Part shown: piece after piece, positions 1 to 64,000 of the stretch
Position numbering within the stretch: the first letter of the stretch is position 1
How the letters are laid out: each line of letters begins with the position of its first letter
NCBI GenBank assembly: GCA_029933125.1
Contig: JAOZOU010000001.1
Span: 392,702 to 456,701, forward strand
Length of the DNA stretch: 64,000 nt
Direction of reading: 5' to 3'
Source: a bacterium
GTDB taxonomy: Bacteria > Arandabacterota > Arandabacteria > Arandabacterales > Arandabacteraceae
Made by a program: the position numbers and the translations under genes
The notes under the pieces: generated by a model
Database searches by the model: none
What the model saw: only the letters and a program-made list of their open reading frames with translations
What the model was told of the DNA's origin: nothing

Positions 1-241
1 AGATCCTCGGACTGGCAACTGGCATCGTGCCATAGCCAATTTCAAGTGAAGTGGGTGTCTCTGTGCCCTGGCGCGGCACAGATGCAGGAGCACGATTGGT
101 CTGGTAGAACAGATCCTGAAATTCTACCTTGCTTCGCTTGAAGCCCGTTGTATTTATATTAGCAAGGTTGTTTGCAATGTTATCGACATTGAGTTGCTGA
201 GCCAGCATTCCTGTTGCTGCTGTCTTGAGTGCCCTGATCAT
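1..241 (-). CDS. flgG: Flagellar basal-body rod protein FlgG, N-terminal part; the gene continues beyond the window start.
   Basis: The reverse-strand translation begins [44 protein letters not shown], which is the canonical flagellar rod/hook N-terminal motif. An AGGAGGTG ribosome-binding site lies 6 nt upstream of the ATG at 241. Confidence 0.85.
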
Positions 242-253
242 CCATTACACCTC

Positions 254-961
254 CTACCTCTGCCCAATGCGACCTGCCTGCTCAATGAGTTGACGAGCGC
301 TTTGATCCTGTAGTTTTATGCTTCGCTGGGCTGTTTCAAAGTTGCGATGCAGATTTATCATCTCAACCATCTCATCGATGGGATTTACATTTGAGCGTTC
401 AAGTGCACCCTGGATTATCTCCGTCTCTTCAGGGTTGATAGGAATGGGGGGTTGCTTTCCTGCGGCAAAGCGATTGCCTTCCCTTAGAAGTCCTTGGGGA
501 TCTTCAAAGCGAACTATCCTTAGAGTTCCAACCTCATCACCATCAACATAGATCGTGCCATCTTTGCCTATAGTCACCTGCTGACCATCTATGGGGATGG
601 GACCGCCATTTCCGAGAACGGGTTCACCTGAGAGTGTTGTGAGAATACCCGATTGAGAAAGTGTGAATGCTCCACATCTGGTGTAGCGCTCACCATAAGG
701 AGTCTGTATGACGAAAAACCCTTCGCCGTTGATAGCAACATCAAGCGGGCGGTCAGTTTGCTCAATGGGACCCTGCTCGAAAGATGTATAGAGTCTTAAA
801 GTTGTGTTGGAAGCACTGACGCTTTCATTCAGGATAGCCTTGAAGGCACGCTGAGATTTGAATCCTGCAGTATTCACATTGGCAAGATTGTTGGCTATCA
901 ATTCCTGCCCGAGAATTCTTGCTTTCATATCATTTGCGAGTCGCTCGATACCACGAAGCAT
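254..961 (-). CDS. Flagellar basal-body rod protein of the FlgF/FlgG family.
   Basis: The 235-aa product has the rod-family N-terminus (ANNLANVNTAGFK) and the C-terminal DEMVEMI..HRNFETAQRSIKLQDQ motif. A GGAGG ribosome-binding site lies 5 nt before the ATG, and flgG follows immediately downstream. Confidence 0.8.
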   Translation of the reverse strand: MLRGIERLANDMKARILGQELIANNLANVNTAGFKSQRAFKAILNESVSASNTTLRLYTSFEQGPIEQTDRPLDVAINGEGFFVIQTPYGERYTRCGAFTLSQSGILTTLSGEPVLGNGGPIPIDGQQVTIGKDGTIYVDGDEVGTLRIVRFEDPQGLLREGNRFAAGKQPPIPINPEETEIIQGALERSNVNPIDEMVEMINLHRNFETAQRSIKLQDQSARQLIEQAGRIGQR

Positions 962-994
962 ACCAACCTCCGATTAGAGTCCGCCCGTAGTTAG

Positions 995-1010
995 AGCAAG
1001 ACGCTTGCCA
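995..1010 (-). promoter_or_regulatory. Predicted sigma-54 (-24/-12) promoter for flgF-flgG.
   Basis: The minus strand reads TGGCAAGCGTCTTGCT, giving GG-N10-GC with TGGCA and TTGC elements. The -12 GC lies about 36 nt upstream of the flgF ATG. Confidence 0.5.
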
Positions 1011-1162
1011 GAGGAGAGACAAAGTGGGAAATAATCTGAGTCCAGATTATCTCATGTTATACCAAGGAATTACGTCTCTATAGGCAGTACCAGGCGAGGG
1101 TAAAGGTTTAAGGATGCTCACCCGGGTGGGAAGTTTTTTCCGCCTACGGAGGTCATTGTTTC

Positions 1163-2050
1163 TCACTCAAGGGGCTTGGCTACTTCTTCGGCAGCGGCTT
1201 GGAGGAGCTCCTTGGATGATGTGATCATTGCTGGAAGCTCATCTGAAAGCTGCCTGAGCATCTTCACATCGGGAATGTAACTGCCTTCAGGCAGACCTTG
1301 GAATTCATGAATGTGCAATGTGGTAGCTCCTTCGAGGAGAAGTCGGGAGCACCTGTCGGCTGTTGAGACGATTCCTGCTGCAAGGCTGTTGGTGCCAGCT
1401 TCGAGTGGCTTGTGGTGATATCCAACCGCATCTATTATCTCTTCGGGGAGATTCCACCTGCGACAGATCTCCATTCCAACCGCGGCATGTGTGACCCCAA
1501 TGATTTCGCCTTCTGCTCTCATCACTCCAACGGATCTTATAAGGGCTAGCATCCTTTCCTTATCTTCATCTCTAAGGGCTAAATCGATCGCGACCTTCCC
1601 CACATCATGGAGCAAGCCACAGCTGAAAGCCATACTATAGATTTGCATACTCGCCTTTCGACTTATCATTTGAGAAGCATAGGCAGTTCCCACTGAATGC
1701 TCCCACAGGCGACCGGCGTCCAGACCGTAGGCCTCAACTGCCTTTGAAAGAATATTTGAAGCTGATGCTGAGATGAGCACGTTACGGACATTTGAATATC
1801 CCAGCAAGACCAGGGCTTCAGTAACATTATAGACACGCCGGGGCAATCCAAAGTAAGCCGAGTTGGCCATGCGAAGTACCTTACCGGCAAAACCCTGATC
1901 AAGTGAGACAACCTCGGCAACCTTTGTCAGCTGAATCCTGGGATCTCTCAACATCATAAGAACCTTTTGAACACATTTCGGGAAAGGAGGAATGTTTGAA
2001 GTAAACTTAGTAAGATCAACCTGTCTCTCATCCTCGCTGGGCTTCATCAC
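1163..2050 (-). CDS. HDOD-domain signalling protein.
   Basis: The 295-aa product carries HDOD hallmarks: PPFPKCVQKVLMMLRDP, NSAYFGL, LLHDVGK and HH. It sits inside the flagellar locus. Confidence 0.75.
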   Translation of the reverse strand: MMKPSEDERQVDLTKFTSNIPPFPKCVQKVLMMLRDPRIQLTKVAEVVSLDQGFAGKVLRMANSAYFGLPRRVYNVTEALVLLGYSNVRNVLISASASNILSKAVEAYGLDAGRLWEHSVGTAYASQMISRKASMQIYSMAFSCGLLHDVGKVAIDLALRDEDKERMLALIRSVGVMRAEGEIIGVTHAAVGMEICRRWNLPEEIIDAVGYHHKPLEAGTNSLAAGIVSTADRCSRLLLEGATTLHIHEFQGLPEGSYIPDVKMLRQLSDELPAMITSSKELLQAAAEEVAKPLE

Positions 2051-2873
2051 TTTTGCTCCTCAACCAGGGTCTACGAACAATCTCCTCACCGCGAAGACTG
2101 AACTCAACTCCACCTGTCTCAACCTCATTCACGATCTGAGCAAAGCATATAGAGATCTCAACGGGCGGATGGCAAGTCTCACGGATGATTACTTTGCCAT
2201 CGTAATTGAGTGTTGCATGCTCCCTGAGTTTGATTATCTGCTCCCCTATTGTGATAACATCGCCATGAATGGCATTAGCTGCTGCTTCAAGATCCTTCAC
2301 TCTTTCGAGTCTATGGGAATCGGGCGATCCGGTTGAAAGCGACTTAAGATTCTTAAGGAGATCCAATCTCCTCCTGGTGAGCTCCATTGCCTCATGTTCA
2401 AGCTCCTCAATTCTCAACGCGATGACTGGATCAACTCCAGTCTCTATTCTTGTCATAACGGGGCGTTTGCTTCCAACCGTCACGGCATCTACCCTGCCAA
2501 GAGCGTGGATTTCACCTCCGACTATGCTTCCCTTGACAAGGACATCGCCCGAGGAGAAGATCATCCCGGAAAGTATTGAACGCTCAACTACAACGTTGCC
2601 TTTAGCTATTACTCGCTCCTTTTGAATGAAGCGACACTTAAGACTTCCATCGCAGATGATTCTGCCATTGCCACCTCCCAGGAAGCCACCATCTATGATC
2701 ACATCTCCCTTAGCCTCAATTGTAGCATCCTCGACATTGCCATAGATCGTAACATCACCTGCAACCTCGAGGGCAGCCCCCGATCTGACGCTTCCGAGCA
2801 CCTCGATGTTGCCATCATAGGTTAAGGGAACCGGCGTCCTTCTTATGTCTTCAGTTATGAGCCCCATCCTCAT
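2028..2873 (-). CDS. FapA/DUF342-like protein (flagellar assembly protein A family).
   Basis: The protein has repeated G-D/N-V/I beta-helix-type repeats (GDVTIYGNVEDATIEAKGDVIIDGG..GNVVVERSILSG..GDVLVKGSIVGGEIHALG), then a coiled-coil segment and a second short repeat block. The start was moved to an internal Met (MRMGL) to avoid overlapping the upstream PilZ gene. Confidence 0.55.
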   Translation of the reverse strand: MRMGLITEDIRRTPVPLTYDGNIEVLGSVRSGAALEVAGDVTIYGNVEDATIEAKGDVIIDGGFLGGGNGRIICDGSLKCRFIQKERVIAKGNVVVERSILSGMIFSSGDVLVKGSIVGGEIHALGRVDAVTVGSKRPVMTRIETGVDPVIALRIEELEHEAMELTRRRLDLLKNLKSLSTGSPDSHRLERVKDLEAAANAIHGDVITIGEQIIKLREHATLNYDGKVIIRETCHPPVEISICFAQIVNEVETGGVEFSLRGEEIVRRPWLRSKSDEAQRG

Positions 2874-3279
2874 CTTCGAGCTCCTGCTTGATGGGATTAC
2901 TTGTTTCTTCTGAGCCCTTGCGTCTTCTAATCTGTTCTCGGAATGCATAGCGAAGTATCTTGCCCCGCTGGACTTCAGAGAGCTCAACGAACTTTATGCA
3001 CACCTCCTTACCCCCTTCACACCTTGAGACAACCCTTGCATATGCTCTTATCTCCTCGAGGGTGTCAGGTATGGCAAATCTCAAGCAAAGGACATCGCCT
3101 TCTTCAATCAAGCTATGAGCCTCCAACCTTGCCCCTCCTCCGCCAATCTCCACCATGCTGCTCCTTGTCCACTCTCCTTCAGGAACTGAACCATCACGAG
3201 ATATGTGTATGAATTCAACCGGCAGGGAAAGCCTTATCCTCAAGAATTCACGCCTATCTGGAATGATTTTATCTGTCAT
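2851..3279 (-). CDS. PilZ-domain c-di-GMP receptor protein.
   Basis: The 142-aa product has RREFLRIR (RxxxR) and an EIGGGGARL (D/NxSxxG-like) motif. It is a single-domain PilZ located in the flagellar locus. Confidence 0.7.
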   Translation of the reverse strand: MTDKIIPDRREFLRIRLSLPVEFIHISRDGSVPEGEWTRSSMVEIGGGGARLEAHSLIEEGDVLCLRFAIPDTLEEIRAYARVVSRCEGGKEVCIKFVELSEVQRGKILRYAFREQIRRRKGSEETSNPIKQELEDEDGAHN

Positions 3280-3283
3280 AGCA

Positions 3284-3496
3284 TTACGCCTCTAAGTCAA
3301 TTCGCTTTCCTAGGTCTTTCTCCTGCGTCTCGCTTTCTTCAGGCTTCCCCTCTTCCGCTGGAGCCCTCTTCGCACCATGATTGGTGTTGCGTCTTCTGCG
3401 GTCTTCCTGCCTCGGCTTCTCGACCTTTGCTATACCTTCGGGTCTTCCTATCATGAAAGGATTATCGTACTCAATCCTCGGTTCCATAAGGATCAC
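3284..3496 (-). CDS. Hypothetical small, highly charged protein of 70 aa.
   Basis: The ORF is packed tightly between fliA and the PilZ gene on the same strand. I recognise no family. Confidence 0.25.
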   Translation of the reverse strand: MILMEPRIEYDNPFMIGRPEGIAKVEKPRQEDRRRRNTNHGAKRAPAEEGKPEESETQEKDLGKRIDLEA

Positions 3497-4252
3497 CTAC
3501 TTCGATAGGTGTGTTCTCAGTCTTCCTCGCAGAAAAAGGATGGCTTTTGAATGTATCTGTGAAACCCTCGACTCACTTATTCCGAGAACTTCACCTATCT
3601 CCTTCATGCGAAGACCTTCGTAGTAGTAAAGGCCCAATATGCTCCTTTCAGTCTCAGGAAGCTCCTTAATGGCATCAGCCAGAACCTCTACCAATTCCTC
3701 TCTTTCGAGCTTGCTTAAAGGATCTGGCCAAGCACTAGCAGCGTCTTCCTGGGTTATGTCGATTGACAGATTGCCATTCTCGAGAAGCTCCTCAAGTGAG
3801 TAAAGATCAAGGCTACTCGACGTTGCAAGCAGATGGGAAATCTCGTTTACGTCCAGACCCGATCGCTCAGCGATCTCATGGTCCTCCGGATATCTGCCCA
3901 GCTCGCGCTCAAGCTCGCTGATAGCTCTGCCGACTTGCTTGACCTTGGCCCTTATCGAATAGGGAAGAAAATCCTGCTTTCTCAACTCATCAAAGATTGC
4001 TCCTCTTATCCTGTAGCGTGCATAGGTTTCAAGCTTTGCTCCCTTCGCAGGCTCATAATCATCAATTGCCTTTATGAGCCCAACGGTGCCAGCACTTATG
4101 AGGTCAGATATATCTACACTTCTGGGAAGAAGTTCTGCGATATCCTGGGCGATGCATCTAACAAGCCACAGATACTGCTTTACAATCTCGTCCCGATCGG
4201 CAAGAGCTGTGTTTTCCTTCACTGGAGTTCTTATGTGCTCATGATTTTTCAT
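3497..4252 (-). CDS. fliA: Flagellar sigma factor sigma-28 (FliA/WhiG/SigD).
   Basis: Region 2 (DLISAGTVGLIKAIDDYEP) and the region-4 helix-turn-helix (LRMKEIGEVLGISESRVSQIHSKAI) are present in a 251-aa product. Confidence 0.9.
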   Translation of the reverse strand: MKNHEHIRTPVKENTALADRDEIVKQYLWLVRCIAQDIAELLPRSVDISDLISAGTVGLIKAIDDYEPAKGAKLETYARYRIRGAIFDELRKQDFLPYSIRAKVKQVGRAISELERELGRYPEDHEIAERSGLDVNEISHLLATSSSLDLYSLEELLENGNLSIDITQEDAASAWPDPLSKLEREELVEVLADAIKELPETERSILGLYYYEGLRMKEIGEVLGISESRVSQIHSKAILFLRGRLRTHLSK

Positions 4253-4261
4253 CCCGAATCC

Positions 4262-5329
4262 TCAGGCAACTTCATTCAAACCCTCAAATATCTTTTCGGC
4301 AATTACTTCATAGTCAGCAACAAAGATGCCATCGGTAGATCGTGCCCCTCCAGTCACATAGGTCAGGGGTACGGCACTCGATAGGGCAACCGAAAGAGCT
4401 CCGCCAATACGCGTTGCCTCATCCATCTTTGTAAGCACAAGCCCCATGTTGGGCGAACCAGGGATACATGAGACAAGGGCGAACATGTTCTGGGGATCCA
4501 TTGTTGCCTCGATGACCAGATTTAACCGCACTGAGTCAAGGGCCTTACTGAGATCAACAAGTGAACGCAGAAGGGTATCCTCAATCTTCGAAATGCCTGG
4601 CGTATCAACCAGGATTGTTGTTTTGGGATGCTTTTCGATCAATCTCTCAAGATGAGAGCATGAGTCGATATGATGAAACTTTGCCTTGAGATTCCTTGCC
4701 TCACGCTTAAGCCATATAATGTCTCGCGATGACTTCGGGCCGAGGAAGGCAACTATGGGTCTCGCCTTTCCTCTGGTTGCACAGCGTCTCGCAACCTTTA
4801 GAAGTGAAGTTGTCTTCCCTGAGCCTGAAGGTCCAACAAATATGGAGACACGTTCTGTTGGATTGACAATAGGTATGCCCTCAAGGATACTCCTCACAAA
4901 GCCTTGTTGGGATTGAGCTCTTGCGAGGTCTTCAAGTTTGATGCTGTCCCTTAAGAGCATAGGATCGAAGCCAGCCGTAAGAAGACCCCTCACAAATGAG
5001 TTTGAGCTATCAGGGCACAGATAGGCATCAGCTATTACCGATTCAACTATGTCCTGGAGACGCATCTCTATCTGCCTGAGCTCTGAAAGGATGTCGCGAT
5101 CAAGTTTCCTCATCTCAGTCAGGTTAGTTCGACTATTACTTGGCTTCGCAGAAACCTTTGCCATTTGTTCCACCTCCTCGCCCACTGCCGCAACGACTTC
5201 GACCAAATCAGCGCGACCCTTGACGCGGCGCCTCGCTGTCCCGAGAACTATAGCCTCAGGACCCATCTCACGCTTGATCTGAGTCAGAGCCTCCGGAATA
5301 GTTTGGGCTGAGAACTTCTTGATCTTCAT
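4262..5329 (-). CDS. flhF: Flagellar biosynthesis SRP-type GTPase FlhF.
   Basis: The N-terminus MKIKKFSAQTIPEALTQIKREMGPEAIVL is typical of FlhF. The GTPase motifs GPSGSGKTT and DTPG are present. Confidence 0.85.
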   Translation of the reverse strand: MKIKKFSAQTIPEALTQIKREMGPEAIVLGTARRRVKGRADLVEVVAAVGEEVEQMAKVSAKPSNSRTNLTEMRKLDRDILSELRQIEMRLQDIVESVIADAYLCPDSSNSFVRGLLTAGFDPMLLRDSIKLEDLARAQSQQGFVRSILEGIPIVNPTERVSIFVGPSGSGKTTSLLKVARRCATRGKARPIVAFLGPKSSRDIIWLKREARNLKAKFHHIDSCSHLERLIEKHPKTTILVDTPGISKIEDTLLRSLVDLSKALDSVRLNLVIEATMDPQNMFALVSCIPGSPNMGLVLTKMDEATRIGGALSVALSSAVPLTYVTGGARSTDGIFVADYEVIAEKIFEGLNEVA

Positions 5330-7388
5330 CGAATCTCACCATCCCTACTGAATGCACTTCACAGTCAGTTGTTATTTCACCAAACGAGATTACTGTTACC
5401 TTCGGCAGGCTACTTTCTATAAGACGCTTAAGCGCTAGTCTGACATTGGGAGAGCAGATGATGATCGGTCTGTGATTGCTTGCAAGCATGCTCCTCGAGA
5501 CTTTCTCGACAGCTTTGATAACTTGCTGAGCAGTCTGGGGTTCAAGTACGGCAGCTATACCACTCCGCGTTACTTGAATCGAATCAGCAACGATCTGCTC
5601 TATTTTAGGATCAACGGTGGCCGCATAAATGACACCGTCGCTGCTCTCACACATGTTACAAATTGTTCGCTGAAGCGAGGAGCGCACATATTCTGAAAGC
5701 ACATCTATGTCCTTGGTATGAGGAGCATAGTCAGCCAATGTTTCTATAATCGTTAGGGCGTCCTTGATCGGAATCTGTTCTCTGAGAAGGTTTTGCATCA
5801 CCCTGTGGACAGTGCCTAGGTTCACAGCCTGTGGGATCGCTTCTTCGATTGCTGCTGGATAATCCTTCTTGAGGGAATCGATGATATTCTGAACATCCTG
5901 TCTGCTTAGGATTTCGCTTGCATGAGCTTTTATCACCTCTGAAAGATGGGTGCCGAGAGCAACAGGTGCTTCGACGACTGTGAGCCCCATACCTTCAGCC
6001 TTGTCTTTCTCACGGGGGTGTATCCACTTTGCCATAAGGCCAAAGGCAGGATCACGCGTTTCCTCTCCTTCTATCTCATCAAGCATATCCTTTGTGCCAA
6101 TGACGAGGTACTTGCCTGGGTAAACTTCTCCTTTTGCAACCCTTGCTCCTTTGAGCCTTATCTCATATTCATACGGCCTGAGCTTGACATCATCCCTTAT
6201 TCGTATCGGGGGAACAACGAGCCCCATATCGACTGCTATCTGTCGTCTCAATCCCTTTATTCTTTCAAGGAAGTCACCACCTTCTGCCGGATCAACCATG
6301 GAGATGAGTCCATAGCCAATCGTCACCTCGAGGCGATCAACCTTGACGAGATCCTCAAGTGCTTCCTGCTTCTTTTCCTTCGGCTTAGGAGCTTCTTCCT
6401 TAGGCTCAACTGCTGTTTTCCTCGTCTTGTATCTGGCGTAGCCAGCGCTGGCAGCAACAGAGCCGAGCAGGAGAAATGGCACAGTTGGAAGACCAGGTAC
6501 AAATGCAAGTACTACAAGGGTTGCTCCCACTATCGCCAGCGGCTTATATCCTGAGAACAGCTGAGTACCAATGTCCACGCCAAGGTTCGACTGGGCAGCT
6601 GCTCTGCTCACAACTATTCCAGCGGATGTCGATACGATGAGAGCCGGAACCTGGGTGACAAGCCCATCACCTATGGTCAGTCGCGTGTATGTGCGAACAG
6701 CCTCGCCAAGAGGCATACCCTGCTGGAGAACTCCGATTGCCAGTCCGCCAATTATGTTTACGATATTGATGATGATGCCAGCAATTGCATCACCTCTTAC
6801 GAACTTGCTAGCTCCGTCCATCGCTCCATAGAAATCTGCCTCTCGGGTTATCTCAGCCCGTCTCCTCATCGCCTCCTTATCGTCGATGAGACCAGCATTG
6901 AGATCTGCATCAATACTCATTTGCTTACCCGGCATTGCATCGAGCGTAAATCTTGCGCTCACCTCGGCATTACGCTGAGTACCGCGCACAACAACCACAT
7001 ACTGAATAACTACAATGATTACGAAGATGACAAATCCAACCACATAGTTACCCTTTACAACAAAGGAGCCAAAAGCCGAGATAACTTCACCAGCATTTGC
7101 CTGTCCAAGAATGAGCCTGGTTGATGCCACATTGAGTGAGAGTCTGAAAAGGGTTACAACGAGCATGAGGCTCGGGAAGACAGAAAGCTCAAGGGGAGCC
7201 GTCACATAGATGGCAGTGAGAAGTAAGACAAGCGAGAATGCAATATTGAAGGATAGAAGGACGTCAAGCAGGAAAGTTGGAAGAGGCACTATCATGATGC
7301 CAATGATTGAGATTACGCAGATGGCAAAAACAACATCACCATGCCTCAGCAATCCATTTTGTGGTCCCAAAGTCATTGGTGTCGCCAC
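5268..7388 (-). CDS. flhA: Flagellar export apparatus protein FlhA.
   Basis: The 706-aa product has an N-terminal transmembrane domain with FGSFVVKGNYVVGFVIF and a large cytoplasmic C-terminal domain. Confidence 0.95.
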   Translation of the reverse strand: MATPMTLGPQNGLLRHGDVVFAICVISIIGIMIVPLPTFLLDVLLSFNIAFSLVLLLTAIYVTAPLELSVFPSLMLVVTLFRLSLNVASTRLILGQANAGEVISAFGSFVVKGNYVVGFVIFVIIVVIQYVVVVRGTQRNAEVSARFTLDAMPGKQMSIDADLNAGLIDDKEAMRRRAEITREADFYGAMDGASKFVRGDAIAGIIINIVNIIGGLAIGVLQQGMPLGEAVRTYTRLTIGDGLVTQVPALIVSTSAGIVVSRAAAQSNLGVDIGTQLFSGYKPLAIVGATLVVLAFVPGLPTVPFLLLGSVAASAGYARYKTRKTAVEPKEEAPKPKEKKQEALEDLVKVDRLEVTIGYGLISMVDPAEGGDFLERIKGLRRQIAVDMGLVVPPIRIRDDVKLRPYEYEIRLKGARVAKGEVYPGKYLVIGTKDMLDEIEGEETRDPAFGLMAKWIHPREKDKAEGMGLTVVEAPVALGTHLSEVIKAHASEILSRQDVQNIIDSLKKDYPAAIEEAIPQAVNLGTVHRVMQNLLREQIPIKDALTIIETLADYAPHTKDIDVLSEYVRSSLQRTICNMCESSDGVIYAATVDPKIEQIVADSIQVTRSGIAAVLEPQTAQQVIKAVEKVSRSMLASNHRPIIICSPNVRLALKRLIESSLPKVTVISFGEITTDCEVHSVGMVRFDEDQEVLSPNYSGGSDSDQA

Positions 7389-8483
7389 TTAACCTTCTCC
7401 CTTTGTTTGGGTTCCGATTACCGAATCAACTTTGTTCTTGAGTCTGTAAACATAGCTCAGCACTTCAGCTACTGCTCGATAGAGACTTTCGGGTATCTCA
7501 GCACCAACCTCAACAAGCTCATAGAGACTATGGGCAAGAGCTCTGTTCTCATAGATTGGGATACCATGCTTAATTGCAATTTCCTTTATCTTTTCGGCAA
7601 TCAGGCGCTTGCCCTTCGCAACGACCATTGGCGCATTCATGGTTTCGCCATCGTATTTGAGAGCTACAGCAATGTGAACCGGATTGGTGACAACGACGTC
7701 AGCCGTAGGCACTGCATTCATCATCCTCCGCCTTGCAAGCTCTTTCTGTGCCGCCCTTATTCGGCTCTTTATGAGGGGACTTCCTTCGAGTTCCTTGTAT
7801 TCTTCCTTAAGCTCGTGTTTGGTCATCATGAGACTTTTAGTGTGCTGGCGGCGCTGATAGGCGTAATCCGCCATGCCAAGAATAGCCAAGATCAAACCGG
7901 CTTTAAGGCTAGCAACGAATGCCTGCTTGGCAAGAAAGCCAATTGTATCTCCGATGCCACAGTCACCGAGGGAGAGATACCCATTTATCCCATTCTTTAT
8001 GGAATGGTAGAAAACCAATCCAACGAGAAGGGCTTTGGCTGAGTTTATTGCAACCATAACAAGGGATCTCATGGAGAAAAGGCGCTTGAAGCCGGAGATA
8101 GGATTTATTTTTTCGAGCGATGGTGTTATGGGCTCGGTTGAGACAAGGAAACCAACCTGCATGAAATTAGCCGCAAGCGCTATTGAAACGATCACCAGCA
8201 TAAACGGAGCGAGAATCCTTATGCCACCCACTATGGTTTCAATGGCAATCAATCGCACATCATCAGCGCTTTCAATAAGAGGAATGCTTGAAAAGCTCTT
8301 GATTGTAAATTCCGAAGCCGCACGTGTTATCCAGGGGAGAAGCAGCTTGAGAGCTACTATCCCACCAATAACGACTGCAGCCGATGTGAGCTCTGTACTT
8401 CTTGCAACCTTTCCTTTCTCTCGCGCTTTTTCGCGTTTGCGATGAGTTGGTTGCTCAGTTCTTTGTTCCTGCGATTCCTCCAT
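7389..8483 (-). CDS. flhB: Flagellar export apparatus protein FlhB.
   Basis: The N-terminus reads EQRTEQPTHRKREKAREKGKVARS. The NPVH autocleavage motif (VVVTNPVHIAVAL) is present. Confidence 0.9.
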   Translation of the reverse strand: MEESQEQRTEQPTHRKREKAREKGKVARSTELTSAAVVIGGIVALKLLLPWITRAASEFTIKSFSSIPLIESADDVRLIAIETIVGGIRILAPFMLVIVSIALAANFMQVGFLVSTEPITPSLEKINPISGFKRLFSMRSLVMVAINSAKALLVGLVFYHSIKNGINGYLSLGDCGIGDTIGFLAKQAFVASLKAGLILAILGMADYAYQRRQHTKSLMMTKHELKEEYKELEGSPLIKSRIRAAQKELARRRMMNAVPTADVVVTNPVHIAVALKYDGETMNAPMVVAKGKRLIAEKIKEIAIKHGIPIYENRALAHSLYELVEVGAEIPESLYRAVAEVLSYVYRLKNKVDSVIGTQTKGEG

Positions 8484-8487
8484 TTAT

Positions 8488-9264
8488 TTAGCCGCCTCCT
8501 ATGGCAGTCAGTATGTTCTTAAGATCTGCGTTTGTCCCAAGGATTCCCTTGGCAAGCACATATGCAAAGTAGGGGATTGAGATTGCAAGCATTGCCAGCC
8601 CCATGCTTATCTTCAGAGGAAAACCAACAACAAAGATGTTCATCTGAGGAACTGTCTTGGCAAGCAAGGCAAGTCCAACCTCAACCATGAAAATCGCACT
8701 AAGTACTGGCATCGCAACCCTTACAGCTAGCGTGAATATCCCTGCTGTTGCGAGTATAAGCTGTTTTGCTCCCTCACCACTCAGCGCTGTTACCGAGGGG
8801 GGAACCAGACTATAGCTGGCTCTGAAACTACTGAGCATTATGTGGTGTCCGTTCATAGCAAGGAAGAGCACAATCGCAAGTAAGCCTTGAAATCTTCCAA
8901 TGACTGAGACATCTGTTCTCGAAATGGGATCGAACAGCGTCGAAGAAGCAAATCCCATCTGGAGCCCCACAACGTGGCCTGCGAATTGGACTCCGTGGAG
9001 AAAGAAGTTGCAGACAAAGCCTATCATCAACCCGATGAGAACCTCTCTGATTCCTAGAAGCATGTAGGTGAAACTTGGAAATTGTGGAAGTCTGGCATTT
9101 GAACTTAGAAGTGGCATCAGAGCAAATGCAAATATAAGCGAAACCCAAACCTTCACAATCTTTGGCAGAAATTGCGAGCCAAAGACAGGTGCAACAAAGA
9201 CGAATCCACTTACTCTGAGAAAACAGAGTAAGAGCAGTTCAGGCTTTATGGTTGCTAGCTCCAT
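8488..9264 (-). CDS. fliR: Flagellar export apparatus protein FliR.
   Basis: It is a 258-aa polytopic membrane protein in the canonical fliP-fliQ-fliR-flhB order. Confidence 0.9.
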   Translation of the reverse strand: MELATIKPELLLLCFLRVSGFVFVAPVFGSQFLPKIVKVWVSLIFAFALMPLLSSNARLPQFPSFTYMLLGIREVLIGLMIGFVCNFFLHGVQFAGHVVGLQMGFASSTLFDPISRTDVSVIGRFQGLLAIVLFLAMNGHHIMLSSFRASYSLVPPSVTALSGEGAKQLILATAGIFTLAVRVAMPVLSAIFMVEVGLALLAKTVPQMNIFVVGFPLKISMGLAMLAISIPYFAYVLAKGILGTNADLKNILTAIGGG

Positions 9265-9267
9265 CGC

Positions 9268-9537
9268 TTATCTTCCTGCGGTTATCATCTTCTCAAATGC
9301 TAGAAGTGAAAATCCTGTCAGCCTTGAGATTATCCATGGCATAAAGAGTACAAGAGCTACCGCAACTGCAACGATCTTGGGAATGAATGTCAGAGTCATT
9401 TCGTGAATCTGGGTAACCGCCTGTATGAGCCCGATGATAAGTCCAGTCAAGAGGCCAAAGAGCAGCATAGGCCCTGCAACTGAAAGACAGGTAAACACAG
9501 CCTGCTTGGCTATTTCCTGACAAAGCTCTTGCGTCAT
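9268..9537 (-). CDS. fliQ: Flagellar export apparatus protein FliQ.
   Basis: The product is about 89 aa starting at the internal Met MTQELCQEIAKQAV and has two transmembrane helices. Confidence 0.85.
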   Translation of the reverse strand: MTQELCQEIAKQAVFTCLSVAGPMLLFGLLTGLIIGLIQAVTQIHEMTLTFIPKIVAVAVALVLFMPWIISRLTGFSLLAFEKMITAGR

Positions 9538-9547
9538 TGCTGACCTC

Positions 9548-10312
9548 CTAAGCGAATCCTGTAACAGTTGACTGAACAACGAGACGCCAACCATCAACGA
9601 GGACGAAAAGCAATATCTTTAGAGGAAGTGAAATCATTACGGGCGGAACCATCATCATACCCATTGACATGAGTACACTAGCCACAGCCATGTCTATTAC
9701 CATGAATGGAAGAAAGAGGAAGAAACCGATCTGAAAAGCTGTCTTGAGCTCACTGGTTATGAAGGCGGGGATAAGAACATAAGTCGGGATGCCGGACCTA
9801 TTCTCAGGTTGGGGAAGATTCGCCATCTGAACAAACAAAGCAAGATCCTTCTCACGAACGTGCTTGAACATGAATTCGCGGATAGGCTGGATGGATCTTG
9901 CAAGAGCTTCCTGCTCAGTTATCTCACCATGGGTCAGGGGCTGGATGGCATTGGTATTGATATCCGTCCAGACTGGCATCATAACGAAATATGTAAGAAA
10001 GAGAGCAAGCCCAACGAGAAGCTGGCTTGGTGGCATCTGATGTGTACCAAGAGCATGTTTGAGGAAAGAAAGCACCACAACTATCCTTGTAAATGAGGTG
10101 ACCATCACCATAATCGCGGGCGCGAGCGACAGGATTGTGAGGAAGAATATGATTCTTATTGGCAGAGATATCTTGCTAGCGCTGTCACCAAGATCGACAC
10201 TAATGGTCGGGGTTGCGGCAGAGGCTGAAGCAGATGAGATCACTAGCAAGAGTCCTATGGCAACCAGCACTGTCGCTGGGAAATTTCCTCTTAAGATCTT
10301 CGCCGTCCTCAT
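9548..10312 (-). CDS. fliP: Flagellar export apparatus protein FliP.
   Basis: It has a signal peptide and the conserved core IRIIFFLTILSLAPAIMVMVTSFTRIVVVLSFLKHALGT. Confidence 0.9.
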   Translation of the reverse strand: MRTAKILRGNFPATVLVAIGLLLVISSASASAATPTISVDLGDSASKISLPIRIIFFLTILSLAPAIMVMVTSFTRIVVVLSFLKHALGTHQMPPSQLLVGLALFLTYFVMMPVWTDINTNAIQPLTHGEITEQEALARSIQPIREFMFKHVREKDLALFVQMANLPQPENRSGIPTYVLIPAFITSELKTAFQIGFFLFLPFMVIDMAVASVLMSMGMMMVPPVMISLPLKILLFVLVDGWRLVVQSTVTGFA

Positions 10313-10315
10313 CGT

Positions 10316-10816
10316 TTAGCCCCTATCAGCAAATCCCAGAGCTCCAAGAAGACTCCTCTTGAAGGATCTTTCATCCCTCTGTGCCTTCCTTATTCCCTCG
10401 AGATCCTGTTCCGAGAGATCTGCAAGGTGGCTTATTTGTGAATCAGTAACCCCGACAACCATGGTTCTGTTTGCGACCTTAAGGATGTAAATCGCCTTCT
10501 TGGGCGCTATGTGCTGCTTATGAAGCACACTTATTGCCCCATCCACCAGCCTGCCTGCCCCGGTCTTGCCAGAAAGGCGCTTCAACGCATAGACACCGCC
10601 GTAGAGGAGTGCTACCAGGAAAGCAAGCGAAAGAATCACCTTGGCAATCATTCCTCCTGTAGCTGTGCCCGGGGTTGCGAGACCTTGCATTTCTGAACCT
10701 GGGTCGGCTCTCAAAGCCTTACCTCCGAATTGGCCTGCCACAAGCACAAGCACTACAACAAAGGCAAGCAGTAGCAATCTCTTGTGTTTCATGACTCCGG
10801 AGAAGACCTTCTTCAT
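10316..10816 (-). CDS. fliO: Flagellar protein FliO/FliZ.
   Basis: It is a single-pass membrane protein lying between fliN and fliP, which is the FliO position. Confidence 0.6.
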   Translation of the reverse strand: MKKVFSGVMKHKRLLLLAFVVVLVLVAGQFGGKALRADPGSEMQGLATPGTATGGMIAKVILSLAFLVALLYGGVYALKRLSGKTGAGRLVDGAISVLHKQHIAPKKAIYILKVANRTMVVGVTDSQISHLADLSEQDLEGIRKAQRDERSFKRSLLGALGFADRG

Positions 10817-11241
10817 TGCTTGCCACCTTCGATGGGATTGATGAGATCGGTGATCCTTACACCAAACCTTCCATTGACAACGACAACCTCACCTTTACCA
10901 AGAAGCCTGCCACCTACGATTATGTCCACGGGTTCATTCGTCGATCGCTCGAGCTGGATCACGGCACCTTCGCCAAGGTTGATTACTTCCTTGATCAGCA
11001 TCGTTGTGCGTCCGAGCTCAACCGTGACAGGCAAACTCACATCCATGAGCAAGCCCATGCTTCCCGAAACCGCTCTTGTCTTGTCTTCAGTTACAGGTTG
11101 AAATTCAGCTTTTTTGACTTCACTCGATTCATCAAGGGTTGCCTTTCCTCCATCCTGGGAGGTACTTTCCTGTGTGAGGCTGGTCTCCACATTCTCAGTT
11201 GGTTCTGCGGTCGCCTGTGCATTTTGATTCTCAGCCGACAT
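10813..11241 (-). CDS. fliN: Flagellar motor switch protein FliN.
   Basis: The C-terminal SpoA domain is present (LLMDVSLPVTVELGRTTMLIKEVINLGEGAVIQLERSTNEPVDIIVGGRLLGKGEVVVV). Confidence 0.85.
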   Translation of the reverse strand: MSAENQNAQATAEPTENVETSLTQESTSQDGGKATLDESSEVKKAEFQPVTEDKTRAVSGSMGLLMDVSLPVTVELGRTTMLIKEVINLGEGAVIQLERSTNEPVDIIVGGRLLGKGEVVVVNGRFGVRITDLINPIEGGKQ

Positions 11242-12166
11242 TCCCCATTCCTCCTTCTACAGGTCGTGTGATTTTTACCGCAATTCTTCCACCAAGATTG
11301 CCTGGCCTGCCAAGGTAGAGGCAGGTGCCACCAATTGCAATTTCGACTTCGTCATTGACATGGTTATCCAAGAGGAGTACGTCACCTGGTTCGAGGCTCA
11401 GAAGGTGTTTTAGACCAATAAGCGATGGAGACAAACGAGCGCTAACAGTCAGAGGTACATCCTTTAGAAAAGCCTCCATCCTTGCACGGTTGCCACCGCG
11501 CTTCCTCGTTGGCTGCGTCTTTGCAAGGGCCTTGATCACTGGTTCGAACATCAAATAGGGATAGACGATCTTGAGAGAACCACTGAGCTCGGTAAGCCTC
11601 ATGCTAAGTGAAACGCTTATGGCTGTATCATTCAGCCCTAAAGATGGTATGAACTCTGGTGTTGAAACATAGTCACCAGGTATGAAATCGAGATTTTTAT
11701 AGCTCTTCCACGCCTCCCCAGCACTTTTCACCACCTGATCAACAAATCTCGCAAGGAGTCGCTGTTCAATTGATGTGAGCTCTCTTGCCTCATCAATGGG
11801 TTTGCCTTTTCCCCCCAGAAGCCTGTCAACAATTGCAAAGGCAAATCCTATGTCGATATTGAGAATGCCAAATCCTTCAAGGGGTGATGCTGTAAATGTG
11901 TAGACGACACAAGGAGATGGGATTTCGCTTAGTACTGCTTCCCAGGATGATTCACCAATCTCAGATATTGTAACTTCCACGTATTCCCGTAGGAGTCCTG
12001 CAAGGACGACACTTAGTTTGCGGGCAAAGTCTCCATGGGAACGCTCAATCAGTCTGATCTGATGTTCAGCCAGGCGCTTCGCTGAGCCAAAATCCCAAAC
12101 GTCAACTCTGGTATCTTGCCCAGGGGCACCTGGGTCTACGGCTTTATCACTCATGCCGACCCCCAC
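11231..12166 (-). CDS. fliM: Flagellar motor switch protein FliM.
   Basis: The 311-aa product has the CheC-like middle domain and a C-terminal SpoA domain, with conserved LSEIPSPCVVYTF. Confidence 0.9.
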   Translation of the reverse strand: MGVGMSDKAVDPGAPGQDTRVDVWDFGSAKRLAEHQIRLIERSHGDFARKLSVVLAGLLREYVEVTISEIGESSWEAVLSEIPSPCVVYTFTASPLEGFGILNIDIGFAFAIVDRLLGGKGKPIDEARELTSIEQRLLARFVDQVVKSAGEAWKSYKNLDFIPGDYVSTPEFIPSLGLNDTAISVSLSMRLTELSGSLKIVYPYLMFEPVIKALAKTQPTRKRGGNRARMEAFLKDVPLTVSARLSPSLIGLKHLLSLEPGDVLLLDNHVNDEVEIAIGGTCLYLGRPGNLGGRIAVKITRPVEGGMGNVG

Positions 12167-12184
12167 TGCTTACTTTGATCTCAA

Positions 12185-12922
12185 TTACTGCAATACGAAG
12201 TTAGCGAAATAGACCCCAGTCACATCTCCAGTTTTGAGGAGATCGTTGACTGAAGTCTCTATTTCACTCCTTATCGTCTCGCGTGTCTTGAGATCGCTCA
12301 ATTCATCTACAGTCCTTCGACCCAATATCTCTATAAGAAGATCCCTGATCTGGGGCTCTCTGCTCTGGATCTCTTCGGCAACTGCCGGATCGGCCGTTTC
12401 CAGGGCGACCGTTGTACAAAGGTAGCGCGTTCCGCTCGTAGCTGAAGGATTCACGACCACATCCTTGATGGGTGTAATGGTTCCAACGGTAGGAGGTTGA
12501 GTAGCCTCAGGAGTTTCCGCGGCAGCTGCCTCGGGCGGCTCCTCTGCTTGCCGCATTGCATTGACAACACGCGTCTCAAGCAAGCGCGGTGCAAGAGCTC
12601 TGGCCACCAGGTAGTAAGCAGCAAAGGCATCGGCAACGATGATGGCCAGAATGACCAGAGTACGAATGGCAAGAGCGAGAGTTGGTGCAAGCAACACGCG
12701 AAGTGGAACGCTTGGCTGCTCAGGCTTCTCAACCACTGCTGCAGCTTCTGGCACGTTTTCCTCAGCAGGTTCGGTGGTTGCTTCCTTTGCCTCCGGAGTC
12801 TCCTCCGGTGCTTCCTCCACCTGGACTGCTCCCTGCGCGCTTGCTTTGGCCTTCTTGAAGAACTTTAGATTCTCCTTTGACCCTTCTTCCCTTGCCTGCT
12901 CCTCGGCCATTCTGACCACCAC
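12185..12922 (-). CDS. fliL: Flagellar basal-body-associated protein FliL.
   Basis: It has a single transmembrane helix and the C-terminus DVTGVYFANFVLQ. The N-terminal segment is low-complexity and rich in E, A and P. Confidence 0.8.
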   Translation of the reverse strand: MVVRMAEEQAREEGSKENLKFFKKAKASAQGAVQVEEAPEETPEAKEATTEPAEENVPEAAAVVEKPEQPSVPLRVLLAPTLALAIRTLVILAIIVADAFAAYYLVARALAPRLLETRVVNAMRQAEEPPEAAAAETPEATQPPTVGTITPIKDVVVNPSATSGTRYLCTTVALETADPAVAEEIQSREPQIRDLLIEILGRRTVDELSDLKTRETIRSEIETSVNDLLKTGDVTGVYFANFVLQ

Positions 12923-12934
12923 CTTTCACTACGA

Positions 12935-14863
12935 CTACCTTGTCATGTTCACGAGCTCAGTGAGCATCTGATCGCTCGCGCTCAGCACCCTGGCATTTGC
13001 CTGGAAACCACGCTGAGCAACCACCATATTCACGAATTCCTCAGCAAGATCGACATTTGACATCTCGAGAGCTCCGCCCGAGATGCTCGCACTCACGATC
13101 TTGCCAGGTTCACCCCTCATAGGCAGACCCGAGTTGCTGGAGGTCACATAGAGTCCGTCACCAACCTTCTCAAGTCCTGCCGGATTATTGAACTTCGCAA
13201 GGATGATCTGAGCTATTGGCTTCGAGACTCCGTTGGAGAAGAAACCCGTAATTATACCACCGGAGTCGATCGAGATAGACGTCAGAGCACCCATACCGTA
13301 GCCATCTTGGCCCTTAGCTGTTGTGCTGAAGGGGGATGAGAACTGGGTGATGCCATCAAAGCTGCCTGGGGTACCCGCATCAAACACTACTGACATCTCA
13401 TCAGCTCCATTTGCCGGACTGAAGGTAAACGCAAGGCTACCACCGTCGTAGACGAATGAGGCAAGTGAGCCGTCCTCATTGAAGCTCACCGTACCCGATT
13501 GACCACCCTTTATCTGTTCAATTCCATCCAATGAAGCATCCCAGTACCACATGCCAGCAACTGGAGACCTGCTGAATCTCACGGTGAGGTTATGCTCCAC
13601 ACCGAGTGAATCGTAGATGCCGATCGAGGTATAGTGCTCAGTAGGAGCAGTATCAACGACCGCGGTACCAGCCTTGAGCCCATTGTTGGCATCAATCACC
13701 ACACCTCCACCACCAAGTCCCTCAATACCTGTAACAAGACCTGTGGTCTCATTGATAACCAGGGAGAGGCTAACAGCGCCCATGGGTGCTTTTCCTTCTG
13801 GTGTGAAGACGTCAGTTGCAACGAGTGTGCTGGCTGTACCGTTATCCACAACAAAGGAATTGCCAACTGCCGCACCAAATATTTGGCGCGTTATATTGCC
13901 ATCAGCAGCTACTGAAGTTGTTATGTTGTAGGTGGCACCATCTCCTGCATAGTCTCTTGTGAGGACAACCTCGCCTCCTTCGAGACTTGCAGTAACCCCC
14001 GTCACGGTGGAGTTGATGATATTGATGAGATCCGTGATGGTCGAGCTCTCATTGAGACCCGTAATCGCAATTGGATCCCCGCCATCAACGCCAATTGTGA
14101 AGTCGTTGAATTCTGTTACGCCAAGACTGCCGAGAGTTTCCGATCCATCAAGAGCTCCAGGCTTGACAAGGTTGCTTCCAGCCAGACTGCTTGCCACAGC
14201 ATTCTCACCTGTTATGGTGATCTCATGGCGTCCGCCGGCCCCATTTATTGCCGTTCCATAGACTGAGGTTATGCCTGTGGTTCCGGCAGAGACCAGGGAG
14301 GCTGTCGCAGTTGTCGCCGAAGCATCGAGGTTACAGCCAAAGGTTATCCTGGTTGTCGATTTCGCAGGTACCTTCCTTCCAAAAGGAAGTGTTATGTTCT
14401 CGATTGCAGCCCCTGGGCTTATCACCCCATTGCTGTCAGCAAGACGTCCCTGGAGAATGAGCCCTGTGGACGGGTCGATAAGGTTACCATCTGCATCGTA
14501 ACCAAATGATCCAACCCTCGTATAGTATTCCTGGTTGCCATCTGAGAGGATAAAGAAACCTTCACCATTTATGCCAAGATCTGTTGGTACACCGGTATTC
14601 TGGAGAACGCCCTGCGAGAAAATATTGTCGATGGTGCCAACGCCCATACCCAGACCAAGCTGGAGTGGACTTATCCCACCGAGGCCGTTCTGCGGACGCG
14701 ATGCACCACGAAGCGTTTGCACCAGAGTCTCACGGAAGGTTACTCTTCCTCCCTTGAAGCCTATGGAATTTATGTTGGATATGTTGTTACCCGAAACGTT
14801 AAGCGCTGTCAGATGACCCTTGAGTCCTGAAACGCTTGTGTAAAGTGAACCTAACATCTTCAC
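12935..14863 (-). CDS. flgE: Flagellar hook protein FlgE, an extended 642-aa form.
   Basis: The N-terminus is MLGSLYTSVSGLKGHLTALNVSGNNISNINSIGFK and the C-terminus is VNMVVAQRGFQANARVLSASDQMLTELVNMTR. A long Gly/Thr-rich central insertion separates them. Confidence 0.9.
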   Translation of the reverse strand: MKMLGSLYTSVSGLKGHLTALNVSGNNISNINSIGFKGGRVTFRETLVQTLRGASRPQNGLGGISPLQLGLGMGVGTIDNIFSQGVLQNTGVPTDLGINGEGFFILSDGNQEYYTRVGSFGYDADGNLIDPSTGLILQGRLADSNGVISPGAAIENITLPFGRKVPAKSTTRITFGCNLDASATTATASLVSAGTTGITSVYGTAINGAGGRHEITITGENAVASSLAGSNLVKPGALDGSETLGSLGVTEFNDFTIGVDGGDPIAITGLNESSTITDLINIINSTVTGVTASLEGGEVVLTRDYAGDGATYNITTSVAADGNITRQIFGAAVGNSFVVDNGTASTLVATDVFTPEGKAPMGAVSLSLVINETTGLVTGIEGLGGGGVVIDANNGLKAGTAVVDTAPTEHYTSIGIYDSLGVEHNLTVRFSRSPVAGMWYWDASLDGIEQIKGGQSGTVSFNEDGSLASFVYDGGSLAFTFSPANGADEMSVVFDAGTPGSFDGITQFSSPFSTTAKGQDGYGMGALTSISIDSGGIITGFFSNGVSKPIAQIILAKFNNPAGLEKVGDGLYVTSSNSGLPMRGEPGKIVSASISGGALEMSNVDLAEEFVNMVVAQRGFQANARVLSASDQMLTELVNMTR

Positions 14864-14939
14864 TTACCTCCTCTCTGGCTGCTTCTGTCATTCCACAGCC
14901 GGAGGGCCTCCTCATAAGAGGTCCAGCCCTTTGTAAACC

Positions 14940-15308
14940 TCAAGCAATGACCGTGCTGTCGATTGAGGTGAAGACACCGCCCTTGGTCTCCCCGGCTGAC
15001 ATGGCAGTGATCACTGTGCGATTCTTGACGCTTACGATCAATGCCAGCTCATCCATGAGGACCAGGGACTCATTGGCTCCTTTGCTTCGGGCAGCGTCAA
15101 CAGCTGCGCCAAGCTTCTCGAGATCCGCTCTATCGAGAGTGAGACCTCGAGCTGCCAACCTGTTCAAGGCGTGCTTGGAAAACTTGAGCCCGCTTGAACT
15201 GGCAATGCCATTGAGAACCTTGCTGAAGTCCTCACCCAGCAGACGCGGCTTTGCCTTAAGATCGCCTATGCCGCCTTGCTTAGGAAGCGGACCATGAATT
15301 CGATTCAC
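14940..15308 (-). CDS. Flagellar operon protein of the TIGR02530-like family found between flgD and flgE in Firmicutes-type operons.
   Basis: This 122-aa protein occupies the conserved slot between flgD and flgE. The family assignment is from memory of position and size, not from a strong motif. Confidence 0.5.
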   Translation of the reverse strand: MNRIHGPLPKQGGIGDLKAKPRLLGEDFSKVLNGIASSSGLKFSKHALNRLAARGLTLDRADLEKLGAAVDAARSKGANESLVLMDELALIVSVKNRTVITAMSAGETKGGVFTSIDSTVIA

Positions 15309-15320
15309 GCTATCACCTCC

Positions 15321-16013
15321 TCATCCCATTGAAGGGTTACGTAGCTCAATAATGTCCGAAATCTTGACTTCAACCCCATTGACGACGAAGACCGCTTCGC
15401 CATCAACGAACTTCACTGATGAGACCGTTCCTGTGAGAAGTGTCATGACATCGATCGCCTCTCCGTCACGATCAAAAGCCTCAACCCTCACAGTGTAATT
15501 GCCTTCTGCCCGGTCATGCCCTTCATCATCCTTTCCATCCCAGATAACCGTGTTCTCACCTGAGACCAAATCCTGGCGTTCAAATTTCCTAATCTCGGTT
15601 CCATTCTCATCCATAATGGTGACAACAACCCGGTGTGCAGGCTCATTGAGTTTGAAGTGGATCTCGGCACTTCCCGAGGAATCGAGATGGATTGTCTCAC
15701 CCACCGCCACGACCTCCTTGCCTATGAGCCCGGCGGCAGTTGTGTTGTTGAGAACTTGAGTCAGTAACAGATCAAGATCATTGTTGCGCTCAAGATTGGC
15801 GTTGATGTTTTCCAGTTGCTCAAGCGAACTGAACTGAGCAAGCTGCGCAATCATGTCCTCATTGTTGAGTGGCGAGAGAGGATCCTGATTCTCAAGCTGC
15901 ACAGTGAGCAATCTCAGAAAATCATCCTTGCCCAGCGTGCGCAACGGATCTCTTGAAGCCTGGTGAGAACTCTGGTAGAGCTGATTCACTCCATTTACGT
16001 CCAAAACCTTCAC
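15321..16013 (-). CDS. flgD: Flagellar hook capping/assembly protein FlgD.
   Basis: The conserved N-terminal motif TLGKDDFLRLLTVQLENQDPLSPL is present. The C-terminal FlgD Ig-like domain is present (NTVIWDGKDDEGHDRAEGNYTVRVEAFD). A non-ATG start is likely (GTG near 16013 after GGAAGGGGG), so the 5' end is uncertain. Confidence 0.8.
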   Translation of the reverse strand: MKVLDVNGVNQLYQSSHQASRDPLRTLGKDDFLRLLTVQLENQDPLSPLNNEDMIAQLAQFSSLEQLENINANLERNNDLDLLLTQVLNNTTAAGLIGKEVVAVGETIHLDSSGSAEIHFKLNEPAHRVVVTIMDENGTEIRKFERQDLVSGENTVIWDGKDDEGHDRAEGNYTVRVEAFDRDGEAIDVMTLLTGTVSSVKFVDGEAVFVVNGVEVKISDIIELRNPSMG

Positions 16014-16020
16014 CCCCTTC

Positions 16021-18393
16021 CTATGCCCATTTATCAAAAGTTGATGCCAAAGCCTCGACTCTTTCGATTTCCTCTTCTTCGTTAAGCACAAGATCACCAC
16101 CCATGATGTGGACATGTCCTCTGCGATCCCTGCGTTGCGAATCGTCTCGATCGCCAAGGAGCAAGAATTCAAAGTCATCAGGAATGAATCCCTGCAGCTC
16201 AAGACGCTGGTTGAGCTCCCAGCTGTGATTTACGAGAGCTTCACGAAGCTGAGTGCTGGTGACTGCAATCCTCGCTCTCACGACGTTTGAAACTACACTC
16301 ATGCGAACCCGTACAACATCTCCACTATCAGTCCTGAGCTCGAAACCAATATCATGTCTTGGCTTGCCTTTTTCGAGATGCTCAACAATTGCATTGATTA
16401 GTCTTTGATGAATCATCTGTGGTGGCCGAAGCTCATCGGTGCTGACCATCTCCACTTGATGCATGGATGAGGCTTGCATGGCATGATTGGGTTGAAACCT
16501 CACCTTGGATGGCTGCCGAAGTGTACTCTTCACCGGCGCTGTTTGCCGCGCAATCTGAGCGATCTCTCTTTCTGAAGCAGTCGCCGACCTGGGTGCCACC
16601 TTTGGAGGCCTTGGCCTGGGCATGTTATCATGCCCAAAATCGCTTGAGTCTTGCCCATCCCTCGCTAGATCCTTATATGCACCGATCGCATGACTAATCT
16701 CACCTCGCACCTGGCCTCCCTGCCCACGGTCGAAAATTGAAGGTACTGATTGCTTACCGTAGCTCAACCTTATGAGATAATCTACTGCCGCCTTTTCATT
16801 ATCGATACCTTGATCGAAAGACGCCTGGGAAGTTTGGGTTGCATCCCTTCCATGTTGGACTGCACTCTGGGATGGATTTATCTGTCTTGCTTGATCTGTA
16901 GTTGCTTCGGCCGATCCTGCTGCACGGTTAGATTGACCGAGCACCTGCCCCACCTCGTGAGGCACCTTATCCAGGCGGTGTATTCCCCGACTTACCATGC
17001 GCATTGAAACAAGTTCGAGAGAAGATTGCCTCTGAGAAGGCTCAAACCATTCAAAGGCATCCCAATTACGCATCTTCGTCCGTGAGGTGCCAAGTGCGTC
17101 AGCAGGGGTGCTCGAGCGCGGCTTATTCCTAACAGCCTCTCCTGTTTGCGATCGCGAAAGCCGGAGCCCATCCATGTTTTTCTGAGGCGAGATCCGAGTC
17201 TTGCGTTGCGTGATGATCTCAGCTATCCGCCCTGGATTGAACTTGGTTGAAACGGAGTGATCTTGCGTCTCAATCTCAGACGGTGTCTCGACGATATCGG
17301 CGACCTTGACTCCAAGAGTATGTTTTGCACTCCGAGAAACAAGATTGGCCGAAACCCCATTCCGAGATCCGTTGGAAGTCTCATCCGTAAAGGGGCTCAC
17401 GCTCAACTGGGAATCGCCAAATCCTCCATTGCCGTAGCTTCCCGCTTCTGTCTCCTCGTTGGTGACAAAGCCCATAACGTGTTTTCTCACTGCTCGTGGT
17501 GCGGCATCGACTCGGGCTGTGCTCAAGTCAAGGAGCTCGGCATCTGAGCTCAAATTACTTGATTCTTCATGCTGCCCCAGATCGGCTAGTGCTTGCTGGC
17601 CGCTAGAGATTTGGATTCGCATCATAAACTTAGGAGCCCTGTGTTCACTTGAGTCTTGCAGAGATTGACTTGAGATACTCAACTCCGAAGGTGTTGGGGA
17701 ATCAATCAAATTAGCACCGCCTCGGGAAGGGGATTCTACTTGGACGATTTCGCCTGAACTTCCATTCGGAGCCTTACAGTTGTCTGAAACTTGCCTTACG
17801 CCACCTGCGTTGGCCACGGCACTCTCAGCAGGCTCCTCCCTAGGCTTGAAGATGTGGCCCTCAACCTCAGGCACGAGTTCGATAATTGAGCCCCTTTCGG
17901 GCCGCTCAAAGCTAAATGGGCTTTCCTCCAAGACCTTCTCCCCATTTTGCTTTCCAGGTGGATATGCCTTAACTGACTGCGTGTTAACCAGAACATCACC
18001 ATCTTGGGGTGGTCCTGAGAGGCCGGCCTTGCTCTTAAGGGTTTGCTGAGAAAGAATGGGAAGCACCAATGGCAGACGGGCGGCCATATTCCTACCAGCA
18101 ACGCTACCTTTCTCTTTTACAGTCTCGCTGCTCTCGTCTGTCGCCAAGAAACTCCACCTCTGCCCGCTCCCAACCCCCAGCTTTGCCTTTGCAGCCAGAT
18201 CTGATGCGATCGTCTGCGGGTACCCCTGATTTAATGCCACCAAAGCAGTTTGAGAGCCTAGAGCACCCAAAAGGATCTCAAGGAAGCCCAATCCAGCGGC
18301 ACTTCCTCCAAGAGGAGAGGGTGCTTTGCGCTGTCCACCGAGTTTGCAATTCAGCAGACAACCGATAAGGCTTTGTGTACCCTGCGAATTCAA
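16021..18393 (-). CDS. fliK: Flagellar hook-length control protein FliK, an unusually long form of about 790 aa.
   Basis: The C-terminal FliK domain is recognisable (GFELRTDSGDVVRVRMSVVSNVVRARIAVTSTQLREALVNHSWELNQRLELQGF). Several hundred residues upstream of it are low-complexity S/G/P/Q-rich sequence. The gene lies between ylxF/flbB and flgD. Confidence 0.7.
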   Translation of the reverse strand: MNSQGTQSLIGCLLNCKLGGQRKAPSPLGGSAAGLGFLEILLGALGSQTALVALNQGYPQTIASDLAAKAKLGVGSGQRWSFLATDESSETVKEKGSVAGRNMAARLPLVLPILSQQTLKSKAGLSGPPQDGDVLVNTQSVKAYPPGKQNGEKVLEESPFSFERPERGSIIELVPEVEGHIFKPREEPAESAVANAGGVRQVSDNCKAPNGSSGEIVQVESPSRGGANLIDSPTPSELSISSQSLQDSSEHRAPKFMMRIQISSGQQALADLGQHEESSNLSSDAELLDLSTARVDAAPRAVRKHVMGFVTNEETEAGSYGNGGFGDSQLSVSPFTDETSNGSRNGVSANLVSRSAKHTLGVKVADIVETPSEIETQDHSVSTKFNPGRIAEIITQRKTRISPQKNMDGLRLSRSQTGEAVRNKPRSSTPADALGTSRTKMRNWDAFEWFEPSQRQSSLELVSMRMVSRGIHRLDKVPHEVGQVLGQSNRAAGSAEATTDQARQINPSQSAVQHGRDATQTSQASFDQGIDNEKAAVDYLIRLSYGKQSVPSIFDRGQGGQVRGEISHAIGAYKDLARDGQDSSDFGHDNMPRPRPPKVAPRSATASEREIAQIARQTAPVKSTLRQPSKVRFQPNHAMQASSMHQVEMVSTDELRPPQMIHQRLINAIVEHLEKGKPRHDIGFELRTDSGDVVRVRMSVVSNVVRARIAVTSTQLREALVNHSWELNQRLELQGFIPDDFEFLLLGDRDDSQRRDRRGHVHIMGGDLVLNEEEEIERVEALASTFDKWA

Positions 18394-18403
18394 CCTCTTC
18401 CTC

Positions 18404-19072
18404 CTAGTCAGTCAAAAGCCGACTCAGTTTGGCTGCTCTTTCAGGCTCGAGTGCGGCAAGAACTTTTGCAGCATTGCGTGGCTTCATATTGACAAGCACT
18501 TGGATGGCTTCCTCATCAGACATCTTGGTCACAATTGCAGCCACGCTTGATGCCTTCATCTGCTCATAAACCTTCGCCAGTTGCTTAAACTTGTTTGTGC
18601 GATCTATCTCCTCGCTTGCCTTCTCCTCGACCTCTTCCGTTTCGGAACCAGCTACCTGCTCCTTGGCTTTGCTCTCTTGAGACTTGGCAACCTCGGGTTG
18701 AGGCTGTGTGGTTTCTGCTTTCGAGTTCCCTGCCTCAGGTTCGGCGGTCTCTGCTGGCTGTCCAGCGGTGGTATCCTCAAGTGCAGGAGCCTCAACCTGG
18801 GATTGCCGCTCGGTAGCCTGCCTCTGTTGTGTCTCTTCCACAGGAGCTTGAGACAAGTTACCATGGGTCTGTTCAGCCTGTGCTGGTGGAGTTATAACCT
18901 TTATCCTTAAAGGCTGAGGCGGCAGAAATCCCATCACATGCATGAAGAGAATGACAAAGACAACAAAGGGAACTGCGACAAGCAGAACAGCATCAAGCGG
19001 AATCTTCGATGCCAAGCCTTGCTTCTTTCCCTCTGCCTTTTCGGCATCTTCAGGTTTGACTTCATCAGCCAT
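18404..19072 (-). CDS. FlbB/YlxF-like flagellar protein with an MgtE-N-type domain.
   Basis: It has an N-terminal transmembrane helix, an acidic linker, and a C-terminal MgtE-N-like segment (VAAIVTKMSDEEAIQVLVNMKPRNAAKVLAALEPERAAKL). It occupies the ylxF slot between fliJ and fliK. Confidence 0.65.
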   Translation of the reverse strand: MADEVKPEDAEKAEGKKQGLASKIPLDAVLLVAVPFVVFVILFMHVMGFLPPQPLRIKVITPPAQAEQTHGNLSQAPVEETQQRQATERQSQVEAPALEDTTAGQPAETAEPEAGNSKAETTQPQPEVAKSQESKAKEQVAGSETEEVEEKASEEIDRTNKFKQLAKVYEQMKASSVAAIVTKMSDEEAIQVLVNMKPRNAAKVLAALEPERAAKLSRLLTD

Positions 19073-19074
19073 GA

Positions 19075-19548
19075 TTACTTCTCCTTCTTCCGGATAGGTC
19101 CATGATTATTGCGCCTATGCACTTGAGCAGCTGTTTCATCGAGAGCTGCCTGCTCCATCTTCTTGAGCTGCTTGATATAGCGCTCCCTCATCCGCTGCTT
19201 GAGCTTCTCGAGAGTTTTCTTCTCTCTTGAGCTCTCAAGCAGAAGCTCACGCTTAACCACTACATCCTCAACCGATCGCGAAACCTCCTCCCTGTGATTG
19301 GCAATCTCATCAGCCAAACGCTCAAGATAGGCATAGAAGATAAGTTTGCGCGATATATCGAGAGCACCTGCTTCCATTTCAGTAGTGAGCATGCGCTGGC
19401 AATCATCCTTGTGTTCACAGAGATTGACAAGTCGTGCCTCCTTGCGCTTGAGATCCTCCTTGGCTCGAGCCAGCGCTGTCTTTCGTATATCCTCCTGCTG
19501 CTTTTTCAAACTCACCACCGGCTCAAGTCTGAACTTAAAAGCAGCCAT
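19075..19548 (-). CDS. fliJ: Flagellar export chaperone FliJ.
   Basis: The N-terminus is MAAFKFRLEPVVSLKK and the protein is a 157-aa coiled coil lying between fliI and ylxF. Confidence 0.75.
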   Translation of the reverse strand: MAAFKFRLEPVVSLKKQQEDIRKTALARAKEDLKRKEARLVNLCEHKDDCQRMLTTEMEAGALDISRKLIFYAYLERLADEIANHREEVSRSVEDVVVKRELLLESSREKKTLEKLKQRMRERYIKQLKKMEQAALDETAAQVHRRNNHGPIRKKEK

Positions 19549-19556
19549 ACTACCTC

Positions 19557-20864
19557 CTAGGATGCTAGCTCTATCAAGCGCCTAACCGTTGTCTCATAGC
19601 TCGTTGATTCATTTATCCCCTGACGCAGGAAATTGTTGATTGCTCCAATCTTCTCAATCGCCAGATCTATTTTGGGATTGCTTCCCTTTGTATAAGCACC
19701 AATGTTGATGAGATCTTCTGAATCGCGATAGGTTGCAAGGATTTCCCTTATGCGGTTGGCTGCATTGCGATGTTCCTCCGAGACGACATCGATCATGAGA
19801 CGACTCACACTATCGAGAACATCTATTGCAGGATAGTGGTTCTGATTTGCGAGTTTGCGTGACAGCACGATGTGCCCATCGAGAATAGAGCGGACGGCAT
19901 CCGCAATGGGCTCAGTCATATCGTCACCTTCAACAAGGACGGTATAGAGACCCGTTATGCTTCCAAGCTCTGATGTGCCTGAGCGTTCGAGCAATCTTGG
20001 GAGCATAGCGAAAACACTGGGGGTATAACCCTTCGATGTTGGGGGCTCACCAATCGCAAGTCCTATTTCTCTTTGTGCCATAGCCACACGCGTTACCGAA
20101 TCCATCATGAGCATCACATCGAGCCCAAGATCTCGGAAGTATTCAGCGATAGCTGTTGCCGTCATCGCACCCTTCACCCTTATGAGGGAAGCCTCATCTG
20201 AGGTGACCGCAACTACTACCGATCTCGCAATCCCTTCCTTAAGATCCTTGTCAAGAAAATCACGCACCTCTCGACCTCGTTCACCAACAAGAGCAATGAC
20301 ATTGACATCAGCCTCGCTATTCCTTGCGATCATTCCAAGAAGAACGCTTTTGCCAACACCACTGCCAGAGAAGATGCCAACACGCTGCCCTTTACCGCAG
20401 GTTAGCATCCCATCAACAGCTCTTATGCCGGTGGCAAGAGGCTGAGTGATGCGCTTGCGGCGTAGTGGATCTGGTGCGGAATGAGATACGCTGCGCTTGG
20501 CTGGTGCATTTATGGGCCCTTTACCATCAATTGGTCTTCCAAGTCCATCGACAACACGCCCCAGTAGCTCATGTCCAACATTTATTACAAAAGGCTCTCG
20601 GGTTGCGGTTACTCGACTTCCAGGGGCTATCCCGGCAACATCGCCAAGAGGCATGAGCAGAACCTTGTCATCTCTGAAGCCCACTACTTCACAGGGAACA
20701 GCCCTGTCTCCACTCTGATTTTCAATAATGCAATTTTCACCGATGGAGACCGGCGGACCGTCAGCTTCGATAACGAGTCCAATCACCTGGCACACCCTTC
20801 CACAGAGTGTGATGGGATCAAGGGTATCGACAATCGCCATATACTTTTCAGGATCTATCTTCAT
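19557..20864 (-). CDS. fliI: Flagellum-specific ATPase FliI.
   Basis: The Walker A motif GIFSGSGVGKS and an F1-ATPase-like fold are present in a 435-aa product. Confidence 0.95.
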   Translation of the reverse strand: MKIDPEKYMAIVDTLDPITLCGRVCQVIGLVIEADGPPVSIGENCIIENQSGDRAVPCEVVGFRDDKVLLMPLGDVAGIAPGSRVTATREPFVINVGHELLGRVVDGLGRPIDGKGPINAPAKRSVSHSAPDPLRRKRITQPLATGIRAVDGMLTCGKGQRVGIFSGSGVGKSVLLGMIARNSEADVNVIALVGERGREVRDFLDKDLKEGIARSVVVAVTSDEASLIRVKGAMTATAIAEYFRDLGLDVMLMMDSVTRVAMAQREIGLAIGEPPTSKGYTPSVFAMLPRLLERSGTSELGSITGLYTVLVEGDDMTEPIADAVRSILDGHIVLSRKLANQNHYPAIDVLDSVSRLMIDVVSEEHRNAANRIREILATYRDSEDLINIGAYTKGSNPKIDLAIEKIGAINNFLRQGINESTSYETTVRRLIELAS

Positions 20865-21499
20865 TTTGCTGCTCCCAACAGAGCCTTCTCGATTACATCA
20901 ATCTGACTATCTATCTGCGCATCAACACTTCCTGTCTCACCCTCAACAAGACAGCCGCCTCGCTTTATACGCTTGTCAGGTTTGATCTCAACACCCTCAT
21001 TGCTTGTGAGCCAGCCGTTTTCATGCTTTCGCAGAATTTCGAAATCGAGGTCACTCACCCTTATCACCATGCGCTGCCTCTCAGCCAGATGGTTTACGGC
21101 GTTCTTGACTACCTCACCTATGAGGCTTTCCTCAACCTCAGCAACCTTGCCAACAATCCTTCTCGCAATCTGACAGGAAAGCTTAAGTACTGCTTCTTCG
21201 GATTCCTTCAAGAGTCGTTTCCTTTGAGAAACGAGATCGTCAACCATCGACTTGAATGCCTCTATTTGCTCTTTAATCTCGCCCTCAGTAGCCTTTGCGC
21301 AGGCAGCATAGCCATCTTCATAGCCCTTGCGGTAAATCTGCGACATGGCGGATTCGGTTTGCTCATCATCGGTCTCGCCGAGTTGCTCCTCATGAGCAAT
21401 TGCTTCTTCAGCCTTGACGGGATAAGACTCCTTAGGTGTCGGCACACGTCTTATGAGCCTAAACGATAAGGTCATCTGAGGCTCCTCCACGTCCTGCAA
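20861..21499 (-). CDS. fliH: Flagellar assembly protein FliH.
   Basis: The 212-aa product has the central YEDGYAAC-type FliH region and lies between fliG and fliI. Confidence 0.7.
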   Translation of the reverse strand: MQDVEEPQMTLSFRLIRRVPTPKESYPVKAEEAIAHEEQLGETDDEQTESAMSQIYRKGYEDGYAACAKATEGEIKEQIEAFKSMVDDLVSQRKRLLKESEEAVLKLSCQIARRIVGKVAEVEESLIGEVVKNAVNHLAERQRMVIRVSDLDFEILRKHENGWLTSNEGVEIKPDKRIKRGGCLVEGETGSVDAQIDSQIDVIEKALLGAAK

Positions 21500-22490
21500 T
21501 AACTATTTCACCTGAATCCTCAAGATTTCTTATGACCTCTATGATTGCTTGCTGAGCAGCTTCGACTTCGCTTACACGCTTGGGTCCCATGTAGTCGATC
21601 TCTTCCTGAATCATCGCTGCTGCGCGTTCAGAGATGTTCTTGAATATCTTTTCCTTTATCTTCTCGTCTGCTCCCTTCAGAGCAACTGCAAGGTTCTTGC
21701 TGTCAACTTCACGGAGCACACGCTGCATCGAGCGATCGTCAAGCAGGAGAATGTCATCGAAGACAAACATGAGTTTCCTGACCTGGCCAGCAACCTCACC
21801 ATCCTTCTCCTCAATCGCGCTCAGGATCTCATCCTCAAGTGTCCTCTCTCCTTGATTGAGAATGTCAGCAAGCGTCTTGACGCCACCCGCTACAGTCTTC
21901 TGACCACCACCTACGCCCTCGAGCTGACTCGCAAGGATACGGTTTATTTCGTGGGTAGCGTCAGGTGATATGGCATCCATAGTAGCGATCCGTAGAGCAA
22001 CCTCACCCTTTAAGCCCTCAGGCAAGGCTGCAAGAACTCTGGCAGCGAAGTCTGGCTCAAACTGAGCAACTATGAGTGCAATTGTTTGAGGATGTTCATT
22101 CTTGAGAAACTCAGCAACTGTTGGCGGACTCATCTCTTCGAGCTTGCTTATAGCTCCGGTAGTCTTCTGGCGCTTTATCCTGCCAACGATTTCGGAGGCT
22201 TTGGCTTTCCCAAGAGCTGCTTCAAGAATTTCAGCAACCTTCTCCTCACCGCCACCAGCCACCCGTGCTCCTGAAGCCATCGCACCGGTGAATTCGGCAA
22301 GAATCTGCTCCTGAAGCTCCTTTGAAACAGGTCCAAGATTTGCCATTTCCATAGCGATCTTCTCAATGTCACTTTCCTTGAGATTCTTGATGATCTTAGC
22401 CGCAGCTTCCTTGCCGAGTGTAAGCAGCACTACCGCTGCCTTTTTCGCACCCGAGAGTTCCTCCCTGGTCGCCACCTGTGCCAAGATCAC
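21459..22490 (-). CDS. fliG: Flagellar motor switch protein FliG.
   Basis: The C-terminal torque-generating domain is present (FVFDDILLLDDRSMQRVLREVD...KIFKNISERAAAMIQEEIDYMGPKRVSEVEAAQQ). Confidence 0.9.
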   Translation of the reverse strand: MILAQVATREELSGAKKAAVVLLTLGKEAAAKIIKNLKESDIEKIAMEMANLGPVSKELQEQILAEFTGAMASGARVAGGGEEKVAEILEAALGKAKASEIVGRIKRQKTTGAISKLEEMSPPTVAEFLKNEHPQTIALIVAQFEPDFAARVLAALPEGLKGEVALRIATMDAISPDATHEINRILASQLEGVGGGQKTVAGGVKTLADILNQGERTLEDEILSAIEEKDGEVAGQVRKLMFVFDDILLLDDRSMQRVLREVDSKNLAVALKGADEKIKEKIFKNISERAAAMIQEEIDYMGPKRVSEVEAAQQAIIEVIRNLEDSGEIVIAGRGGASDDLIV

Positions 22491-23998
22491 TTACCTCCTT
22501 CTACCATTGAGCTGATGACACCTGCCGCTTGATCGGGATTGCGTTCAGCGAGTCTGGCGATCTGGGCGGCAATTCGAGTTGCTTCGACATCACCGGCTTC
22601 ACTCACGCCTTTGCGACTTTCACCGCCTACAGTTAGATTGACTGAGGAGTACGAGGCGGCACCGATGATGCCAGCAACCTTTTTGATCATCTTGAGAATC
22701 ATGATGAGCGCGAAGACAAGCCCAGCAAGATAAGCACCTTTGCGGGCAATTGACAGATAGAATTGCATCCTGAGCATCTTCTCCATCCCTTGCTCTTCAT
22801 CTGCCAGATAGCTCCTGTCAAAGGCGATGCTCGCTATTTCAAAATAGTCATTACGCATATCATCAAAGCCAACAGCGCTCTTTACGATGCTTGCGATCTT
22901 GGCAAGCTCCTCATCGGAGCGCGGCACAAAGCGCTTGGTTGCATTCTCACCTTCACCTTCGGTCTCATACTTCCCATCAACCATGACAGCAACTGAAAGC
23001 CGCTCGATGTTGCCAACCTCACCAGCGATGTTTTCGATTGTCTTGTCGAATTCATAATTGGTGACAGATGATTCACTTGTTCCTCCGGCACCACCATCAC
23101 TGCTTTCAGTGCGTTCCTCACTTATCACAACCCCGCTTTCGGGGTCATTGCGCTGAATTGTTCTCTCAATCCTTTCGAGATTGAGCTCAGCTGCAACACG
23201 GACGATGCTCTTTCCGGGTCCGAGCACACCATCAAGAAGGGTTTGGGCTTTGCCCTCAAGATATGCTTCGACTTGCTGTTTGAGCTCGAGTGCATCGCCC
23301 GGCTGACCCTGGCCATTGAAGAAACCCTTCGAGAGCAAGGTACCTTTAGAATCGAGGATCGTCACACGCTCTGGATCAAGTCCCTCAACAGCGCTTGCTA
23401 CCAGATAGGCTATTCCCTCGACGTGCTTGCGTGAGAGACTGCTTGCGGGATTTGTTTTGAGCACAACCGAGGCTGTGGCTGCCTGCTGATCCTCCTTGAA
23501 GAGGGATTTCTCAGGTACCACGATGTGCACCCTTACGCCTTCGACCTCATCCATCTGCATTATCGTCTTAGCAAGCTCACCTTCGAGAGCACGCCTGTAG
23601 TTTACCTTTTGAAGAAACTCCGTCATTCCGAAGACAGTCTTATCGAAGATCTCAAAACCTACCGTTCCACTCCTGGGATAGCCTTCGCTCGCTAGCTCTA
23701 TACGTGCGTCATAGACCTTACTGCTGGGAACAAGGATTGTTCCCCCTCCGCCCGCGAGGCGATAGGGTATGTTACGTTGCTCAAGCTTCTCAACGATCTG
23801 GCCTGCCTCCTCAGGTGCTAGGCCAGAATAGAGAACAGAATAGCCAGCACGAGAGATCACCCATGCCCCAACCACCACAGCAATGATTACGGCTGCAATC
23901 GTGCCTCCGACCATGATCCTTTGGCCAGGTGTTAAGTTTTTCCAAACCGAAAAGACCCGAGGAGTTTGACCTTGTTCTGCCATGCTATCCCCCGTCAC
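22487..23998 (-). CDS. fliF: Flagellar MS-ring protein FliF.
   Basis: The 503-aa product has an N-terminal transmembrane helix, the YP domain motif (LYSGLAPEEAGQIVEKLEQRNIPYRL) and a C-terminal transmembrane helix. Confidence 0.9.
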   Translation of the reverse strand: MTGDSMAEQGQTPRVFSVWKNLTPGQRIMVGGTIAAVIIAVVVGAWVISRAGYSVLYSGLAPEEAGQIVEKLEQRNIPYRLAGGGGTILVPSSKVYDARIELASEGYPRSGTVGFEIFDKTVFGMTEFLQKVNYRRALEGELAKTIMQMDEVEGVRVHIVVPEKSLFKEDQQAATASVVLKTNPASSLSRKHVEGIAYLVASAVEGLDPERVTILDSKGTLLSKGFFNGQGQPGDALELKQQVEAYLEGKAQTLLDGVLGPGKSIVRVAAELNLERIERTIQRNDPESGVVISEERTESSDGGAGGTSESSVTNYEFDKTIENIAGEVGNIERLSVAVMVDGKYETEGEGENATKRFVPRSDEELAKIASIVKSAVGFDDMRNDYFEIASIAFDRSYLADEEQGMEKMLRMQFYLSIARKGAYLAGLVFALIMILKMIKKVAGIIGAASYSSVNLTVGGESRKGVSEAGDVEATRIAAQIARLAERNPDQAAGVISSMVEGGK

Positions 23999-24018
23999 TT
24001 GAGATCAATTTCCGTTAA

Positions 24019-24327
24019 CTAAACCGTGATTCTTGAAAGCTCATGATAGGTTTCGAGAATCCCATTCCTTATCTGGACAAGCAATTCGATCGCCAGATTT
24101 GCCTTGTTCACAGCCATGATGACGTCATGGACATCATTTATGTTGCCCGATGCAAAGTCCTCTATTGCCCTGTTAGCATCTCCTTCAGCCTGAACAGCCT
24201 CTTCGAGCACCCCTTTGATTATCTTTGTAAAAGATTGAGCCTTACCTGGTTCAGCCTGTGGCACCTCAGGTTTGGGCTTGAAAATGTCAGGATGCTGAAT
24301 GATGCGGTCGATGCGTATATCCGACAT
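24019..24327 (-). CDS. fliE: Flagellar hook-basal body protein FliE.
   Basis: The product is about 102 aa from the internal Met MSDIRID, with the conserved C-terminus DVHDVIMAVNKANLAIELLVQIRNGIL. Confidence 0.8.
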   Translation of the reverse strand: MSDIRIDRIIQHPDIFKPKPEVPQAEPGKAQSFTKIIKGVLEEAVQAEGDANRAIEDFASGNINDVHDVIMAVNKANLAIELLVQIRNGILETYHELSRITV

Positions 24328-24337
24328 CCTTACCCTC

Positions 24338-24841
24338 CTATATCTCGAGTGCCTTCTCCACCATAGACTTAAAGGCATCCATGGCAGCAATGTTGGCTTC
24401 GTAGGCTCGAGTTGCTGCCATCATGTCAACCATCTCCTCAACGGGATTGATATCCGGGTAAGCCACATACCCATCGCTATTGGCATCAGGATGACTTGGA
24501 TCATAGACGTACTTGACACGGTCAGGTGGAGCTTCGACAACCTCAGCCTCAATTGTCGGTTCCTCGCTCTCAACAGCTCTTGAGACATCCCTGCTCATGT
24601 GCCTTATGTGCTGAGGAGATGTGATCCTGAGAGCAAGCCGTGGAGAACTCGCTTTCACCCTATGAGTCCTCGTTTGCGTCTTTTCACGAACCCGTATTGT
24701 CTTCTTGCGGTACGGAAGCCCATCCTTGGCTCGAGTTGTCTCAGCATTTGCAATATTTGAAGCAATTGCTTCCATCTTTTTGCGTTGTGCTGCAAGTCCA
24801 CTGCCTATCGTCCTCATGATTCCAAACAAGAGGTCCGACAT
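24338..24841 (-). CDS. flgC: Flagellar basal-body rod protein FlgC.
   Basis: The N-terminal motif LAAQRKKMEAIASNIANAETTR and the C-terminal motif VDMMAATRAYEANIAAMDAFKSM are both present. Confidence 0.9.
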   Translation of the reverse strand: MSDLLFGIMRTIGSGLAAQRKKMEAIASNIANAETTRAKDGLPYRKKTIRVREKTQTRTHRVKASSPRLALRITSPQHIRHMSRDVSRAVESEEPTIEAEVVEAPPDRVKYVYDPSHPDANSDGYVAYPDINPVEEMVDMMAATRAYEANIAAMDAFKSMVEKALEI

Positions 24842-24857
24842 CAGCTAATCCTCCTCA

Positions 24858-25259
24858 TCAAGGCTTTCCGGTTATGGCTGTTCTTAAAGTTGCGAGTCTT
24901 CGTGACATGAGCTTGGCAACGGTCTCGTAGGCAAGCTGTGCATCAGCGAGTTCAGCAGCACTTCTTTCAAGCTGATATGTCTCATCCCCTCCAGCCTCAT
25001 AATCGATAACTTCTCTGATCTGCCCCTCGCTTCGCGAAGTCTTGAGAGATCCAAGGTGGCGAGGATTGGTTTGCTTGAGCTCGACCTTGCCTAGTGCCCT
25101 GTTGAGCTCGCCTGTGAACTCAACTCTGCGAGGTATATATTCGTCACTCCCTGCATTCGCCAGGTTGCGGGCAGCAACTTTCTGCCTTGCTGCCTGTACA
25201 TCCAGCAAATGCCTAAGCAGGTCAACCGTGTTCTCGTTGTTTATGCCAATTCCGCTCAC
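24858..25259 (-). CDS. flgB: Flagellar basal-body rod protein FlgB.
   Basis: The N-terminal rod motif is present (AARQKVAARNLANAGSDEY). It uses a GTG start after a GAGGAGGAG ribosome-binding site. Confidence 0.85.
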   Translation of the reverse strand: MSGIGINNENTVDLLRHLLDVQAARQKVAARNLANAGSDEYIPRRVEFTGELNRALGKVELKQTNPRHLGSLKTSRSEGQIREVIDYEAGGDETYQLERSAAELADAQLAYETVAKLMSRRLATLRTAITGKP

Positions 25260-25303
25260 GACTCCTCCTCAACATATTCACATTCCAGCGCTTTTAGCCT
25301 ATG

Positions 25304-25319
25304 AGCAAGTTCTGCGCCA
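25304..25319 (-). promoter_or_regulatory. Predicted sigma-54 (-24/-12) promoter upstream of flgB.
   Basis: The minus strand reads TGGCGCAGAACTTGCT, giving GG-N10-GC about 45 nt upstream of the flgB start. A sigma-54-dependent activator gene lies immediately upstream. Confidence 0.5.
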
Positions 25320-25376
25320 GAGAGACACCCTTGATCTTCATACACATAATTTCTTGGAAACAAAGAAGTTACCTTT

Positions 25377-26777
25377 CTAAGGAACCGTCACGGTTCGCTT
25401 CTGGTGCGGAAGCGGGTGGGACATTTCTTCCGCACCCTGAGAAATGTCTTCCTCTCGATAGGCTTTGAGCTTGTTGCGAAGTGTTCGCGTGGATATGCCC
25501 AGCTTCCTGGCTGCCTTAGTGCGATTCCAACCGACTGCCTCCAGCGTCTTGAGAACCATCATCTTTTCCATCTCACGCAGACTCGTTCCTGGATCAAGAT
25601 TGAGAGCATCTTTCCTTATGTGAGTAATTGGCGGAATTATGTCACCTCGAGTGATCACATCGCCGCGCGTGACAATCATCGCTCTTTCAATACAATTCTC
25701 AAGCTCGCGCACATTCCCGGGCCAGTTGTGCTCCATAAGGAGCTCAAGAGCATCTTGAGCTATCCCCTTTACACGACCATTGCACAGTGGACGATAGCGC
25801 CGTATGAAGTGTTCGACGAGCTCAGGAATGTCCTCACGCCTCTCCCTGAGAGGAGGAAGATCTATTGGAAAAACGTTGAGTCGATAGAAGAGATCCTCCC
25901 TGAAGCGTCCAGCCTTCATCTCCTCAGCCAGACATTTGTTGGTAGTTGCAATCACTCGCACATCCACTTTGCGAGTTTCATGAGCTCCAATTCTTTCAAA
26001 TTCCTTCTCCTGAAGCACCCTCAGCACTTTTGCCTGCGTCTGGACACCTATCTCGCCGATCTCATCGAGAAGAATCGTTCCCCCATCGGCGAGTTCAAAT
26101 TTACCCCTGCGAGTGCGCAAGGCGCCAGTGAAGGCACCCCTTTCGTGTCCGAAGAGCTCACTTTCGATCAAACCATCCGGCAGGGCTGCACAATTCAGCC
26201 TGATGAAGGGTTTGTCAGCACGCTTGCTGAGCCGCTGAATCTCCCTGGCAACAAGCTCTTTACCTGTTCCTGTCTCCCCTGTGATTAGTACAGTCGACGA
26301 TGTAGGAGCTACTATCTGGATCATCTCGAGAACCTCTAGCATCTTCGGGCTCGAGCCGACAATTTGGATAGAGGCATCACTTCGCGGACCCTTCTCAAGT
26401 CTCTCATCAAGGGCTTTCTCAACGAGAGATTCTATCTGGCTGGCATCAAATGGCTTTATGATGTAGTCGAAAGCCCCAAGCTTCATAGCCTCCACAGCGC
26501 CATCAATTGTGCCATAGGCAGTCATCATGATAAGTGGAGTCCTCGGATGCTCACTCATGAGAGCCTTAAGTACTTCGATGCCATCACAATCAGGTAGTCT
26601 GCGGTCCACAAGAACAACATCATAGCGATGCTTGTGAATCATCTGCGTAGCGGTTTTTCCGTCAAATACCTGGTCAACATGGTAGCCCTTGCGCACAAAT
26701 ATCTCTTTGAGAAAGTCGTTAATCAGCTTTTCGTCGTCCGCTATGAGCATCCTTTTGGCTTCGCATCGCTCCTTCAT
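25377..26777 (-). CDS. Sigma-54-dependent response regulator (REC + AAA+ sigma-54 activator + Fis HTH), FlrC/FleR-like.
   Basis: It has a REC domain (MLIADDEKL...DVVLVDRRLPDCDGIEV), the GAFTGA motif within GETGTGKELVAREIQ...ESELFGHERGAFTGA, and a C-terminal helix-turn-helix (RTKAARKLGISTRTLRNKLK). Confidence 0.85.
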   Translation of the reverse strand: MKERCEAKRMLIADDEKLINDFLKEIFVRKGYHVDQVFDGKTATQMIHKHRYDVVLVDRRLPDCDGIEVLKALMSEHPRTPLIMMTAYGTIDGAVEAMKLGAFDYIIKPFDASQIESLVEKALDERLEKGPRSDASIQIVGSSPKMLEVLEMIQIVAPTSSTVLITGETGTGKELVAREIQRLSKRADKPFIRLNCAALPDGLIESELFGHERGAFTGALRTRRGKFELADGGTILLDEIGEIGVQTQAKVLRVLQEKEFERIGAHETRKVDVRVIATTNKCLAEEMKAGRFREDLFYRLNVFPIDLPPLRERREDIPELVEHFIRRYRPLCNGRVKGIAQDALELLMEHNWPGNVRELENCIERAMIVTRGDVITRGDIIPPITHIRKDALNLDPGTSLREMEKMMVLKTLEAVGWNRTKAARKLGISTRTLRNKLKAYREEDISQGAEEMSHPLPHQKRTVTVP

Positions 26778-26807
26778 ATCAGCCCCTCCACTTTAGGCTC
26801 TCTAATC

Positions 26808-28091
26808 TCATCTCCTTGGAATAAGTAGAATGAACTTGCTACCACCCTTGTCCTGTCTTTCATAGCGAACCTCGCCACCGTGAAGGGTGACAGCTCGCTG
26901 AACAGCTGAAAGTCCAAGCCCCATTCCACTGGACTTGGTCGTGAAGAAGGGAGTAAAGACATCCTTGATGATCTCATCAGGAATGCCAGGACCCGTATCG
27001 CAAACCTCTATGCAAACATAATCACGCAAAGATTTTTCGCTATCGCCGCGATTTGATCTGCTTCTGTAGCTTGAAGTGCCTACCTTAACCGAGATCTTGC
27101 CCTCATTGCCGACGGCTTCAAGAGAGTTTCTCAGAAGGTTCACGAGAGCTTGCCTCATGCGTGCCCTATCGACCCTGCACAACAGGCTGGTGTCAGAAGC
27201 AAGAACCTCAAAACTTACATTTCTGTCCTCACCCCGAGCTGCCATCTCAAACATCTCAACTATCCGCCTTACCTCATCAAGCAGATCGATGTGCTCAAGC
27301 TTGAGTGAGATATCGCATCCCGCATCAAGGAGATCTCTTACTATTCCCTCCAGGGTAGCGATTCCCTCGCTGAGACGCTTTACGAGCCTGGTTGCCCCAG
27401 GATTGTCAACGAGATCTCTTTCTAGGAGATTGGCAAAACCCTTTATTCCGCCAAGTGGATTGCGGATTTCGTGAGCTATCGTAGCTGCCACCTCCCCCAT
27501 GGCAGCCAGCTTTCGCATCCTTTCAAGCTCCTCCTCAAGAAGCTTCATCCTCCGAAGATCGTTTAAGATTTCAATCGCACCAGCTAGAGTTCCGTCAGCA
27601 TCAACAATTAGGGAAGTACTGAAACTGACAGGGACACTTTCCCCATCCCGAGTAAGAATTGTCTTCTCCTCCTGATCAATCGGATAGCCAGAAGCCAGCG
27701 TGTAAAGTGGGGTTTGCCTTACTGGAACGTCCCTACCGATTGTTTGGCAGTAGTGCTCCCCAAGTATGCTTTCACAAGAGTAACCCGTAAGTATCTCAGT
27801 AGCTTTGTTGATGACGGCAATGCGACCTCGGGTATCGACTGCAACAACACCGGAAGGTATGGCAGTTAGAACATTTTCCAAGAAGACAGACGTTTCGGCA
27901 TAACGGCGGAGTGCAGCGGCAAGCCGCTTGTTTGTCACCTCAAGATCGCTGTTTATACCCTGTACTGAAGCCTGAAGCTTGCTGCATGCCCCACGCAGCT
28001 CGTCTATTGCCTCTTTGAGATTTCCTACGGGAATGGCAACTGATGCGGCCTCAGAAACTTGCTCTTTCACCTTTGTCGTTGAAGATGTCAT
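26808..28091 (-). CDS. Cytoplasmic PAS-domain sensor histidine kinase, FlrB/FleS-like.
   Basis: It has a PAS segment, the HisKA H-box (AATIAHEIRNPLGGI) and the HATPase_c G-boxes (DTGPGIPDEI, GMGLGLSAV). It sits directly upstream of the sigma-54 response regulator. Confidence 0.85.
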   Translation of the reverse strand: MTSSTTKVKEQVSEAASVAIPVGNLKEAIDELRGACSKLQASVQGINSDLEVTNKRLAAALRRYAETSVFLENVLTAIPSGVVAVDTRGRIAVINKATEILTGYSCESILGEHYCQTIGRDVPVRQTPLYTLASGYPIDQEEKTILTRDGESVPVSFSTSLIVDADGTLAGAIEILNDLRRMKLLEEELERMRKLAAMGEVAATIAHEIRNPLGGIKGFANLLERDLVDNPGATRLVKRLSEGIATLEGIVRDLLDAGCDISLKLEHIDLLDEVRRIVEMFEMAARGEDRNVSFEVLASDTSLLCRVDRARMRQALVNLLRNSLEAVGNEGKISVKVGTSSYRSRSNRGDSEKSLRDYVCIEVCDTGPGIPDEIIKDVFTPFFTTKSSGMGLGLSAVQRAVTLHGGEVRYERQDKGGSKFILLIPRR

Positions 28092-28094
28092 GAT

Positions 28095-28454
28095 TTAGAC
28101 CATCCTCCCTGATATGGGAATGCCCTTCGAACAAAGCAGGCACTCAAGTTTTGTTTCAGCCTCTATGAGCTGGCGAAGTTCCATCATGAGCTCGCCAAAG
28201 CTCATCTTGAGATCTTCGGGAATGCTTATGCTCGGCCGACCCGCTTGATCAATGCGGAGTTCGGACGTGATCGTGCTTGAGAGCTGCCTCAAGCTATCAA
28301 CGCGCTCCTTCTTGGCTTCGAGAATCGATACAACCTCATCTATAGCTGCACCCTCATTGAGTCTCCCATCAAGATGGCGCGTTAGACCATGCAGTTCACT
28401 TACAATGTCATGTGCAGTCTCGATCATGAGTTTTATATCCTCAACTGAAGTCAC
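28095..28454 (-). CDS. Hypothetical helical protein of 119 aa, the second gene of the operon headed by the 79-aa ORF upstream of the kinase.
   Basis: It is tightly packed upstream of the kinase on the same strand and starts with GTG. No family is recognised, so a flagellar chaperone or regulator is only a guess. Confidence 0.3.
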   Translation of the reverse strand: MTSVEDIKLMIETAHDIVSELHGLTRHLDGRLNEGAAIDEVVSILEAKKERVDSLRQLSSTITSELRIDQAGRPSISIPEDLKMSFGELMMELRQLIEAETKLECLLCSKGIPISGRMV

Positions 28455-28462
28455 TTTCCCTA

Positions 28463-28699
28463 TCTCACAGCTGTTCTCGTATCCCTATGTATGCGACTTA
28501 GCCTTCTTACGATAGTCTCCCCAGGAGTTGGGAATCCTTTTGTAAAATCTGGAATTTTTTGCCCACCCGAGCTTGGCTTCCTTAGAGGCGGCAATTCTTG
28601 CCGCATCAACTCATCGCTTGTCATATGTTGTGGGCTTTCCTCTTGCTTAGCTAACCGTAGGCGATTTCGTGCACGCATTACGCTTTTGGAAATCGACAT
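28463..28699 (-). CDS. Hypothetical basic protein of 79 aa.
   Basis: This is the first ORF on the minus-strand run, in a different frame from the 119-aa ORF. It could be spurious. Confidence 0.2.
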
Positions 28700-28846
28700 A
28701 TTGTTGCCTGAAGTTTAGCTTTTTTGGCAGGAGCCTGAAAGAAAGAGCTCAAATAGGCACATTTTTCCGCTGTGGTGGTTGCAGTCAAAGGGGGAAATTC
28801 TTGCCTGTTAGTATCTTGACCCCAGATGCCAAAGCAGATCAGGTCT

Positions 28847-28875
28847 TTCGCATCGCAAATACTTTTTGCTATATT
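28847..28875 (+). promoter_or_regulatory. Predicted sigma-70-type promoter for the metallophosphoesterase gene.
   Basis: TTCGCA (-35), a 17-nt spacer and TATATT (-10) are followed by a GAAGGAG ribosome-binding site and a GTG start at 28899. Confidence 0.35.
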
Positions 28876-28898
28876 AAGAATATGCGAAGGAGTATGAG

Positions 28899-31232
28899 GT
28901 GAAAACCGGATTTCGTTGCGCGCTCATTGGGCTATTTTTCTTTCTGAGTTTTTCGAACATATCGCTAAGTGCCCCTCTTGGTGATACCCTAACAGTCATC
29001 CAGAGACCAATCCTCAATATCCCTGCCATTGTAAGACCAGGTGATACCTTGAAGATTGAATGTGAGGCTGCAGGTGGTGCAGGTGGATGGGCGGCAGCCC
29101 TGGCTAGAGGCAGCGTGACTATTCCCCTGCCAATTATTGAATCCTCTTACGATGCTTCAACTCTGTGGTGGGAAATAGATGCCCTTGTACCAGATGTTCG
29201 CACATATGAACTTTACGATCTCATTGTGAGGTCTACCTCTCTGGTAGATACTGCTCGCCATGCTGTCAAGATTATACCTGAGTTCAAGACTGACTACTAT
29301 TTCATCCACATCACCGATACCCATCTGCCCACCCACCTTTATTACTTCGAGAACGGTGCAGCAACAGATACTTCGGAGATAGCAGACCTTAGAGAGGTCA
29401 TCAAGGATATCAATATCATCAATCCCGAATTTGTGCTCATAACTGGTGATCTAGTCAATGAGGGTGAGCTAGAAGATTATCTTTCGAGGAGGTATTTCAG
29501 TCGTGCTCAGCATCTCCTTCAGGAATTCCAATTACCCATATACCTCACATCTGGCAACCATGATATTGGGGGTTGGGGCGCCACCCCACCCCCTGATGGT
29601 ACAGCTCGCAAGAACTGGTGGAAATTCTTCGGCTGGAAGCGGCTTAACAATCCTCCCCAAGGCGCACCTTATTACACTCAGGATTATACATTCAACTATG
29701 GCAAGGTTCACTATGTCGGACTCGAAGCTTATATCAACTATGATGGCTGGCGGAGCCAGATATACGGAAGCCAAAGCTTCACAACAGGACAGATGCAATG
29801 GCTGGTTGCTGATCTTTCCCAATCTTCTGCCCCAACCAAGGTTCTCTTCTATCACCGCGACTTTTCCCACCAGATAAATCTGAGTCGTCTTGGAGCTGAC
29901 ATGGCCCTATCTGGTCACATCCATCGTGATGTGGATGATTTCACTCCTCCATATGACATTGCCACCAACAATGTCTGCGATGGTGAAAGATCCTATCGCT
30001 TGATAAGGGTTTCAGATGGCGAGCTCCAACCAGCGCGTACCATCTCAGCCGGCACTGATGGCCGCAATCTTGATGTGAGATACGAGCCATCCAATGACGG
30101 GAGCAACTATGTTGTCACCGCCCTTATAAGCAATAGATTCAATCAACGTTTTGAGAATGCGATGCTGCGATTTTCTATGCCTAATGAAGGCGGTATCAAG
30201 ACTGTCGAGGGGGGCGATCTCTTCCAAATAGAAACAAATGGTGAATATGCCACCTGGTATGTTAATGTTGACATCCATCCAACCTCCGAACAGAAAGTGA
30301 TTGCAAGGCTCGATGTAGTTCCGTCAACTCCACCAAGTGTGACTGTGGTTCAGCCAAACGGTGGCGAGCAGTGGAGTGTCGGCTCAAGGCATGAGATCGT
30401 GTGGAATGCTGAGGATGATCAAGGGATTGAGTCGCTTGACATCCTACTCTCAGGCGATGGTGGGCTTTCATTTGCTGATACGATCGCATCTGGGCAACCT
30501 GACAGTGGCTCCTTTCTCTGGACCGTTTCTCCACTTTCCACATCGCAAGCACGCATAAAGATCGTCGCTCATGATGTAGAAGGGAAAACAGGAGAGGACA
30601 TTAGCGACAATAACTTTTCAATACTTGATATTACACCTCCCGCAGTTACGCTTTATGAGCCCCAGGGTGGTGAGATCTGGGCAATTGATTCCATATATAC
30701 CATAACCTGGTCCGCAAGCGATGACGTAGATGTGACAGCAATTACGATCCTTCTTTCGCGAGATGGCGCTCTGAGTTTTCCCGAAACGTTGGTAACCAAT
30801 GAGACCAACGATGGCACTTATGACTGGAAGGTTTGTGGCGAGCCGACCCGACATGCAAGGGTGATGATAATCGCCTCCGATGAAAGCGGAAATGCTTCGA
30901 GTGATATGAGCTTGAGTGACTTTGAGATCTATGATTCTTCCGCGCCAGGTTCCGAGATCCCTTCTGGGGTTATCATAAGGGCGAGCGCGCCTAATCCCTT
31001 TGATCAGACACTCGTCATCGACTTTGGAATACCAAGTGATGGACAAGTTGATATATCACTCCTTGATGTTAGAGGAAGAAGGGTTTCTCGAGTTGTTGAG
31101 AGAACCTACACTGCGGGATATCACAGGATCGTCTGGACACCTCAAGGTAATCTTAAGCCGGGCATCTATTGGCTTGTTGTTGAGATGGGAGATAGGGTAG
31201 CAGCCTGTAAGATCGTTCGCCTTAGAACTTAA
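28899..31232 (+). CDS. Secreted calcineurin-like metallophosphoesterase with tandem Ig-like domains and a T9SS-type C-terminal sorting domain.
   Basis: It has a signal peptide and the metallophosphatase motifs FIHITDTH, ITGDLVNEG and LTSGNHD. Two internal repeats of about 100 aa follow (VTVVQPNGGEQWSVGSRHEIVWNAEDD and VTLYEPQGGEIWAIDSIYTITWSASDD). The C-terminus NPFDQTLVIDFGIPSDGQVDISLLDVRGRRV...GIYWLVVEMGDRVAACKIVRLR is a Por/T9SS-type C-terminal domain. Confidence 0.75.
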   Translation: MKTGFRCALIGLFFFLSFSNISLSAPLGDTLTVIQRPILNIPAIVRPGDTLKIECEAAGGAGGWAAALARGSVTIPLPIIESSYDASTLWWEIDALVPDVRTYELYDLIVRSTSLVDTARHAVKIIPEFKTDYYFIHITDTHLPTHLYYFENGAATDTSEIADLREVIKDINIINPEFVLITGDLVNEGELEDYLSRRYFSRAQHLLQEFQLPIYLTSGNHDIGGWGATPPPDGTARKNWWKFFGWKRLNNPPQGAPYYTQDYTFNYGKVHYVGLEAYINYDGWRSQIYGSQSFTTGQMQWLVADLSQSSAPTKVLFYHRDFSHQINLSRLGADMALSGHIHRDVDDFTPPYDIATNNVCDGERSYRLIRVSDGELQPARTISAGTDGRNLDVRYEPSNDGSNYVVTALISNRFNQRFENAMLRFSMPNEGGIKTVEGGDLFQIETNGEYATWYVNVDIHPTSEQKVIARLDVVPSTPPSVTVVQPNGGEQWSVGSRHEIVWNAEDDQGIESLDILLSGDGGLSFADTIASGQPDSGSFLWTVSPLSTSQARIKIVAHDVEGKTGEDISDNNFSILDITPPAVTLYEPQGGEIWAIDSIYTITWSASDDVDVTAITILLSRDGALSFPETLVTNETNDGTYDWKVCGEPTRHARVMIIASDESGNASSDMSLSDFEIYDSSAPGSEIPSGVIIRASAPNPFDQTLVIDFGIPSDGQVDISLLDVRGRRVSRVVERTYTAGYHRIVWTPQGNLKPGIYWLVVEMGDRVAACKIVRLRT

Positions 31233-31252
31233 GCAAATGGGGATTCAGAGGA

Positions 31253-31849
31253 ATGTCTAAAACAGAATCAGGAGTAATCTGCATCCTTGGAAGCCCGAGG
31301 CGAGAGGGCAACACTGACAGACTTGCAAGCGAATTCCTGAAGGGTGTGGAAAGCAAGGGCTATCACTCAAGAGTGATAATCCCGACCGAGCTCGATATAA
31401 GTTGGTGTGACGGCTCCAATCAGTGCTTCCGTGATGGGCTATGCATCATTCGTGATGGAATGAATGAGATCTATGAGGAAATCCTAGAGGCGTCGCATCT
31501 CGTAATTGCGACACCTGTTTACTTCATGGGTCCACCTGGATCACTTAAATCCTTTATCGACCGCTTCCAGGCTGTCTGGGCACGTACAGCGATTCTAAAG
31601 ACCTTTGATCCAGATGATGAGCTCTGGCGCTCGAAACACAAAGCCTTTGTCATCATTGCAGCTGCATCTGAAAAGCCAAATATGATTCGTCCTACGAGGA
31701 GCATTTTGAAAGCCTTTCTCAACATAATAGGTTTCACCTACGCTGGGGAGCTCATAGCAACTGGCCTCGACCGAAGAGGCGATGTTCTGATTCGCGAGGA
31801 TCTCCTCAAGAAGGCTTATGAGGCTGGCTCTTGCTTTGTAGGATCATAG
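31253..31849 (+). CDS. NADPH-dependent FMN reductase / flavodoxin-like fold protein.
   Basis: The N-terminus ICILGSPRREGNTDRLA and HLVIATPVYFMGPPGSLKSFIDR are typical of the FMN_red/flavodoxin_2 family. It is probably co-transcribed with the upstream gene (20-nt gap). Confidence 0.7.
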   Translation: MSKTESGVICILGSPRREGNTDRLASEFLKGVESKGYHSRVIIPTELDISWCDGSNQCFRDGLCIIRDGMNEIYEEILEASHLVIATPVYFMGPPGSLKSFIDRFQAVWARTAILKTFDPDDELWRSKHKAFVIIAAASEKPNMIRPTRSILKAFLNIIGFTYAGELIATGLDRRGDVLIREDLLKKAYEAGSCFVGS

Positions 31850-31906
31850 CTAAGAAGTTCACCAGATTTTGAAAGCCTTAGTGCACAAGCACATTCCTGG
31901 GACTTC

Positions 31907-33058
31907 CTACTTAAGCATCTCCGCAGGACGTGTAAAGTCCCTGTAGAGGCTAAAGCTTGAGAAGATATCCTGCGCTATGATTGGCTTGCCGGTTGTCATG
32001 AGGCTAACAATATTCCTGGCGATGCCAGGTCCCAACATGAGCCCCTGTCCACAGAAGCCAACCGCAACAAAGAGGGTTTCACTCCCCTCAAGGCGATCAA
32101 CTATAGGCACGCCATCTGGTGTCATCGGGTAAAGACCACGCCATGTGCGTCTTACCCTGATATTTCTCAATCTTGGGAAGAGGCGAATCAGGCGCCTTGC
32201 TGCCTGAGGTAGAAACCCAGAAGTTGCATTGCGACTGAAGCCGGGTATGATGGGATCTGGTGTGAGGCAAAAAACAATGTGCCCGCCTTGCTCCTGATAG
32301 AAATAGAAATTCTTTGAGCCCGGGAATCTTCTCATATCAACAACGAGAGGCTTGAAGAAAGTTTGCACAGGTTCGGTGACACCACCCTCGTGGCAGTCAG
32401 GTTCGACGGGAAGATCAACGCCCATGAGTTTGCCAACCCGGTATGCATTAGCGCCAGCAGCATTAAGAACCTTCCCGGTTGAATATGAACCCTTGGTGGT
32501 GACAACATCAACTGACTTACCCCTATCCTTTATTCCTACAACCTTCTCACCAAATGCAAACTCGACGCCAATCTTCAACGCCTGGCGATAGAATGCTCGG
32601 TTGGCAAGTAAGGGTGAGACATTTCCATCCTCGGGTGAATAGGTACCACCGCGTAGACCATTTCCATCAAGTCCTGGCAGAAGTTTGAGGATTTCATGGC
32701 AATCCAGCCAGTCGATGTTCAACCCGTAGCGCTTCTGGACCTTTAGAAGTTCCTTGAGACTGTTCTCATCGTCCTCGTCATAGACAGGAAAGCAATAGCC
32801 ACCCCTCTGGAAATGGATATCATCGCCATAGGTCTCCTTCCAGGTGCTGAAGATTTCGAGACTGAGCTGGCAAACCTGGATCTTGGCAGGGTCCGAATGA
32901 GTTGCCCTTACCCCACCAATTGCGCTCTTATTCTGGCCCTGGCCAGGCGAAACAAGTTCATCTACGACAAGGACTCGGAGTCCCTCCTTACCAAGAAAAA
33001 AGGCGGTTGGCAGACCCACGCTACCAGCTCCAATAACCACTACATCGTAAGATGCCAT
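31907..33058 (-). CDS. FAD-dependent oxidoreductase of the DAO family (SoxB/HcnC/OoxB-like beta subunit).
   Basis: The N-terminal dinucleotide-binding motif is YDVVVIGAGSVGLPTAFFL. The 383-aa product lies 5 nt downstream of the alpha-like subunit. Confidence 0.7.
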   Translation of the reverse strand: MASYDVVVIGAGSVGLPTAFFLGKEGLRVLVVDELVSPGQGQNKSAIGGVRATHSDPAKIQVCQLSLEIFSTWKETYGDDIHFQRGGYCFPVYDEDDENSLKELLKVQKRYGLNIDWLDCHEILKLLPGLDGNGLRGGTYSPEDGNVSPLLANRAFYRQALKIGVEFAFGEKVVGIKDRGKSVDVVTTKGSYSTGKVLNAAGANAYRVGKLMGVDLPVEPDCHEGGVTEPVQTFFKPLVVDMRRFPGSKNFYFYQEQGGHIVFCLTPDPIIPGFSRNATSGFLPQAARRLIRLFPRLRNIRVRRTWRGLYPMTPDGVPIVDRLEGSETLFVAVGFCGQGLMLGPGIARNIVSLMTTGKPIIAQDIFSSFSLYRDFTRPAEMLK

Positions 33059-33063
33059 CTCGT

Positions 33064-35148
33064 TTACTTATTTCCTTCCTTATCCGCTCCTCGTTGCTCG
33101 GAGACTTCACCTGCAAGCACACGAAGCGTGACCTCCGCAACAAGTGGACGCTTGGTGAAGCGTACAACCTCTTCCGTATTAATTCCCTCCTCCTGGAATA
33201 GCTGGAGTATGAGCGGCTCACATGTTTTCCCACCACATGCCCCCATGCCACACCTCAGCACCTTAAGCTGGTTGAGATCCCTCACGCCAGATCTTATCAA
33301 TTGACGTATCTCGCCAGCCGTCACACGCTCGCACCTGCAAACGATGTAATCATCATCTCCCAGGGTCTTCTCTGATCGCCTTGCATCAAAAGACTCCTGG
33401 AGCCGCAATCCCGCAATGCGAATAGCCTCATCAGGTCGGACTCTCAGCTTCACAAGCTTTGTGCGGTCATAAACCTTCCTTTCCAGGATGTCCTCAATGC
33501 TTGCCTTGCAGACAAAGTTGCCATCGATATCAACTGCCTCGACTGTTCCACCCACCTTGACCCGCTCATCATTCACCTCAAGGGGGACGGTGACATAGGC
33601 TTGGTCATCATTGCGAAGGTCAACCAGTGTGATGGCAAGCCCTGGGCAGGCTGCAACACAAAGTGTGCAGCCCGTGCATTCATCTTTTACAACCTGGGGG
33701 ATACCAAGTACTGGATCTCCCTTCATCTCGATCATGTTCTTGGGACAAACGTGGATACAGGGATCGCACGGAATCTCCTGGATACACCTTATGATGGGAA
33801 AGAGCTTCGATGGCGGAATAGTGACATCGAGGCTAGTTGTCTTTCCAGGCTTGCTTTTAAGAATATTGAGCCGTACTTGCCAATCACCGGGTATATCGCA
33901 AGCCTTACCGAGACTCCTCGCAATCTCTCTTCCAGCAATTCTGCCTGAGAAGATTGCAGCTGATGCTTCAGCAATCTCAAGAGCATCACCTGCACAGTAG
34001 GCTTTCATACCAAATGATCTTGCCTGCTCATAGAGCTCACTAATCGGATTGAGCCCGACAGCAACCAGCACTGTATCAGCCTCAAAGGTTCGCTCCGTGC
34101 CATCGATGGGTCGGAAGCGTTTATCCACCTTAGCGATTGTCACCGATTCAACCCTGTCAGTGCCGTCCACCCTCTTGATCGTATGTGAAGTCCAGACGGG
34201 CACTCCAAGGCGCTTTATCTTGTCCTGATGCACCTTGTAGCCTCCAACTTGCGGCATGGCTTCAACCAGTCCAACGACATTTATGCCAGCCTGAATTGCA
34301 TGGTAGGCAGCTATGAGACCTACGTTGCCCCCACCAACTACAAACAGCCTATGAGCTGCTTTGACGAGATCTCGGTTGACAAGAGTCTGGAAGGCACCAG
34401 CACCATAGACGCCTGGGAGATCACATCCCGGGAAGGCAAGTGCACGCTCACGAGCACCAGCAGCCACCAGGAGACGTTTAGGTTTTATGAGAAGATACTT
34501 CTCGCCACTTACAATTCCTATTTTGCGATCCTCAAAGCAGCCAACAGCAGTCGAGTTAAGCATAACTCTGATGTTGGGGAATTTGCTCACCTCATCACTT
34601 AGTTTCTTTGCAATATCGATCCCGCGAGTTCCTGCATAACAATCAGCAACTGTACCAAAGAAGGAATGGGTTTGGAGAACAAGCTTGCCTCCGAGAATGT
34701 GCTTGTCATCAACTATGATTACATCAATCCCGTAAGCTGCCAGCTCTAAGGAAGCAGTTATTCCCGAGGGTCCACCGCCTATTATGAGCACATCTGTCCC
34801 AAGTGTTTCGATCTCCTCGAAGTGCTCAGGGGGTCTGTCATCGGGGGGGAGCTCCGGCAACTCATCACAGGGAACGATATGCATACCTGGCTTCACCTGT
34901 GTCATGCAACCCTTCACAGGAATCCCATCAGCAATGACCATACATTGAGCACATTGACCATTTGCACAGAAAAGTCCCTGAGGGCTGCCATCCTTGACAT
35001 GATGACCAAATATCTTTATGCCATTGGCAAAAAGAGCCGATGTGATGACCTCACCCTGCCTGGCAAGGAGCTCCTTCCCCTTGAAATAGAAACGTACCTT
35101 AGGCTTGTCCTCAACCTCAAGGATAGGATGTCTCTCTATTCGATCCAT
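33064..35148 (-). CDS. Multidomain Fe-S flavoprotein alpha-like subunit of the SoxA/HcnB/OoxA class (2Fe-2S + FAD/NAD(P)-binding + 4Fe-4S + BFD-like 2Fe-2S).
   Basis: It has an N-terminal 2Fe-2S-type Cys cluster (CANGQCAQCMV...GC), two GxGxxG Rossmann motifs (IIGGGPSGITASL, VVGGGNVGLIAA), a CTGCTLCVAACP ferredoxin motif, and a C-terminal BFD-like CRCERVTAGEI...CGMGACGGKTC. Confidence 0.7.
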   Translation of the reverse strand: MDRIERHPILEVEDKPKVRFYFKGKELLARQGEVITSALFANGIKIFGHHVKDGSPQGLFCANGQCAQCMVIADGIPVKGCMTQVKPGMHIVPCDELPELPPDDRPPEHFEEIETLGTDVLIIGGGPSGITASLELAAYGIDVIIVDDKHILGGKLVLQTHSFFGTVADCYAGTRGIDIAKKLSDEVSKFPNIRVMLNSTAVGCFEDRKIGIVSGEKYLLIKPKRLLVAAGARERALAFPGCDLPGVYGAGAFQTLVNRDLVKAAHRLFVVGGGNVGLIAAYHAIQAGINVVGLVEAMPQVGGYKVHQDKIKRLGVPVWTSHTIKRVDGTDRVESVTIAKVDKRFRPIDGTERTFEADTVLVAVGLNPISELYEQARSFGMKAYCAGDALEIAEASAAIFSGRIAGREIARSLGKACDIPGDWQVRLNILKSKPGKTTSLDVTIPPSKLFPIIRCIQEIPCDPCIHVCPKNMIEMKGDPVLGIPQVVKDECTGCTLCVAACPGLAITLVDLRNDDQAYVTVPLEVNDERVKVGGTVEAVDIDGNFVCKASIEDILERKVYDRTKLVKLRVRPDEAIRIAGLRLQESFDARRSEKTLGDDDYIVCRCERVTAGEIRQLIRSGVRDLNQLKVLRCGMGACGGKTCEPLILQLFQEEGINTEEVVRFTKRPLVAEVTLRVLAGEVSEQRGADKEGNK

Positions 35149-35422
35149 CGCTATGGCTGCCTTCCCATATCAATCAGCCATCGAGTAACTGCCTATGTTC
35201 AATGGCGTTAGCATACATCCAGATATCCTTGTGATGATAACATTGAAGCAGGCGATAGTCAAAACTCATAAAATTCCCATTGCGGGCAAATGTTACCCTG
35301 GATTCGCCATCCTGCTTGTGAGCTTGAAACACACGACAGGCAAGAATTGACACAGCCATGAGCGAGTGATAAACTCACCGAGTTCTTTGTGAAGAATATG
35401 GCGCTCATCTGGAGAAGAGCTC

Positions 35423-36544
35423 ATGAAACTATTCTTCCACCATATTGCAATTGGGTTTTGTGTTATCATCACTTCCGGGATATGTTTTGGCGCAGCCTCA
35501 ATAACCTCCGTCACGGCAATTGATACCCCAGACGATGCTGGTGAGAGCATTATGCTTGAGTGGGAGGCGACGGGGGAGAGCCCCATAATCATAACGCGGG
35601 CGCCTAAGCCTGAAGGCCCCTTCGAAGTGATCGGTAAAGGACTGGCATCTGATGGTCATTACACTGACAATGGCGTAGAGGATGGGAAACCCTATTACTA
35701 CCGCATTGGAATTGTCACTGATCACGATACGACTTATACCACCGCAGCAGGGCCTGCCATATCCAAAAGTAACTGGTTTCGTAAGCATCGCCTCAATGCT
35801 CTGATCCTCACAATCCTAATGTTCGCACTTCTTGTCTACTTCATTGAGGCAGCGAAGAAGGGTAAGAACCTTTACATAAGGCGCATAGCAGGACTGAGTG
35901 CGCTTGAGGAGGCAATAGGCAGAGCAACTGAGATGGGAAAGAAGATTCTCTATATTCCTGGTATCCTAAGTATCAGTGAGATTCAGACAATTGCAAGCCT
36001 TTCCATCTTGGGATACGTGGCCAAACTCACTGCTACCTATGGTGCTAACATGGAAGTCCCCAACATCGATCCCCTCACATATTCGGCTGCCCGTGAGACA
36101 GTGAAGCAATCCTATATGGAAGCAGGTAAGCCTGATAAGTTCAGGGATGATATGGTCACATACATTACCTATGATCAGTTTGCTTATGCAGCTGCGGTTA
36201 CCGGTAAGATGGTAAGAGAGAGGCCTGCTGCTCACTTCTTCATAGGTTCCTTCTATGCTGAATCCCTGATTCTTGCTGAAACTGGCTACAGTACTGGCGC
36301 TATCCAGATTGCCGGCACAGCCGATCTTGCCCAGCTTCCCTTCTTCGTTACAACGTGCGATTACACTTTGATCGGTGAGGAACTCTATGCAGCAAGCGCT
36401 TACCTTTCACGTGAACCAGTGCTCCTCGGTAGCATAAAGGCGCAGGATATCATCAAGGCCATTCTTATGATGGTGATTGGCGCTGGAATCATAAGTTTCG
36501 CCTTTGGATCTGAGTTCATACGCAATCTTCTCCTCACAAAATAA
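35423..36544 (+). CDS. Membrane protein of unknown function with an Fn3-like ectodomain.
   Basis: It has a signal peptide, an extracytoplasmic domain of about 90 aa with W...YYYRIG hallmarks, a transmembrane helix, and a conserved-looking cytoplasmic domain of about 230 aa ending in a second hydrophobic helix. No family is recognised. Confidence 0.5.
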   Translation: MKLFFHHIAIGFCVIITSGICFGAASITSVTAIDTPDDAGESIMLEWEATGESPIIITRAPKPEGPFEVIGKGLASDGHYTDNGVEDGKPYYYRIGIVTDHDTTYTTAAGPAISKSNWFRKHRLNALILTILMFALLVYFIEAAKKGKNLYIRRIAGLSALEEAIGRATEMGKKILYIPGILSISEIQTIASLSILGYVAKLTATYGANMEVPNIDPLTYSAARETVKQSYMEAGKPDKFRDDMVTYITYDQFAYAAAVTGKMVRERPAAHFFIGSFYAESLILAETGYSTGAIQIAGTADLAQLPFFVTTCDYTLIGEELYAASAYLSREPVLLGSIKAQDIIKAILMMVIGAGIISFAFGSEFIRNLLLTK

Positions 36545-36563
36545 GAAACGCCAGCCTTGCGTA

Positions 36564-36770
36564 TCACTCTGTTCCCGTGCTTTTCCCCTGCAATGCTGGC
36601 CATTCAGCGAATGCGAGGTAAAAGATCATGACAAGATTAACAATTGGTAGGACCATGAGAAGTGAAAGCGCTCCAGGGAATCCAGCCTTGCTGAAGATAC
36701 GCCAGAATGGTAAGACCACAATAAGCGCTATCAGAATCATCGACAAGAGTATGCTGCCTGCAGTCACCAT
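36564..36770 (-). CDS. Small two-transmembrane membrane protein of the DUF5684-like type.
   Basis: It is 68 aa with the motif WRIFSKAGFPGALSLLMVLPIVNLVMIFYLAF, which is typical of a widespread family of tiny membrane proteins. Confidence 0.45.
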   Translation of the reverse strand: MVTAGSILLSMILIALIVVLPFWRIFSKAGFPGALSLLMVLPIVNLVMIFYLAFAEWPALQGKSTGTE

Positions 36771-36892
36771 CTTCGCCCTCCTTTGCAGAAACGATTAGCG
36801 CGGCACCCAATGTGGGCAATATGTTTCTCATACTGCTATTTAGCTCCACAATACCGCCGGGAGATCTGAGAAACTCCTGATGAGTGTGTAGC

Positions 36893-37486
36893 CTAAGGTT
36901 TCCACACCTCCCAGACTTTGCCAACAAGCCCTGGTCCAGGCTTCAGAGTAACCTGCCCGACCTGCCACCCCGATGGTGTCACCTCGCCTGTGTTCCGCAC
37001 ATGCTGAAATGCCTTTATCTGACGAATGAGCTCATCAGGATTACGGCCCACCTCCGGTGTCAGGACTTCCATTGCACGAATCACAAAATCGGGATCGATT
37101 ATGAAACGCCCTCTGATATCAACACCAGCCGCTTCATCATAAACACCATAGATTGCTCCAATCCTGCCGCCGGCATCCGAAAGCATGGGGAAGGGAACAC
37201 CACCCTCAACCATCTTTGAAAGCTCCTGCTCCTGCCAGATCTTATGAACGAAACGGCTATCGGTACTCATTGAGAGCACTTCAACTCCCATTGCCTTAAG
37301 CTCCTGATAGCGGGCAGCGACCGCTGCCAATTCTGTCGGTCAGACAAATGTGAAGTCACCAGGATAGAAGCAAAGCACAATCCATTGACCCTTGTAGTCG
37401 GATAGTTTTACTGGCTTGAATCCATAGTCTCTTACAAATGCGGTAGCTTCAAAATCAGGAGCTGGTTTGCCAACTCTTGCAATCAT
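36893..37486 (-). CDS. Selenocysteine-containing peroxiredoxin (AhpC/Prx1 family, PrxU-like), with an in-frame UGA at the peroxidatic Cys position.
   Basis: Two collinear in-frame ORFs are separated only by TGA at 37340..37342. The joined product reads [14 protein letters not shown]...[34 protein letters not shown], which matches the FYPxDFTFVCPTE peroxiredoxin active site. An AGGAGG ribosome-binding site lies 7 nt before the ATG at 37486. The C-terminal resolving Cys is absent (GEVTPSGW), so this is a 1-Cys/Sec type. Confidence 0.8.
37313..37328 (-). promoter_or_regulatory. Putative SECIS hairpin 11 nt downstream of the in-frame UGA.
   Basis: The mRNA reads UGA-CCGACAGAAUU-GGCAGC-GGUC-GCUGCC, giving a perfect 6-bp GC-rich stem with a GGUC apical loop (G/U-containing, as in bacterial SECIS elements). 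Confidence 0.45.
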
Positions 37487-37827
37487 CCCGACTCCTCCTG
37501 AAAGCTTTCTTCCCCCGTATGCCTCTCCCGCTTCTTCCTCAGGGAGCAGCGGACCCCTTGCAGGCTGGACACATCCATCCTTAAGCTCTGCCATAGCCAC
37601 CTCCTCGTTTAAGAGCGACCTATTCTCGAAATGACACCTTTGGCTAATCTTGAATCCGTAACAATCCTGTCAACTTTCTCCTTATAGCTCAAACCAAAAC
37701 CTCGTAAAGGTCAATCGGATTTTTGGCAATCGCAATATCGCTGGGCCCAAGGGTAGGATGCCAACATGCGGATATACTTACCAAGGGAAAGATCCTAGCC
37801 CTGCATGAAGAACTGCTAACCCTCTTC

Positions 37828-37850
37828 GAAGGCTCCGTCAAGGAGCCTTC
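37828..37850. other. Perfect 9-bp inverted repeat (GAAGGCTCC-N5-GGAGCCTTC) in the intergenic region between the M1 peptidase and the peroxiredoxin. It may be a terminator or a regulatory hairpin.
   Basis: The repeat is visible in the sequence and has no flanking U-tract on either strand. Confidence 0.3.
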
Positions 37851-37882
37851 CTTCGGCAAGATGCCTTATCCTAGGCCAAACC

Positions 37883-40606
37883 TTACTTGATCAGCACGAG
37901 CTTGCGCCTTAGGGCACGGTCATCAACCTTGAGCAGGTACCAGTAGACACCTGATGCAACATTCTCCCCCCACCTGTCGCGCCCATTCCAGCTAACAGTA
38001 TGGTTCCCCGCATCCATGACTTCATCCACGAGTCTTGTCACTTCTCTCCCTCTCACATCGTAGATGCTGAGGAGAACACGAGCCCTATTCGAGAGACTAT
38101 ACTTAATGCGGGTCGCGCTCACGAATGGGTTTGGAGTATTTTGCCCAAGCCAGATACGGGGTTTGATTTCATCAGCTATGCCACTCGGATTATAGGGCTC
38201 ACCAAAGAAGTTGCGAAGGATGAACTCACAATTGCTACGCATTGCATCATGGTCATAGCGATAAGGACGCCCAGCGATGAAAACGAACTGTCCGCCGTCC
38301 GCTCGCTGAGTTCCGCCAGAGGAAGGATTGCGCCAGACACCAAGCCCACGTGGGATTGGAAACATATTATATTGCATGAACAATACAGTGCTTTCATCGC
38401 CAACAGATGCTGAATCAAAAACAGCATTATAGGTCTGGGAACCGCCCGAGCGCGGCATATCAACGAGTCCAGGATAAACGCTCGTTGCTCGGCGTGTTGT
38501 GTTCTCCTTATCCTCCGCCCACTGGATGTCAAGATAGGCTCTTAAGGCTTCGTAAATAAAGTCCTGACCCATGCGCGTAAGAAGCAAGACGTTGCCGCCC
38601 GCCTTAAGATATGAAACTATTGGAGCATTGTACCAGGCAGTTAGATCACCATTGTAGTTGTTGCCTACCCAGACAACCGATGAGAATTGCTTGAGTGTAT
38701 CGGCGGGAATGTCACCATGTCCAAGAGGTTGTGGGAGCGGTGAAGGATAGCCACCAGCAGGCTCAGCAAAGATATCCCAGAAGGATATGTCAAGTGACCC
38801 CCAGAAGATACTATCTTCATAAGCCGAAGTTATCTCAGTGCCATAAGTGTTCCAATCAACCCCATTGACAACAAGGATACCACGATCGAAGGTTGCATCC
38901 TTAAGCTCCTCAGAGACCATGCGCAGAATCCATTCATCCTTGTCAAGTTGAACATCCTGTGGTTCATCACTTACAAGAAGCGTAAATTGCTGACTCGCAA
39001 GGCTATCTTCGACAACGAGTGTGGTCTCCCCTGATGCTGTTGTAACACTTATCTGGATAGGCATATTAAAGATCTGATTCTCTTGTAGCCGGTCAATCGT
39101 CAACGATATTTCATAGCCATCTACAACTGGCTGATAATCCCAAGAAAACATGTAATGCGGGAAACCCTCCCCATATATCCACTCCTGGAAGAAGGCATCG
39201 AAATCTCTTCCAGCAACCTGCTCGCAGATATCTCTGAATTGCTCCGTGGTTGCTGAACCATACTGATATTGGCTGTTATAATAAGCATGGAGAATATCGA
39301 AGAAAGTTGAATCCCCCACAATTCCCCTCAACATATGGAGTACCCAGGATGCTTTGTTGTATGACAGATCCGGATCGAAGATACGATCCCAATCAGAAAG
39401 GTCGGGCACGTAGATTGTGCCTGGTCCGTAATACTTAGCATATTCCATTTGATTCTTATATTCGTCCCACCCGTATTCATGTTCTGCCCAGAGCGCTTCA
39501 CTGTATGTTGCAAAGCCTTCATTGAGCCAGATGTGATTGAAGGTATTGCAGGTTATCATATCTCCCCACCACTGATGCGAAAGCTCATGAAGCACAAGAT
39601 ACTCGCCCCAGCCCCAGAGGCTGGTAATCGTCTGGTGCTCCATGCCACCACCCCATGTAAACTCCGCCTGACCGTATTTTTCCTCGATGAAGGGGTACTC
39701 ACCATACAGATTGGCAAAAAGACCAATCATATCGGTTATCTTGGCATAGTTGGTTACACAATCAGGATAGTGGCTAGCGAAAACATAGTGGCGAATTTCC
39801 ATCGAATCAGTAGGTGAATAGTGATAGTAATCGGAATAGACGATGTAGGGATGAATTGCTACAGAGACAAGATAAGTAGCTATGGGATAGCCTTCGTGCC
39901 ACTTGTAGGTCTTTGTGCTTCCATTGTCGATGGTTGCTCTGAGAACCCCGTTTGAAGCATCAATAAGATTGCTAGGCACTGTGATCCAGATATCAACCGA
40001 GTCTGGCTTATCGTTGGGATAATCCTTGCAAGGCCACCACGTTCTTGCCCCAAATGGCTCACTCAGGCTCCATATCATATCCTCGCCATCGAAGGACTCG
40101 AAAGCAAAGGCACCAGCCGAAGACGATGGAGTGCCATGATAATAGACTGTAAAGGAAAAGGCCTCACCTGTTGAATAGGAGCGGTCAAGATTGACAGTGA
40201 GGATGTCGTTGGCATGGCTGAAGGTGAGATTACCGCTCGCAGATGTGATACTGTCCACAGTCATGTTGGAATAGAGGTCAACATCGACTTGAGAAAGCGG
40301 TCCAGTAGTAACCTCAGCCCTCATCTCGACCCCGCCTGAAACCGTTTGAGTTGCTGGATCTATGTTGAGATCAAGATGATAGTACTTGGCATCGTAGCAA
40401 TTCTGATTTGGCGTAGGCTCCGTTGCAAGAGCCTCCATGCGGGCAAAGAAACGTGCCTTTGCCTCCGCAACCTGGCAGGCTATGTCACCAGGGCGCTCTG
40501 GTTGTATCCACCTTGGCTGGGGTTGTGCAAGCCCAAGCACAGAGAAAGAAATCACGAAGGCAACAAGAAAGCAAAGCTTGAAGACCAAGTGAGTTTGATG
40601 TCCCAT
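37883..40606 (-). CDS. Secreted M1-family zinc aminopeptidase with a T9SS-type C-terminal sorting domain.
   Basis: The HEXXH-X18-E zinc motif is present (VLHELSHQWWGD...WLNEGFATY). It has a signal peptide (start placed at MGHQTHLVFKLCFLVAF). The C-terminus is NPFVSATRIKYSL...LLSIYDVRGREV...GVYWYLLKVDDRALRRKLVLIK. Confidence 0.85.
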   Translation of the reverse strand: MGHQTHLVFKLCFLVAFVISFSVLGLAQPQPRWIQPERPGDIACQVAEAKARFFARMEALATEPTPNQNCYDAKYYHLDLNIDPATQTVSGGVEMRAEVTTGPLSQVDVDLYSNMTVDSITSASGNLTFSHANDILTVNLDRSYSTGEAFSFTVYYHGTPSSSAGAFAFESFDGEDMIWSLSEPFGARTWWPCKDYPNDKPDSVDIWITVPSNLIDASNGVLRATIDNGSTKTYKWHEGYPIATYLVSVAIHPYIVYSDYYHYSPTDSMEIRHYVFASHYPDCVTNYAKITDMIGLFANLYGEYPFIEEKYGQAEFTWGGGMEHQTITSLWGWGEYLVLHELSHQWWGDMITCNTFNHIWLNEGFATYSEALWAEHEYGWDEYKNQMEYAKYYGPGTIYVPDLSDWDRIFDPDLSYNKASWVLHMLRGIVGDSTFFDILHAYYNSQYQYGSATTEQFRDICEQVAGRDFDAFFQEWIYGEGFPHYMFSWDYQPVVDGYEISLTIDRLQENQIFNMPIQISVTTASGETTLVVEDSLASQQFTLLVSDEPQDVQLDKDEWILRMVSEELKDATFDRGILVVNGVDWNTYGTEITSAYEDSIFWGSLDISFWDIFAEPAGGYPSPLPQPLGHGDIPADTLKQFSSVVWVGNNYNGDLTAWYNAPIVSYLKAGGNVLLLTRMGQDFIYEALRAYLDIQWAEDKENTTRRATSVYPGLVDMPRSGGSQTYNAVFDSASVGDESTVLFMQYNMFPIPRGLGVWRNPSSGGTQRADGGQFVFIAGRPYRYDHDAMRSNCEFILRNFFGEPYNPSGIADEIKPRIWLGQNTPNPFVSATRIKYSLSNRARVLLSIYDVRGREVTRLVDEVMDAGNHTVSWNGRDRWGENVASGVYWYLLKVDDRALRRKLVLIK

Positions 40607-40836
40607 GGCATACTCCTTCCTGTTTAGAAACTGCGAGCGTTGCACAAATGGCTTAGCCAGATAATTCTCACACATCAAACTGCAACAGTTCAATTATACC
40701 ACAACCAGGCACTTTTGCATAGACGCATAGGTGCGCATTACCCCAGGTTGGGGTTGGAATTGTATCGAGCAAGAAAAGGGGATATCGGAGGCGCCCGTCC
40801 TGTTCGTTGGCTGATGATTGAGCCTATTGCGAGAAG

Positions 40837-42408
40837 CTACTTGACAACACCGATCTTAACCACCAAACTTCTCTGGCGTGTCTTTATCTGGCAGAAGTAG
40901 ATTCCCGAGCTAATGCGAGAACTTCCACCCTCTAAAGTGCTTAGATCAAGCAGGAGAGCATTGCTCATCCCATCCTGAATGGGTCTAAGTGAGCATATGA
41001 ATCTACCCATGATATCATAGAGCCTTGCAGACCTCACGGATTGCGCGGACAAAGTTTCAGGGAGCTCGAGAACCATACCTCTGTCACTCAGGCGCTTACA
41101 AGAAAGTGTACGCGGTAGGTAATCGGATGATGCCTTCCAGCCGTGGACTTCCAAGCCGTTATCTTGCCGAGAAGCGAGACTTTCGCCAGCCAGATCGCGT
41201 GGCCTAATCCTTGAACGGCAAGCAGGATTGGTAAGCACCTCATCAATATTAGCTACCTTGAGCCTCTTCCCTACAGCGTAGTCGATAATGTCAGATAGCA
41301 TGCTTGTCTCGATACACCACAATCCGTAGCAGGTATCGGCAACAACATGATTGTTGAGGATATACCACAAGCCATCGTCGGCGGCAGCATCGATATATTG
41401 CCGATAATGATTGAGAAGCCAGTAATCCTGGCTGCAATAAGACTTGAGGAAACATCGATTCATTAGGATCGGAAAGCGATTTAATGCATCATCCCCAAGC
41501 CTGCATGACTCGTAATAGTGGCGTACACTATCAATAACTGTATCGTTGTATGCAGAATAGGGAACGGCAAAGTGCTTAACAGGAAATCCCATCTTCTCCA
41601 GTATTTCCTTGGATAGCGTGAGCTCCTTCATCAAACTGTCACCGCTTATCTCAGTGAGTCTTGGATGCGTCATACTGTGACTGCCGATATCCCACCCGGC
41701 TGCCTGGAGTGCATGCAGTTCATTCCAAGTCAAATATCCGGGCTTTTCAAGCCACGTTGGGACAACATAGGCAGTTGCTGTCACATTCTTGCTTTCAAGA
41801 AGCGGCAGAGCGTATTCATAGAGGCTGCTTGAGCCATCATCGAAGGTGAGGGTGAGCACCCCAGTGTATCCTGAAACCGCCACTCTTCGCGTTAGTGTCC
41901 TGCCATCGCCCAGGTGAATAGTCACACGGACAGCATAGTCAATGGGTTGAGTGAAGGTGTGGGTGACCTTAATGCCCGTCGCATCAACGATACCATCATT
42001 TTCAAAATCCCATAGGATCTCGCTTTCGCCCTCAGGATCAAGGATCACTTCAAAATCAACAGCGAAGGGAACTACACCCCAATTGGTAGAAGCTTTAATT
42101 TTGACCTGTGATGTGGGCTCTGTGCAACCCGTCGGCTCAACGGGAGCTGCTGCTTGAGTGTCCGAATAAAGGGGTACCGCGAGAAGCATGGTAATACCTA
42201 AAGCAGCTGCTATGGAAAGTACAAAGGCCCACCCGCTTACGTTTCCCCCAGCTTTAACAAAAGATAGGTCAGGTGGGGTGCCATGATCCTGGTCTGGCCT
42301 TGCCTGTTTAGGCCCCTTGTTACAAAGGTGGGCAGGGATGGCTGTTAAGGCTTTTCTCAGGGGATTCGAGACCTCGGAAAATGGGGCATTGCTCTCCATG
42401 ACACGCAT
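40837..42408 (-). CDS. Secreted polysaccharide deacetylase (NodB/CE4 domain) with a PKD-like domain and a T9SS-type C-terminal sorting domain.
   Basis: The NodB motifs LTLTFDDGSSS and WDIGSHSMTHPRL are present. A PKD-like segment (ILWDFENDGIVDATG) precedes them. The C-terminus is LYDIMGRFICSL...SGIYFCQIKTRQRSLVVKIGVVK. The start codon is uncertain. Confidence 0.75.
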   Translation of the reverse strand: MRVMESNAPFSEVSNPLRKALTAIPAHLCNKGPKQARPDQDHGTPPDLSFVKAGGNVSGWAFVLSIAAALGITMLLAVPLYSDTQAAAPVEPTGCTEPTSQVKIKASTNWGVVPFAVDFEVILDPEGESEILWDFENDGIVDATGIKVTHTFTQPIDYAVRVTIHLGDGRTLTRRVAVSGYTGVLTLTFDDGSSSLYEYALPLLESKNVTATAYVVPTWLEKPGYLTWNELHALQAAGWDIGSHSMTHPRLTEISGDSLMKELTLSKEILEKMGFPVKHFAVPYSAYNDTVIDSVRHYYESCRLGDDALNRFPILMNRCFLKSYCSQDYWLLNHYRQYIDAAADDGLWYILNNHVVADTCYGLWCIETSMLSDIIDYAVGKRLKVANIDEVLTNPACRSRIRPRDLAGESLASRQDNGLEVHGWKASSDYLPRTLSCKRLSDRGMVLELPETLSAQSVRSARLYDIMGRFICSLRPIQDGMSNALLLDLSTLEGGSSRISSGIYFCQIKTRQRSLVVKIGVVK

Positions 42409-42573
42409 TCTCCCTTCCCTGGTAGAATGTAAGTGGATCCCATTGGCTCAAAGCCATGGTGATGTCATCTTTTTTCACCATGTCCCGCACCGAGCTTCAT
42501 TCCGACTTCTACTACCCTCCTTTAATCAAATTATCACATCCTTGTCAAGTAGCGAAAGTCAAAGCGGGTTGCA

Positions 42574-42602
42574 TTGAAATGCAGGCGCATTTATGGTAAA
42601 AT
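42574..42602 (+). promoter_or_regulatory. Predicted sigma-70 promoter for the C25 peptidase gene.
   Basis: TTGAAA (-35), a 17-nt spacer and TAAAAT (-10) are followed by a GGGAGG ribosome-binding site before the ATG at 42678. Confidence 0.45.
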
Positions 42603-42677
42603 GGCAAAAATAGATAGCGAGGTCAGATCTGATTCGTATCCTCGCCCCGCATAGACCACCGAGCTGGGAGGATAGCT

Positions 42678-45600
42678 ATGCGTAAGTCATCCCCGATCTT
42701 TTTGTTACTCAGCCTCTTTGCAGTCACTTCAGTAGCAGGTCCCCCTTCCCCAAAGTGGGTAGGGTTAGGAGGTAAGCCCTATCAGGCACAACCCCAAGTT
42801 GAAGTCAGCACTCAATTCTCTGAAGAAATTGTCATCCAGGTCAACATGGCAGGCTTCATTGCAGACCGCGTTGAGTCAAAAGTCGGTTGGTTTGCATCGA
42901 TTGAGATACCCGGCTGTGGCCAGACCAATGCGATTGGCAAAGCCAGACTTCCAGTTCTAAGGCGTGCCATTGAGATACCTCAGGGAGCAGCTCCTAATGT
43001 CGAGGTCATAGAATACACTACCACCACATACGCACTCGCCGATCTCAACCTTCCGCCAAGGATCTACCCAGTTCAACCCCCGATTGAGAAGATTCCAGGA
43101 GCCAGGCAAAGAGCTCCGTTTAAGATGTCCGAATCTTTTTATGCCTCCTCCAAGCCCTATCCTTCCTACAAGGCATGCATTGTTGAGATTGGGCAGATGC
43201 GTGGGCACAGATTTGCTGTTCTCGAGATCCCTGCAGCTATTTACATCCCAGCCTCAGGTACTTTGGAGATTGTGACAAACATAGGTTTGAGAGTCACCGT
43301 TAAAGGAGCGGATGAAGCAGCCACACGAGCAACAATTGATCGTTACGCTTCACCCTATTTTGAAGCCATTGCCTCAAAAGCACTTCTTAACTACAAGCAT
43401 CCGACAATTAAGGCCATCCCTCAAGCGCCTGTCGGCTTTCTTGTCATCACTTCACCAGACTACTACACAGAAATTCTCCCACTTGCTGAGTGGAAGAGCC
43501 AGCGAGGCTATTACACCACTGTCACTCAAACACCAGACATACCAGGCGGCGCAACTACGACAGCGATCAAGTCCTACATTCAAGATGCCTATGAGAATTG
43601 GGATGTCCCGCCAACCTTCGTGCTCCTGGTTGGAGATGTCGATGCCATTCCCAACTGGACAGGAACCGAGATTGACAATCCTCCAACCGATCTGTATTAC
43701 ACCACCATGACTGAACCCGACTACATCCCCGACATTGCAATTGGACGTATCTCAGTATCAAGTGCTACCGAAGCACAGGCTGCGGTCGGAAAGATCCTCA
43801 ACTATGAGAAGCGCCTTTTTAGCCACACCTCATGGCTTAAAAAAGCGGTCTTCATGGCCTCTGAAGACAACTGGGACATAACAGAGGGCACCCACAACTA
43901 TGTCATATCCACCTATATGGATCCTGCAGGTTTCACATCTCTGAAGCTATATTGCCACACCTACAATGCTACAACCCAGGATGTCAGCGATGCTTTCAAT
44001 GAGGGAACAGGCCTTGGAATCTACTCAGGTCATGGTGCAACGACCTACTGGGCGGATGGACCTCAATTCATGCAAAGTAACGTTGCTGCCCTAACTAATC
44101 TCGATATGTATCCCTTCGTTCAGAGCTATGCTTGCCTCACAGGGAGATATACCGAAGCCGAATGCTTCGCCGAAACATGGATCAGGCAGGCTGACAAAGC
44201 TGCAGTTGGCTTCTGGGCATCATCGGTGACCTCCTACTGGGATGAGGATGACGTACTTGAGAAGGGTGTTTTCAAGGCACTCTTCGAAGATAGCCTTACC
44301 TGGATTGGCGGGATGATAGACCAGGGCAAGTGGCATCTTTATGAATATTATGGAGGTGCTGGCTCAACCAGGCGCTATTATGAGATGTATAATCTCCTTG
44401 GGGATCCATCAGTTGATATTTGGACAGATGAGCCCCACACTATGGATGTTGCCTATGCAACAGCCATCCCGGTTGGTGCGACGAGTTACGAAGTCCATGC
44501 GAGCGAGAATTCAACCCCTCTTCCAGATGCAATGGCTTCGCTTTTCTGGCCAGGTACACTCTTCGGCAGTGGCTATACGAATTCGAGCGGTGATGCAATG
44601 CTCGACCTCAATCCAAGCCCGAATGAGCCAGGTGAGATGATTCTCACCCTGACACACCACAACTTCACTCCTTTTAGTGATACGCTTCAAGTTGTTGTCC
44701 CTGCTACTGTCGTGATAGATCCGGATACGATTGAAGTTGGGGTCACAACAGCAGTTAGTGTGGCTGTGCTTGATACGCTTTCTGCTCCAGTGGAAAGCGT
44801 CGAAGTGACAATTGATGGTTGGGGAATTGAACCGCCTCTGCATGATACTACAGATGCTTCAGGCCAGGCCTACTTCAGCATTAGCGCCCCATACGGCGAG
44901 GCTCTCTCGGTCAAGGGAAGCAAACTCAATCAATCCTATGATCTCTTCAATGATTCGCTATATGTTGTCGGAGCAATTGCCCTACCCAACCCTGCGATTG
45001 AAGCTCGTGTTGATGCCGTTGGTCTTGTCGGCGCTCTCACACCCGATTTTGAGGGAACGATCGTGGGTAGAAGCGACCACGCAGGCCTCGACATCTTTGC
45101 CAGAGGCTGTGGCATTGACACTTCAGCTTCTTCATCCTCAGACTCAGTCATAGTCGCTGCCACGCCAGATTGTGTCGGTCAAGTCAAGGTTGCTTTAGCT
45201 TCTCCAGGCTATGAGGTCTATGAAGATGAGATCAGCGTGATCATTGCCTACGGAACACTTGCAGGCACAGTACTGGACTCAACCACAGCTCAACCCATCG
45301 AAGGTGCCTTGCTGAGGGCTTATCCATCTGGCTCAGATACCTCGAGTACTCCATCATCCTTTGAAACGTTAAGTCAGGCTGATGGATCATATGCCTCGAG
45401 CGATAGTCTTCGCGTCGGCGCATATCAAGTCTATTCAACCAAGTTCGGCTATCTTGCTTCTGCTGGCTCAACCATGATCCGGGTGGGTGCAAACACCTAT
45501 GACATCCTCATGATTCCAGCCCCTGCTGGGATTGTCACCGGTACAGTGACTGAGGAAGGCACAGGTAAACCCCTGAGTGCTACACTTGAGATATATCGGA

Positions 45601-47459
45601 GTGATGACATGTCGCTTTACTCCGAGGCAACCTCGGATTCGCTTTCGGGTGGAAGTTACACAACTGAGCCCCTCCCTTACTTCACGTATGTGTTCACAGT
45701 AAAAGCAACGCACTACATAACAAAGAGCATCAATGTGACTGTTGCTGAAAGCACCCAAACAGTCAACTTTGAGCTTACACCCACTGAGGGCAATCTGCTT
45801 GTAATCGATGATGACACAGGGGATTTGCTTGCCGAGGTGAAGGTGGGTGAGAAAGGTGAAACCTTATCAAGCCTCACAAGGGCACTTGACTACGAGGCTA
45901 AATCCTCGGCTAGTCTCATCGCTGAGGATCTCGCCTCGCTTGGCTATGATGTGACAACTCAGAGTTCAGCGGCAACCGATCCAGCTACCTGGCAAGACTA
46001 CGACCTTATCATCTGGAGCTCAGGTGATGATACTTCCCCTGTTTCTGTTTCATCTTACCGTAGCAATCTCAACTCCTATGTTGCATCGGGGGGCAAACTT
46101 CTCATCGAGGGCGGTGAGATTGGCTATGATGCTGCTTCAAGCCCTGGTTATCCAAATCTCGCCGATACCACCCTCCATATTGTGGAGTGGCAGCATGATT
46201 CATCCGGAGATCTTTCACTCGCCATGCCAAATCATCCAGTCGCTACAACTCCGAACATTCTACCTTCTACCATAACGATGAGCTATGTTGGATACGGTGA
46301 TGAGGATGCTTTGACGGGTGATGCACAAACCCAGGCCATCTTTGAATGGAGTTCCTATCCTGGACTCGCTGGTGTGTTCGCATATGACAATAACCCTGAT
46401 ACCACAAGCTGCCAGATAATCTTCTTCTCCTTCGACTACTCAAATGCGGCTGATTCAACTTCTCGAGTCAATCTACTTGAAAACGCCGTTTCCTATCTTC
46501 TGAGACCCGAGCCCGGCGCTGAGGGTTCAATCAGTGGCATCGTTGAACTCTATGGCGAGACAAACTATGAGGGCACGATCGTCAGGCTTAGCCCTATGGG
46601 ACTTGCCGACACTACGGATGCAGCTGGTAACTATTACATCTCAGGTCTCTTTGATGGTGCATACAAGGTTACCGCAACAAAGCAAGGTTTTGCTGATTCG
46701 AGCCGAACAGTTGTGATTTCGGGTGGATCACACGTCGGCGATGTCAATTTCACTCTTTACCCAGTAATAGAGTACATGGACAGTCCAGAGATCGCCATAC
46801 CCGATAATGATCCAGCTGGCATAAGGGCTTACATCAATGTCGATGCCGACCAGCCAATTGCTTCCGTCGATTGTTATGTCAACATCTCCCACACTTATGT
46901 TGGTGATCTCATAGTTGAGCTCACATCGCCGGAAGGATCGACTGTCAGGCTTCACAATCGAACAGGTGGATCAAGTAATGACATAGTAACCTGGTACGAT
47001 ACGGATACTGAGCCTGATGGTCCTGGAACAATGTCTGACTTTACAGGTGAGATTGCAGCAGGCCAATGGGAGCTCTGGGTAAGCGATCAAGCTGGTGCAG
47101 ATACTGGAACGCTCCATACCTGGGGACTTCATCTAAGCTTCCCTTGGACAAGTGCAGGGCTAAGTCAAGGCACAGAAATTTACGTTACCCGTCTTATAGG
47201 TATAAGCCCCTTGCCGTTATCAAGCTGCGCCAGCTTCACTTTTTCCCTTGCAAAGGCTGAGCAGGTGGATATAGCAATTTACAATGTTTGTGGGCAGCGC
47301 CTTGCAGAGATCACTTCTGCAAAGTACGAACCTGGGCTTCATTCGCTCATCTGGAGAATAGAGAATCAAGAAAGACAGAGTTTAGCAAGCGGTATTTACT
47401 TCTGTCGTTTCAAGGCGGGTGAGTATCAAACTACAAGGCGCATCGTCATAATACGGTAA
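42678..47459 (+). CDS. Giant secreted gingipain-like cysteine peptidase (family C25) with CarboxypepD_reg-like repeats, a proprotein-convertase P-domain and a T9SS-type C-terminal domain.
   Basis: It has a signal peptide and a propeptide. The C25 catalytic region is FLVITSPDYY...LLVGDVDAIPNWTG, with His in YSGHGATTYW and Cys in SYACLTGRYTE. Three GT(V/I)xD-type beta-sandwich repeats follow. A P-domain-like segment reads VNISHTYVGDLIVELTSPEGSTVRLHNRTGG. The C-terminus is SGIYFCRFKAGEYQTTRRIVIIR. Confidence 0.85.
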   Translation: MRKSSPIFLLLSLFAVTSVAGPPSPKWVGLGGKPYQAQPQVEVSTQFSEEIVIQVNMAGFIADRVESKVGWFASIEIPGCGQTNAIGKARLPVLRRAIEIPQGAAPNVEVIEYTTTTYALADLNLPPRIYPVQPPIEKIPGARQRAPFKMSESFYASSKPYPSYKACIVEIGQMRGHRFAVLEIPAAIYIPASGTLEIVTNIGLRVTVKGADEAATRATIDRYASPYFEAIASKALLNYKHPTIKAIPQAPVGFLVITSPDYYTEILPLAEWKSQRGYYTTVTQTPDIPGGATTTAIKSYIQDAYENWDVPPTFVLLVGDVDAIPNWTGTEIDNPPTDLYYTTMTEPDYIPDIAIGRISVSSATEAQAAVGKILNYEKRLFSHTSWLKKAVFMASEDNWDITEGTHNYVISTYMDPAGFTSLKLYCHTYNATTQDVSDAFNEGTGLGIYSGHGATTYWADGPQFMQSNVAALTNLDMYPFVQSYACLTGRYTEAECFAETWIRQADKAAVGFWASSVTSYWDEDDVLEKGVFKALFEDSLTWIGGMIDQGKWHLYEYYGGAGSTRRYYEMYNLLGDPSVDIWTDEPHTMDVAYATAIPVGATSYEVHASENSTPLPDAMASLFWPGTLFGSGYTNSSGDAMLDLNPSPNEPGEMILTLTHHNFTPFSDTLQVVVPATVVIDPDTIEVGVTTAVSVAVLDTLSAPVESVEVTIDGWGIEPPLHDTTDASGQAYFSISAPYGEALSVKGSKLNQSYDLFNDSLYVVGAIALPNPAIEARVDAVGLVGALTPDFEGTIVGRSDHAGLDIFARGCGIDTSASSSSDSVIVAATPDCVGQVKVALASPGYEVYEDEISVIIAYGTLAGTVLDSTTAQPIEGALLRAYPSGSDTSSTPSSFETLSQADGSYASSDSLRVGAYQVYSTKFGYLASAGSTMIRVGANTYDILMIPAPAGIVTGTVTEEGTGKPLSATLEIYRSDDMSLYSEATSDSLSGGSYTTEPLPYFTYVFTVKATHYITKSINVTVAESTQTVNFELTPTEGNLLVIDDDTGDLLAEVKVGEKGETLSSLTRALDYEAKSSASLIAEDLASLGYDVTTQSSAATDPATWQDYDLIIWSSGDDTSPVSVSSYRSNLNSYVASGGKLLIEGGEIGYDAASSPGYPNLADTTLHIVEWQHDSSGDLSLAMPNHPVATTPNILPSTITMSYVGYGDEDALTGDAQTQAIFEWSSYPGLAGVFAYDNNPDTTSCQIIFFSFDYSNAADSTSRVNLLENAVSYLLRPEPGAEGSISGIVELYGETNYEGTIVRLSPMGLADTTDAAGNYYISGLFDGAYKVTATKQGFADSSRTVVISGGSHVGDVNFTLYPVIEYMDSPEIAIPDNDPAGIRAYINVDADQPIASVDCYVNISHTYVGDLIVELTSPEGSTVRLHNRTGGSSNDIVTWYDTDTEPDGPGTMSDFTGEIAAGQWELWVSDQAGADTGTLHTWGLHLSFPWTSAGLSQGTEIYVTRLIGISPLPLSSCASFTFSLAKAEQVDIAIYNVCGQRLAEITSAKYEPGLHSLIWRIENQERQSLASGIYFCRFKAGEYQTTRRIVIIR

Positions 47460-47732
47460 GCGAATAACATTGCAGCCGTCGTGTTATTCTGCACTACAAT
47501 GGCAGGACGTTGCTTACCCTGAGCTGAGACTCTTACCCTGATTGGTGATGGGGAAATCTGAAAAATAGTTGCTGCCGTTGCGTGACCATTTTTGTCTTGC
47601 TATCGACCTCTGTCAAAATGGCAACAACCGCAGCATCGGCACCCCTCGCCTACCCCATCACACTCACTAGCGCCCAAATCTTAGCCAGTCGGTAATCCGA
47701 TCTCAAGCCAATCAGTCTGCCTGGCCCCAGGA

Positions 47733-49727
47733 ATGTTGCTCAAGTTTACCCCTTCGAGTGTCGATAAGACATGTGGAGGTGTCTACACTCGGAGGAGAAT
47801 CTTGTCCTCAGAGACAACAGTTGCTCGTGACCCATTTGAGGACCTCCTGCTCAAGGAAGGGCTGGTAACCGAGGAGCAGCTCAAGCGCGCCCACCGCATT
47901 ATTGCACGAATGCAGCATCCCCGACCAGTCGGGGAAGTGCTCGTGCAAATGGGTCAACTAGCGCGCTCAGAGCATGAGCGTATCCTCCGCCTTTACCGTT
48001 CCCAACTCAGTATTGTCAAAATCCTCGAGGAAGAAGGTGCACTCGATGCGAAAAAGGTGGCTCGCTATGAAAAGCTCAAGGCTGACAATCCTCATTACAG
48101 CGAGCGTGAACTCCTGGTCGGGAGCGATCTCGTAACTGAGGAACAATTCCTTAAGGCTCTTTCAGTCAAGCATGATATCCCTTACGTCGAACCCGACGTT
48201 AGCCTAGTTGATACGAAGCTTCTCGACAAGGTATCCATCACTTACCTCATTCGCAACCAAGCCCTTCCCTTCAGAGTTAGCGACGGACATCTCAACGTCA
48301 TAATGGCAGATCCTCTCAATGCAGAGCTTATTCAGGAGCTTGAGCGAACATATCACATGCCCGTAAGGGCATGTACTGCGCCATCAAACAAGATTGTCGA
48401 TGCCATCAAGACGCTTGAAAGATTGCGCGACTCTGGCGAAGACGTAACAACAACCCTTGAATACCATGAGATCCATGAAACACCTGCCAGTGACGACTCC
48501 AGCGAAGGGGCAATAAGAATAGTCGATCACCTCCTCTACGAAGCTATCAAGTTGGGAGCAAGTGATCTCCACATAGAACCCATGAGGAGCAAGATAAGGG
48601 TAAGGGTAAGGGTTGATGGCGTGCTCCGCCATCTCACCGATCTCCCCGTCGATTTCACGCCCAGGGTTATTTCACGTGTGAAGATTCTCGCTTCCATGGA
48701 CATAGCGGAGCGCCGCCTTCATCAGGACGGGCGCTTTTTCGTTCGTACCGATGGTAGAGACATTGACATAAGGGTTTCATCCTATGCTTCCATATCAGGT
48801 GAGACCCTTGTGCTACGCCTTCTTGATCGCCGGCGTGGGCTTATTCCGATTGACTCACTTGGTTTTGAACCCAGGGTTCTTACGACCTTGCGTGAGATTG
48901 TCCTAAGGGCTTCATCTGGACTTATCCTAGTTACAGGTCCCACCGGTAGCGGCAAGACGACAACCATGTATTCGTTTGTTGATTATATAAACGACGAAAC
49001 CATCAAGGTCATCACATGTGAGAATCCAGTGGAGTATGTTCTCGAGGGCACAACCCAGTGCTCGGTCAACGAAAAGACAGGACCAACATTTGCAGACTCT
49101 CTCAAGGCAATCGTAAGACAGGATCCGGATGTGATTGTTGTAGGTGAGATTCGCGATCAAACAACAGCATCTATGGCCGCCGAGGCAGCCCTGACAGGTC
49201 ATATGGTCCTCGCAACATTTCATACTGAGGATTCTGTCTCTGCCGTTATTCGCTTGCTTGACATGGGGCTTGAACCTTTTCTCGTATCTTCGACCCTACG
49301 CTGCGTAGTTGCCCAAAGACTTGTACGCAAGATCTGCCGCAACTGCATACAACCAGGCAGGTACACAAGAAGAGATTTACGCTACTTGGGACTTACAAGT
49401 GAGGATCTGAGTGGTATTCCCATAATGGAAGGAGCAGGCTGTGCAAAGTGCGGAGGATCAGGCTATAAGGGGCGCACAGGGATTCATGAAGTCCTTCTGC
49501 TCGATGATGACTTCCGTGATGCTATTCTACGCAAAGCCCCCTCAAAGGAACTGAGGATTGCAGCTCGCAAAATAAAGGGCTTCCTTACACTTCAGGAAGA
49601 CGGCATGCTCAAGGTTGTTTCGGGCATAACAACACTTTCTGAGATAGCTGACAACGCACCGCGCGATCCAGACGCACGTCCCGTTGCGATGATCCGCGAG
49701 GTCGCCGCTATGAGGAGGCTTAAGTGA
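47733..49727 (+). CDS. GspE/PilB/MshE-family secretion ATPase with N-terminal tandem MshEN-like (c-di-GMP-binding type) motifs. It is orphan, with no other T2SS/T4P genes nearby.
   Basis: It has Walker A (LVTGPTGSGKTT), Asp and His boxes, and a tetracysteine (CRNC...CAKCGGSGYKGR). The N-terminal region carries three repeats resembling the MshEN motif (FEDLLLKEGLVTEEQLKRAHRI, VGEVLVQMGQLARSEHERILRL, ERELLVGSDLVTEEQFLKALSV). Confidence 0.85.
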   Translation: MLLKFTPSSVDKTCGGVYTRRRILSSETTVARDPFEDLLLKEGLVTEEQLKRAHRIIARMQHPRPVGEVLVQMGQLARSEHERILRLYRSQLSIVKILEEEGALDAKKVARYEKLKADNPHYSERELLVGSDLVTEEQFLKALSVKHDIPYVEPDVSLVDTKLLDKVSITYLIRNQALPFRVSDGHLNVIMADPLNAELIQELERTYHMPVRACTAPSNKIVDAIKTLERLRDSGEDVTTTLEYHEIHETPASDDSSEGAIRIVDHLLYEAIKLGASDLHIEPMRSKIRVRVRVDGVLRHLTDLPVDFTPRVISRVKILASMDIAERRLHQDGRFFVRTDGRDIDIRVSSYASISGETLVLRLLDRRRGLIPIDSLGFEPRVLTTLREIVLRASSGLILVTGPTGSGKTTTMYSFVDYINDETIKVITCENPVEYVLEGTTQCSVNEKTGPTFADSLKAIVRQDPDVIVVGEIRDQTTASMAAEAALTGHMVLATFHTEDSVSAVIRLLDMGLEPFLVSSTLRCVVAQRLVRKICRNCIQPGRYTRRDLRYLGLTSEDLSGIPIMEGAGCAKCGGSGYKGRTGIHEVLLLDDDFRDAILRKAPSKELRIAARKIKGFLTLQEDGMLKVVSGITTLSEIADNAPRDPDARPVAMIREVAAMRRLK

Positions 49728-50584
49728 TGGACACTGAGACAATTGCTGTTGAGCCCCTTACTGATCAGATAAGGAAGGCGGTTGAGGCTGGAAAACTCTC
49801 TCTTCCGCCACTACCAAGAATCGTTAACCAGCTCGAGGAACTTCTTGCTGATAGTGAGCGAGCAAGTTCGAAGGAAGTCGCAAACCTCATACGCAATGAG
49901 CCTGCAATAGCAGCAAGTCTGCTGCGAATGGCCAATTCAGCTGCATTCGGTGGGCTTCATCCCATCTCCAATCTCACCCACGCTATAGCCCGACTGGGCT
50001 TCAAGCAGGTTTCATCTGTTGTGACAGCTCTGGCACATAGCAGCCACTTCCATTCTGATGATCCCGCAATGAAGCGCTGGCTCGAAACCCTCTGGGGCCA
50101 TGCAGTTGCAACTGCACTCGGAGCAAGAGCGGTTGCAAACCTTACGGCTGGTGATCCCGAAGAAGCCTTTATGGCTGGACTTTTGCACGATACAGGAAAA
50201 CTCCTCGTTCTTAAGGCAGTTGACTATATCGAAAACAAACGCAAGCTGGCGGTGGTCACGCCCACGGTGCTGGATGAGCTCATGGATATACTCCATACCG
50301 AACTTGGTCACCGCACACTTGTGGCCTGGCATCTACCTCAGGAGATTTGTGAGGTCGCTCTGCGGCATCACGATAAGAACCTTGATCTCGGTGACTCACT
50401 CATAATCCGCGTGCAGGTCGCTGATGCGATAGCTCGCAAGATAGGGGAACATCCTGAGCCGAGGCCAGACCTTGATCTCCTTGAGGTTCCTGCTGTTGAG
50501 CAGTTAAGCCTTGACGATATTGAGCTCGCAAGCTTGACCGTTGATCTTGAGGACGAGATTGCTGAGGTCAAACAGCTCCTCTAG
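49724..50584 (+). CDS. HDOD-domain protein translationally coupled to the GspE-like ATPase.
   Basis: HDOD hallmarks are present (LPPLPRIVNQLEELL, EPAIAASLLRMANSAAFG, GLLHDTGKL, HH). Its ATG overlaps the ATPase stop as ATGA. Confidence 0.75.
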   Translation: MMDTETIAVEPLTDQIRKAVEAGKLSLPPLPRIVNQLEELLADSERASSKEVANLIRNEPAIAASLLRMANSAAFGGLHPISNLTHAIARLGFKQVSSVVTALAHSSHFHSDDPAMKRWLETLWGHAVATALGARAVANLTAGDPEEAFMAGLLHDTGKLLVLKAVDYIENKRKLAVVTPTVLDELMDILHTELGHRTLVAWHLPQEICEVALRHHDKNLDLGDSLIIRVQVADAIARKIGEHPEPRPDLDLLEVPAVEQLSLDDIELASLTVDLEDEIAEVKQLL

Positions 50585-50630
50585 GAGATCTCGTCAAAGC
50601 CGATATGATATTGCCTGAGAAAAATCTCCA

Positions 50631-51674
50631 TCATGAGACAACTATGTTGAGCTTCTCGCCGCACTCACTGCAAGATGTATCTTTGAGGCCAACTTTGCGG
50701 GATGTAAATCCATAGCGCTCTATGACGAGGTTCCCACACTTCGGACACCATGTATGCTCATATCTGCCACCCGGCAGATTTCCAGCATAGACATACTTAA
50801 GCCCCCTGGCTTTTCCGATTTCAAGCGCTTTGAAGATACTTTCGGGCTGCGTCCAGGGCTTGCTTCTCTGTTTATAGTGAGGATAGAAACGCGAAACATG
50901 CCACGGAATCTCCGGTGAAACCGATACTATGAAGTCCGCGATCTCAGTTATTTCATCAGGTGAGTCATTCTCCCCCGGAATCAAGAGGGTTGTCACCTCA
51001 AGGAAGATGCCAGCTTCGTGCATTGCCTTGATCGCCTCAAGCACAGGGCGTAGGCGTGCGCCACATCTCTCTCGATAGAATCGATCACTGAAGGCTTTGA
51101 GATCAACATTGGCTGCATCGATAACTCCTGCCATCTTATCAATTGCATCTCGTGACTCATAGCCATTGGTTACAAAGATGTTCTTGAGACCAAGATCGTG
51201 CGCAATCCTTCCGGTATCGATTGCAAATTCGAAAAATACCGTCGGCTCAGTATAGGTATACGCTATGCTCTGGCAACCCCTCTGGCGGGCGTCACCAGCG
51301 ATCTCCTCAGGTTGAAACTCTTCACCATAAATCCTGCCGCCGTCATGGGAAACCTGGGATATCTCCCAGTTCTGGCAGAAATCACAGAAGAAATTGCACC
51401 CAACAGTTGCAATTGAATACGTCATCGTGCCTGGCAAGAAATGATAGAGAGGCTTTTTCTCAACGGGATCTATCGCTCGCGTGATGAGCTTACCGTAGAC
51501 GAGCGAATAGAGCGTGCCGTTGGAGTTAAGTCTGACTCCACAGATTCCCCGCTTGCCATCGGCTATCACACAGCGATGGGCACAGAGAAAACAAAGCACA
51601 TCGCCATTTTTCTTCTTCCAGAGCATTGCTTCCTTCATGCTTGCCTCCACGCAACATGGTAGCCATTTCACCAT
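50631..51674 (-). CDS. AmmeMemoRadiSam-system radical SAM enzyme (AmrS; pyruvate formate-lyase activating enzyme-like).
   Basis: It has CNFFCDFCQN (CxxxCxxC), an N-terminal Cys pair (CFLCAHRCV) and C-terminal CPKCG...CSECG. The overall similarity is to the AmrS family. Confidence 0.75.
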   Translation of the reverse strand: MVKWLPCCVEASMKEAMLWKKKNGDVLCFLCAHRCVIADGKRGICGVRLNSNGTLYSLVYGKLITRAIDPVEKKPLYHFLPGTMTYSIATVGCNFFCDFCQNWEISQVSHDGGRIYGEEFQPEEIAGDARQRGCQSIAYTYTEPTVFFEFAIDTGRIAHDLGLKNIFVTNGYESRDAIDKMAGVIDAANVDLKAFSDRFYRERCGARLRPVLEAIKAMHEAGIFLEVTTLLIPGENDSPDEITEIADFIVSVSPEIPWHVSRFYPHYKQRSKPWTQPESIFKALEIGKARGLKYVYAGNLPGGRYEHTWCPKCGNLVIERYGFTSRKVGLKDTSCSECGEKLNIVVS

Positions 51675-51764
51675 CTAATGTAAAGGAGGAGGAAAGGATG
51701 GGAAAAACCAAAGCATTGACACTTCCTCTTTCCCGGGTAATATAGCAAGTGAAAGGAGGATGGA

Positions 51765-52217
51765 ATGTCAAACTCAAGTGTTGATGAGATTCTCAAGTTT
51801 GCAATCGATAAGGAAAGGGATGCCATAAGTTTCTATGAGCTGTTGGTGCAAAAGGTTGATGATCCTCTTGTGAGGGATGAGATTCTCAAGATGGCTGATG
51901 AGGAACGCAAACATGAGAAGCTCCTCAAGAACATCTCCCCGAAGCAAATATCTATGGCACATCAACCTTTTGAGAGTGATATGAAGATTGGTGACTATGT
52001 GGACGATGTCTCCGTTAGAAAAGATATGACCTATCGCGAACTTCTCATGATAGCCATGAAACGCGAGAAGATGGCTTACGACTTTTACACAGAACTTGAA
52101 CTGAGAGCCTCAGACGATGCTACACGTAAGGTCTTCACACTTCTCAAGGGGGAGGAACTGAGACACAAAACCAAACTCGAGAAGGAATATGAAAAAGGCA
52201 TAATGCGAGAGGATTGA
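51765..52217 (+). CDS. Rubrerythrin/ferritin-like diiron protein lacking a rubredoxin domain.
   Basis: Two ExxH motifs in a four-helix pattern are present (ADEERKHEKLL and LKGEELRHKTKLE). The product is 150 aa. Confidence 0.6.
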   Translation: MSNSSVDEILKFAIDKERDAISFYELLVQKVDDPLVRDEILKMADEERKHEKLLKNISPKQISMAHQPFESDMKIGDYVDDVSVRKDMTYRELLMIAMKREKMAYDFYTELELRASDDATRKVFTLLKGEELRHKTKLEKEYEKGIMRED

Positions 52218-52223
52218 ATCAAG

Positions 52224-52877
52224 TTGCTGACCGGCAAGTCCATCCCTTTCTTCCGAAGATCTTTTACACTGCTTCTCCTTCTGCCCCTTTTTGGGCAAGT
52301 TGCCAATGCATCCCCACCCCCTCCATCACGCTTTTTCTCTGTTGATGCGGGATATGTCACAACAAGTAGCTCAAACTACGGTAACGGCTTAGTTTATGGA
52401 ATAAGCATCATAGAGGGTGAAGGGAGAATTGGCTTTGCAATTGTGACGTCAGCCTTCTCAAACTCGATCTTCTATGATGCAGAAGTTATGTCGGGTGAGG
52501 CACAAAAGATTTACCGTTATGAGGAGAAGTTCTCCGACTTTTACATTACCATTCTAGCAACTTTTCGACCCAGTATCTTCGATAGCAGCAGCCGGATCCT
52601 TGGCGGAATTGGTCCTCAGGTCCATTTCCTGAGAGCAACCAAGTACTATATCACTGATGGCTATTCTGTATCAGCTCGGGATTTCCGCCTTGGCATGGGC
52701 ATCTGGTTAAGATTCCATAGGCAGATCCACATCTTCGGGAATACCGCTATCGTGATAACTGCCACCCATTCGTGGGCTCAAGGCGCAGGTGAAAATATTG
52801 AACCATTTGAATACACGGTTCCGGATGAGGGATTGGCTTTCCCAGCAGTAACTGCTGGGCTTGCTTTCCCTTTCTAG
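52224..52877 (+). CDS. Putative outer-membrane beta-barrel protein.
   Basis: It has a signal peptide, alternating hydrophobic beta-strand pattern, and a C-terminal ...AGLAFPF aromatic terminus typical of outer-membrane proteins. Confidence 0.4.
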   Translation: MLTGKSIPFFRRSFTLLLLLPLFGQVANASPPPPSRFFSVDAGYVTTSSSNYGNGLVYGISIIEGEGRIGFAIVTSAFSNSIFYDAEVMSGEAQKIYRYEEKFSDFYITILATFRPSIFDSSSRILGGIGPQVHFLRATKYYITDGYSVSARDFRLGMGIWLRFHRQIHIFGNTAIVITATHSWAQGAGENIEPFEYTVPDEGLAFPAVTAGLAFPF

Positions 52878-52886
52878 TCGAGCACC

Positions 52887-53585
52887 ATGTCTCTTCTTGA
52901 AGACCTTATTGCAAGTGTGCACTCGAGCAACGATCGCGTGAAACGTATCGTCTACGGGCCCCGCTGGATACTCGTTGAGGGTACAAGGTGCGGACTTGCT
53001 CGCAACTTCGGAAACCCCGAGACCCCACGTATCGATCAAACCCTCGCTGGAAAGCCTATGGCAGATCTCCTCAAGATGGCGTTGTCCGACGAATCATGTG
53101 AAGCGGCAGTGGGGCTGGCTAGTCTAAACAGTCTTCTCATAGCGAAGGCGGAGTTTGAAAGTTTTCGTATTAGCTATCTGCCGAGAGCAAGCGGAAAGCG
53201 CGTAATGATAGTAGGTCAGGTAAGTTTTATGGACAACCTTCGCGAAACAGCAGCTGAGGTGCGAAGTGTATCTCCAGAGGAGATTCGAAACTCGCAAGAT
53301 CTTGAAGCTGCCAGACGAGACATGGTCCTCATCTCAGCCAATCATGTGCCCCTAGACGAAATTGAGAATCTACTCGAGCTTACAGGCAGTGCCTATACAA
53401 TCATATTTGGTGCTCCGACACCGCTTTCACCACTTGTTTTCAACTACGGCTGTGATCAGCTTGTAGGTGCAATGGTAACCAATCCAGAGCAAGCCATAAA
53501 CCAGGTGCTCAAGGCTGACGAGGATTTCGAGCTTTCAGCAGCTTTCAGACCTGTTGTAATGGCAAGACATCAGCAATCGAGGTAA
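52887..53585 (+). CDS. DUF4213/DUF364-type Rossmann-like protein (putative metal-chelation domain family).
   Basis: It is a two-lobed protein of 232 aa with the VGxV...GAPTPL pattern of DUF364. The assignment is from memory of family traits. Confidence 0.45.
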   Translation: MSLLEDLIASVHSSNDRVKRIVYGPRWILVEGTRCGLARNFGNPETPRIDQTLAGKPMADLLKMALSDESCEAAVGLASLNSLLIAKAEFESFRISYLPRASGKRVMIVGQVSFMDNLRETAAEVRSVSPEEIRNSQDLEAARRDMVLISANHVPLDEIENLLELTGSAYTIIFGAPTPLSPLVFNYGCDQLVGAMVTNPEQAINQVLKADEDFELSAAFRPVVMARHQQSR

Positions 53586-55012
53586 AGCTGGATCTCGATA
53601 GGATGGGGATGGCGCGAGATTTCACGCACCTCTTTGGTTTTTATATCTATCCAGGTCTCAATGAGATCACGTGTAAAGACATCTCTTCTGAGCAAGAATT
53701 CATGATCTTCACGCAAGGCCTCAAGTGCCTCTTGGAGACTGAAGGGAACAGGCTGAATACCTCTCGACTCCATATCGTTGAGCCCGAAAACGTTGAGATC
53801 ATAAGGTCCAAAACCCTCTTCCTCTGGATCGATACCCTGGATTATGCCGTCAATTCCTGCCAGAAGCATTGCAGCCATGCTAAGGTAGGGATTGCCGCTA
53901 GCGTCAGATGGGCGGAATTCAACTCTTGCCTCCCGCGCAAGTGCCAGACCCTTCGGGATTCTCACCGCTGCGCTCCTATTGCCAACACCGTAAACAAAAC
54001 AGGTTGGAGCCTCAAATCCTGGAACAAGCCTGCGATATGAGTTGGTGCTGGCACATGTGAAGGCGAGTAGAGATCTACCATGCCTAAGTAAGCCGCCAAT
54101 ATAGTTGAGAGCGATCTTGCTCAGATTGCCATATCCACCCTTCCTGAAGAAAATGTTCCTGCCTCGCTTGATGAGATGCTGATGAAAGTGCATCCCATTG
54201 CCTGGCTGACCATGGAGGGGTTTGGGAATGAAGGTTGCTACAACGCCTTCCCGAGCTGCCGCTATCTTTATAAGGTACTTGGCAATAAGGATGTGGTCAC
54301 CCGTAAGCCTGGGAGTATTGGGCCGAATTTCAATTTCGCACTGACCGGCTGAACCCACCTCGTGATGTGAGTACTTTACCGGGATACCTGCTTGCTCCAT
54401 AGCAGAGACCATTGAGCACCGTAATGCCCAGAACTTGTCACCGGGAGGCATAGCATGATAACCCGCCTTATCAATCAGCCATGGGAAGTGCCTGCTGTAG
54501 GACGACGGCACAAGACCCGCTTCACCTGATGTGATTGCATAGCCTGTGGCGTGTGGTAAACCCAACACCTCAACGTCATCAAGAAGGTTGAACTCAAGCT
54601 CCGGCATGAAGAAAGCCTTATCAGCAATTCCTGTTGTCACCAGGAAGCGTTCAGCTTTTTCAACAACAAGTCTTGGGTCTCTTGAGAAAGGCTTGCCAGT
54701 ATCCACCTCGACACAATTACAAATGAAACTTGCCGACCGCGTTGAATCGCCCTCCTCAATGAAATAGGTTTCGGGATCTGGTATCAGTCTGAGATCACCA
54801 CTTTCAAGGCGGGTAAAGCCAGCTACACTTGAGCCGTCGAATGCCACACCTCTGTCAAAAGTGTGAGGGCCAAAATTCGAGATGGGTACTGTAACCTGAT
54901 GCCATCTACCAATAAGATCAGCAAATCTCAGATTTACATATCCAGCATGCGACCGCTTGATAGCATCTATCGCGCGCTTGATAGCATTGGCCCTCCGTGC
55001 CATCCTTTCCAC
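53570..55012 (-). CDS. glnA: Glutamine synthetase type I.
   Basis: It has VNLRFADLIG, FDGSSVAGF, HHEVGSAGQCEI, GNGMHFHQ and RIP motifs in a 480-aa product. Confidence 0.9.
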   Translation of the reverse strand: MERMARRANAIKRAIDAIKRSHAGYVNLRFADLIGRWHQVTVPISNFGPHTFDRGVAFDGSSVAGFTRLESGDLRLIPDPETYFIEEGDSTRSASFICNCVEVDTGKPFSRDPRLVVEKAERFLVTTGIADKAFFMPELEFNLLDDVEVLGLPHATGYAITSGEAGLVPSSYSRHFPWLIDKAGYHAMPPGDKFWALRCSMVSAMEQAGIPVKYSHHEVGSAGQCEIEIRPNTPRLTGDHILIAKYLIKIAAAREGVVATFIPKPLHGQPGNGMHFHQHLIKRGRNIFFRKGGYGNLSKIALNYIGGLLRHGRSLLAFTCASTNSYRRLVPGFEAPTCFVYGVGNRSAAVRIPKGLALAREARVEFRPSDASGNPYLSMAAMLLAGIDGIIQGIDPEEEGFGPYDLNVFGLNDMESRGIQPVPFSLQEALEALREDHEFLLRRDVFTRDLIETWIDIKTKEVREISRHPHPIEIQLYLDC

Positions 55013-55013
55013 C

Positions 55014-56216
55014 TCACTTGGATGGTTGGAATCCCAGAATTGATCTTATGATGGCGTTAAGGTCAGTATTATCGTGTATGCCACCAAACATCTTATTTCC
55101 AGGGCCACTTGCAAAAACCGGGACCATGTTGCCAGTGTGGTATCCAGATGTCCACTGCACTATGGGACACTGCTCACCTACAAGACTCTCGAGGTCATCA
55201 TAGGATGGATACCCATATTCGTCACCGGTGATTCCAGGTCCACCACAGTCATGGTCAGCTGTCACAACTATGGTAAAGAGAGAATCCTCCTCCTGGAAAT
55301 GCATAGCCCTTCCGATTGCGTCATCAAATGCCAGAAACTCTCCAATTGCATCACTTATGGAATTATCATGCTCAGCATGGTCGATCCTTCCACCCTCGAC
55401 AACGAGGAGAAACCCATCAGGGTCCTGAGACAGAACATCGAGTGCAACTTGTGTCATCTCACCAAGTGAAGGCACCTCTGTTTCAAGTCTTGATCGCTCG
55501 AAGGGAAGATTCTCGCGACTGAATAGTCCGAGGATTCTCTCTCCGTCAAAATCGAGAAGCCCCTTACGATCAAGCACGACTTCGAAACCATTCTTCCTTG
55601 CGACTTCGAGAAGATCCCTTCCATCATCCCGCATACCACTGTCTGGAGGTAGAAAGTACCAGTAGCCGCCACCGAGAACAACACTCGCAGGTCCGCCAAT
55701 GATCTGTTCAGCAATTTCAGGGTGCATTTCACGTGCGGGTACATGGGCTAAGAACGATGCAGGAGTTGCATCCGTTACAGATGTGGTGGTAACAACCCCC
55801 ACTGACATCCCCCCCCTGGCAGCCACCTCGAAAAGATTCTCAAGAACAGTACTATCCCGGCTCATGCCAACCATACCGTTAGCAGTCTTGTGACCAGTTG
55901 CAAGAGCAGTACCTGAAGCAGCCGAATCTGTGACAGGACCTGTAGCAGAATGCGTGGTTACATAGCCAGAAGTGCCAGAGTTAGCAAGATCGATGAGGTT
56001 AAGCTCAGTACCAAGCGAGATCTCCGAGTAGATCTTTGCTATGCTTAGGATGCCCACACCCATTCCGTCCCCTATGAAGAGAACCAAACTGTGACTCTGC
56101 GGCAGTCTCGATTGTTCTGCTGGCTCGCTGTGCTCATATGTACGAAAGCGTGCTGGCGCACAAGCCAGACTGATGAGAAGCACCCCAACAAAAATCAATC
56201 CAAGACGTCGTATCAA
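55014..56216 (-). CDS. Secreted alkaline phosphatase of the PhoA family.
   Basis: It has a signal peptide, LFIGDGMG, the active-site DSAASGTA, EGGRIDHAEHDN and VTADHDCGG motifs. Confidence 0.85.
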   Translation of the reverse strand: MIRRLGLIFVGVLLISLACAPARFRTYEHSEPAEQSRLPQSHSLVLFIGDGMGVGILSIAKIYSEISLGTELNLIDLANSGTSGYVTTHSATGPVTDSAASGTALATGHKTANGMVGMSRDSTVLENLFEVAARGGMSVGVVTTTSVTDATPASFLAHVPAREMHPEIAEQIIGGPASVVLGGGYWYFLPPDSGMRDDGRDLLEVARKNGFEVVLDRKGLLDFDGERILGLFSRENLPFERSRLETEVPSLGEMTQVALDVLSQDPDGFLLVVEGGRIDHAEHDNSISDAIGEFLAFDDAIGRAMHFQEEDSLFTIVVTADHDCGGPGITGDEYGYPSYDDLESLVGEQCPIVQWTSGYHTGNMVPVFASGPGNKMFGGIHDNTDLNAIIRSILGFQPSK

Positions 56217-56270
56217 TCCTTACCCCCTTTAGACGAGGTTAGCTAATATCAGCACCAAGAGCAACAAATT

Positions 56271-56735
56271 CTAGGCAGCAATTATCTCATTTATGATAGC
56301 AGCGAGCTCGTGCGCTGCATTCTCCACGGCTTCACTCATCGCCTCACCCACTCTCGTTGTCTCGGGCTGTATGGCGAGAAAGAAAACTGTAGCTCCCGAC
56401 TGACACTCAATGTAGTCAGAAAAAATGGTAAGAATTGCATCGTGGGTCGATGCTCCACCACCAGTTATTTGCTCCTTACGAACAAGCCTGATTTCACCAG
56501 GTTTGCCCCCAAAGTAGGCAGCATCGATTATCACTACCTTCTCAGGTTTGAGATTTGCTATCTTGCCCAGGAAATTCTCAGGCGTCTCCCCACAATTTAT
56601 GACCTTCACCCTATCTGTTTCCTCAATAAGCCGAGCAAGCAGAGGTCCCACTGCATCATCTCCACGCATCTCATTACCGATGCAGGCAATTACAACCTTC
56701 CCTGAAAGAATGCTGGCGAGGGCTGTTCGATCCAT
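56271..56735 (-). CDS. hycI: [NiFe]-hydrogenase maturation endopeptidase of the HycI/HyaD family.
   Basis: It has VVIACIGNEMRGDDAVGPLLA and the CGETPENF/IIDA pattern, and lies at the end of the hydrogenase operon. Confidence 0.8.
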   Translation of the reverse strand: MDRTALASILSGKVVIACIGNEMRGDDAVGPLLARLIEETDRVKVINCGETPENFLGKIANLKPEKVVIIDAAYFGGKPGEIRLVRKEQITGGGASTHDAILTIFSDYIECQSGATVFFLAIQPETTRVGEAMSEAVENAAHELAAIINEIIAA

Positions 56736-56753
56736 GTTGAGATGCGCCTTGCC

Positions 56754-57362
56754 CTATGCCCCCAGCTGAATCTTGCGGCGACACTTGGCGCAAAGCATCC
56801 TAACCACATCGTGCCTGCCAGGTTCAAGCTCCTTTTCTCGAGGAGGTAGTTGATCAAGAACCTTGGTATCTTGCAATGCGGTAAGTATCAGGGTGGGATT
56901 TGAGAAGGCAAGTGGACCAAGTCGCTTGGTGACCCAGCGAATATGATCTTTGGTCGAGATCACATCACCACAAACTTCACAAAGAACCAATTCCTTCTCG
57001 ACACTTGTTCTGGCCTGACTTCTATCAAAATAGATCATGTCGTATTCACGTGTCAGCTTAACTCCCTTACCAGTTATGCAATTTGCCTCACACTGCCCAC
57101 ACTGGATACATTTATCATAGTAGAGGGTAATAACGCGTTTGCGCTCGTCAAGATTGTCAACAACCTTGATATCATTCGCGGGGCAAACCATTGCACAGGC
57201 TCCACAGCCCACACATTCGTCATCATCGAACTTAGGCTTACCTCTAAATCGCTTCTGGGGTTCCAAAGGCTCTTTGGGAAAGGGATGAGTATACGGTCCT
57301 TTGAAAAGGGCAGTTAGTGCCTCCTTAAGTAGCGTTGCCTGAAGAATCCCTGGTAACTTCAT
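56754..57362 (-). CDS. 2x[4Fe-4S] ferredoxin subunit of a group-4 hydrogenase / complex I NuoI family (HycF/MbhN-like) with an extra C-terminal Cys-rich extension.
   Basis: It has CVGCGACAMVCP and CIQCGQCEANC motifs, plus additional CEVCGD...CAKCRRK pairs. Confidence 0.75.
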   Translation of the reverse strand: MKLPGILQATLLKEALTALFKGPYTHPFPKEPLEPQKRFRGKPKFDDDECVGCGACAMVCPANDIKVVDNLDERKRVITLYYDKCIQCGQCEANCITGKGVKLTREYDMIYFDRSQARTSVEKELVLCEVCGDVISTKDHIRWVTKRLGPLAFSNPTLILTALQDTKVLDQLPPREKELEPGRHDVVRMLCAKCRRKIQLGA

Positions 57363-57724
57363 TTTGCCTCCCCACTATAAGATTTCTTGATTTCCTCCGC
57401 CCTCTGCTCAAACTTGTTGGTTACACTCTTGTCCCAAAGCTTCACACCTGAAAGATAGGATCCCCGAGCCAGCGCATGTGCTCCAGTTGGAGATGTGATC
57501 AAGATAAATAGCGCACACAGAATTGCCTTTATAGCAATAGCCGGAGTCGCTGTTGCCACAGCAGCACCAACAAGTATAAAGATTGTTCCAAGTGTTACAC
57601 ACTTGGTCGCCGCCTGGAGTCTATTATAAACATCTGGCAATCTGACCAATCCCATACAGCCAAAGAAATCGAAAACGGCACCAATGCATATCAAGATATA
57701 ACCTACAATTTCATGGCTACTCAT
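57359..57724 (-). CDS. Mrp antiporter subunit G (MnhG/MbhC-like).
   Basis: It is a small three-transmembrane protein with GxxxDxxNRLQAxTK-type motifs (RLPDVYNRLQAATK). Confidence 0.7.
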   Translation of the reverse strand: MSSHEIVGYILICIGAVFDFFGCMGLVRLPDVYNRLQAATKCVTLGTIFILVGAAVATATPAIAIKAILCALFILITSPTGAHALARGSYLSGVKLWDKSVTNKFEQRAEEIKKSYSGEAK

Positions 57725-57980
57725 CGAATCTTCTCCCCTCGAGATGTTTTGAGAGGGCAAGGGTACCGATGAAACTGACCAGTGCCCAAGCAATTGCAAG
57801 ATTCATGTAGAAATCCTTATGCATTACGACAGCTGAAAGAGCAACGAAACCAACAACAACTGTTCCAAGAATGTCGATTGCGACACTCCTATCGGGTGCA
57901 GTCGGTCCGTGACCGATGCGATATAGACACATGAAACAGGCAGCAGCGAGTACACTGGCTATGAAATATATGAACGTCAT
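57717..57980 (-). CDS. Mrp antiporter subunit F (MnhF/MbhB-like).
   Basis: It is an 87-aa three-transmembrane protein at the MrpF position in the Mrp E-F-G order. Confidence 0.7.
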   Translation of the reverse strand: MTFIYFIASVLAAACFMCLYRIGHGPTAPDRSVAIDILGTVVVGFVALSAVVMHKDFYMNLAIAWALVSFIGTLALSKHLEGRRFDE

Positions 57981-58486
57981 TCAAAAATCCTCCTCAGAAC
58001 TGGCTCGAATCTTGAAACTATGTGGTGCGTTGCCTGTTCAATGTCATCACTCTTGACATTTATCCAGTGAATGTAAAGATAACCGTCGTCAGTTATGTCA
58101 ACAGTTAGAGTTCCGGGGGTAAGAGTTATGGAGTTGGCGAGCATAACCCTTCCAGGTGTACTCTTCAAAGAAGTTTTAACCTTCACAATGCCCGGATGGA
58201 TTGGCATATCCGGATGTATGACCCGGTAAACTACGTCAAGATTTGCAAGAAGTACATACCAGAGAAACATGGGCACATATACGATGAGCCAGAATATCCG
58301 CTTGATAACGGTACCCGGGCTCAGTTTGGCTGGGATTCTATCACCAAGCAACAATCCCACAAAGATAGCCACCACCAAACCTATTATGGTGCTCTCAAGA
58401 TCAAGAGCTTTGGTGACTGGATCAAATGGCCAGACAAGCAAGAACCATATGATGAACCCGAGTATGATGAGGGTTACCTTTCTCAA
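57977..58486 (-). CDS. Mrp antiporter subunit E (MnhE/MbhA-like).
   Basis: It is a 169-aa protein with two N-terminal transmembrane helices and a soluble C-terminal domain (ANSITLTPGTLTVD), at the MrpE position. Confidence 0.7.
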   Translation of the reverse strand: MRKVTLIILGFIIWFLLVWPFDPVTKALDLESTIIGLVVAIFVGLLLGDRIPAKLSPGTVIKRIFWLIVYVPMFLWYVLLANLDVVYRVIHPDMPIHPGIVKVKTSLKSTPGRVMLANSITLTPGTLTVDITDDGYLYIHWINVKSDDIEQATHHIVSRFEPVLRRIFE

Positions 58487-58498
58487 ACCAACTCCCCC

Positions 58499-59980
58499 TT
58501 ACATTCCTAATATGTTTGAAGCATAGTTCAAACCTTCCTGAAGCACGCGTGCAGCTGGCATCAGGAAAGTGTCCCTAGCCTGAGGTAGCCAGAGGAATCC
58601 CATTACAATACACAGAACTGCAAGCCCTATCATCGAAGCTTGCATTGTCCCCGGCACTTCCTTGGCTGTCTGCGATGCCTCACGAGGCTCCCCAAAGAAG
58701 GCTCTTCGTTGCAACCTCATGAAGGCAGCCAAAGTAAGCACGCTAACGGCAGCTGCCCACGTGGCAAAGCCATAGCGCTGAGCTTGAATAGCAGCCAGTA
58801 TTATGAAAAGCTTGCTCCAGAAACCGCTGAAAGGCGGAATCCCAGCAATTGCCATAGAGCCAATGAAAGATGTTGTCCCTGTAACGGGCATCTTCTCCCT
58901 GAGACCCCCCATCTTGTTGAGATCACGCGTACCTGTTGCATATTCGATCGCACCTGAATTGAGGAACAGGAGCGATTTGAAGACAGCGTGGTTTATAAGA
59001 TGGAAGAGTCCGGCAGCTATAGCAAACCTCGTTCCGATACCCATTGCCAGGACAACATATCCAACTTGACTGATGCTCGAATAAGCAAGGAAACGTTTTA
59101 TATCATCCTGCCCCATTGCAAGCAGGACTCCAACAATCATTGAGATTGTCCCCAGAACCATGAGCACATAGGAGATCAGAGGTGTCATGCCTACCACATT
59201 GAACATCACCCTCGCCATCGCATAAACACCAATAGTCTTGATGAGAACACCAGAGAGCATAGCAGATATGGGTGCAGGTGCTGATGGATGGGCGTCAGGC
59301 AACCAGGCATGGAAGGGAACCAGAGCAGCCTTAAGCCCAAAGCCAGAGATGAAGAGGGCAACAATAAAGAGATGAATGGGCTTGAGATCCCCACCAATCA
59401 TAGCCGAAACCTGAGCCATGTTAAGGCTCCCGGTCACTGCATATGTCATAGCTACACCGAAGAGGATGAGTGTCGATCCAACGCTCCCAAGGACAAGATA
59501 CTTAAATGACGCCTCGAGCTCCTCATGCTCACATCCAAAAGCAACAAGCGCATAGGATGCAATGGAAGCTATTTCAAGAAAAACATACAGATTGAAAAGG
59601 TCACCTGTCAGGGCAACACCATTCATGCCGGCAACCATAAGCAGGAAGAGAGCATAGAATCTCGCCTTGGCAGTGAATTTGTCCATGTACTGGATGGAGT
59701 ATATCGTCACAAGGAAGGATATCAGGGTTATTGTGATAAGCATGAAGACCGAGACCCCGTCAAGAACAAGATCGATTCCCAGCGGGATATGCTTGAGAGG
59801 TCCCCAGCCACCCATCCAGTAAACGCCATTCTTACCTATCACAGATATTGCCATAAGAAGCAGGGCTAAGGTGGTCAAGTTGGCAAGCGTATCCGCTACA
59901 CGGGGCCTCTTGCGTGCAACCATAGGAATGAAGAAAGCTGCCCCAAGCGGAATTGCCACAAACAGTGGAATCATCTGCAT
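58499..59980 (-). CDS. Mrp antiporter subunit D / complex I NuoN-M-like proton-translocating subunit (MbhH-like).
   Basis: It is a 493-aa polytopic protein of the NuoLMN family (WLPDAHPSAPAPISAMLSGVLIK). Confidence 0.85.
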   Translation of the reverse strand: MQMIPLFVAIPLGAAFFIPMVARKRPRVADTLANLTTLALLLMAISVIGKNGVYWMGGWGPLKHIPLGIDLVLDGVSVFMLITITLISFLVTIYSIQYMDKFTAKARFYALFLLMVAGMNGVALTGDLFNLYVFLEIASIASYALVAFGCEHEELEASFKYLVLGSVGSTLILFGVAMTYAVTGSLNMAQVSAMIGGDLKPIHLFIVALFISGFGLKAALVPFHAWLPDAHPSAPAPISAMLSGVLIKTIGVYAMARVMFNVVGMTPLISYVLMVLGTISMIVGVLLAMGQDDIKRFLAYSSISQVGYVVLAMGIGTRFAIAAGLFHLINHAVFKSLLFLNSGAIEYATGTRDLNKMGGLREKMPVTGTTSFIGSMAIAGIPPFSGFWSKLFIILAAIQAQRYGFATWAAAVSVLTLAAFMRLQRRAFFGEPREASQTAKEVPGTMQASMIGLAVLCIVMGFLWLPQARDTFLMPAARVLQEGLNYASNILGM

Positions 59981-59992
59981 CGCTTCTCGCCC

Positions 59993-60340
59993 CTAACCTT
60001 TCAGCCTCTTTATCTCCTGAATATCGTAGGTCCCATATCTCTCATACAAACGCATGGCTATTGCAATTGTCATCGCCGTTACTCCCAGACCGATAACAAT
60101 TGCCGTAAGCACGAGTGCCTGCGGGAGTGGATCCACGGTGCGCCTGATAAATTCCTGATGCTCCATCGTCTTGTTGAGAATAGGTGCAATCCCATTCTTG
60201 CGATAGCCGATCATCACAATGAAAACATTTACGGCACTTTCCATTATGATGAGGCTGATTATTATCTTTATGAGATTACGTTTTACCAGAACCCCATAGA
60301 GTCCAACCATGAACAGCAGGAAGCACAAGGCGTAAAGCAT
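59993..60340 (-). CDS. Mrp antiporter subunit C / NuoK-like (MbhG-like).
   Basis: It is a 115-aa three-transmembrane protein with LIIMESAVN. Confidence 0.75.
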   Translation of the reverse strand: MLYALCFLLFMVGLYGVLVKRNLIKIIISLIIMESAVNVFIVMIGYRKNGIAPILNKTMEHQEFIRRTVDPLPQALVLTAIVIGLGVTAMTIAIAMRLYERYGTYDIQEIKRLKG

Positions 60341-60352
60341 ACCTATCTCCTT

Positions 60353-60832
60353 CTATGCCCTCTCACCAGGACCATGTATGACCCTCATGAGAACAAGAAG
60401 TATGAATACCATAAACAGTGAACTTGCAACCTTGAGTGCTATGGCAATATTGCAGAGCGGTATTATGCCTGAACTGAAAAGGGTAAAGGGCGTACCAGGA
60501 TTTGCCTTGGCAATGTAGTTGATAAAGAACCTGCCGCCAAGGGTGCCCGCGATTCCGAGAACTGCTATCACTAGAAACATAAGAGCACCAACGCTGTCGA
60601 GCTCCGATGCCACACCTATGCGGAAGCGCCTGAGCGATTCCTCCTTACCGTAGGCAAGCGTAAGAAGGACAAAAACCATTGCCAGGATCACGCCACCAGC
60701 GAAGCCGCCACCAGGTGTGAGGTGCCCATAAAGGACAATGTAGATTCCGAAAATCATTATAAGACCCTTAATCCAACCTGTTATCGTCTTGACAATTGGA
60801 GTCATTCCCTTCTCAGCCATTACTCCTCCCAT
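60353..60832 (-). CDS. Mrp antiporter subunit B (MnhB/MbhF-like).
   Basis: The HLTPGGGFAGG motif is typical of MnhB. The product is 159 aa. Confidence 0.7.
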   Translation of the reverse strand: MGGVMAEKGMTPIVKTITGWIKGLIMIFGIYIVLYGHLTPGGGFAGGVILAMVFVLLTLAYGKEESLRRFRIGVASELDSVGALMFLVIAVLGIAGTLGGRFFINYIAKANPGTPFTLFSSGIIPLCNIAIALKVASSLFMVFILLVLMRVIHGPGERA

Positions 60833-61389
60833 TCTCCAACTTCAGGCTCAGTGGGTTTCTTACGCGCTTTCTTACGAATGACTGCAATTGCACCCATAAT
60901 CGCTGTGAAGAGAACAGTCGCCTCACCAAGTGTATCGTATGCTCTGTAGTCGAGCAAAACGGCTGTAACGATATTTGCTGCACCGGTCTCCTTTAAGCCA
61001 TTGGCAATGTAGAGTCTTGTTGGTGCATCAGCGATTCGCTGCATCACTGGATGACCAAACGGAGGAAAATCGTCGAAAACCCTGATTCCGGCCAGGAAGA
61101 TAACAGCCAGCATAGCCATTGTAACCATCATGCCGAAGAAGTCACGGTTCCCAATGAAGGTTCGCAAGCCTACCCTGAGGGTAGCCCTTATCAAGATTAT
61201 CAAGATGAGAACCTCAACCACTATTGGCACTATTGCAACATCAGGTGCCCGCATGTAAAAGAAGGCTATGATAACACCAAAACCAACCGCCGTTACCGAT
61301 ATAACAGCGGCCAGTAGGTCACGTGTCTCGATGGCAACTATTGCAGCTATCACCATAAAGAGCAGCAATAGACCAATGAATTCAAGCAT
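60820..61389 (-). CDS. Fused MbhD/MbhE-like protein (MrpA C-terminal region / MnhB-domain).
   Basis: The N-terminal half is a DUF4040-like three-transmembrane module. The C-terminal half has the MnhB-domain signature VTAVLLDYRAYDTLGEATVLFTAI. Confidence 0.6.
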   Translation of the reverse strand: MLEFIGLLLLFMVIAAIVAIETRDLLAAVISVTAVGFGVIIAFFYMRAPDVAIVPIVVEVLILIILIRATLRVGLRTFIGNRDFFGMMVTMAMLAVIFLAGIRVFDDFPPFGHPVMQRIADAPTRLYIANGLKETGAANIVTAVLLDYRAYDTLGEATVLFTAIMGAIAVIRKKARKKPTEPEVGEWEE

Positions 61390-61392
61390 ACA

Positions 61393-63210
61393 TCACCTCA
61401 GCAATATGATGATTAGAACCATTATCCCTGCAAGCATCCAGCTCAGGTAATGTGGCAATATGCCAGTGTGAATTGCACGGAATCCTCTAACAAAATAGAA
61501 GGAGAATTTTTGTCCTATGTCATATGTGTCAAAGGCATGCTTCTGGGCTGCCCTGTATATCTGACGGAAGAATCCCATATCACTCACTGTGTTATAGAAA
61601 TCCGTTCCTGTTACTCGCACTTCGGCTGGGATGATCTCGCCGCCAACATACATAGAATCTGTTCGTGTGGCTTTGAGCCTACCTGCCAGATAGATTATCA
61701 ATCCAATCACAATCCCGACTACAATGAACAGGGTCGCAAGTCCTGGACTCCACCAACCTAGCCAGGCACTTACCTCAGGCATACCGAGAACTCTCTGAAC
61801 AGCTGGAAGTATGAATCCCCTGAGTGGTATAGAATAGGCAAAGATGCCAAAGCCGAGGCACAGGATGGCGAGCACAAGCATGGGTATCGCCATTGTTGGA
61901 CCAACTTCCTTCGGGCTCTCGCCCTTCTTGGATCTCACCCCGAGAAAGACTGTGTGAAGAACCTTCATAAAGCTAGCAAGGGTTAGAGCGGATCCGAACA
62001 TGGCAGCAACGAGCCATATGACCCAGGCGTGCCCACCACGCTTGCCTAGTTCAATAACACCCTGATAGACCATCCATTTGGAAACAAATCCATTAAGAGG
62101 TGGAACTCCAGAAATTGCAAGGGCAGCTATTACGCAGCTGAAGAACGTAAGTGGCATATAGCGAGCTAGACCGCCAAGCTCATCAAGATTGGTAGTCCCC
62201 TCACGTTTCTCAACAGAACCACCACACAGGAAGAGACAGCCCTTGTATATGGCGTGGTTTACCATGTGGAAGAGGCCACCTGCAACTCCGATCGGGTTCA
62301 AGGTGCCGACTCCCAGTACCATGTAGCCAACCTGGGAGACAGCATGATAGCTTAGCAGACGCTTCAGATCATGCTGGACAAGCGCCATCATTACAGCAGC
62401 TATTATGGTAAATGCACCGACAATCAGCAGCAGGAGCATCATACCGCCGCTCAGATTGAAAAGATAAAGTGAAACCCGTGCAAGGAGGTAGATTCCCAGA
62501 AGCTTATCAACTGAAGCGGGCAGGAAAGCAACAACTGAAGTGGGAGCATGTTCTGCCGTATCGGGTATCCAGCTATGAAATGGCATAGCACCAGCTTTAG
62601 CAAATGCGGCACAGGCGAAGAGGATAAAGGCAAAAACTGAAAGCCCGGTTATTGTTGGAATCGAGGGCTGGCTAAGACTGGTTGAGCCCGTAAGCACCCA
62701 AACAAGGGTTACTGCAAGGACAAGCAGTGCATCGGTCCCGCCAACAATAACCATTGTCTTTTTGGCAGCACCAGAAGCTTGAGGTCCCCCTGTCTCAATC
62801 AGCATGAAAAGTGTGAGCCCTAAGAAACCCCAGAAGGAGAGCAGAACAACGAGATCATTGGCAAGGACTGCACCAAAGGCACCACCAAGAGTAAATAGCA
62901 TATAGGCGTAGTATTGCTTGAGGTAAAGTTTGCCTCGCATGTAGCCCAGAGAGTAAAGAACCATTATAAGCCCGAAGAAGCCAACCCACAGAATGACAAA
63001 GGACGATAAGGTATCAACCTTAAAAATCACTCTCCCGAAGTATTCGCTCTCGAGCCAACCCTGACGGAAGAGCAAGATGGAAATGTAGAAGGTAACTGCT
63101 GAAACAATAAGAGCTATGCCTTCTTTGAGCCCCTTGAAGGCATCAGGAATTATTCTGACAATTGCGCCTGCTACAAGTGGAACGACAATCAAGTATCCAA
63201 CTAGATCCAT
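61393..63210 (-). CDS. NuoL/MrpA/HycC-HyfB-like large antiporter-type membrane subunit.
   Basis: It is a 605-aa polytopic membrane protein of the NuoLMN family (FHSWIPDTAEHAPTSVVAF; WMVYQ). It lies immediately downstream of the hydrogenase large subunit. Confidence 0.8.
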   Translation of the reverse strand: MDLVGYLIVVPLVAGAIVRIIPDAFKGLKEGIALIVSAVTFYISILLFRQGWLESEYFGRVIFKVDTLSSFVILWVGFFGLIMVLYSLGYMRGKLYLKQYYAYMLFTLGGAFGAVLANDLVVLLSFWGFLGLTLFMLIETGGPQASGAAKKTMVIVGGTDALLVLAVTLVWVLTGSTSLSQPSIPTITGLSVFAFILFACAAFAKAGAMPFHSWIPDTAEHAPTSVVAFLPASVDKLLGIYLLARVSLYLFNLSGGMMLLLLIVGAFTIIAAVMMALVQHDLKRLLSYHAVSQVGYMVLGVGTLNPIGVAGGLFHMVNHAIYKGCLFLCGGSVEKREGTTNLDELGGLARYMPLTFFSCVIAALAISGVPPLNGFVSKWMVYQGVIELGKRGGHAWVIWLVAAMFGSALTLASFMKVLHTVFLGVRSKKGESPKEVGPTMAIPMLVLAILCLGFGIFAYSIPLRGFILPAVQRVLGMPEVSAWLGWWSPGLATLFIVVGIVIGLIIYLAGRLKATRTDSMYVGGEIIPAEVRVTGTDFYNTVSDMGFFRQIYRAAQKHAFDTYDIGQKFSFYFVRGFRAIHTGILPHYLSWMLAGIMVLIIILLR

Positions 63211-64000
63211 ACCCTATCCATCCTCGACTTGTATTTCTCCATGAGTTTGCGAGTTTTCTCCTGCGAAAGCCTTAGAAGCTCTTTCCAACCCATGAGTTGC
63301 TTACCGCTGTCTGCATCAACCACAATCGTTCTTTCAGTACAGCAATAGCACGGATCGATGGCTGCCAAAGTGATGGTTGCATCTGATACTGTATAGCCAA
63401 CAACTGCACGATTGTTTGTTGGCACATTCATAAAGCTGGGTGCCCTGATCTTGTATCGGATGGGGCGGTTAGAACCATCAGAACGCACATAGTGGAAAAC
63501 CTCACCACGTGGAGCCTCATGATGACCGATTCCCTCACCAGGTGGAATTTCTTTGTAATTGGCATCAATACCGTCTCTTACTTCTCTCAGTTTCTCAAGG
63601 CACTGTTTGCATATCTTGACCGACTCCAGCATCTCAAGCACACGAACGACAACTTTGTCAAAGACATCACCATTCTCGGTAGTCACAACATCCCATTCAA
63701 CCAAATCATATGCCGCATAGGGATGATCTCTTCTCACATCCCATGGCACACCCGATGCTCTCGAGGTTGGTCCAAGTGCTCCAAGCTCAACACAATCCTC
63801 ATATGTCAGTACACCAACATTCTTCAGCCTTGCCTGCAGCACTGGATCAGCCATGGCAATCTTGGCAAACATAAGAAGCGGTCTCTCAAGCCCATCGAGT
63901 ATGCGCATAGCAGTTGGTAGGTCTTCATCCTCAAAGTCTCGCCTCACACCACCTGGCTTGAACATGGCATAATGGTTGCGGTTACCAGTAAGAAGTTCGA
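63201..64000 (-). CDS. Group-4 [NiFe]-hydrogenase large subunit (NuoD/HycE/MbhL-like), C-terminal part. Its N-terminus lies beyond the window end.
   Basis: It has HHEAPRGEVFHYV and the C-terminal Ni-binding DPCYCCTERT (DPCxxC) motif. The reading frame remains open through position 64000. Confidence 0.85.
   Translation of the reverse strand, partial: ELLTGNRNHYAMFKPGGVRRDFEDEDLPTAMRILDGLERPLLMFAKIAMADPVLQARLKNVGVLTYEDCVELGALGPTSRASGVPWDVRRDHPYAAYDLVEWDVVTTENGDVFDKVVVRVLEMLESVKICKQCLEKLREVRDGIDANYKEIPPGEGIGHHEAPRGEVFHYVRSDGSNRPIRYKIRAPSFMNVPTNNRAVVGYTVSDATITLAAIDPCYCCTERTIVVDADSGKQLMGWKELLRLSQEKTRKLMEKYKSRMDRVWI

Follow-up and report, generated by a model that had tools for sequence, protein, structure and literature searches.

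The gene cluster described here, for the flagellar basal body and hook, comes from the metagenome assembly of an uncultured bacterium. Almost all of the basal-body genes lie in one predicted 24-kb operon, and the cluster is probably controlled by two enhancer-dependent sigma-54 promoters and an adjacent kinase–regulator pair, with feedback through FliA. The cluster adds a well-supported, though not surprising, case to a known type of flagellar control.

Gene content and extent of the cluster

In the window (the whole 64-kb stretch of DNA that was analysed), the minus strand carries all of the named flagellar genes, and NCBIfam and Pfam assignments bore out the gene order from flgB to sigD (fliA) of the original prediction. 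The 28 genes at 1163..25259 (minus strand; 24.1 kb) are predicted to be transcribed as one unit. It begins with flgB-flgC-fliE-F-G-H-I-J-MgtE_N-fliK-flgD-TIGR02530-flgE and goes on with fliL-M-N-O-P-Q-R-flhB-flhA-flhF-fliA-sORF70-PilZ-FapA-HDOD. The unit opens with flgB (24858-25259, minus strand; NCBIfam/Pfam), and the gene for the sigma-28 factor FliA (3497..4252, minus strand; TIGR02479 FliA/WhiG, 248 bits against a cut-off of 190) lies near its end. The ylxF-like gene between fliJ and fliK encodes an MgtE_N protein, and the fliK assignment is based on a weak Flg_hook match. The operon continues past fliA with an ORF of 70 amino acids followed by the PilZ, FapA and HDOD genes, and no flhG gene separates flhF from fliA. 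Every gene junction in the unit is 76 nt or shorter, and the only gaps of at least 100 nt in the cluster are those before flgB (117 nt) and before flgF (201 nt). No terminator-like site was found on the coding strand in the scanned regions (1-4400 and 24800-29000), which include both promoter spacers, and the sigma-54-like sites inside the unit and near fliA are not conserved in relatives. The distal-rod operon flgF-flgG (1..961, minus strand) continues beyond the window edge. It comprises flgF (254-961, minus strand; TIGR02490 FlgF, 184 bits with the cut-off at 178.5) and the start of flgG (80 codons; 2-241, minus strand), whose encoded N-terminus is 79% identical to FlgG of the related locus L095.

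Probable sigma-54 promoters upstream of flgB and flgF

Two 16-mers had been proposed as sigma-54 promoters, and both are present on the minus strand: PflgB (TGGCGCAGAACTTGCT, 25304..25319) and PflgF (TGGCAAGCGTCTTGCT, 995..1010), each with one mismatch to TGGCACN5TTGCW. The predicted transcription starts (~25293 and ~984) would give leaders of 34 and 23 nt containing the Shine-Dalgarno sequences GAGGAGGAG and GGAGG, respectively. The distances from the GG to the start codon, 59 nt for PflgB and 48 nt for PflgF, are typical for sigma-54 promoters. Matches to the motif with at most one mismatch are not enriched in the window (5 against 2.9 expected from shuffled sequences), and the non-random feature is the placement of the sites. 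Specifically, PflgB and PflgF are both on the coding strand and occupy the only two gaps of at least 100 nt in the cluster; the joint chance expectation for this placement is ~1.2e-5.

The original prediction had named loss of the 16-mers in relatives as evidence against it, and the comparison gave the opposite result. GG-N10-GC is kept in 7/7 orthologous loci before flgB and in 4/4 before flgF, and TGGC-N7-TTGC is invariant in all of these spacers while the flanks have diverged. In addition, a GG-N10-GC site matching 9–11 of 11 consensus positions is located upstream of flgB in all eight of the more distant genomes (including Nitrospirota, Verrucomicrobiota and Zixibacteria) in which an EBP gene immediately precedes flgB. 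The PflgF counterpart is the sole site on either strand scoring 10/11 in the relatives' loci L094, L095 and L096. That the -24/-12 elements and the enhancer spacing described below are so strictly conserved suggests strong selection on sigma-54 initiation. The reading of the two 16-mers as sigma-54 promoters is thus supported by comparative data, in that they behave like real promoters of this type. No rpoN gene was seen in the 64-kb window or in the examined sequence of this lineage.

Candidate enhancers and an IHF-like box

PflgB and PflgF have in common an upstream element, GCGGAA.AAA..TCCCACCCG. This 21-mer occurs twice in 64 kb against 0.04 expected, and in the window it is confined to these two promoters. 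The candidate enhancer (UAS) of PflgB (25404..25452, minus strand) consists of two GGAA-N5-6-T(T/C)C sites 21 bp apart (25440-25452 and 25413-25433, minus strand) and also holds an inverted repeat, GTGCGGAAG-N14-CTTCCGCAC. It lies within the 3' end of the coding sequence of the regulator, 20–60 nt before the stop codon, and forms invariant blocks in alignment A1. In 7/7 lineages the UAS lies 113 (±1) bp upstream of the TGG, and the interval between them, ~100 bp of diverged sequence, is free of indels in all seven. The position of the stop codon and the spacer length vary between 75 and 152 bp while the distance from UAS to promoter stays fixed; the chance of a match to the UAS expression at any given position is ~6e-4. 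The peptide encoded there (EEDIS...AE..S) is itself conserved, so that the conservation of the DNA could be partly at the protein level.

The candidate UAS of PflgF (1123..1152, minus strand) contains GCGGAAAAAACTTCCCACCCG and an upstream half-site and is located just past the HDOD stop codon. Relatives have GGGCGGAAA-N3-4-TTTCCGCCC palindromes at -139 to -143 in this region. Overall, the spacing of the flgF UAS varies between -132 and -143, without helical phasing relative to the flgB site. The regulator encoded next to flgB may bind these GCGGAA-type candidate enhancers. Between the UAS and PflgF there is an IHF-like box (1060..1072, minus strand; reverse complement TACCAAGGAATTA compared with WATCAANNNNTTR). 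With at most one mismatch, such a box recurs in 4/4 flgF promoters (at -60/-62) and in 3/7 flgB promoters (at -52), a distribution that is no more than suggestive.

The kinase–regulator unit and its leader

The original prediction placed a sigma-54-dependent regulator and a PAS histidine kinase at the head of the operon. Both are present and conserved upstream of flgB, but they form a separate unit outside the flgB operon. The regulator (25377..26777, minus strand) is a sigma-54 EBP response regulator with REC (D58), AAA+ (Walker A GETGTGK, GAFTGA at 214, and Walker B) and HTH_8 domains. The kinase (26808..28091, minus strand) is cytoplasmic, with a PAS-HisKA-HATPase_c architecture and the H-box HEIRNP, and lacks a transmembrane segment. 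The first gene of the unit (28095..28454, minus strand) encodes a small helical protein, s119, for which no Pfam, NCBIfam or PDB match was found; a syntenic orthologue of 122–129 amino acids precedes the kinase in all relatives. Relatives keep the PAS kinase and the NtrC-family regulator together with the flagellar cluster, and the regulator orthologues (62–86% identity) adjoin flgB in every locus examined. The nearest named relatives of the regulator belong to Zixibacteria and Calditrichota. Orthology to FlrC was considered and rejected, as the protein is a generic NtrC-family member nearer to Aquifex NtrC4/NtrC1 and ZraR than to FlrC/FleQ. Its scores against the FlgR and FlbD NCBIfam models (317 and 382 bits) are below the cut-off of 750.

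A putative sigma-28 (FliA) promoter, TAAAC-N-GTCGATT (gcTAAA-N16-GTCGAT; 28691..28717, minus strand), is located upstream of the s119–kinase–regulator unit and is the best-conserved block of alignment A5. The expression TAA[AG]N15-17G[ATC]CGAT[ACT] has ten matches in 532 kb of strand sequence, seven of which are at the orthologous position upstream of the kinase–regulator unit, one in each of the 7/7 lineages. We infer its sigma-28 identity from the resemblance to TAAA-N15-GCCGATAA; the spacer is 16 nt compared with the canonical 15. The original prediction contrasted sigma-54 control with the usual sigma-A/sigma-D control, yet with this conserved element the locus does not lack a candidate promoter of the sigma-D/sigma-28 type. 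Since the element overlaps the ATG of a 79-aa ORF (28460-28699), the ORF is probably not a gene. The ~240-nt leader of the unit also contains a palindrome, GCGGCAAGAATTGCCGCC (28587..28604, minus strand), which resembles the UAS half-sites; similar GCGGAAA.A.TTGCC elements are found in L082, L084 and L088. A role as an autoregulatory site is conceivable, and speculative.

Proposed mechanism and alternatives

In the proposed mechanism, the cytoplasmic PAS kinase, in response to a presumed signal, would phosphorylate D58 of the neighbouring regulator, which would then assemble on the tandem GCGGAA-type sites, located upstream of the -24 element by ~113 bp at flgB and ~132 bp at flgF. With the possible help of an IHF-like bend, the regulator would open the sigma-54 closed complex using ATP and its GAFTGA loop. 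PflgB would drive the ~24-kb, 28-gene unit from flgB to HDOD, including MS-ring, C-ring, export-apparatus, proximal-rod and hook genes and fliA, and PflgF would drive the distal-rod genes flgF-flgG. The conserved sigma-28-like promoter before the kinase–regulator genes suggests a feedback loop, in which FliA made from the operon would probably transcribe the kinase–regulator unit; FliA presumably also transcribes late genes elsewhere in the genome. A loop from sigma-28 through the two-component system and sigma-54 back to sigma-28 needs a basal start, and only a weak, non-conserved sigma-70-like match (28761-28788) was found for it.

The promoters might be genuine and yet activated by another EBP, a master regulator of the FleQ/FlrA/FgrM type encoded elsewhere, while the adjacent pair fine-tunes the system or controls something else. 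Most of the studied sigma-54 flagellar systems do use a separate master EBP (PMC3930126), Geobacter uses FgrM, the view covers 64 kb of the genome, and binding of the regulator to the sites is a prediction. We consider this unlikely because the EBP gene adjoins flgB in each of the 7 orthologous loci as well as in 8 distant genomes that span several phyla, the UAS is fixed at 113 bp within the regulator's own gene, and similar palindromes are present in the regulator's own leader. About equally unlikely is that the cluster is mainly read through from sigma-28-like, perhaps sigma-70, promoters upstream of the kinase–regulator unit, with sigma-54 as a conditional boost. That unit is co-oriented with flgB, 117 nt upstream of it and followed by no terminator-like site on the coding strand, its sigma-28-like promoter is conserved, and the B. 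subtilis flgB-sigD operon uses sigma-A- and sigma-D-type promoters (PMC2245950). Such read-through, against which the strictly conserved -24/-12 elements and UAS spacing speak, would supplement rather than exclude control by the sigma-54 promoters and the adjacent regulator.

It is slightly less probable still that the GCGGAA...TCCC elements act not as enhancers but as RNA hairpins or terminators where genes end, or as sites for an unrelated DNA-binding protein. The flgF-side element, just past the HDOD stop, is overlapped by plus-strand terminator-like matches and corresponds in relatives to a perfect GGGCGGAAA-N3-TTTCCGCCC hairpin. However, the flgB-side copy is inside coding sequence, neither a T-run nor a called terminator is present on the coding strand, and the conserved distance is to the promoter and not to the stop codon. 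Chance similarity of the 16-mers without promoter function would fit the window-wide count (at most one mismatch), which is not above shuffled expectation, but it is effectively refuted by the placement probability (~1e-5), the conservation (7/7, 4/4 and 8/8) and the sole 10/11-scoring site in three relatives' loci.

Comparison with known flagellar systems

The B. subtilis fla/che operon is similarly long, begins with flgB and has a gene for a sigma-28-type factor near its end. Its gene order from flgB to flhF to sigD matches the order observed here. The present cluster differs in lacking che genes, cheY and flhG, in having FliN in place of FliY, and in the PilZ-FapA-HDOD genes after fliA. In B. 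subtilis, the flgB operon has a sigma-A-type main promoter and an upstream sigma-D-type promoter, and the flgB promoter is a target of the two-component regulator DegU (PMC2245950). This regulator is not an EBP, whereas the main promoters here are of the -24/-12 type with candidate upstream enhancers.

FlrBC of Vibrio, FleSR of Pseudomonas and FlgSR of Campylobacter and Helicobacter also combine a cytoplasmic kinase with an NtrC-family sigma-54 activator. They are dedicated to flagellar genes, and their genomes also encode FlhF (PMC7064773; PMC3930126). The description of the present pair as FlrBC-like is appropriate for its architecture; it fails for orthology (the FlgR and FlbD cut-offs were not reached, and the regulator is no closer to FlrC/FleQ than to generic NtrC proteins) and for wiring. 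FlrBC, FleSR and FlgSR switch on only the middle (rod and hook) genes, once other promoters have supplied the MS ring, rotor and fT3SS (PMC7064773), whereas one sigma-54 promoter here heads the genes for MS ring, C ring, fT3SS, rod, hook and FliA, early and middle together. Moreover, flhG adjoins flhF in 20 of 21 polar flagellates studied (PMC7064773), while it is not beside flhF here.

The closest comparison for the combination of gene order and promoter type is Geobacter sulfurreducens, which has RpoN promoters upstream of flgB, fliL-flhB and flhA-flhF-fliA-flgG; those at flgB, fliL and flhA are predicted or verified by primer extension, and fliA is under sigma-54 control (PMC2725144). The core order (flgB-flgC..., fliL-M-N-P-Q-R-flhB, flhA-flhF-...-fliA-flgG) is like that observed here, and the order is therefore not specifically of the Firmicutes type (PMC2725144). 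According to surveys with PSSMs, Opitutia, Planctomycetia, Deferribacteres, Thermodesulfobacteriota and some Bacillota have predicted sigma-54 flagellar promoters (PMC12316311). Given this and Geobacter, the mixture of Firmicutes synteny and sigma-54 control that had been singled out is not unusual. Geobacter has several sigma-54 units at two loci and a ParA/FlhG gene between flhF and fliA, whereas the present cluster has a single promoter for 28 contiguous genes and no adjacent flhG. Flagellum synthesis in Geobacter requires the RpoN-dependent EBP FgrM (PMC8844916); the EBP here is a response regulator whose gene lies next to that of its kinase, immediately before flgB.

Gene content and predicted operon structure

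The flagellar genes lie on the minus strand of the window, whose G+C content is 49.4%. Scans with NCBIfam and Pfam matched every gene named in the original prediction, and in the order given there. Specifically, flgB (24858–25259, minus strand) is followed by flgC, fliE, fliF, fliG, fliH, fliI, fliJ, a gene for an MgtE_N protein (ylxF-like), fliK (weak Flg_hook match), flgD, TIGR02530 and flgE, and then by fliL, fliM, fliN, fliO, fliP, fliQ, fliR, flhB, flhA, flhF (4262–5329) and, directly after it, fliA (3497–4252), all on the same strand. FliN has 142 aa and contains the FliN domain only. From fliA the run continues without a true gap through a conserved 70-aa ORF (3284–3496, minus strand) to the PilZ, FapA and HDOD genes (1163–3279, minus strand) that close the operon; flgG of the next operon begins at 241 and extends beyond the window end. 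The 70-aa ORF is Lys/Glu/Arg-rich and unannotated, with no family match, and fills the seeming gap between fliA and PilZ. It is 69% identical in the related locus L089, and its position is weakly kept in other relatives. No canonical sigma-28 promoter was found 3' of fliA, where the 217-nt "gap" corresponds to this ORF. The PilZ–FapA–HDOD tail suggests a role related to c-di-GMP or to polar assembly. A second HDOD gene adjoins an MshEN-domain T2SSE ATPase (47733–50584, plus strand).

All junctions from flgB to the HDOD gene are 76 nt or shorter. The 28-kb cluster contains only two gaps of at least 100 nt, namely those between the regulator and flgB (117 nt) and between the HDOD gene and flgF (201 nt). 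A consensus scan of both spacers detected no intrinsic terminator on the coding strand, and no Rfam match was obtained in positions 1–29000.

Probable sigma-54 promoters upstream of flgB and flgF

The two 16-mers proposed as sigma-54 promoters were recovered exactly where the original prediction had placed them, at 25304–25319 and 995–1010 (minus strand), with one mismatch each to TGGCAC-N5-TTGCW. In the whole window, the motif with at most one mismatch gave 5 matches against 2.9 expected, which is no enrichment. Each of the two gaps of at least 100 nt holds one 16-mer on the coding strand, in non-coding DNA upstream of a gene start, and the joint chance expectation of this placement is ~1.2e-5. 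The signal is the location of the sites and not their window-wide count. The distance from GG to the start codon is 59 nt for flgB and 48 nt for flgF, with strong Shine-Dalgarno sequences downstream, and transcription is predicted to start near 25293 and 984, respectively.

Comparison with relatives supports the same assignment. Six orthologous contigs (L082 and L084–L088) share an identical layout of small ORF, PAS kinase, regulator and flgB, and the gene run after the regulator is flgB-flgC-fliE-F-G-H-I-J-MgtE_N-fliK-flgD-Flagellar_put-flgE. TGGC-N7-TTGC is present in the regulator–flgB spacer of all seven loci (window included), embedded in diverged flanking sequence. A metagenome scan with FliA yielded relatives for the flgF side, and the loci found conserve the synteny flhA-flhF-fliA-PilZ-FapA-HDOD-flgF-flgG. 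All three syntenic relatives that reach flgF (L094, L095 and L096) have TGGCA(A/G)G-N4-TTGC(T/A) there (4/4 with the window), and in these three it is the only site on either strand scoring 10 of 11. Loss of the 16-mers in relatives, which the original prediction had named as evidence against itself, was not observed: they are kept at 7/7 flgB and 4/4 flgF loci.

Other sigma-54-like sites in the cluster did not behave in this manner. A candidate at 4316–4331, 64 nt upstream of fliA and within the flhF coding sequence, is not conserved even in a 78%-identical relative and is ascribed to chance, and internal sites in fliE (24080–24095) and flgC (24791–24806) are not conserved and were rejected as well. 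Upstream of flgB, a conserved sigma-70-type promoter is absent and the promoter is of the sigma-54 type. No RpoN box was found in the window or in the collected sequence of this lineage. The core of the sigma-54 interpretation holds and the feature is real; we consider the use of sigma-54 at both promoters very likely.

A shared upstream element

A 21-mer, GCGGAA.AAA..TCCCACCCG, occurs upstream of both promoters (25413–25433 and 1123–1143), and these are its two copies in 64 kb, where 0.04 are expected. On the flgB side, it forms part of two GGAA-N5-6-T(T/C)C sites that are 21 bp (two helical turns) apart and invariant in alignment A1 of the flgB-side loci. On the flgF side, the relatives have GGGCGGAAA-N3-4-TTTCCGCCC palindromes at −139 to −143, and the window copy is located at −132. 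When upstream activator sites were sought at about 80–150 bp from the promoter, elements within this range were found at both promoters. An IHF-like box, WATCAANNNNTTR, with at most one mismatch lies between the candidate enhancer (UAS) and the promoter in 4/4 flgF and 3/7 flgB promoters. The predicted arrangement of UAS, spacer and −24/−12 element corresponds to that described in textbooks for enhancer-dependent promoters.

The flgB UAS is situated within the 3' end of the regulator coding sequence, and its conservation could also reflect the encoded protein. The peptide over it, EEDIS...AE..S, is likewise conserved, which indicates that constraint at the protein level contributes to the signal. 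The start of the UAS is placed 113 ± 1 bp upstream of TGG in 7/7 lineages, and the stop codon of the regulator and the spacer length (75 to 152 bp) vary among them. The ~100 bp of diverged sequence between the UAS and promoter blocks contain essentially no indels. We judge it likely, from these sequence features, that the adjacent regulator activates the promoters via the conserved enhancer. The comparative case is unusually clean, with conservation extending to the promoter, the enhancer, their fixed spacing and the adjacent activator.

The regulator and its kinase

The regulator (25377–26777, minus strand) contains a REC domain with the acceptor D58, Sigma54_activat and HTH_8 in Pfam scans, together with Walker A GETGTGK at 167, GAFTGA at 214 and Walker B LLDEI. 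The REC aspartate, AAA+ domain, GAFTGA motif and C-terminal HTH_8 are those of an NtrC-family enhancer-binding response regulator (EBP). The PAS histidine kinase (26808–28091, minus strand) has a PAS domain and the H-box HEIRNP, and no transmembrane segment. The pair had been described as FlrBC-like, a description that stands for the flagellar EBP-like features (D58, GAFTGA and HTH_8) and is not supported for a closer relationship. Against NCBIfam equivalogs, the regulator scored 466 bits for AtoC (cut-off 714), 382 for FlbD (750) and 317 for FlgR (750), so that no named equivalog cut-off was reached and AtoC-like is the best match. Among PDB entries, Aquifex NtrC4/NtrC1 and ZraR give higher scores than FleQ and FlrC. 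Judged by its sequence, the regulator works like a flagellar EBP, and the scores do not place it as an orthologue of FlrC, FleR or FlgR. Its orthologue group consists of uncultured bacteria (62–86% identity), and the next group, which includes Zixibacteria and Calditrichota, is at ~53%.

When a genome collection was scanned with the regulator, the close relatives were missed and all loci obtained were paralogues of at most 53% identity. Among the 80 loci returned, 8 have an EBP gene directly upstream of flgB/flgC-fliE-fliF-fliG, including those of a Nitrospirae MAG, Limisphaerales and other Verrucomicrobiota, a Zixibacteria MAG and a Pseudomonadota MAG. A sigma-54-type GG-N10-GC precedes flgB in 8/8 of these loci, matching 9–11 of 11 consensus positions, and most sites are near-consensus (e.g. 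TGGCACCGGCCTTGCA and TGGCATCATCGTTGCT). In the Zixibacteria locus, CCGGAAACGATTTCCC is additionally present ~100 bp upstream of the sigma-54-type site. The layout of EBP, sigma-54 promoter and flgB thus recurs across several little-studied phyla.

A sigma-28-like motif ahead of the kinase–regulator unit

The motif gcTAA(A/G)-N16-G(T/A)CGAT(A/T/C), preceded by an A-rich tract, is located ahead of the small ORF–kinase–regulator unit in 7/7 lineages, at 28691–28717 (minus strand) in the window and at 8021 in L082/L084, 8194 in L085, 8097 in L088, 7817 in L086 and 7688 in L087. A loose regular expression for it gave 10 matches in 532 kb of strand sequence; the orthologous position accounts for 7 of them. 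The sigma-28 consensus is TAAA-N15-GCCGATAA, which the motif resembles with a spacer 1 nt longer. The presence of fliA inside the sigma-54 operon and of this motif before the two-component system (TCS) genes suggests a positive-feedback loop. Judged from the conserved motifs, such a loop, in which the sigma-54 operon would supply FliA for transcription of the TCS genes, is plausible, and we rate its chances as about even.

A 79-aa ORF (28460–28699, minus strand) has its ATG overlapping the −10 element of the motif, and an equivalent gene is absent in relatives; because of this overlap, it is probably not a gene but a leader. The leader-like stretch of ~240 nt holds a UAS-like palindrome, GCGGCAAGAATTGCCGCC, at 28587–28604. 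Two relatives, L086 (at 8217) and L087 (at 8088), have a strong sigma-54-like site, TGGCATGTGTGTTGCT, 73 nt upstream of the orthologue of s119, the small ORF before the kinase; the site falls within an additional 128-aa ORF. The kinase–regulator unit of this sub-lineage may also be autoregulated through sigma-54. s119 itself (28095–28454, minus strand) encodes 119 aa (122–129 aa in relatives) and is helical, fast-evolving and always the first gene of the unit. Searches of Pfam, NCBIfam and the PDB gave no match for s119, and only two word-based homologues were obtained; it could serve as a kinase partner or modulator.

Comparison with known flagellar systems

The original prediction regarded the locus as a mix of Firmicutes-like synteny and Vibrio/Pseudomonas-like FlrBC/sigma-54 control. 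The gene order is not specific to Firmicutes, as seen in Geobacter (PMC2725144). Geobacter sulfurreducens has predicted RpoN promoters ahead of flgB and of flhA-flhF-ParA-fliA-flgG-flgG-flgA, and that of fliL-flhB was verified by primer extension (PMC2725144); its flagellum requires the RpoN-dependent EBP FgrM (PMC8844916). Comparative surveys connected motility genes across phyla with sigma-54 and its activators (PMC3162934) and predicted sigma-54 promoters for flagellar genes in Opitutia, Planctomycetia, Deferribacteres, Thermodesulfobacteriota and some Bacillota (PMC12316311). Given these precedents, the pairing of sigma-54 with this gene order is not new, and as a hybrid the locus is unsurprising. 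In B. subtilis, the flgB operon has a sigma-D-type promoter upstream, where a response regulator also acts, and its main promoter is of the sigma-A type (PMC2245950). The present operon likewise opens with flgB, contains sigD (fliA) and keeps the genes between them, through flhF, in the same order within a single unit, but the promoter at flgB is of the sigma-54 type and the operon lacks the che genes (cheY, cheA, cheW and others), flhG and a FliY-type switch protein of the Bacillus/Clostridium fla/che operon. Bacillus, Geobacter and most polar flagellates carry an flhG/MinD-like gene after flhF, whereas none lies between flhF and fliA in the window or its relatives.

The action of FlrBC, FleSR and FlgSR is confined to rod and hook genes, which they activate once the MS ring, rotor and fT3SS exist, and these systems co-occur with flhF-flhG (PMC7064773, PMC3930126). 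In contrast, the operon structure here would place fliF, fliG, fliM/N, fliPQR, flhBA, flgBC and flgDE under one promoter, no conserved internal promoter separates the early from the rod and hook genes, and flhG does not adjoin flhF as in that polar program. With the early genes in one sigma-54 operon alongside those for rod and hook, the TCS would stand atop the hierarchy instead of serving as a checkpoint. With the probable FliA feedback, a TCS above a single early-plus-middle operon differs from the hierarchy of Vibrio, Pseudomonas and Campylobacter.

A fuller version of this scheme is tentative and, in our estimation, rather unlikely to hold in its entirety: the TCS would be the sole master switch, the sigma-54 super-operon would at one time make the MS ring, rotor, export gate, rod, hook and FliA, and FliA would transcribe the kinase–regulator genes, closing a sigma-54/sigma-28 positive-feedback loop. 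If true, it would amount to a naturally occurring "simultaneous" program in a bacterium that has FlhF and may resemble the ancestral state before early genes split from rod/hook genes, which was discussed for polar flagellates by Burnham et al. (PMC7064773). The EBP-upstream-of-flgB layout in Verrucomicrobiota, Nitrospirota and Zixibacteria suggests that the same TCS program may operate there. The results extend the well-supported sigma-54/EBP control of flagella to an uncultured relative of the FCB group, and this wiring variant bears on the evolution of flagellar transcription programs while overturning nothing known.

Other features of the window and related loci

The secreted enzymes at 28899–31232 (plus strand), 37883–40693 (minus strand) and about 2000–6000 in L086/L087 carry Por_Secre_tail (T9SS) and FlgD_ig domains, and a DUF6754 gene is present; together these indicate an FCB-group-like lineage. 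L008 (labelled "Promethearchaeota") and L043 (labelled "Bifidobacteriaceae") both carry bacterial flagellar clusters and thus look like mis-binned contigs. A peroxiredoxin (AhpC/TSA) gene at 36893–37600 (minus strand) has a single in-frame TGA (37340–37342) exactly at the position of the peroxidatic Cys, with a GGCAGCG-GTC-GCTGCC hairpin ~16 nt downstream. The gene probably encodes a selenocysteine peroxiredoxin with a SECIS element rather than being a pseudogene.

Follow-up and report, generated by a model that had tools for sequence, protein, structure and literature searches.

Introduction

Four large hydrolases encoded within one 64-kb stretch of bacterial DNA (the window), a metallophosphoesterase (MPE), an M1-family aminopeptidase, a CE4 polysaccharide deacetylase and a gingipain-like C25 cysteine protease, end in related C-terminal domains (CTDs), and the locus raises the question of whether these tails are T9SS sorting signals in a host that is flagellated and lies outside the Bacteroidetes. 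The initial annotation treated that combination as a surprise, which was overstated: the FCB superphylum as a whole is expected to have T9SS-type CTDs (PMC11285876), such domains are already annotated in Eisenbacteria MAGs, and within the Fibrobacteres the flagellated anaerobe Chitinispirillum alkaliphilum has secreted glycoside hydrolases bearing Por secretion C-terminal sorting domains (PMC4814513). T9SS-dependent secretion is also described for Fibrobacter succinogenes (PMC11285876). Our analysis makes it likely that the four proteins are extracytoplasmic hydrolases of an Eisenbacteria-like FCB anaerobe, each with a Sec signal and a single CTD of the T9SS type A family, and that they leave the cell by T9SS-type export.

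Results

Four hydrolases with intact catalytic motifs

The four enzyme ORFs and their homologous C-terminal domains, as first annotated, held up in coordinates, lengths, domain calls and a tail HMM (Table 1). Every one of them combines intact catalytic motifs with an N-terminal signal-like segment and a homologous domain of about 85-90 aa that ends at, or within 1 residue of, the C-terminus. The hydrophobic N-terminal segments of all four proteins, read from the sequence and with the M1 and CE4 starts uncertain, are candidate Sec signals.

Table 1. Enzyme genes, C-terminal tails and FlgD of the window (position 1 is the first letter of the window; profile scores in bits).
Feature	Coordinates	Strand	Size or residues	Supporting matches
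Metallophosphoesterase (MPE)	28899..31232	+	777 aa	Metallophos domain 135-343, E 1e-17
M1-family aminopeptidase	37883..40693	-	936-aa ORF	Peptidase_M1 E 3e-26; Peptidase_M1_N
CE4 polysaccharide deacetylase	40837..42408	-	523-aa ORF	Polysacc_deac_1 E 6e-24; PKD domain
Gingipain-like C25 cysteine protease	42678..47459	+	1593 aa	Peptidase_C25 (PF01364) E 1e-70, 239 bits
MPE tail	30954..31229	+	about 686-777	TIGR04183 25.3; PF18962 20.3; independent tail profile 61
M1 tail	37886..38167	-	843-936	TIGR04183 24.9 (pass); PF18962 15.7; FlgD_ig 29.5 against 27 (pass); independent tail profile 90
CE4 tail, diverged	40840..41103	-		TIGR04183 18.2 (fail); PF18962 14.5; independent tail profile 21
C25 tail	47187..47456	+	about 1504-1593	TIGR04183 24.3 (pass); PF18962 18.3 (fail); independent tail profile 82
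True FlgD	15321-16202	-		PF03963 and PF13861 (only this ORF)

The MPE begins with a signal-like N-terminus, hydrophobic at residues 7-18, carries the metal-site motifs DxH, GD, GNH and GHxH within its Metallophos domain, and places two Ig-like domains (Big_7/Kre9-like) between that domain and the tail. The aminopeptidase retains the zinc-site motifs GGMEH, HELSH and NEGFA and has a 260-aa middle region without domain assignment. Its N-terminus was probably extended too far in the ORF call, with the true start at Met30 (about 40606), from which the predicted signal peptide is MGHQTHLVFKLCFLVAFVISFSVLGLA, followed by QP. The deacetylase, with metal-site motifs TFDDG and HSMTH, was probably also called too long; because its orthologues are about 450 aa, with a typical signal peptide from residue 1, we place the true start 50-70 codons downstream.

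The C25 protein comprises, in order, a predicted signal peptide, Propeptide_C25 (37-239), the catalytic region (254-579), a C25 Ig-like domain (586-665), three CarboxypepD_reg repeats, a proprotein-convertase P-domain (1395-1486) and the tail. The domain search thereby bore out the P-domain (P_proprotein, E 5e-20) and the three carboxypeptidase-regulatory-like repeats proposed for this protein, and both the prodomain (PF08126) and the Ig-like domain (PF03785) score above threshold. Its His452 and Cys486 align with the catalytic dyad of Kgp (His444/Cys477), with E 1e-39 against the Kgp and RgpB structures and 2e-22 for the prodomain against 5mun. An unassigned α/β domain common to the M1 and C25 proteins was considered and rejected (BLASTP E 0.14, isolated segments with no Pfam match).

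The tails form one homologous, strictly terminal domain family

Chance or composition was rejected as the source of the resemblance among the four C-termini. Pairwise identity among the tails is indeed low, at 15-32%, but against an independent profile made from homologues' tails alone, with the window sequences excluded, they give domain E-values of 3e-27, 1e-24, 2e-18 and 9e-6; the tail is moreover kept in orthologues, and its fold is predicted with high confidence. In the window, a tail HMM finds exactly these four among 756 six-frame ORFs, the sole further match being the window's own FlgD, which reaches 32 bits on the independent profile and so stands above the CE4 tail. The latter matches the profile only at positions 36-97, that is in its second half, and the tails of CE4 orthologues are clear (45-80 bits). 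The NPF motif, described at first as common to the four tails, occurs in the MPE and M1 tails only; C25 has SPLPLS and CE4 has no equivalent.

On curated models the outcome is divided. TIGR04183 (T9SS type A sorting domain; NCBIfam cut-off 23 bits) is passed by the MPE, M1 and C25 tails with margins of only 1-2 bits, and CE4 falls below it, whereas PF18962 (Por_Secre_tail; Pfam gathering threshold 27 bits) is reached by none of the four. Failure on CTD models, which the initial annotation would have counted against a T9SS assignment, is therefore seen with PF18962 and not with TIGR04183. FlgD_ig is the sole Pfam tail model above threshold, and only for M1, which among the four has the most canonical tail. 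Precomputed PF18962 matches exist for orthologues and for the closest public tails, in the latter together with PF13860, and NCBI names these closest tails 'T9SS type A sorting domain-containing protein' in Eisenbacteria, Zixibacteria, Calditrichaeota and Krumholzibacteria; at JGI the label 'flagellar hook assembly protein FlgD' is given to many tails of this kind. A tblastn search of 72,556 plasmids with the M1 tail matched only Rhodothermus, Salinibacter, Hymenobacter, Runella and Chondrinema, the best match being a Rhodothermus marinus protein, 41% identical, at the extreme C-terminus of its gene. Together, TIGR04183, matches of the tail profile to PDB sequences, the structural model of the C25 tail, public annotation and the plasmid search support the placement of the tails in the T9SS type A/FlgD-Ig-like CTD family.

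The position and ends of the domain are highly regular. All four proteins stop 0-1 residue past the domain end (...IVIIR, ...LVLIK, ...IGVVK, ...IVRLRT), with a K or R in the terminal strand of every tail and, in the MPE, one extra residue (T) beyond the basic end. The tail is present in 94 of 121 C25 homologues, and among 95 homologue tails the domain reaches the last residue in 87 and the last residue is K or R in 92. Across 36 tails, residues G44, G77 and Y79 do not vary, G44 lying within VCGQR in C25 and VRGR in MPE and M1. In the RgpB CTD, Gly699, which opens strand 4, and the last-strand Lys/Arg have been functionally tested, and Gly699 is required (PMC11285876). G44 sits at the Gly699 position, an equivalence based on where the DMNGRR motif and the strand lie and not on a computed alignment, and the basic last-strand residue corresponds to the second tested motif; both may have comparable roles here.

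The predicted fold resembles that of T9SS CTDs and is shared with other Ig-like domains

An AF2 model of the C25 tail (pLDDT 94.8) forms seven strands, with the PorU CTD as best PDB match (6za2, TM 0.69), and in the Foldseek ranking PorZ, the translocon-bound NucA CTD and the mirolase CTD all stand above FlgD. The diverged CE4 tail is likewise modelled with seven strands (pLDDT 76.5), its top three PDB matches being RgpB and NucA CTDs. Generic Ig/Fn3 domains follow close behind the CTDs in Foldseek score and, because they score alike, the fold is consistent with a T9SS CTD and not exclusive to it.

These similarities bear on a rival reading, in which the enzymes carry a generic Ig-like module of the FlgD type that acts as a spacer, whether structural, adhesive or at the cell surface, and is no secretion signal, so that they would exit otherwise or stay periplasmic. 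We regard this as unlikely. By sequence, the tail profile has its best PDB matches in FlgD Ig domains (E 2e-6), the one passing Pfam tail model (M1 only) is FlgD_ig, the FlgD name is applied to many such tails by JGI, proteins with 8-15 copies of the domain as internal tandem repeats turned up in many cases in the profile search, and T9SS genes were not found in the sampled DNA. However, the FlgD matches extend over profile positions 32-86 only, and FlgD and internal repeats alike cover just the core (about positions 13-90), whereas solved T9SS CTDs are matched near full length (8glj_D at positions 14-95, the PorU CTD and the RgpB CTD). The window tails are single, span the full profile including the last strand and end at the final residue with K/R, as do the great majority of homologues. 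Plasmid matches of the M1 tail are restricted to Bacteroidota/Rhodothermota proteins, from phyla in which T9SS occurs. Since one and the same tail occurs on four unrelated enzyme families, and on the tested orthologues of each, it behaves like a sorting signal. The four enzymes themselves were also considered as FlgD hook-cap proteins and rejected, as they have no FlgD N-domain or Tudor domain and share only the Ig-like tail.

Search for T9SS machinery

The T9SS core genes SprA, PorV, PorU and PorK-N were found neither within the 64-kb window nor at loci from relatives that together span about 90 kb, and T9SS use by this host is therefore an inference. Logan contigs from sample SRR21545388 extended the sequence no further than the window's right end. 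One relative's locus (L088) contains a sub-threshold PorV/PorQ-family match (NF033709, 34 bits against a cut-off of 90; TraF_2, 29 bits), a gene with no PDB sequence match, no plasmid match and no homologue in the window or the other loci. The window C25 protein was rejected as a PorU sortase, as its match to NF033707 is confined to the catalytic region and reaches 99.5 bits against a cut-off of 420; eight C25 paralogues score 49-105 bits on the same model and are all cargo-like, and no PorU-like sortase occurs among the 120 best C25 homologues. Our literature search found nothing on T9SS in Eisenbacteria.

These results leave some room for a true C-terminal sorting signal whose reader in the outer membrane is not a canonical Bacteroidetes-type T9SS but an export and anchoring apparatus that has diverged strongly or is of another kind, an arrangement that we think improbable. 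The marginal tail scores on Bacteroidetes-trained models, the missing sortase among the best C25 homologues, the lone PorV-like candidate far under threshold and the poor interchangeability of CTDs even among Bacteroidetes species (PMC11285876) would all fit it. Against it, T9SS components are listed for several non-Bacteroidota FCB phyla (PMC11285876), the window tails keep both of the CTD motifs for which functional tests exist, and the M1 tail is 41% identical to a Rhodothermus CTD. Extended to the lineage, the same idea would have Eisenbacteria-like bacteria carrying large families of FlgD-Ig/type-A-like tails and no canonical Bacteroidetes-type T9SS, with a diverged or different sorting apparatus in the outer membrane of a flagellated cell; this we hold to be more doubtful still. 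If real, such a system could reflect an early step by which the T9SS signal evolved out of an Ig domain of the FlgD type.

Host and gene order

Sequence identity and gene order support a flagellated, non-Bacteroidetes candidate-phylum host that appears to be Candidatus Eisenbacteria-like and a member of the FCB superphylum, in agreement with the candidate-phylum host first proposed. A full-length C25 orthologue lies in a Candidatus Eisenbacteria MAG (MFH1313086.1, GCA_043810925.1) with 58% identity and shared gene order. In a scan of genome contigs the best relatives, from KSB1, Zixibacteria, Ignavibacteriota and Fibrobacterota, share no more than about 50% identity with the window FlhA, and a C25 search of metagenome contigs with a single protein as query returned one distant locus at 28% identity.

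The window contains a flagellar operon, an Mbh/Mrp-type [NiFe] hydrogenase module and a selenoprotein, so that all three features named in the initial annotation were recovered. Rfam scans, SECIS models included, gave no match, and the selenoprotein is a peroxiredoxin with an in-frame UGA at the peroxidatic Cys position.

The word 'cluster', as first applied to the four enzyme genes, goes too far. They are split between the two strands, six unrelated genes are interspersed, and a conserved operon was rejected as relatives keep only fragments of the gene order; as a set, the four genes are not conserved.

Discussion

The most likely route is one in which each hydrolase would first be exported by Sec into the periplasm, where its seven-stranded Ig-like CTD would fold. 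A T9SS-type outer-membrane translocon would then recognise the CTD through the conserved Gly that opens strand 4 and through the last strand, which is basic and hydrophobic, after which the CTD would be removed and the enzyme released or attached to the surface. Outside the cell, the C25 endopeptidase and the M1 aminopeptidase would digest protein; the predicted substrates of the other two enzymes are polysaccharide, for deacetylation by CE4, and phosphoesters, for hydrolysis by the metallophosphoesterase.

This organization parallels T9SS type A cargo such as P. gingivalis RgpB and Kgp and the CTDs of PorU and PorZ, in that a single seven-stranded Ig-like terminal domain of about 80-90 aa follows Sec-exported hydrolases (Sec export being a candidate property here), with a Gly at the start of strand 4, a basic last-strand residue and the PorU, RgpB and NucA CTDs as closest structures. 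Unlike that cargo, the window proteins belong to a host outside the Bacteroidota and have tails nearer to the FlgD Ig domain in sequence. The C25 protease shares with gingipains the prodomain, the catalytic His/Cys dyad and the Ig-like domain, and adds the three CarboxypepD_reg repeats and the P-domain, which are absent from gingipains. In the FlgD hook cap, the Ig-like domain (PF13860) has a β-sandwich core homologous to the window tails, but it is internal to a protein with N-terminal FlgD and Tudor domains, without the PNPF first strand and the terminal basic strand.

Chitinispirillum and Fibrobacter offer a further comparison, as anaerobic non-Bacteroidetes FCB bacteria whose secreted degradative enzymes carry Por-type CTDs. 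The window lineage differs from them in phylum (Eisenbacteria-like) and in its enzymes, which are peptidases, a deacetylase and a phosphoesterase rather than chitinases. If the T9SS assignment is right, the locus would add one more uncultured FCB lineage that routes extracellular proteolytic and polysaccharide-modifying enzymes via T9SS-type signals; it would also aid in reading Eisenbacteria ecology as that of protein and polymer degraders, and help trace the reach of T9SS signals beyond the Bacteroidota and their kinship to the FlgD Ig domain. Current understanding is unchanged by it, because annotation pipelines already label such tails, reviews expect T9SS in FCB phyla and a flagellated Fibrobacteres case has been published.

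The locus itself can be compared with the Eisenbacteria MAG, which matches it in the 1593-aa architecture of the C25 protein and in the oxidoreductase genes that flank the C25 gene, whereas in the window lineage the M1, CE4, DUF6754 and Sec-peroxiredoxin genes are inserted upstream of the C25 gene.

Four probably exported hydrolases with a common C-terminal domain

The four large hydrolase ORFs claimed in the initial annotation are present in the region as described, and their sequences identify them as predicted Sec-exported, catalytically intact enzymes carrying T9SS type A / FlgD-Ig-like tails. The catalytic domains of all four proteins score well over threshold in Pfam, and the active sites look intact, with the motifs DxH/GD/GNH/GHxH in the metallophosphoesterase (MPE), GGMEH/HELSH/NEGFA in the M1 aminopeptidase and TFDDG/HSMTH in the CE4 deacetylase, while His452 and Cys486 of the C25 protease align to the Kgp dyad His444/Cys477. 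In searches against solved structures, the C25 domain matches gingipains with E 1e-39, and the match to the prodomain of Kgp has E 2e-22. Pfam also bears out the claimed proprotein-convertase P-domain and three CarboxypepD_reg stretches of C25, together with a gingipain-type propeptide and a C25 Ig-like domain. A hydrophobic segment is found at the N-terminus of each enzyme (4/4). The M1 ORF is probably over-extended, with its true start at Met30, from which a typical signal peptide is obtained with predicted cleavage between GLA and QP, exposing an N-terminal Gln. For CE4, the called ORF probably overshoots by 50-70 codons: orthologues are ~450 aa, some 70 residues shorter, and open with an ordinary signal peptide.

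Features of the window (window positions) and of two relatives' loci, L085 and L088 (locus positions)
Feature	Positions	Strand	Remarks
Flagellar gene cluster, complete	254-25259		FlgG, FliA, FlhF, FlhA, FlhB, FliR, FliP, FliM/N, FliL, FlgE, FlgD, FliK-like, FliI, FliG, FliF
FlgD	15321-16202	-	FlgD N-terminal, Tudor and Ig domains
MPE	28899-31232	+	ORF, 777 aa
DUF6754 membrane protein	35423-36544	+	381 bits; N-terminal signal peptide, Fn3-like domain
AhpC/2-Cys peroxiredoxin	36893-37669	-	in-frame TGA 37342-37344
M1 aminopeptidase	37883-40693	-	ORF, 936 aa; probable over-extension 40606-40693
CE4 deacetylase with PKD domain	40837-42408	-	ORF, 523 aa; probable over-extension 42258-42408
C25 protease	42678-47459	+	ORF, 1593 aa
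Mbh/Mrp-type membrane-bound [NiFe] hydrogenase module	56271-63965		with HycI protease
DUF6754 gene, L085	5517-6656		
DUF6754 gene, L088	1655-2788		
Candidate outer-membrane β-barrel, L088 (GCA_964356335.1, CAYHHI010000007.1)	6417-7538	-	373 aa; 2.5 kb upstream of CE4-CTD orthologue

Sorting domains or generic Ig-like domains

An HMM trained on the four C-termini matches exactly these four ORFs and the window's FlgD among 756 six-frame ORFs; this test is circular, and the profile was therefore rebuilt from the tails of 32 homologues with no window sequences. The rebuilt profile scores M1 at 90 bits, C25 at 82, MPE at 61, the true FlgD at 32 and CE4 at 21, the CE4 match being confined to the second half of the domain. 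Identity between tail pairs is 15-32%, and the NPF motif by which the initial annotation had described the tails holds for MPE and M1 but is missing from C25 and CE4. The CE4 tail, doubtful by score, gains support from descent and predicted fold: 16 orthologues (35-43% identity) have clear tails of 45-80 bits with final residues ...VLR, and an AF2 model of the window tail (pLDDT 76.5) has seven strands and finds RgpB and NucA CTDs as its top three PDB matches, with weak scores.

Curated models disagree on whether these tails are T9SS sorting domains or FlgD-type Ig domains. Three window tails pass TIGR04183, the T9SS type A sorting domain model (cut-off 23 bits), by 1-2 bits and CE4 falls below it; none of the four reaches the PF18962 (Por_Secre_tail) threshold, and M1 alone passes FlgD_ig. 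Several independent lines favour the sorting-domain reading. Against the PDB, FlgD structures are the best matches to the tail profile by E-value, but over positions 32-86 only, whereas T9SS CTDs (those of PorU, RgpB and the translocon-bound substrate 8glj_D) match positions 14-95, last strand included. For the seven-stranded model of the C25 tail (pLDDT 94.8), the closest PDB structure is the PorU CTD (TM 0.69), and PorZ, NucA and mirolase CTDs outrank FlgD, although Ig/Fn3 domains of the C5a-peptidase type score about equally to the CTDs. A plain tblastn search of 72,556 plasmids with the M1 tail finds matches in Rhodothermus, Salinibacter, Hymenobacter, Runella and Chondrinema only, at up to 41% identity; the best match is the extreme C-terminus of its gene, and some matched genes carry a T9SS type A sorting domain annotation. 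The closest tails in a 5.8-billion-protein collection fall under both PF18962 and PF13860 (FlgD Ig-like domain); in Eisenbacteria, Zixibacteria, Calditrichaeota and Krumholzibacteria their NCBI name is 'T9SS type A sorting domain-containing protein'. The proposed membership of the tails in the family of T9SS type A / FlgD-Ig-like CTDs stands.

In P. gingivalis, experiments showed two motifs to matter, a Gly that opens strand 4 and a basic residue within the C-terminal strand (PMC11285876). Both motifs are conserved in the window tails, the Gly being placed by motif and strand position: G44 is invariant across 36 tails, and K/R-rich ends occur in 4/4. The tail is present in 94 of 121 C25 homologues; the domain reaches the very last residue in 87 of 95, and 92 of 95 end in K or R. 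Judged by this terminal position and frequency, the tail behaves like a signal.

The tail family comprises 518,168 cluster representatives at E <= 0.001 (1.84 billion searched). Its top scorers (P0261-P0300) are giant proteins of 1,100-5,000 aa in which the domain is repeated internally, in tandem, 8-15 times. The repeats cover only the profile core (positions ~13-90), whereas single terminal copies span the whole profile; the same fold is thus also widely used as an ordinary repeat module. The window's FlgD outscores the CE4 tail, so that one genome illustrates the closeness of the FlgD Ig domain to T9SS-type tails.

Proposed T9SS-dependent secretion

From the tails, that is, from the signal, we infer that the window enzymes are probably secreted in a T9SS-dependent manner. 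T9SS core genes (SprA, PorV, PorU, PorK-N) number zero in the 64-kb window and zero in ~90 kb around relatives' C25 and CE4 orthologues, a sample far too small to count as evidence of absence. We consider it quite unlikely that this is a lineage whose CTD-type tails go together with the lack of a canonical T9SS. PorU identity was ruled out for the window C25 and eight paralogues. The L088 β-barrel gives a partial, sub-threshold match to the PorV/PorQ family NF033709 (E 2e-8, 34 bits against a cut-off of 90) and a TraF_2 match that passes threshold, and its gene is followed by one for a 301-aa protein with a weak TPR match. Further support for a PorV/PorQ-like reading of this barrel was looked for and none was found; it could possibly be a diverged T9SS shuttle protein of the lineage.

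Gene arrangement

The initial annotation had presented the four genes as a cluster, which holds only loosely: CE4 and M1 are neighbours reading in the same direction, with C25 transcribed divergently from CE4. As a functional unit the arrangement is rejected. The genes lie on both strands, six unrelated genes separate MPE from M1 (a flavodoxin-like reductase, two FAD oxidoreductases, a 61-aa ORF called in the Logan assembly only, DUF6754 and a peroxiredoxin), and relatives retain fragments only. One relative keeps DUF6754...C25 with another tail-bearing protein alongside, a Candidatus Eisenbacteria MAG keeps oxidoreductases-C25 with M1 and CE4 absent, a third shares nothing upstream, and one CE4 orthologue stands alone. 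By rough estimate, four random genes among the ~55 of the window would fall within 12 consecutive genes in ~4% of cases.

DUF6754 lies 3-8 kb from a tail-bearing C25 or CE4 in two relatives and not in two others, a linkage that may be mere conserved gene order. The peroxiredoxin bears out the earlier remark on a selenoprotein: its in-frame UGA coincides exactly with the position of the peroxidatic Cys, the gene is called as two separate ORFs, and the AhpC-TSA score is 128 bits when U is treated as C. Some 11 nt 3' of the UGA there is a small GC hairpin (GGCAGC-GGUC-GCUGCC), whose predicted folding is not better than that of shuffled sequence and which has no match in Rfam.

Host organism

The nearest named C25 orthologue, from the Eisenbacteria MAG, has 58% identity and the same 1593-aa length and adjoins the same flavodoxin, DAO and FAD/FeS oxidoreductase genes; the host is therefore placed in the FCB superphylum as an Eisenbacteria-like bacterium. 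Outside Bacteroidota, this superphylum is the group expected to have T9SS components and CTDs (PMC11285876). FlhA reaches ~50% identity at most among species representatives. The initial observation is confirmed and its interpretation partly supported: the CTD-family tails and the flagellated candidate-phylum host stand, and T9SS use is probable. Part of this picture was already known from the NCBI T9SS type A names in Eisenbacteria and from the Por-CTD chitinases published for one polar-flagellated anaerobic member of the Fibrobacteres (PMC4814513); our literature search yielded no paper dealing with T9SS in Eisenbacteria.

The flagellar operon, complete in export, hook and motor parts, and the [NiFe] hydrogenase module confirm the host as flagellated and hydrogenase-bearing, as would fit a motile anaerobe that ferments and evolves H2. 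The sequence lies on a 611,679-bp NCBI contig and is also assembled in Logan sample SRR21545388, and the window additionally encodes a σ54 two-component pair and a T2SS/T4P ATPase.

Follow-up and report, generated by a model that had tools for sequence, protein, structure and literature searches.

Two open reading frames on the minus strand of a 64-kb stretch of bacterial DNA (the window; 64,000 nucleotides, analysed whole) raise the question of whether a peroxiredoxin gene has been broken by a stop codon or reads that codon as selenocysteine. The two frames, 37340..37600 and 36893..37330, both appear in the mechanical ORF list, share one frame and are split by a TGA, just as an earlier note on this DNA had described. 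We conclude that the locus is very probably one intact prxU gene, which encodes an AhpC/Prx1-type peroxiredoxin with a thioredoxin fold and with selenocysteine (Sec) as its peroxidatic residue; insertion of Sec in the host is what we infer. The PrxU selenoprotein family is already known and has its own NCBIfam model, and what is new is this locus as a mis-annotated member of it.

A single frame across the TGA

The strand sequence of 36700..37800 was read and 36893..37600 translated, giving a single minus-strand frame whose sole interruption is the TGA at 37342..37340. The long reading frame of prxU (36893..37594, minus strand) runs from ATG 37594..37592 to TAG 36895..36893 and has 233 sense codons, including that of Sec85. 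The earlier note began the first ORF at 37600, a GTG; ATG 37594 is the likelier start. It has a Shine-Dalgarno sequence, AGGAGGTG (37598..37605, minus strand), with the GGAGG core 5 nt upstream of the ATG. The in-frame sequence 'KEV/EEV-x-M', which is AAGGAGGT as codons, is found upstream of the first Met in homologous loci too. Homologues of 232-240 aa begin to align at their first residues, and positions 2-230 of the 233 in the NCBIfam PrxU profile are covered only when the N-terminal extension is included. A scan of 36400..38000 found no promoter-like site and one terminator-like site, which lies inside the gene and is within chance expectation.

For profile and structure-database searches of the joined product, the stop was replaced by Cys. 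The joined protein scores 374.3 bits against the NCBIfam equivalog NF040737 (peroxi_PrxU, a thioredoxin-dependent selenoperoxiredoxin; cut-off 270), which bears out the earlier assignment to a Sec peroxiredoxin of the PrxU type, and the short form from an internal Met, discussed below, scores 366.1 bits. Against the AhpC equivalog TIGR03137, in contrast, it reaches 182.3 bits, below the cut-off of 272, which keeps it outside AhpC. The joined protein also matches Pfam AhpC-TSA (E = 2.8e-37) and human Prx2 in the PDB (E = 5.5e-49, with short-form residues 3-184 aligned). The TGA (37340..37342, minus strand) had been placed at the peroxidatic Cys codon, and it does align exactly with that Cys of human Prx2 (FTFVCPTE) within PGDFTFV-U-PTE. 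The in-frame UGA thus stands as U85 of P78-G-D-F-T82-F-V-U85, an instance of the PxxxTxxU-type motif (TxxU) given for Sec-Prx in PMC13188914. Sec-Prx with the TxxU motif is among the experimentally verified prokaryotic selenoproteins (PMC13188914, PMC9312934). The active-site residues Pro78, Thr82 and Arg161 are present alongside Sec85. Where typical 2-Cys peroxiredoxins have their resolving Cys, this protein has Thr206 (ACA, 36977..36979, minus strand), with GEVTPSGW aligned to GEVCPAGW of human Prx2; the replacement of the C-terminal resolving Cys by Thr was therefore read correctly in the earlier note, and Thr is nearly invariant at this position across the PrxU family.

The protein shares with typical 2-Cys peroxiredoxins (human Prx2; AhpC of TIGR03137) the fold and the active-site Pro, Thr and Arg. 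It differs from them in having Sec for the peroxidatic Cys, Thr for the resolving Cys, and two extra conserved cysteines, Cys8 and Cys75. Closer to it is the selenocysteine-containing PrxU of Eubacterium (Peptoclostridium) acidaminophilum (Sohling et al. 2001, as cited in PMC13188914), which has the AhpC/Prx1-type fold, UGA/Sec in PxxxTxxU and likewise lacks the canonical C-terminal resolving Cys.

A protein search over 5.8 billion proteins returned thousands of relatives, from which the best 120 cluster representatives were tabulated. Their residue at the Sec column is W in 57 and C in 46, and a further 13 are C-terminal fragments starting just past the TGA. The W residues probably come from gene calling on short contigs, where TGA was translated by code 4. 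Genomic homologues were collected by a scan of one genome per species, which gave 80 loci. The earlier note had reckoned with homologues that align poorly across the TGA as a sign of a pseudogene; instead, the frame is kept and TGA stands at the Sec85 codon in 79 of these 80 closest loci, the remaining one having TGC. They come from Chloroflexota, Acidobacteriota, Desulfobacterota, Planctomycetota, Zixibacteria, Krumholzibacteriia, Latescibacteria, Ignavibacteria, Nitrospirae, Armatimonadota, Actinomycetota and Firmicutes, among others, and include the cultured strains Desulfacinum hydrothermale and Desulfothermobacter acidiphilus. To call such genes rare, as had been done, is an overstatement: PrxU is widespread in MAGs of anaerobes and has a dedicated NCBIfam model. 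Between the window gene and eight relatives, pN is 0.04-0.14 against a pS of 0.68-1.0 on both sides of the TGA. On this sequence comparison, both gene halves are under strong purifying selection. Low pN with saturated synonymous sites on both sides means that the frame has stayed a single protein through long divergence, and has done so on the branch of the window gene too.

TGA is an ordinary stop in the window, since 21 of 58 long ORFs end with it. Two other pairs of same-frame ORFs joined by TGA were considered and rejected as selenoproteins. The pair at 3497..5335 consists of separate neighbouring genes, FlhF then FliA, and that at 51753..52877 of a separate rubrerythrin-like gene followed by an unannotated ORF.

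The hairpin downstream of the UGA

After a spacer of 11 nt, CCGACAGAAUU (37339..37329, minus strand), the UGA is followed by the hairpin GGCAGC-GGUC-GCUGCC (37313..37328, minus strand). Its parts, read from the sequence, are GGCAGC at 37328..37323, the loop GGUC at 37322..37319 and GCUGCC at 37318..37313, and the apical loop lies 17 nt from the UGA. The earlier claim of a 6-bp stem with a 4-nt loop, 11 nt after the UGA, agrees with both the coordinates and the fold. The hairpin is part of the minimum-free-energy fold; the 16-mer alone has -10.2 kcal/mol (z = -3.7, with 0 of 200 shuffles as good) and a 46-mer containing it -13.4 kcal/mol. The bacterial SECIS model of Zhang and Gladyshev (PMC13188914 Fig. 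2A) has a loop of 3-9 nt on an upper stem of 4-16 bp, a G at loop position 1 or 2, mostly with G or U after it, a distance of 16-37 nt from UGA to apical loop and a minimum free energy no higher than -7.5 kcal/mol. When the region after the UGA is folded and set against this model, every constraint is satisfied: loop 4 nt, stem 6 bp, GG, 17 nt and -10.2 kcal/mol. Loop positions 2-3 are G and U invariantly in the family, and the Val codon also forces them. A search of the whole window with Rfam at gathering thresholds gave no match, which is informative only if Rfam includes a bacterial SECIS model, and a permissive search of 37200..37450 gave chance-level matches only.

The closest point of comparison is the E. 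coli fdhF SECIS, whose sequence, searched in 5,419 E. coli genomes, matches at 100% inside fdhF. The two elements have in common the 11-nt spacer, the apical tetraloop GGUC and the location inside a coding sequence. Unlike the fdhF element, the window stem is a perfect 6 bp, with neither the bulged U nor the long lower stem. Because the bulged U is missing, the loop GU falls at +22/+23 rather than at +23/+24 as in fdhF.

How much weight can such a hairpin bear? Perfect hairpins with a 6-bp stem and a 4-nt loop occur in the window at 4.2e-4 per nt, and among its 2930 TGA triplets, 12 are followed by one at a distance of 8-14 nt. Because they are not rare, the hairpin counts for little by itself. 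What cannot be put down to chance is that it goes together with a TGA in frame at the catalytic codon and is conserved in homologues.

Conservation of the hairpin was assessed in an ungapped alignment of 81 sequences (79 distinct rows). It occurs at identical alignment columns in 80 TGA genes, with 93.5% of cells paired, and moving the 3' arm one or two columns out of register lowers the pairing to about 30%. Across the family the stretch encodes A/S/T-A-V-A-A/V, and A-A-V-A-A in the window gene. This coding fixes four of the stem's six pairs as well as the loop GU, so the independent structural evidence comes down to two synonymous-site pairs in related sequences. Pair 18-27, made of two synonymous third codon positions, is GC in 58, AU in 16, GU in 4 and CG in 1 of the 79 distinct sequences, and unpaired in none. 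Pair 15-30 is paired in 73 of the 79. The covariation score of 0.235 compares with 0.130 after shuffling, and 0 of 500 column shuffles reach 0.235, among sequences that are phylogenetically related. The mean hairpin energy is -10.4 kcal/mol in the 80 TGA genes versus -7.0 in the 7 Cys-codon genes (one-sided Mann-Whitney p = 0.011), a contrast that is suggestive and, with only seven Cys-codon loci, not decisive. Two of these seven (L074 and L083) still form the full 6-bp stem, as expected of recent conversions from Sec to Cys.

In E. coli, SelB with Sec-tRNA(Sec) binds the apical loop of the hairpin at the moment when the UGA occupies the A site. By analogy, a ribosome that has reached the UGA at 37342..37340 would have the GGUC apical loop offered to SelB with Sec-tRNA(Sec) by the hairpin 11 nt downstream, and SelB would insert Sec rather than release factor 2 terminating, as in E. 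coli. Going by the chemistry of the family, Pro78, Thr82 and Arg161 would activate the selenolate of Sec85. The activated residue would attack H2O2 or an organic hydroperoxide and become a selenenic acid.

The proposal that the locus is a relic supposes that Sec decoding has been lost, that the TGA terminates and that the downstream part is either dead or translated separately from TTG 37330. It would fit with the Sec machinery not being found in the 64-kb window, with an identical database fragment that comprises only the last 132 aa, and with a close syntenic relative that has TGT (Cys), by which Sec would be dispensable in the clade. A relic with this sequence is nevertheless improbable. 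The two halves are intact, share one frame and show no further lesion; pN against the nearest relative is 0.04-0.08 with synonymous sites saturated on both sides of the TGA, and the hairpin is perfect, in an arrangement kept in 79 of 80 relatives; the C-terminal fragment, moreover, would be inactive without Pro, Thr and the peroxidatic residue. Even less credit can be given to the idea that the gene encodes an ordinary Cys peroxiredoxin whose TGC or TGT was mistaken for TGA in sequencing or assembly. One base change would suffice, and Cys-codon homologues exist, but the same TGA stands in 79 of 80 independent assemblies and fragments beginning just past it come from many independent contigs. 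A genome-wide reassignment of TGA to Trp or Gly (genetic code 4 or 25), with W or G at the active site, has the 57 W residues among the best 120 database homologues on its side. These are best explained, we think, by callers switching to code 4 on short contigs. Against reassignment, 21 of the 58 long window ORFs end in TGA and no other conserved gene has one in frame; the other two TGA-joined ORF pairs are adjacent genes (FlhF/FliA; rubrerythrin and its neighbour), and a peroxidatic Trp would abolish catalysis. We regard reassignment, too, as hardly credible.

A subtler alternative leaves the gene whole and questions the hairpin, which could be a by-product of coding A-A-V-A-A and not a SECIS, with read-through by some other route or none. 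The codons GCN-GCN-GUN-GCN-GCN do force four of six pairs and the loop GU, and the 6-bp hairpin does persist in the Cys-codon homologues L074 and L083. Yet the pairs that are free covary (18-27 paired in 79/79 and 15-30 in 73/79), the hairpin is weaker in Cys-codon genes, and spacing and loop match the experimentally defined fdhF element. Prx2 lacks A-A-V-A-A after its active site, which suggests that the peptide has been shaped by the RNA and not the reverse. There is, in our judgement, little chance that the by-product explanation is correct.

Conserved cysteines and a probable internal start

Because Thr206 takes the place of the resolving Cys, the selenenic acid of PrxU would need a different conserved thiol to resolve it, or else a thioredoxin-type reductant acting on it directly. 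The earlier note called the protein a 1-Cys peroxiredoxin. The canonical resolving Cys is indeed absent; the label itself is not established, with Cys8 conserved in 83 of 84 loci and Cys75 in 84 of 84. Cys8 (37573..37571) belongs to the N-terminal motif K5-D-G-C8-V-Q-P-A-R-G-P-L16 (37547..37582, minus strand) and is a candidate resolving or partner cysteine. The family form of the motif is M-x-E-x-K-D-G-C-V-x-P-A-R-G-P-I, with KDGCVxPARGPI near-invariant; among 84 loci, conservation is 83 for C, 81 for V, 77 for the first P, 84 for G (Gly14), 78 for the second P and 74 for I. In the motif, third codon positions come close to saturation (1.7-2.0 bits) and the first two positions of the codons are conserved, which indicates that the N-terminal extension is translated and selected as protein. 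Cys75 (TGC, 37370..37372, minus strand) lies ten residues before Sec on the strand LCFYPGD, where human Prx2 has Phe.

The distance from Cys8 to Sec is kept within 72-78 residues, although the linker sequence between them is free. In an AlphaFold2 model of a Cys-type relative (P0005), the Prx domain is confident (mean pLDDT 86.8); the N-terminal motif has a pLDDT of about 56 and the linker one below 50, so that Cys8 is not placed confidently. We favour Cys8, carried on a flexible linker 72-78 residues ahead of Sec, as the thiol that would resolve the selenenic acid, with Cys75 as the alternative.

The extension that carries Cys8 is followed by what looks like a second translation start. An internal Shine-Dalgarno sequence, AGGAGGAG (37492..37499, minus strand), lies in the coding frame, where it encodes S-G-G-V, and is followed by an internal ATG (37484..37486, minus strand), which codes for Met37 in long-form numbering and comes immediately ahead of the Prx domain. 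This ATG probably starts a short isoform of 197 aa, with Sec at residue 49. Of 85 loci, 79 have a Shine-Dalgarno core of 5 nt or more at -18 to -4 of an internal ATG, GTG or TTG, compared with 8.2% of control windows in the same genes. The site is spelled by varied amino acids (QEV, KEV, RRE, GG, SGGV) in varied codon phases, from which it follows that it is conserved at the nucleotide (RNA) level. Gene callers often pick the internal start, giving homologues of 196-203 aa. Two Cys homologues of planctomycete type have an apparent signal-like N-terminal segment together with the Cys motif, and are without the internal Shine-Dalgarno site.

Conservation of both the internal Shine-Dalgarno sequence and the start suggests that long and short isoforms are made. 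The PrxU of E. acidaminophilum is reportedly 203 aa long with Sec at residue 47, and in size presumably corresponds to the short form from the internal Met. The window gene differs from it, at that length, by encoding a conserved N-terminal extension of 36 residues with the Cys motif, and this extension is covered by the 233-position NF040737 profile. It is possible, and we put it forward tentatively at somewhat less than even chances, that PrxU is a two-start gene, with a long isoform whose motif Cys resolves or protects the Sec and a short isoform as originally described. If this were true, the cell could set the ratio of self-resolving to reductant-dependent subunits. In the literature searchable here, we found no description of the N-terminal Cys motif, the internal ribosome-binding site or the two-start arrangement. 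Of the locus, only the motif and the internal ribosome-binding site may be new, and they bear on how a selenoperoxiredoxin completes its catalytic cycle when it has no canonical resolving Cys.

Annotation and genomic surroundings

A database fragment of 132 aa from an NCBI contig is 100% identical to the last 132 aa of the window gene, and the source genome appears to annotate prxU as just that fragment. Fragments that start just after the TGA come from many independent contigs. The closest named fragment is from candidate division TA06 and is 87% identical. The practical meaning of our analysis is thus an annotation correction. Many database entries are fragments or have Trp at the active site, which hides the selenoprotein and the probable use of selenium along with it. 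The gene marks this uncultured anaerobe as a likely decoder of Sec with a peroxide scavenger of high reactivity.

None of tRNA-Sec (selC), selA, selB and selD lies within the 64-kb window. That the organism decodes Sec we infer from a gene that is intact and constrained and that carries a SECIS. The immediate neighbour of prxU is a gene for an M1 peptidase with a FlgD_ig-type C-terminal domain (37883..40693, minus strand). Further immediate neighbours encode a polysaccharide deacetylase, a 68-aa membrane protein, a DUF6754 protein, a Fer2_4/Pyr_redox_2 oxidoreductase with its DAO partner, and an FMN reductase.

The earlier note put the gene next to a rubrerythrin and a hydrogenase cluster, which is loosely said, neither being adjacent: the rubrerythrin-like gene (51765..52217, plus strand) is 14 kb from prxU, and 19 kb separate prxU from a group-4 [NiFe]-hydrogenase/Mrp cluster that includes a HycI protease (about 56.3-64 kb). 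The window contains no FUR homologue, and about 14 kb of other genes lie between prxU and the rubrerythrin. In the syntenic relative with the Cys codon TGT (L081), a FUR-family regulator is divergently upstream of prxU and a rubrerythrin is 2.5 kb off; among 84 loci, prxU is flanked by a FUR-family gene in 12. The presence of a FUR-family gene and a rubrerythrin near prxU in relatives fits a peroxide-stress regulon.

A possible internal start within prxU

Immediately 5' of the Prx domain, and within the frame of the selenocysteine peroxiredoxin gene prxU, lies an internal Shine-Dalgarno (SD) sequence, AGGAGGAG, with an ATG (37484..37499, minus strand). The SD and start are found at a matching position in the homologous prxU loci L001-L082. 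Of 85 loci, 79 carry an SD core spanning 5 nt or more at the internal start, compared with 8% of control windows. Across loci, this SD is spelled by differing residues and in differing codon phases. Conservation of the internal SD and ATG is at the nucleotide level. The sequence pattern suggests that translation initiates inside prxU to yield a short isoform.

In the SECIS hairpin, the first and last nucleotides of the loop (37319..37322, minus strand; columns 21 and 24 of A2, the ungapped alignment of prxU loci over the hairpin) vary in concert across the PrxU family, reading GGUC or AGUU. Shared ancestry is one possible source of this joint change.

Conserved cysteines and hidden homologues

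Near the N terminus, the motif KDGCVxPARGPI (37547..37582, minus strand) carries a near-invariant Cys, present in 83 of 84 loci, and an invariant Gly (84/84). Third codon positions of the motif are saturated among the 84 loci, and it evolves as protein. Its PARGP portion presumably resembles the arrest motifs RAGP of SecM and RAPP of ApdA. The motif is placed with low confidence in the AlphaFold2 model of P0005, a Cys-type relative. A further cysteine, Cys75 in LCFYPGD (37370..37372, minus strand), lies ten residues N-terminal to Sec and is invariant (84/84), whereas human Prx2, a typical 2-Cys peroxiredoxin, has Phe at this position.

Among the best 120 database protein homologues, the Sec column is occupied by Trp in 57, and another 13 of the 120 are fragments beginning directly after the TGA. 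Both are a systematic annotation artefact, one that conceals the PrxU selenoprotein in metagenome gene calls.

Genomic neighborhood

L081, a relative with 79% protein identity, was compared over 1..12687 with window 28878..55045. Common to both is the order Metallophos, FMN reductase, DAO, Fer2_4 oxidoreductase, prxU, DUF6754, radical SAM, rubrerythrin, GlnA, and alkaline phosphatase. However, prxU of L081 has a TGT (Cys) codon in place of the window TGA and is adjoined, unlike that of the window, by a regulator of the FUR family as well as a DUF5320 gene. The window also differs by an insertion of about 14 kb, comprising an M1 peptidase, a deacetylase, a 1593-aa surface protein, a T2SSE ATPase, and HDOD, and its prxU is inverted relative to its neighbors. 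A 694-aa protein with Fer2_4, Pyr_redox_2, 4Fe-4S, and BFD-like 2Fe-2S domains and the adjoining DAO-family flavoprotein (31907..35148, minus strand) form a pair syntenic with prxU in L001 and L081.

Elsewhere in the window, a large flagellar and chemotaxis-type cluster (254..28484, mostly minus strand) was assigned from translations alone. Its products include FlhA-, FlhB-, FliP/Q/R-, FliM/N-, FlgE-, FliI-, FliG-, and FliF-like proteins and a sigma-54 activator with a histidine kinase. The cluster also contains FlhF, with a FliA-type sigma factor following in the same frame. A membrane-bound group-4 [NiFe]-hydrogenase/Mrp-type cluster occupies 56271..63998 on the minus strand and also encodes Proton_antipo_M subunits, MnhE, a 4Fe-4S protein, and a HycI maturation protease. 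The C-terminus of the hydrogenase large subunit, also part of this cluster, ends in DPCYCCTER, with Cys rather than Sec.
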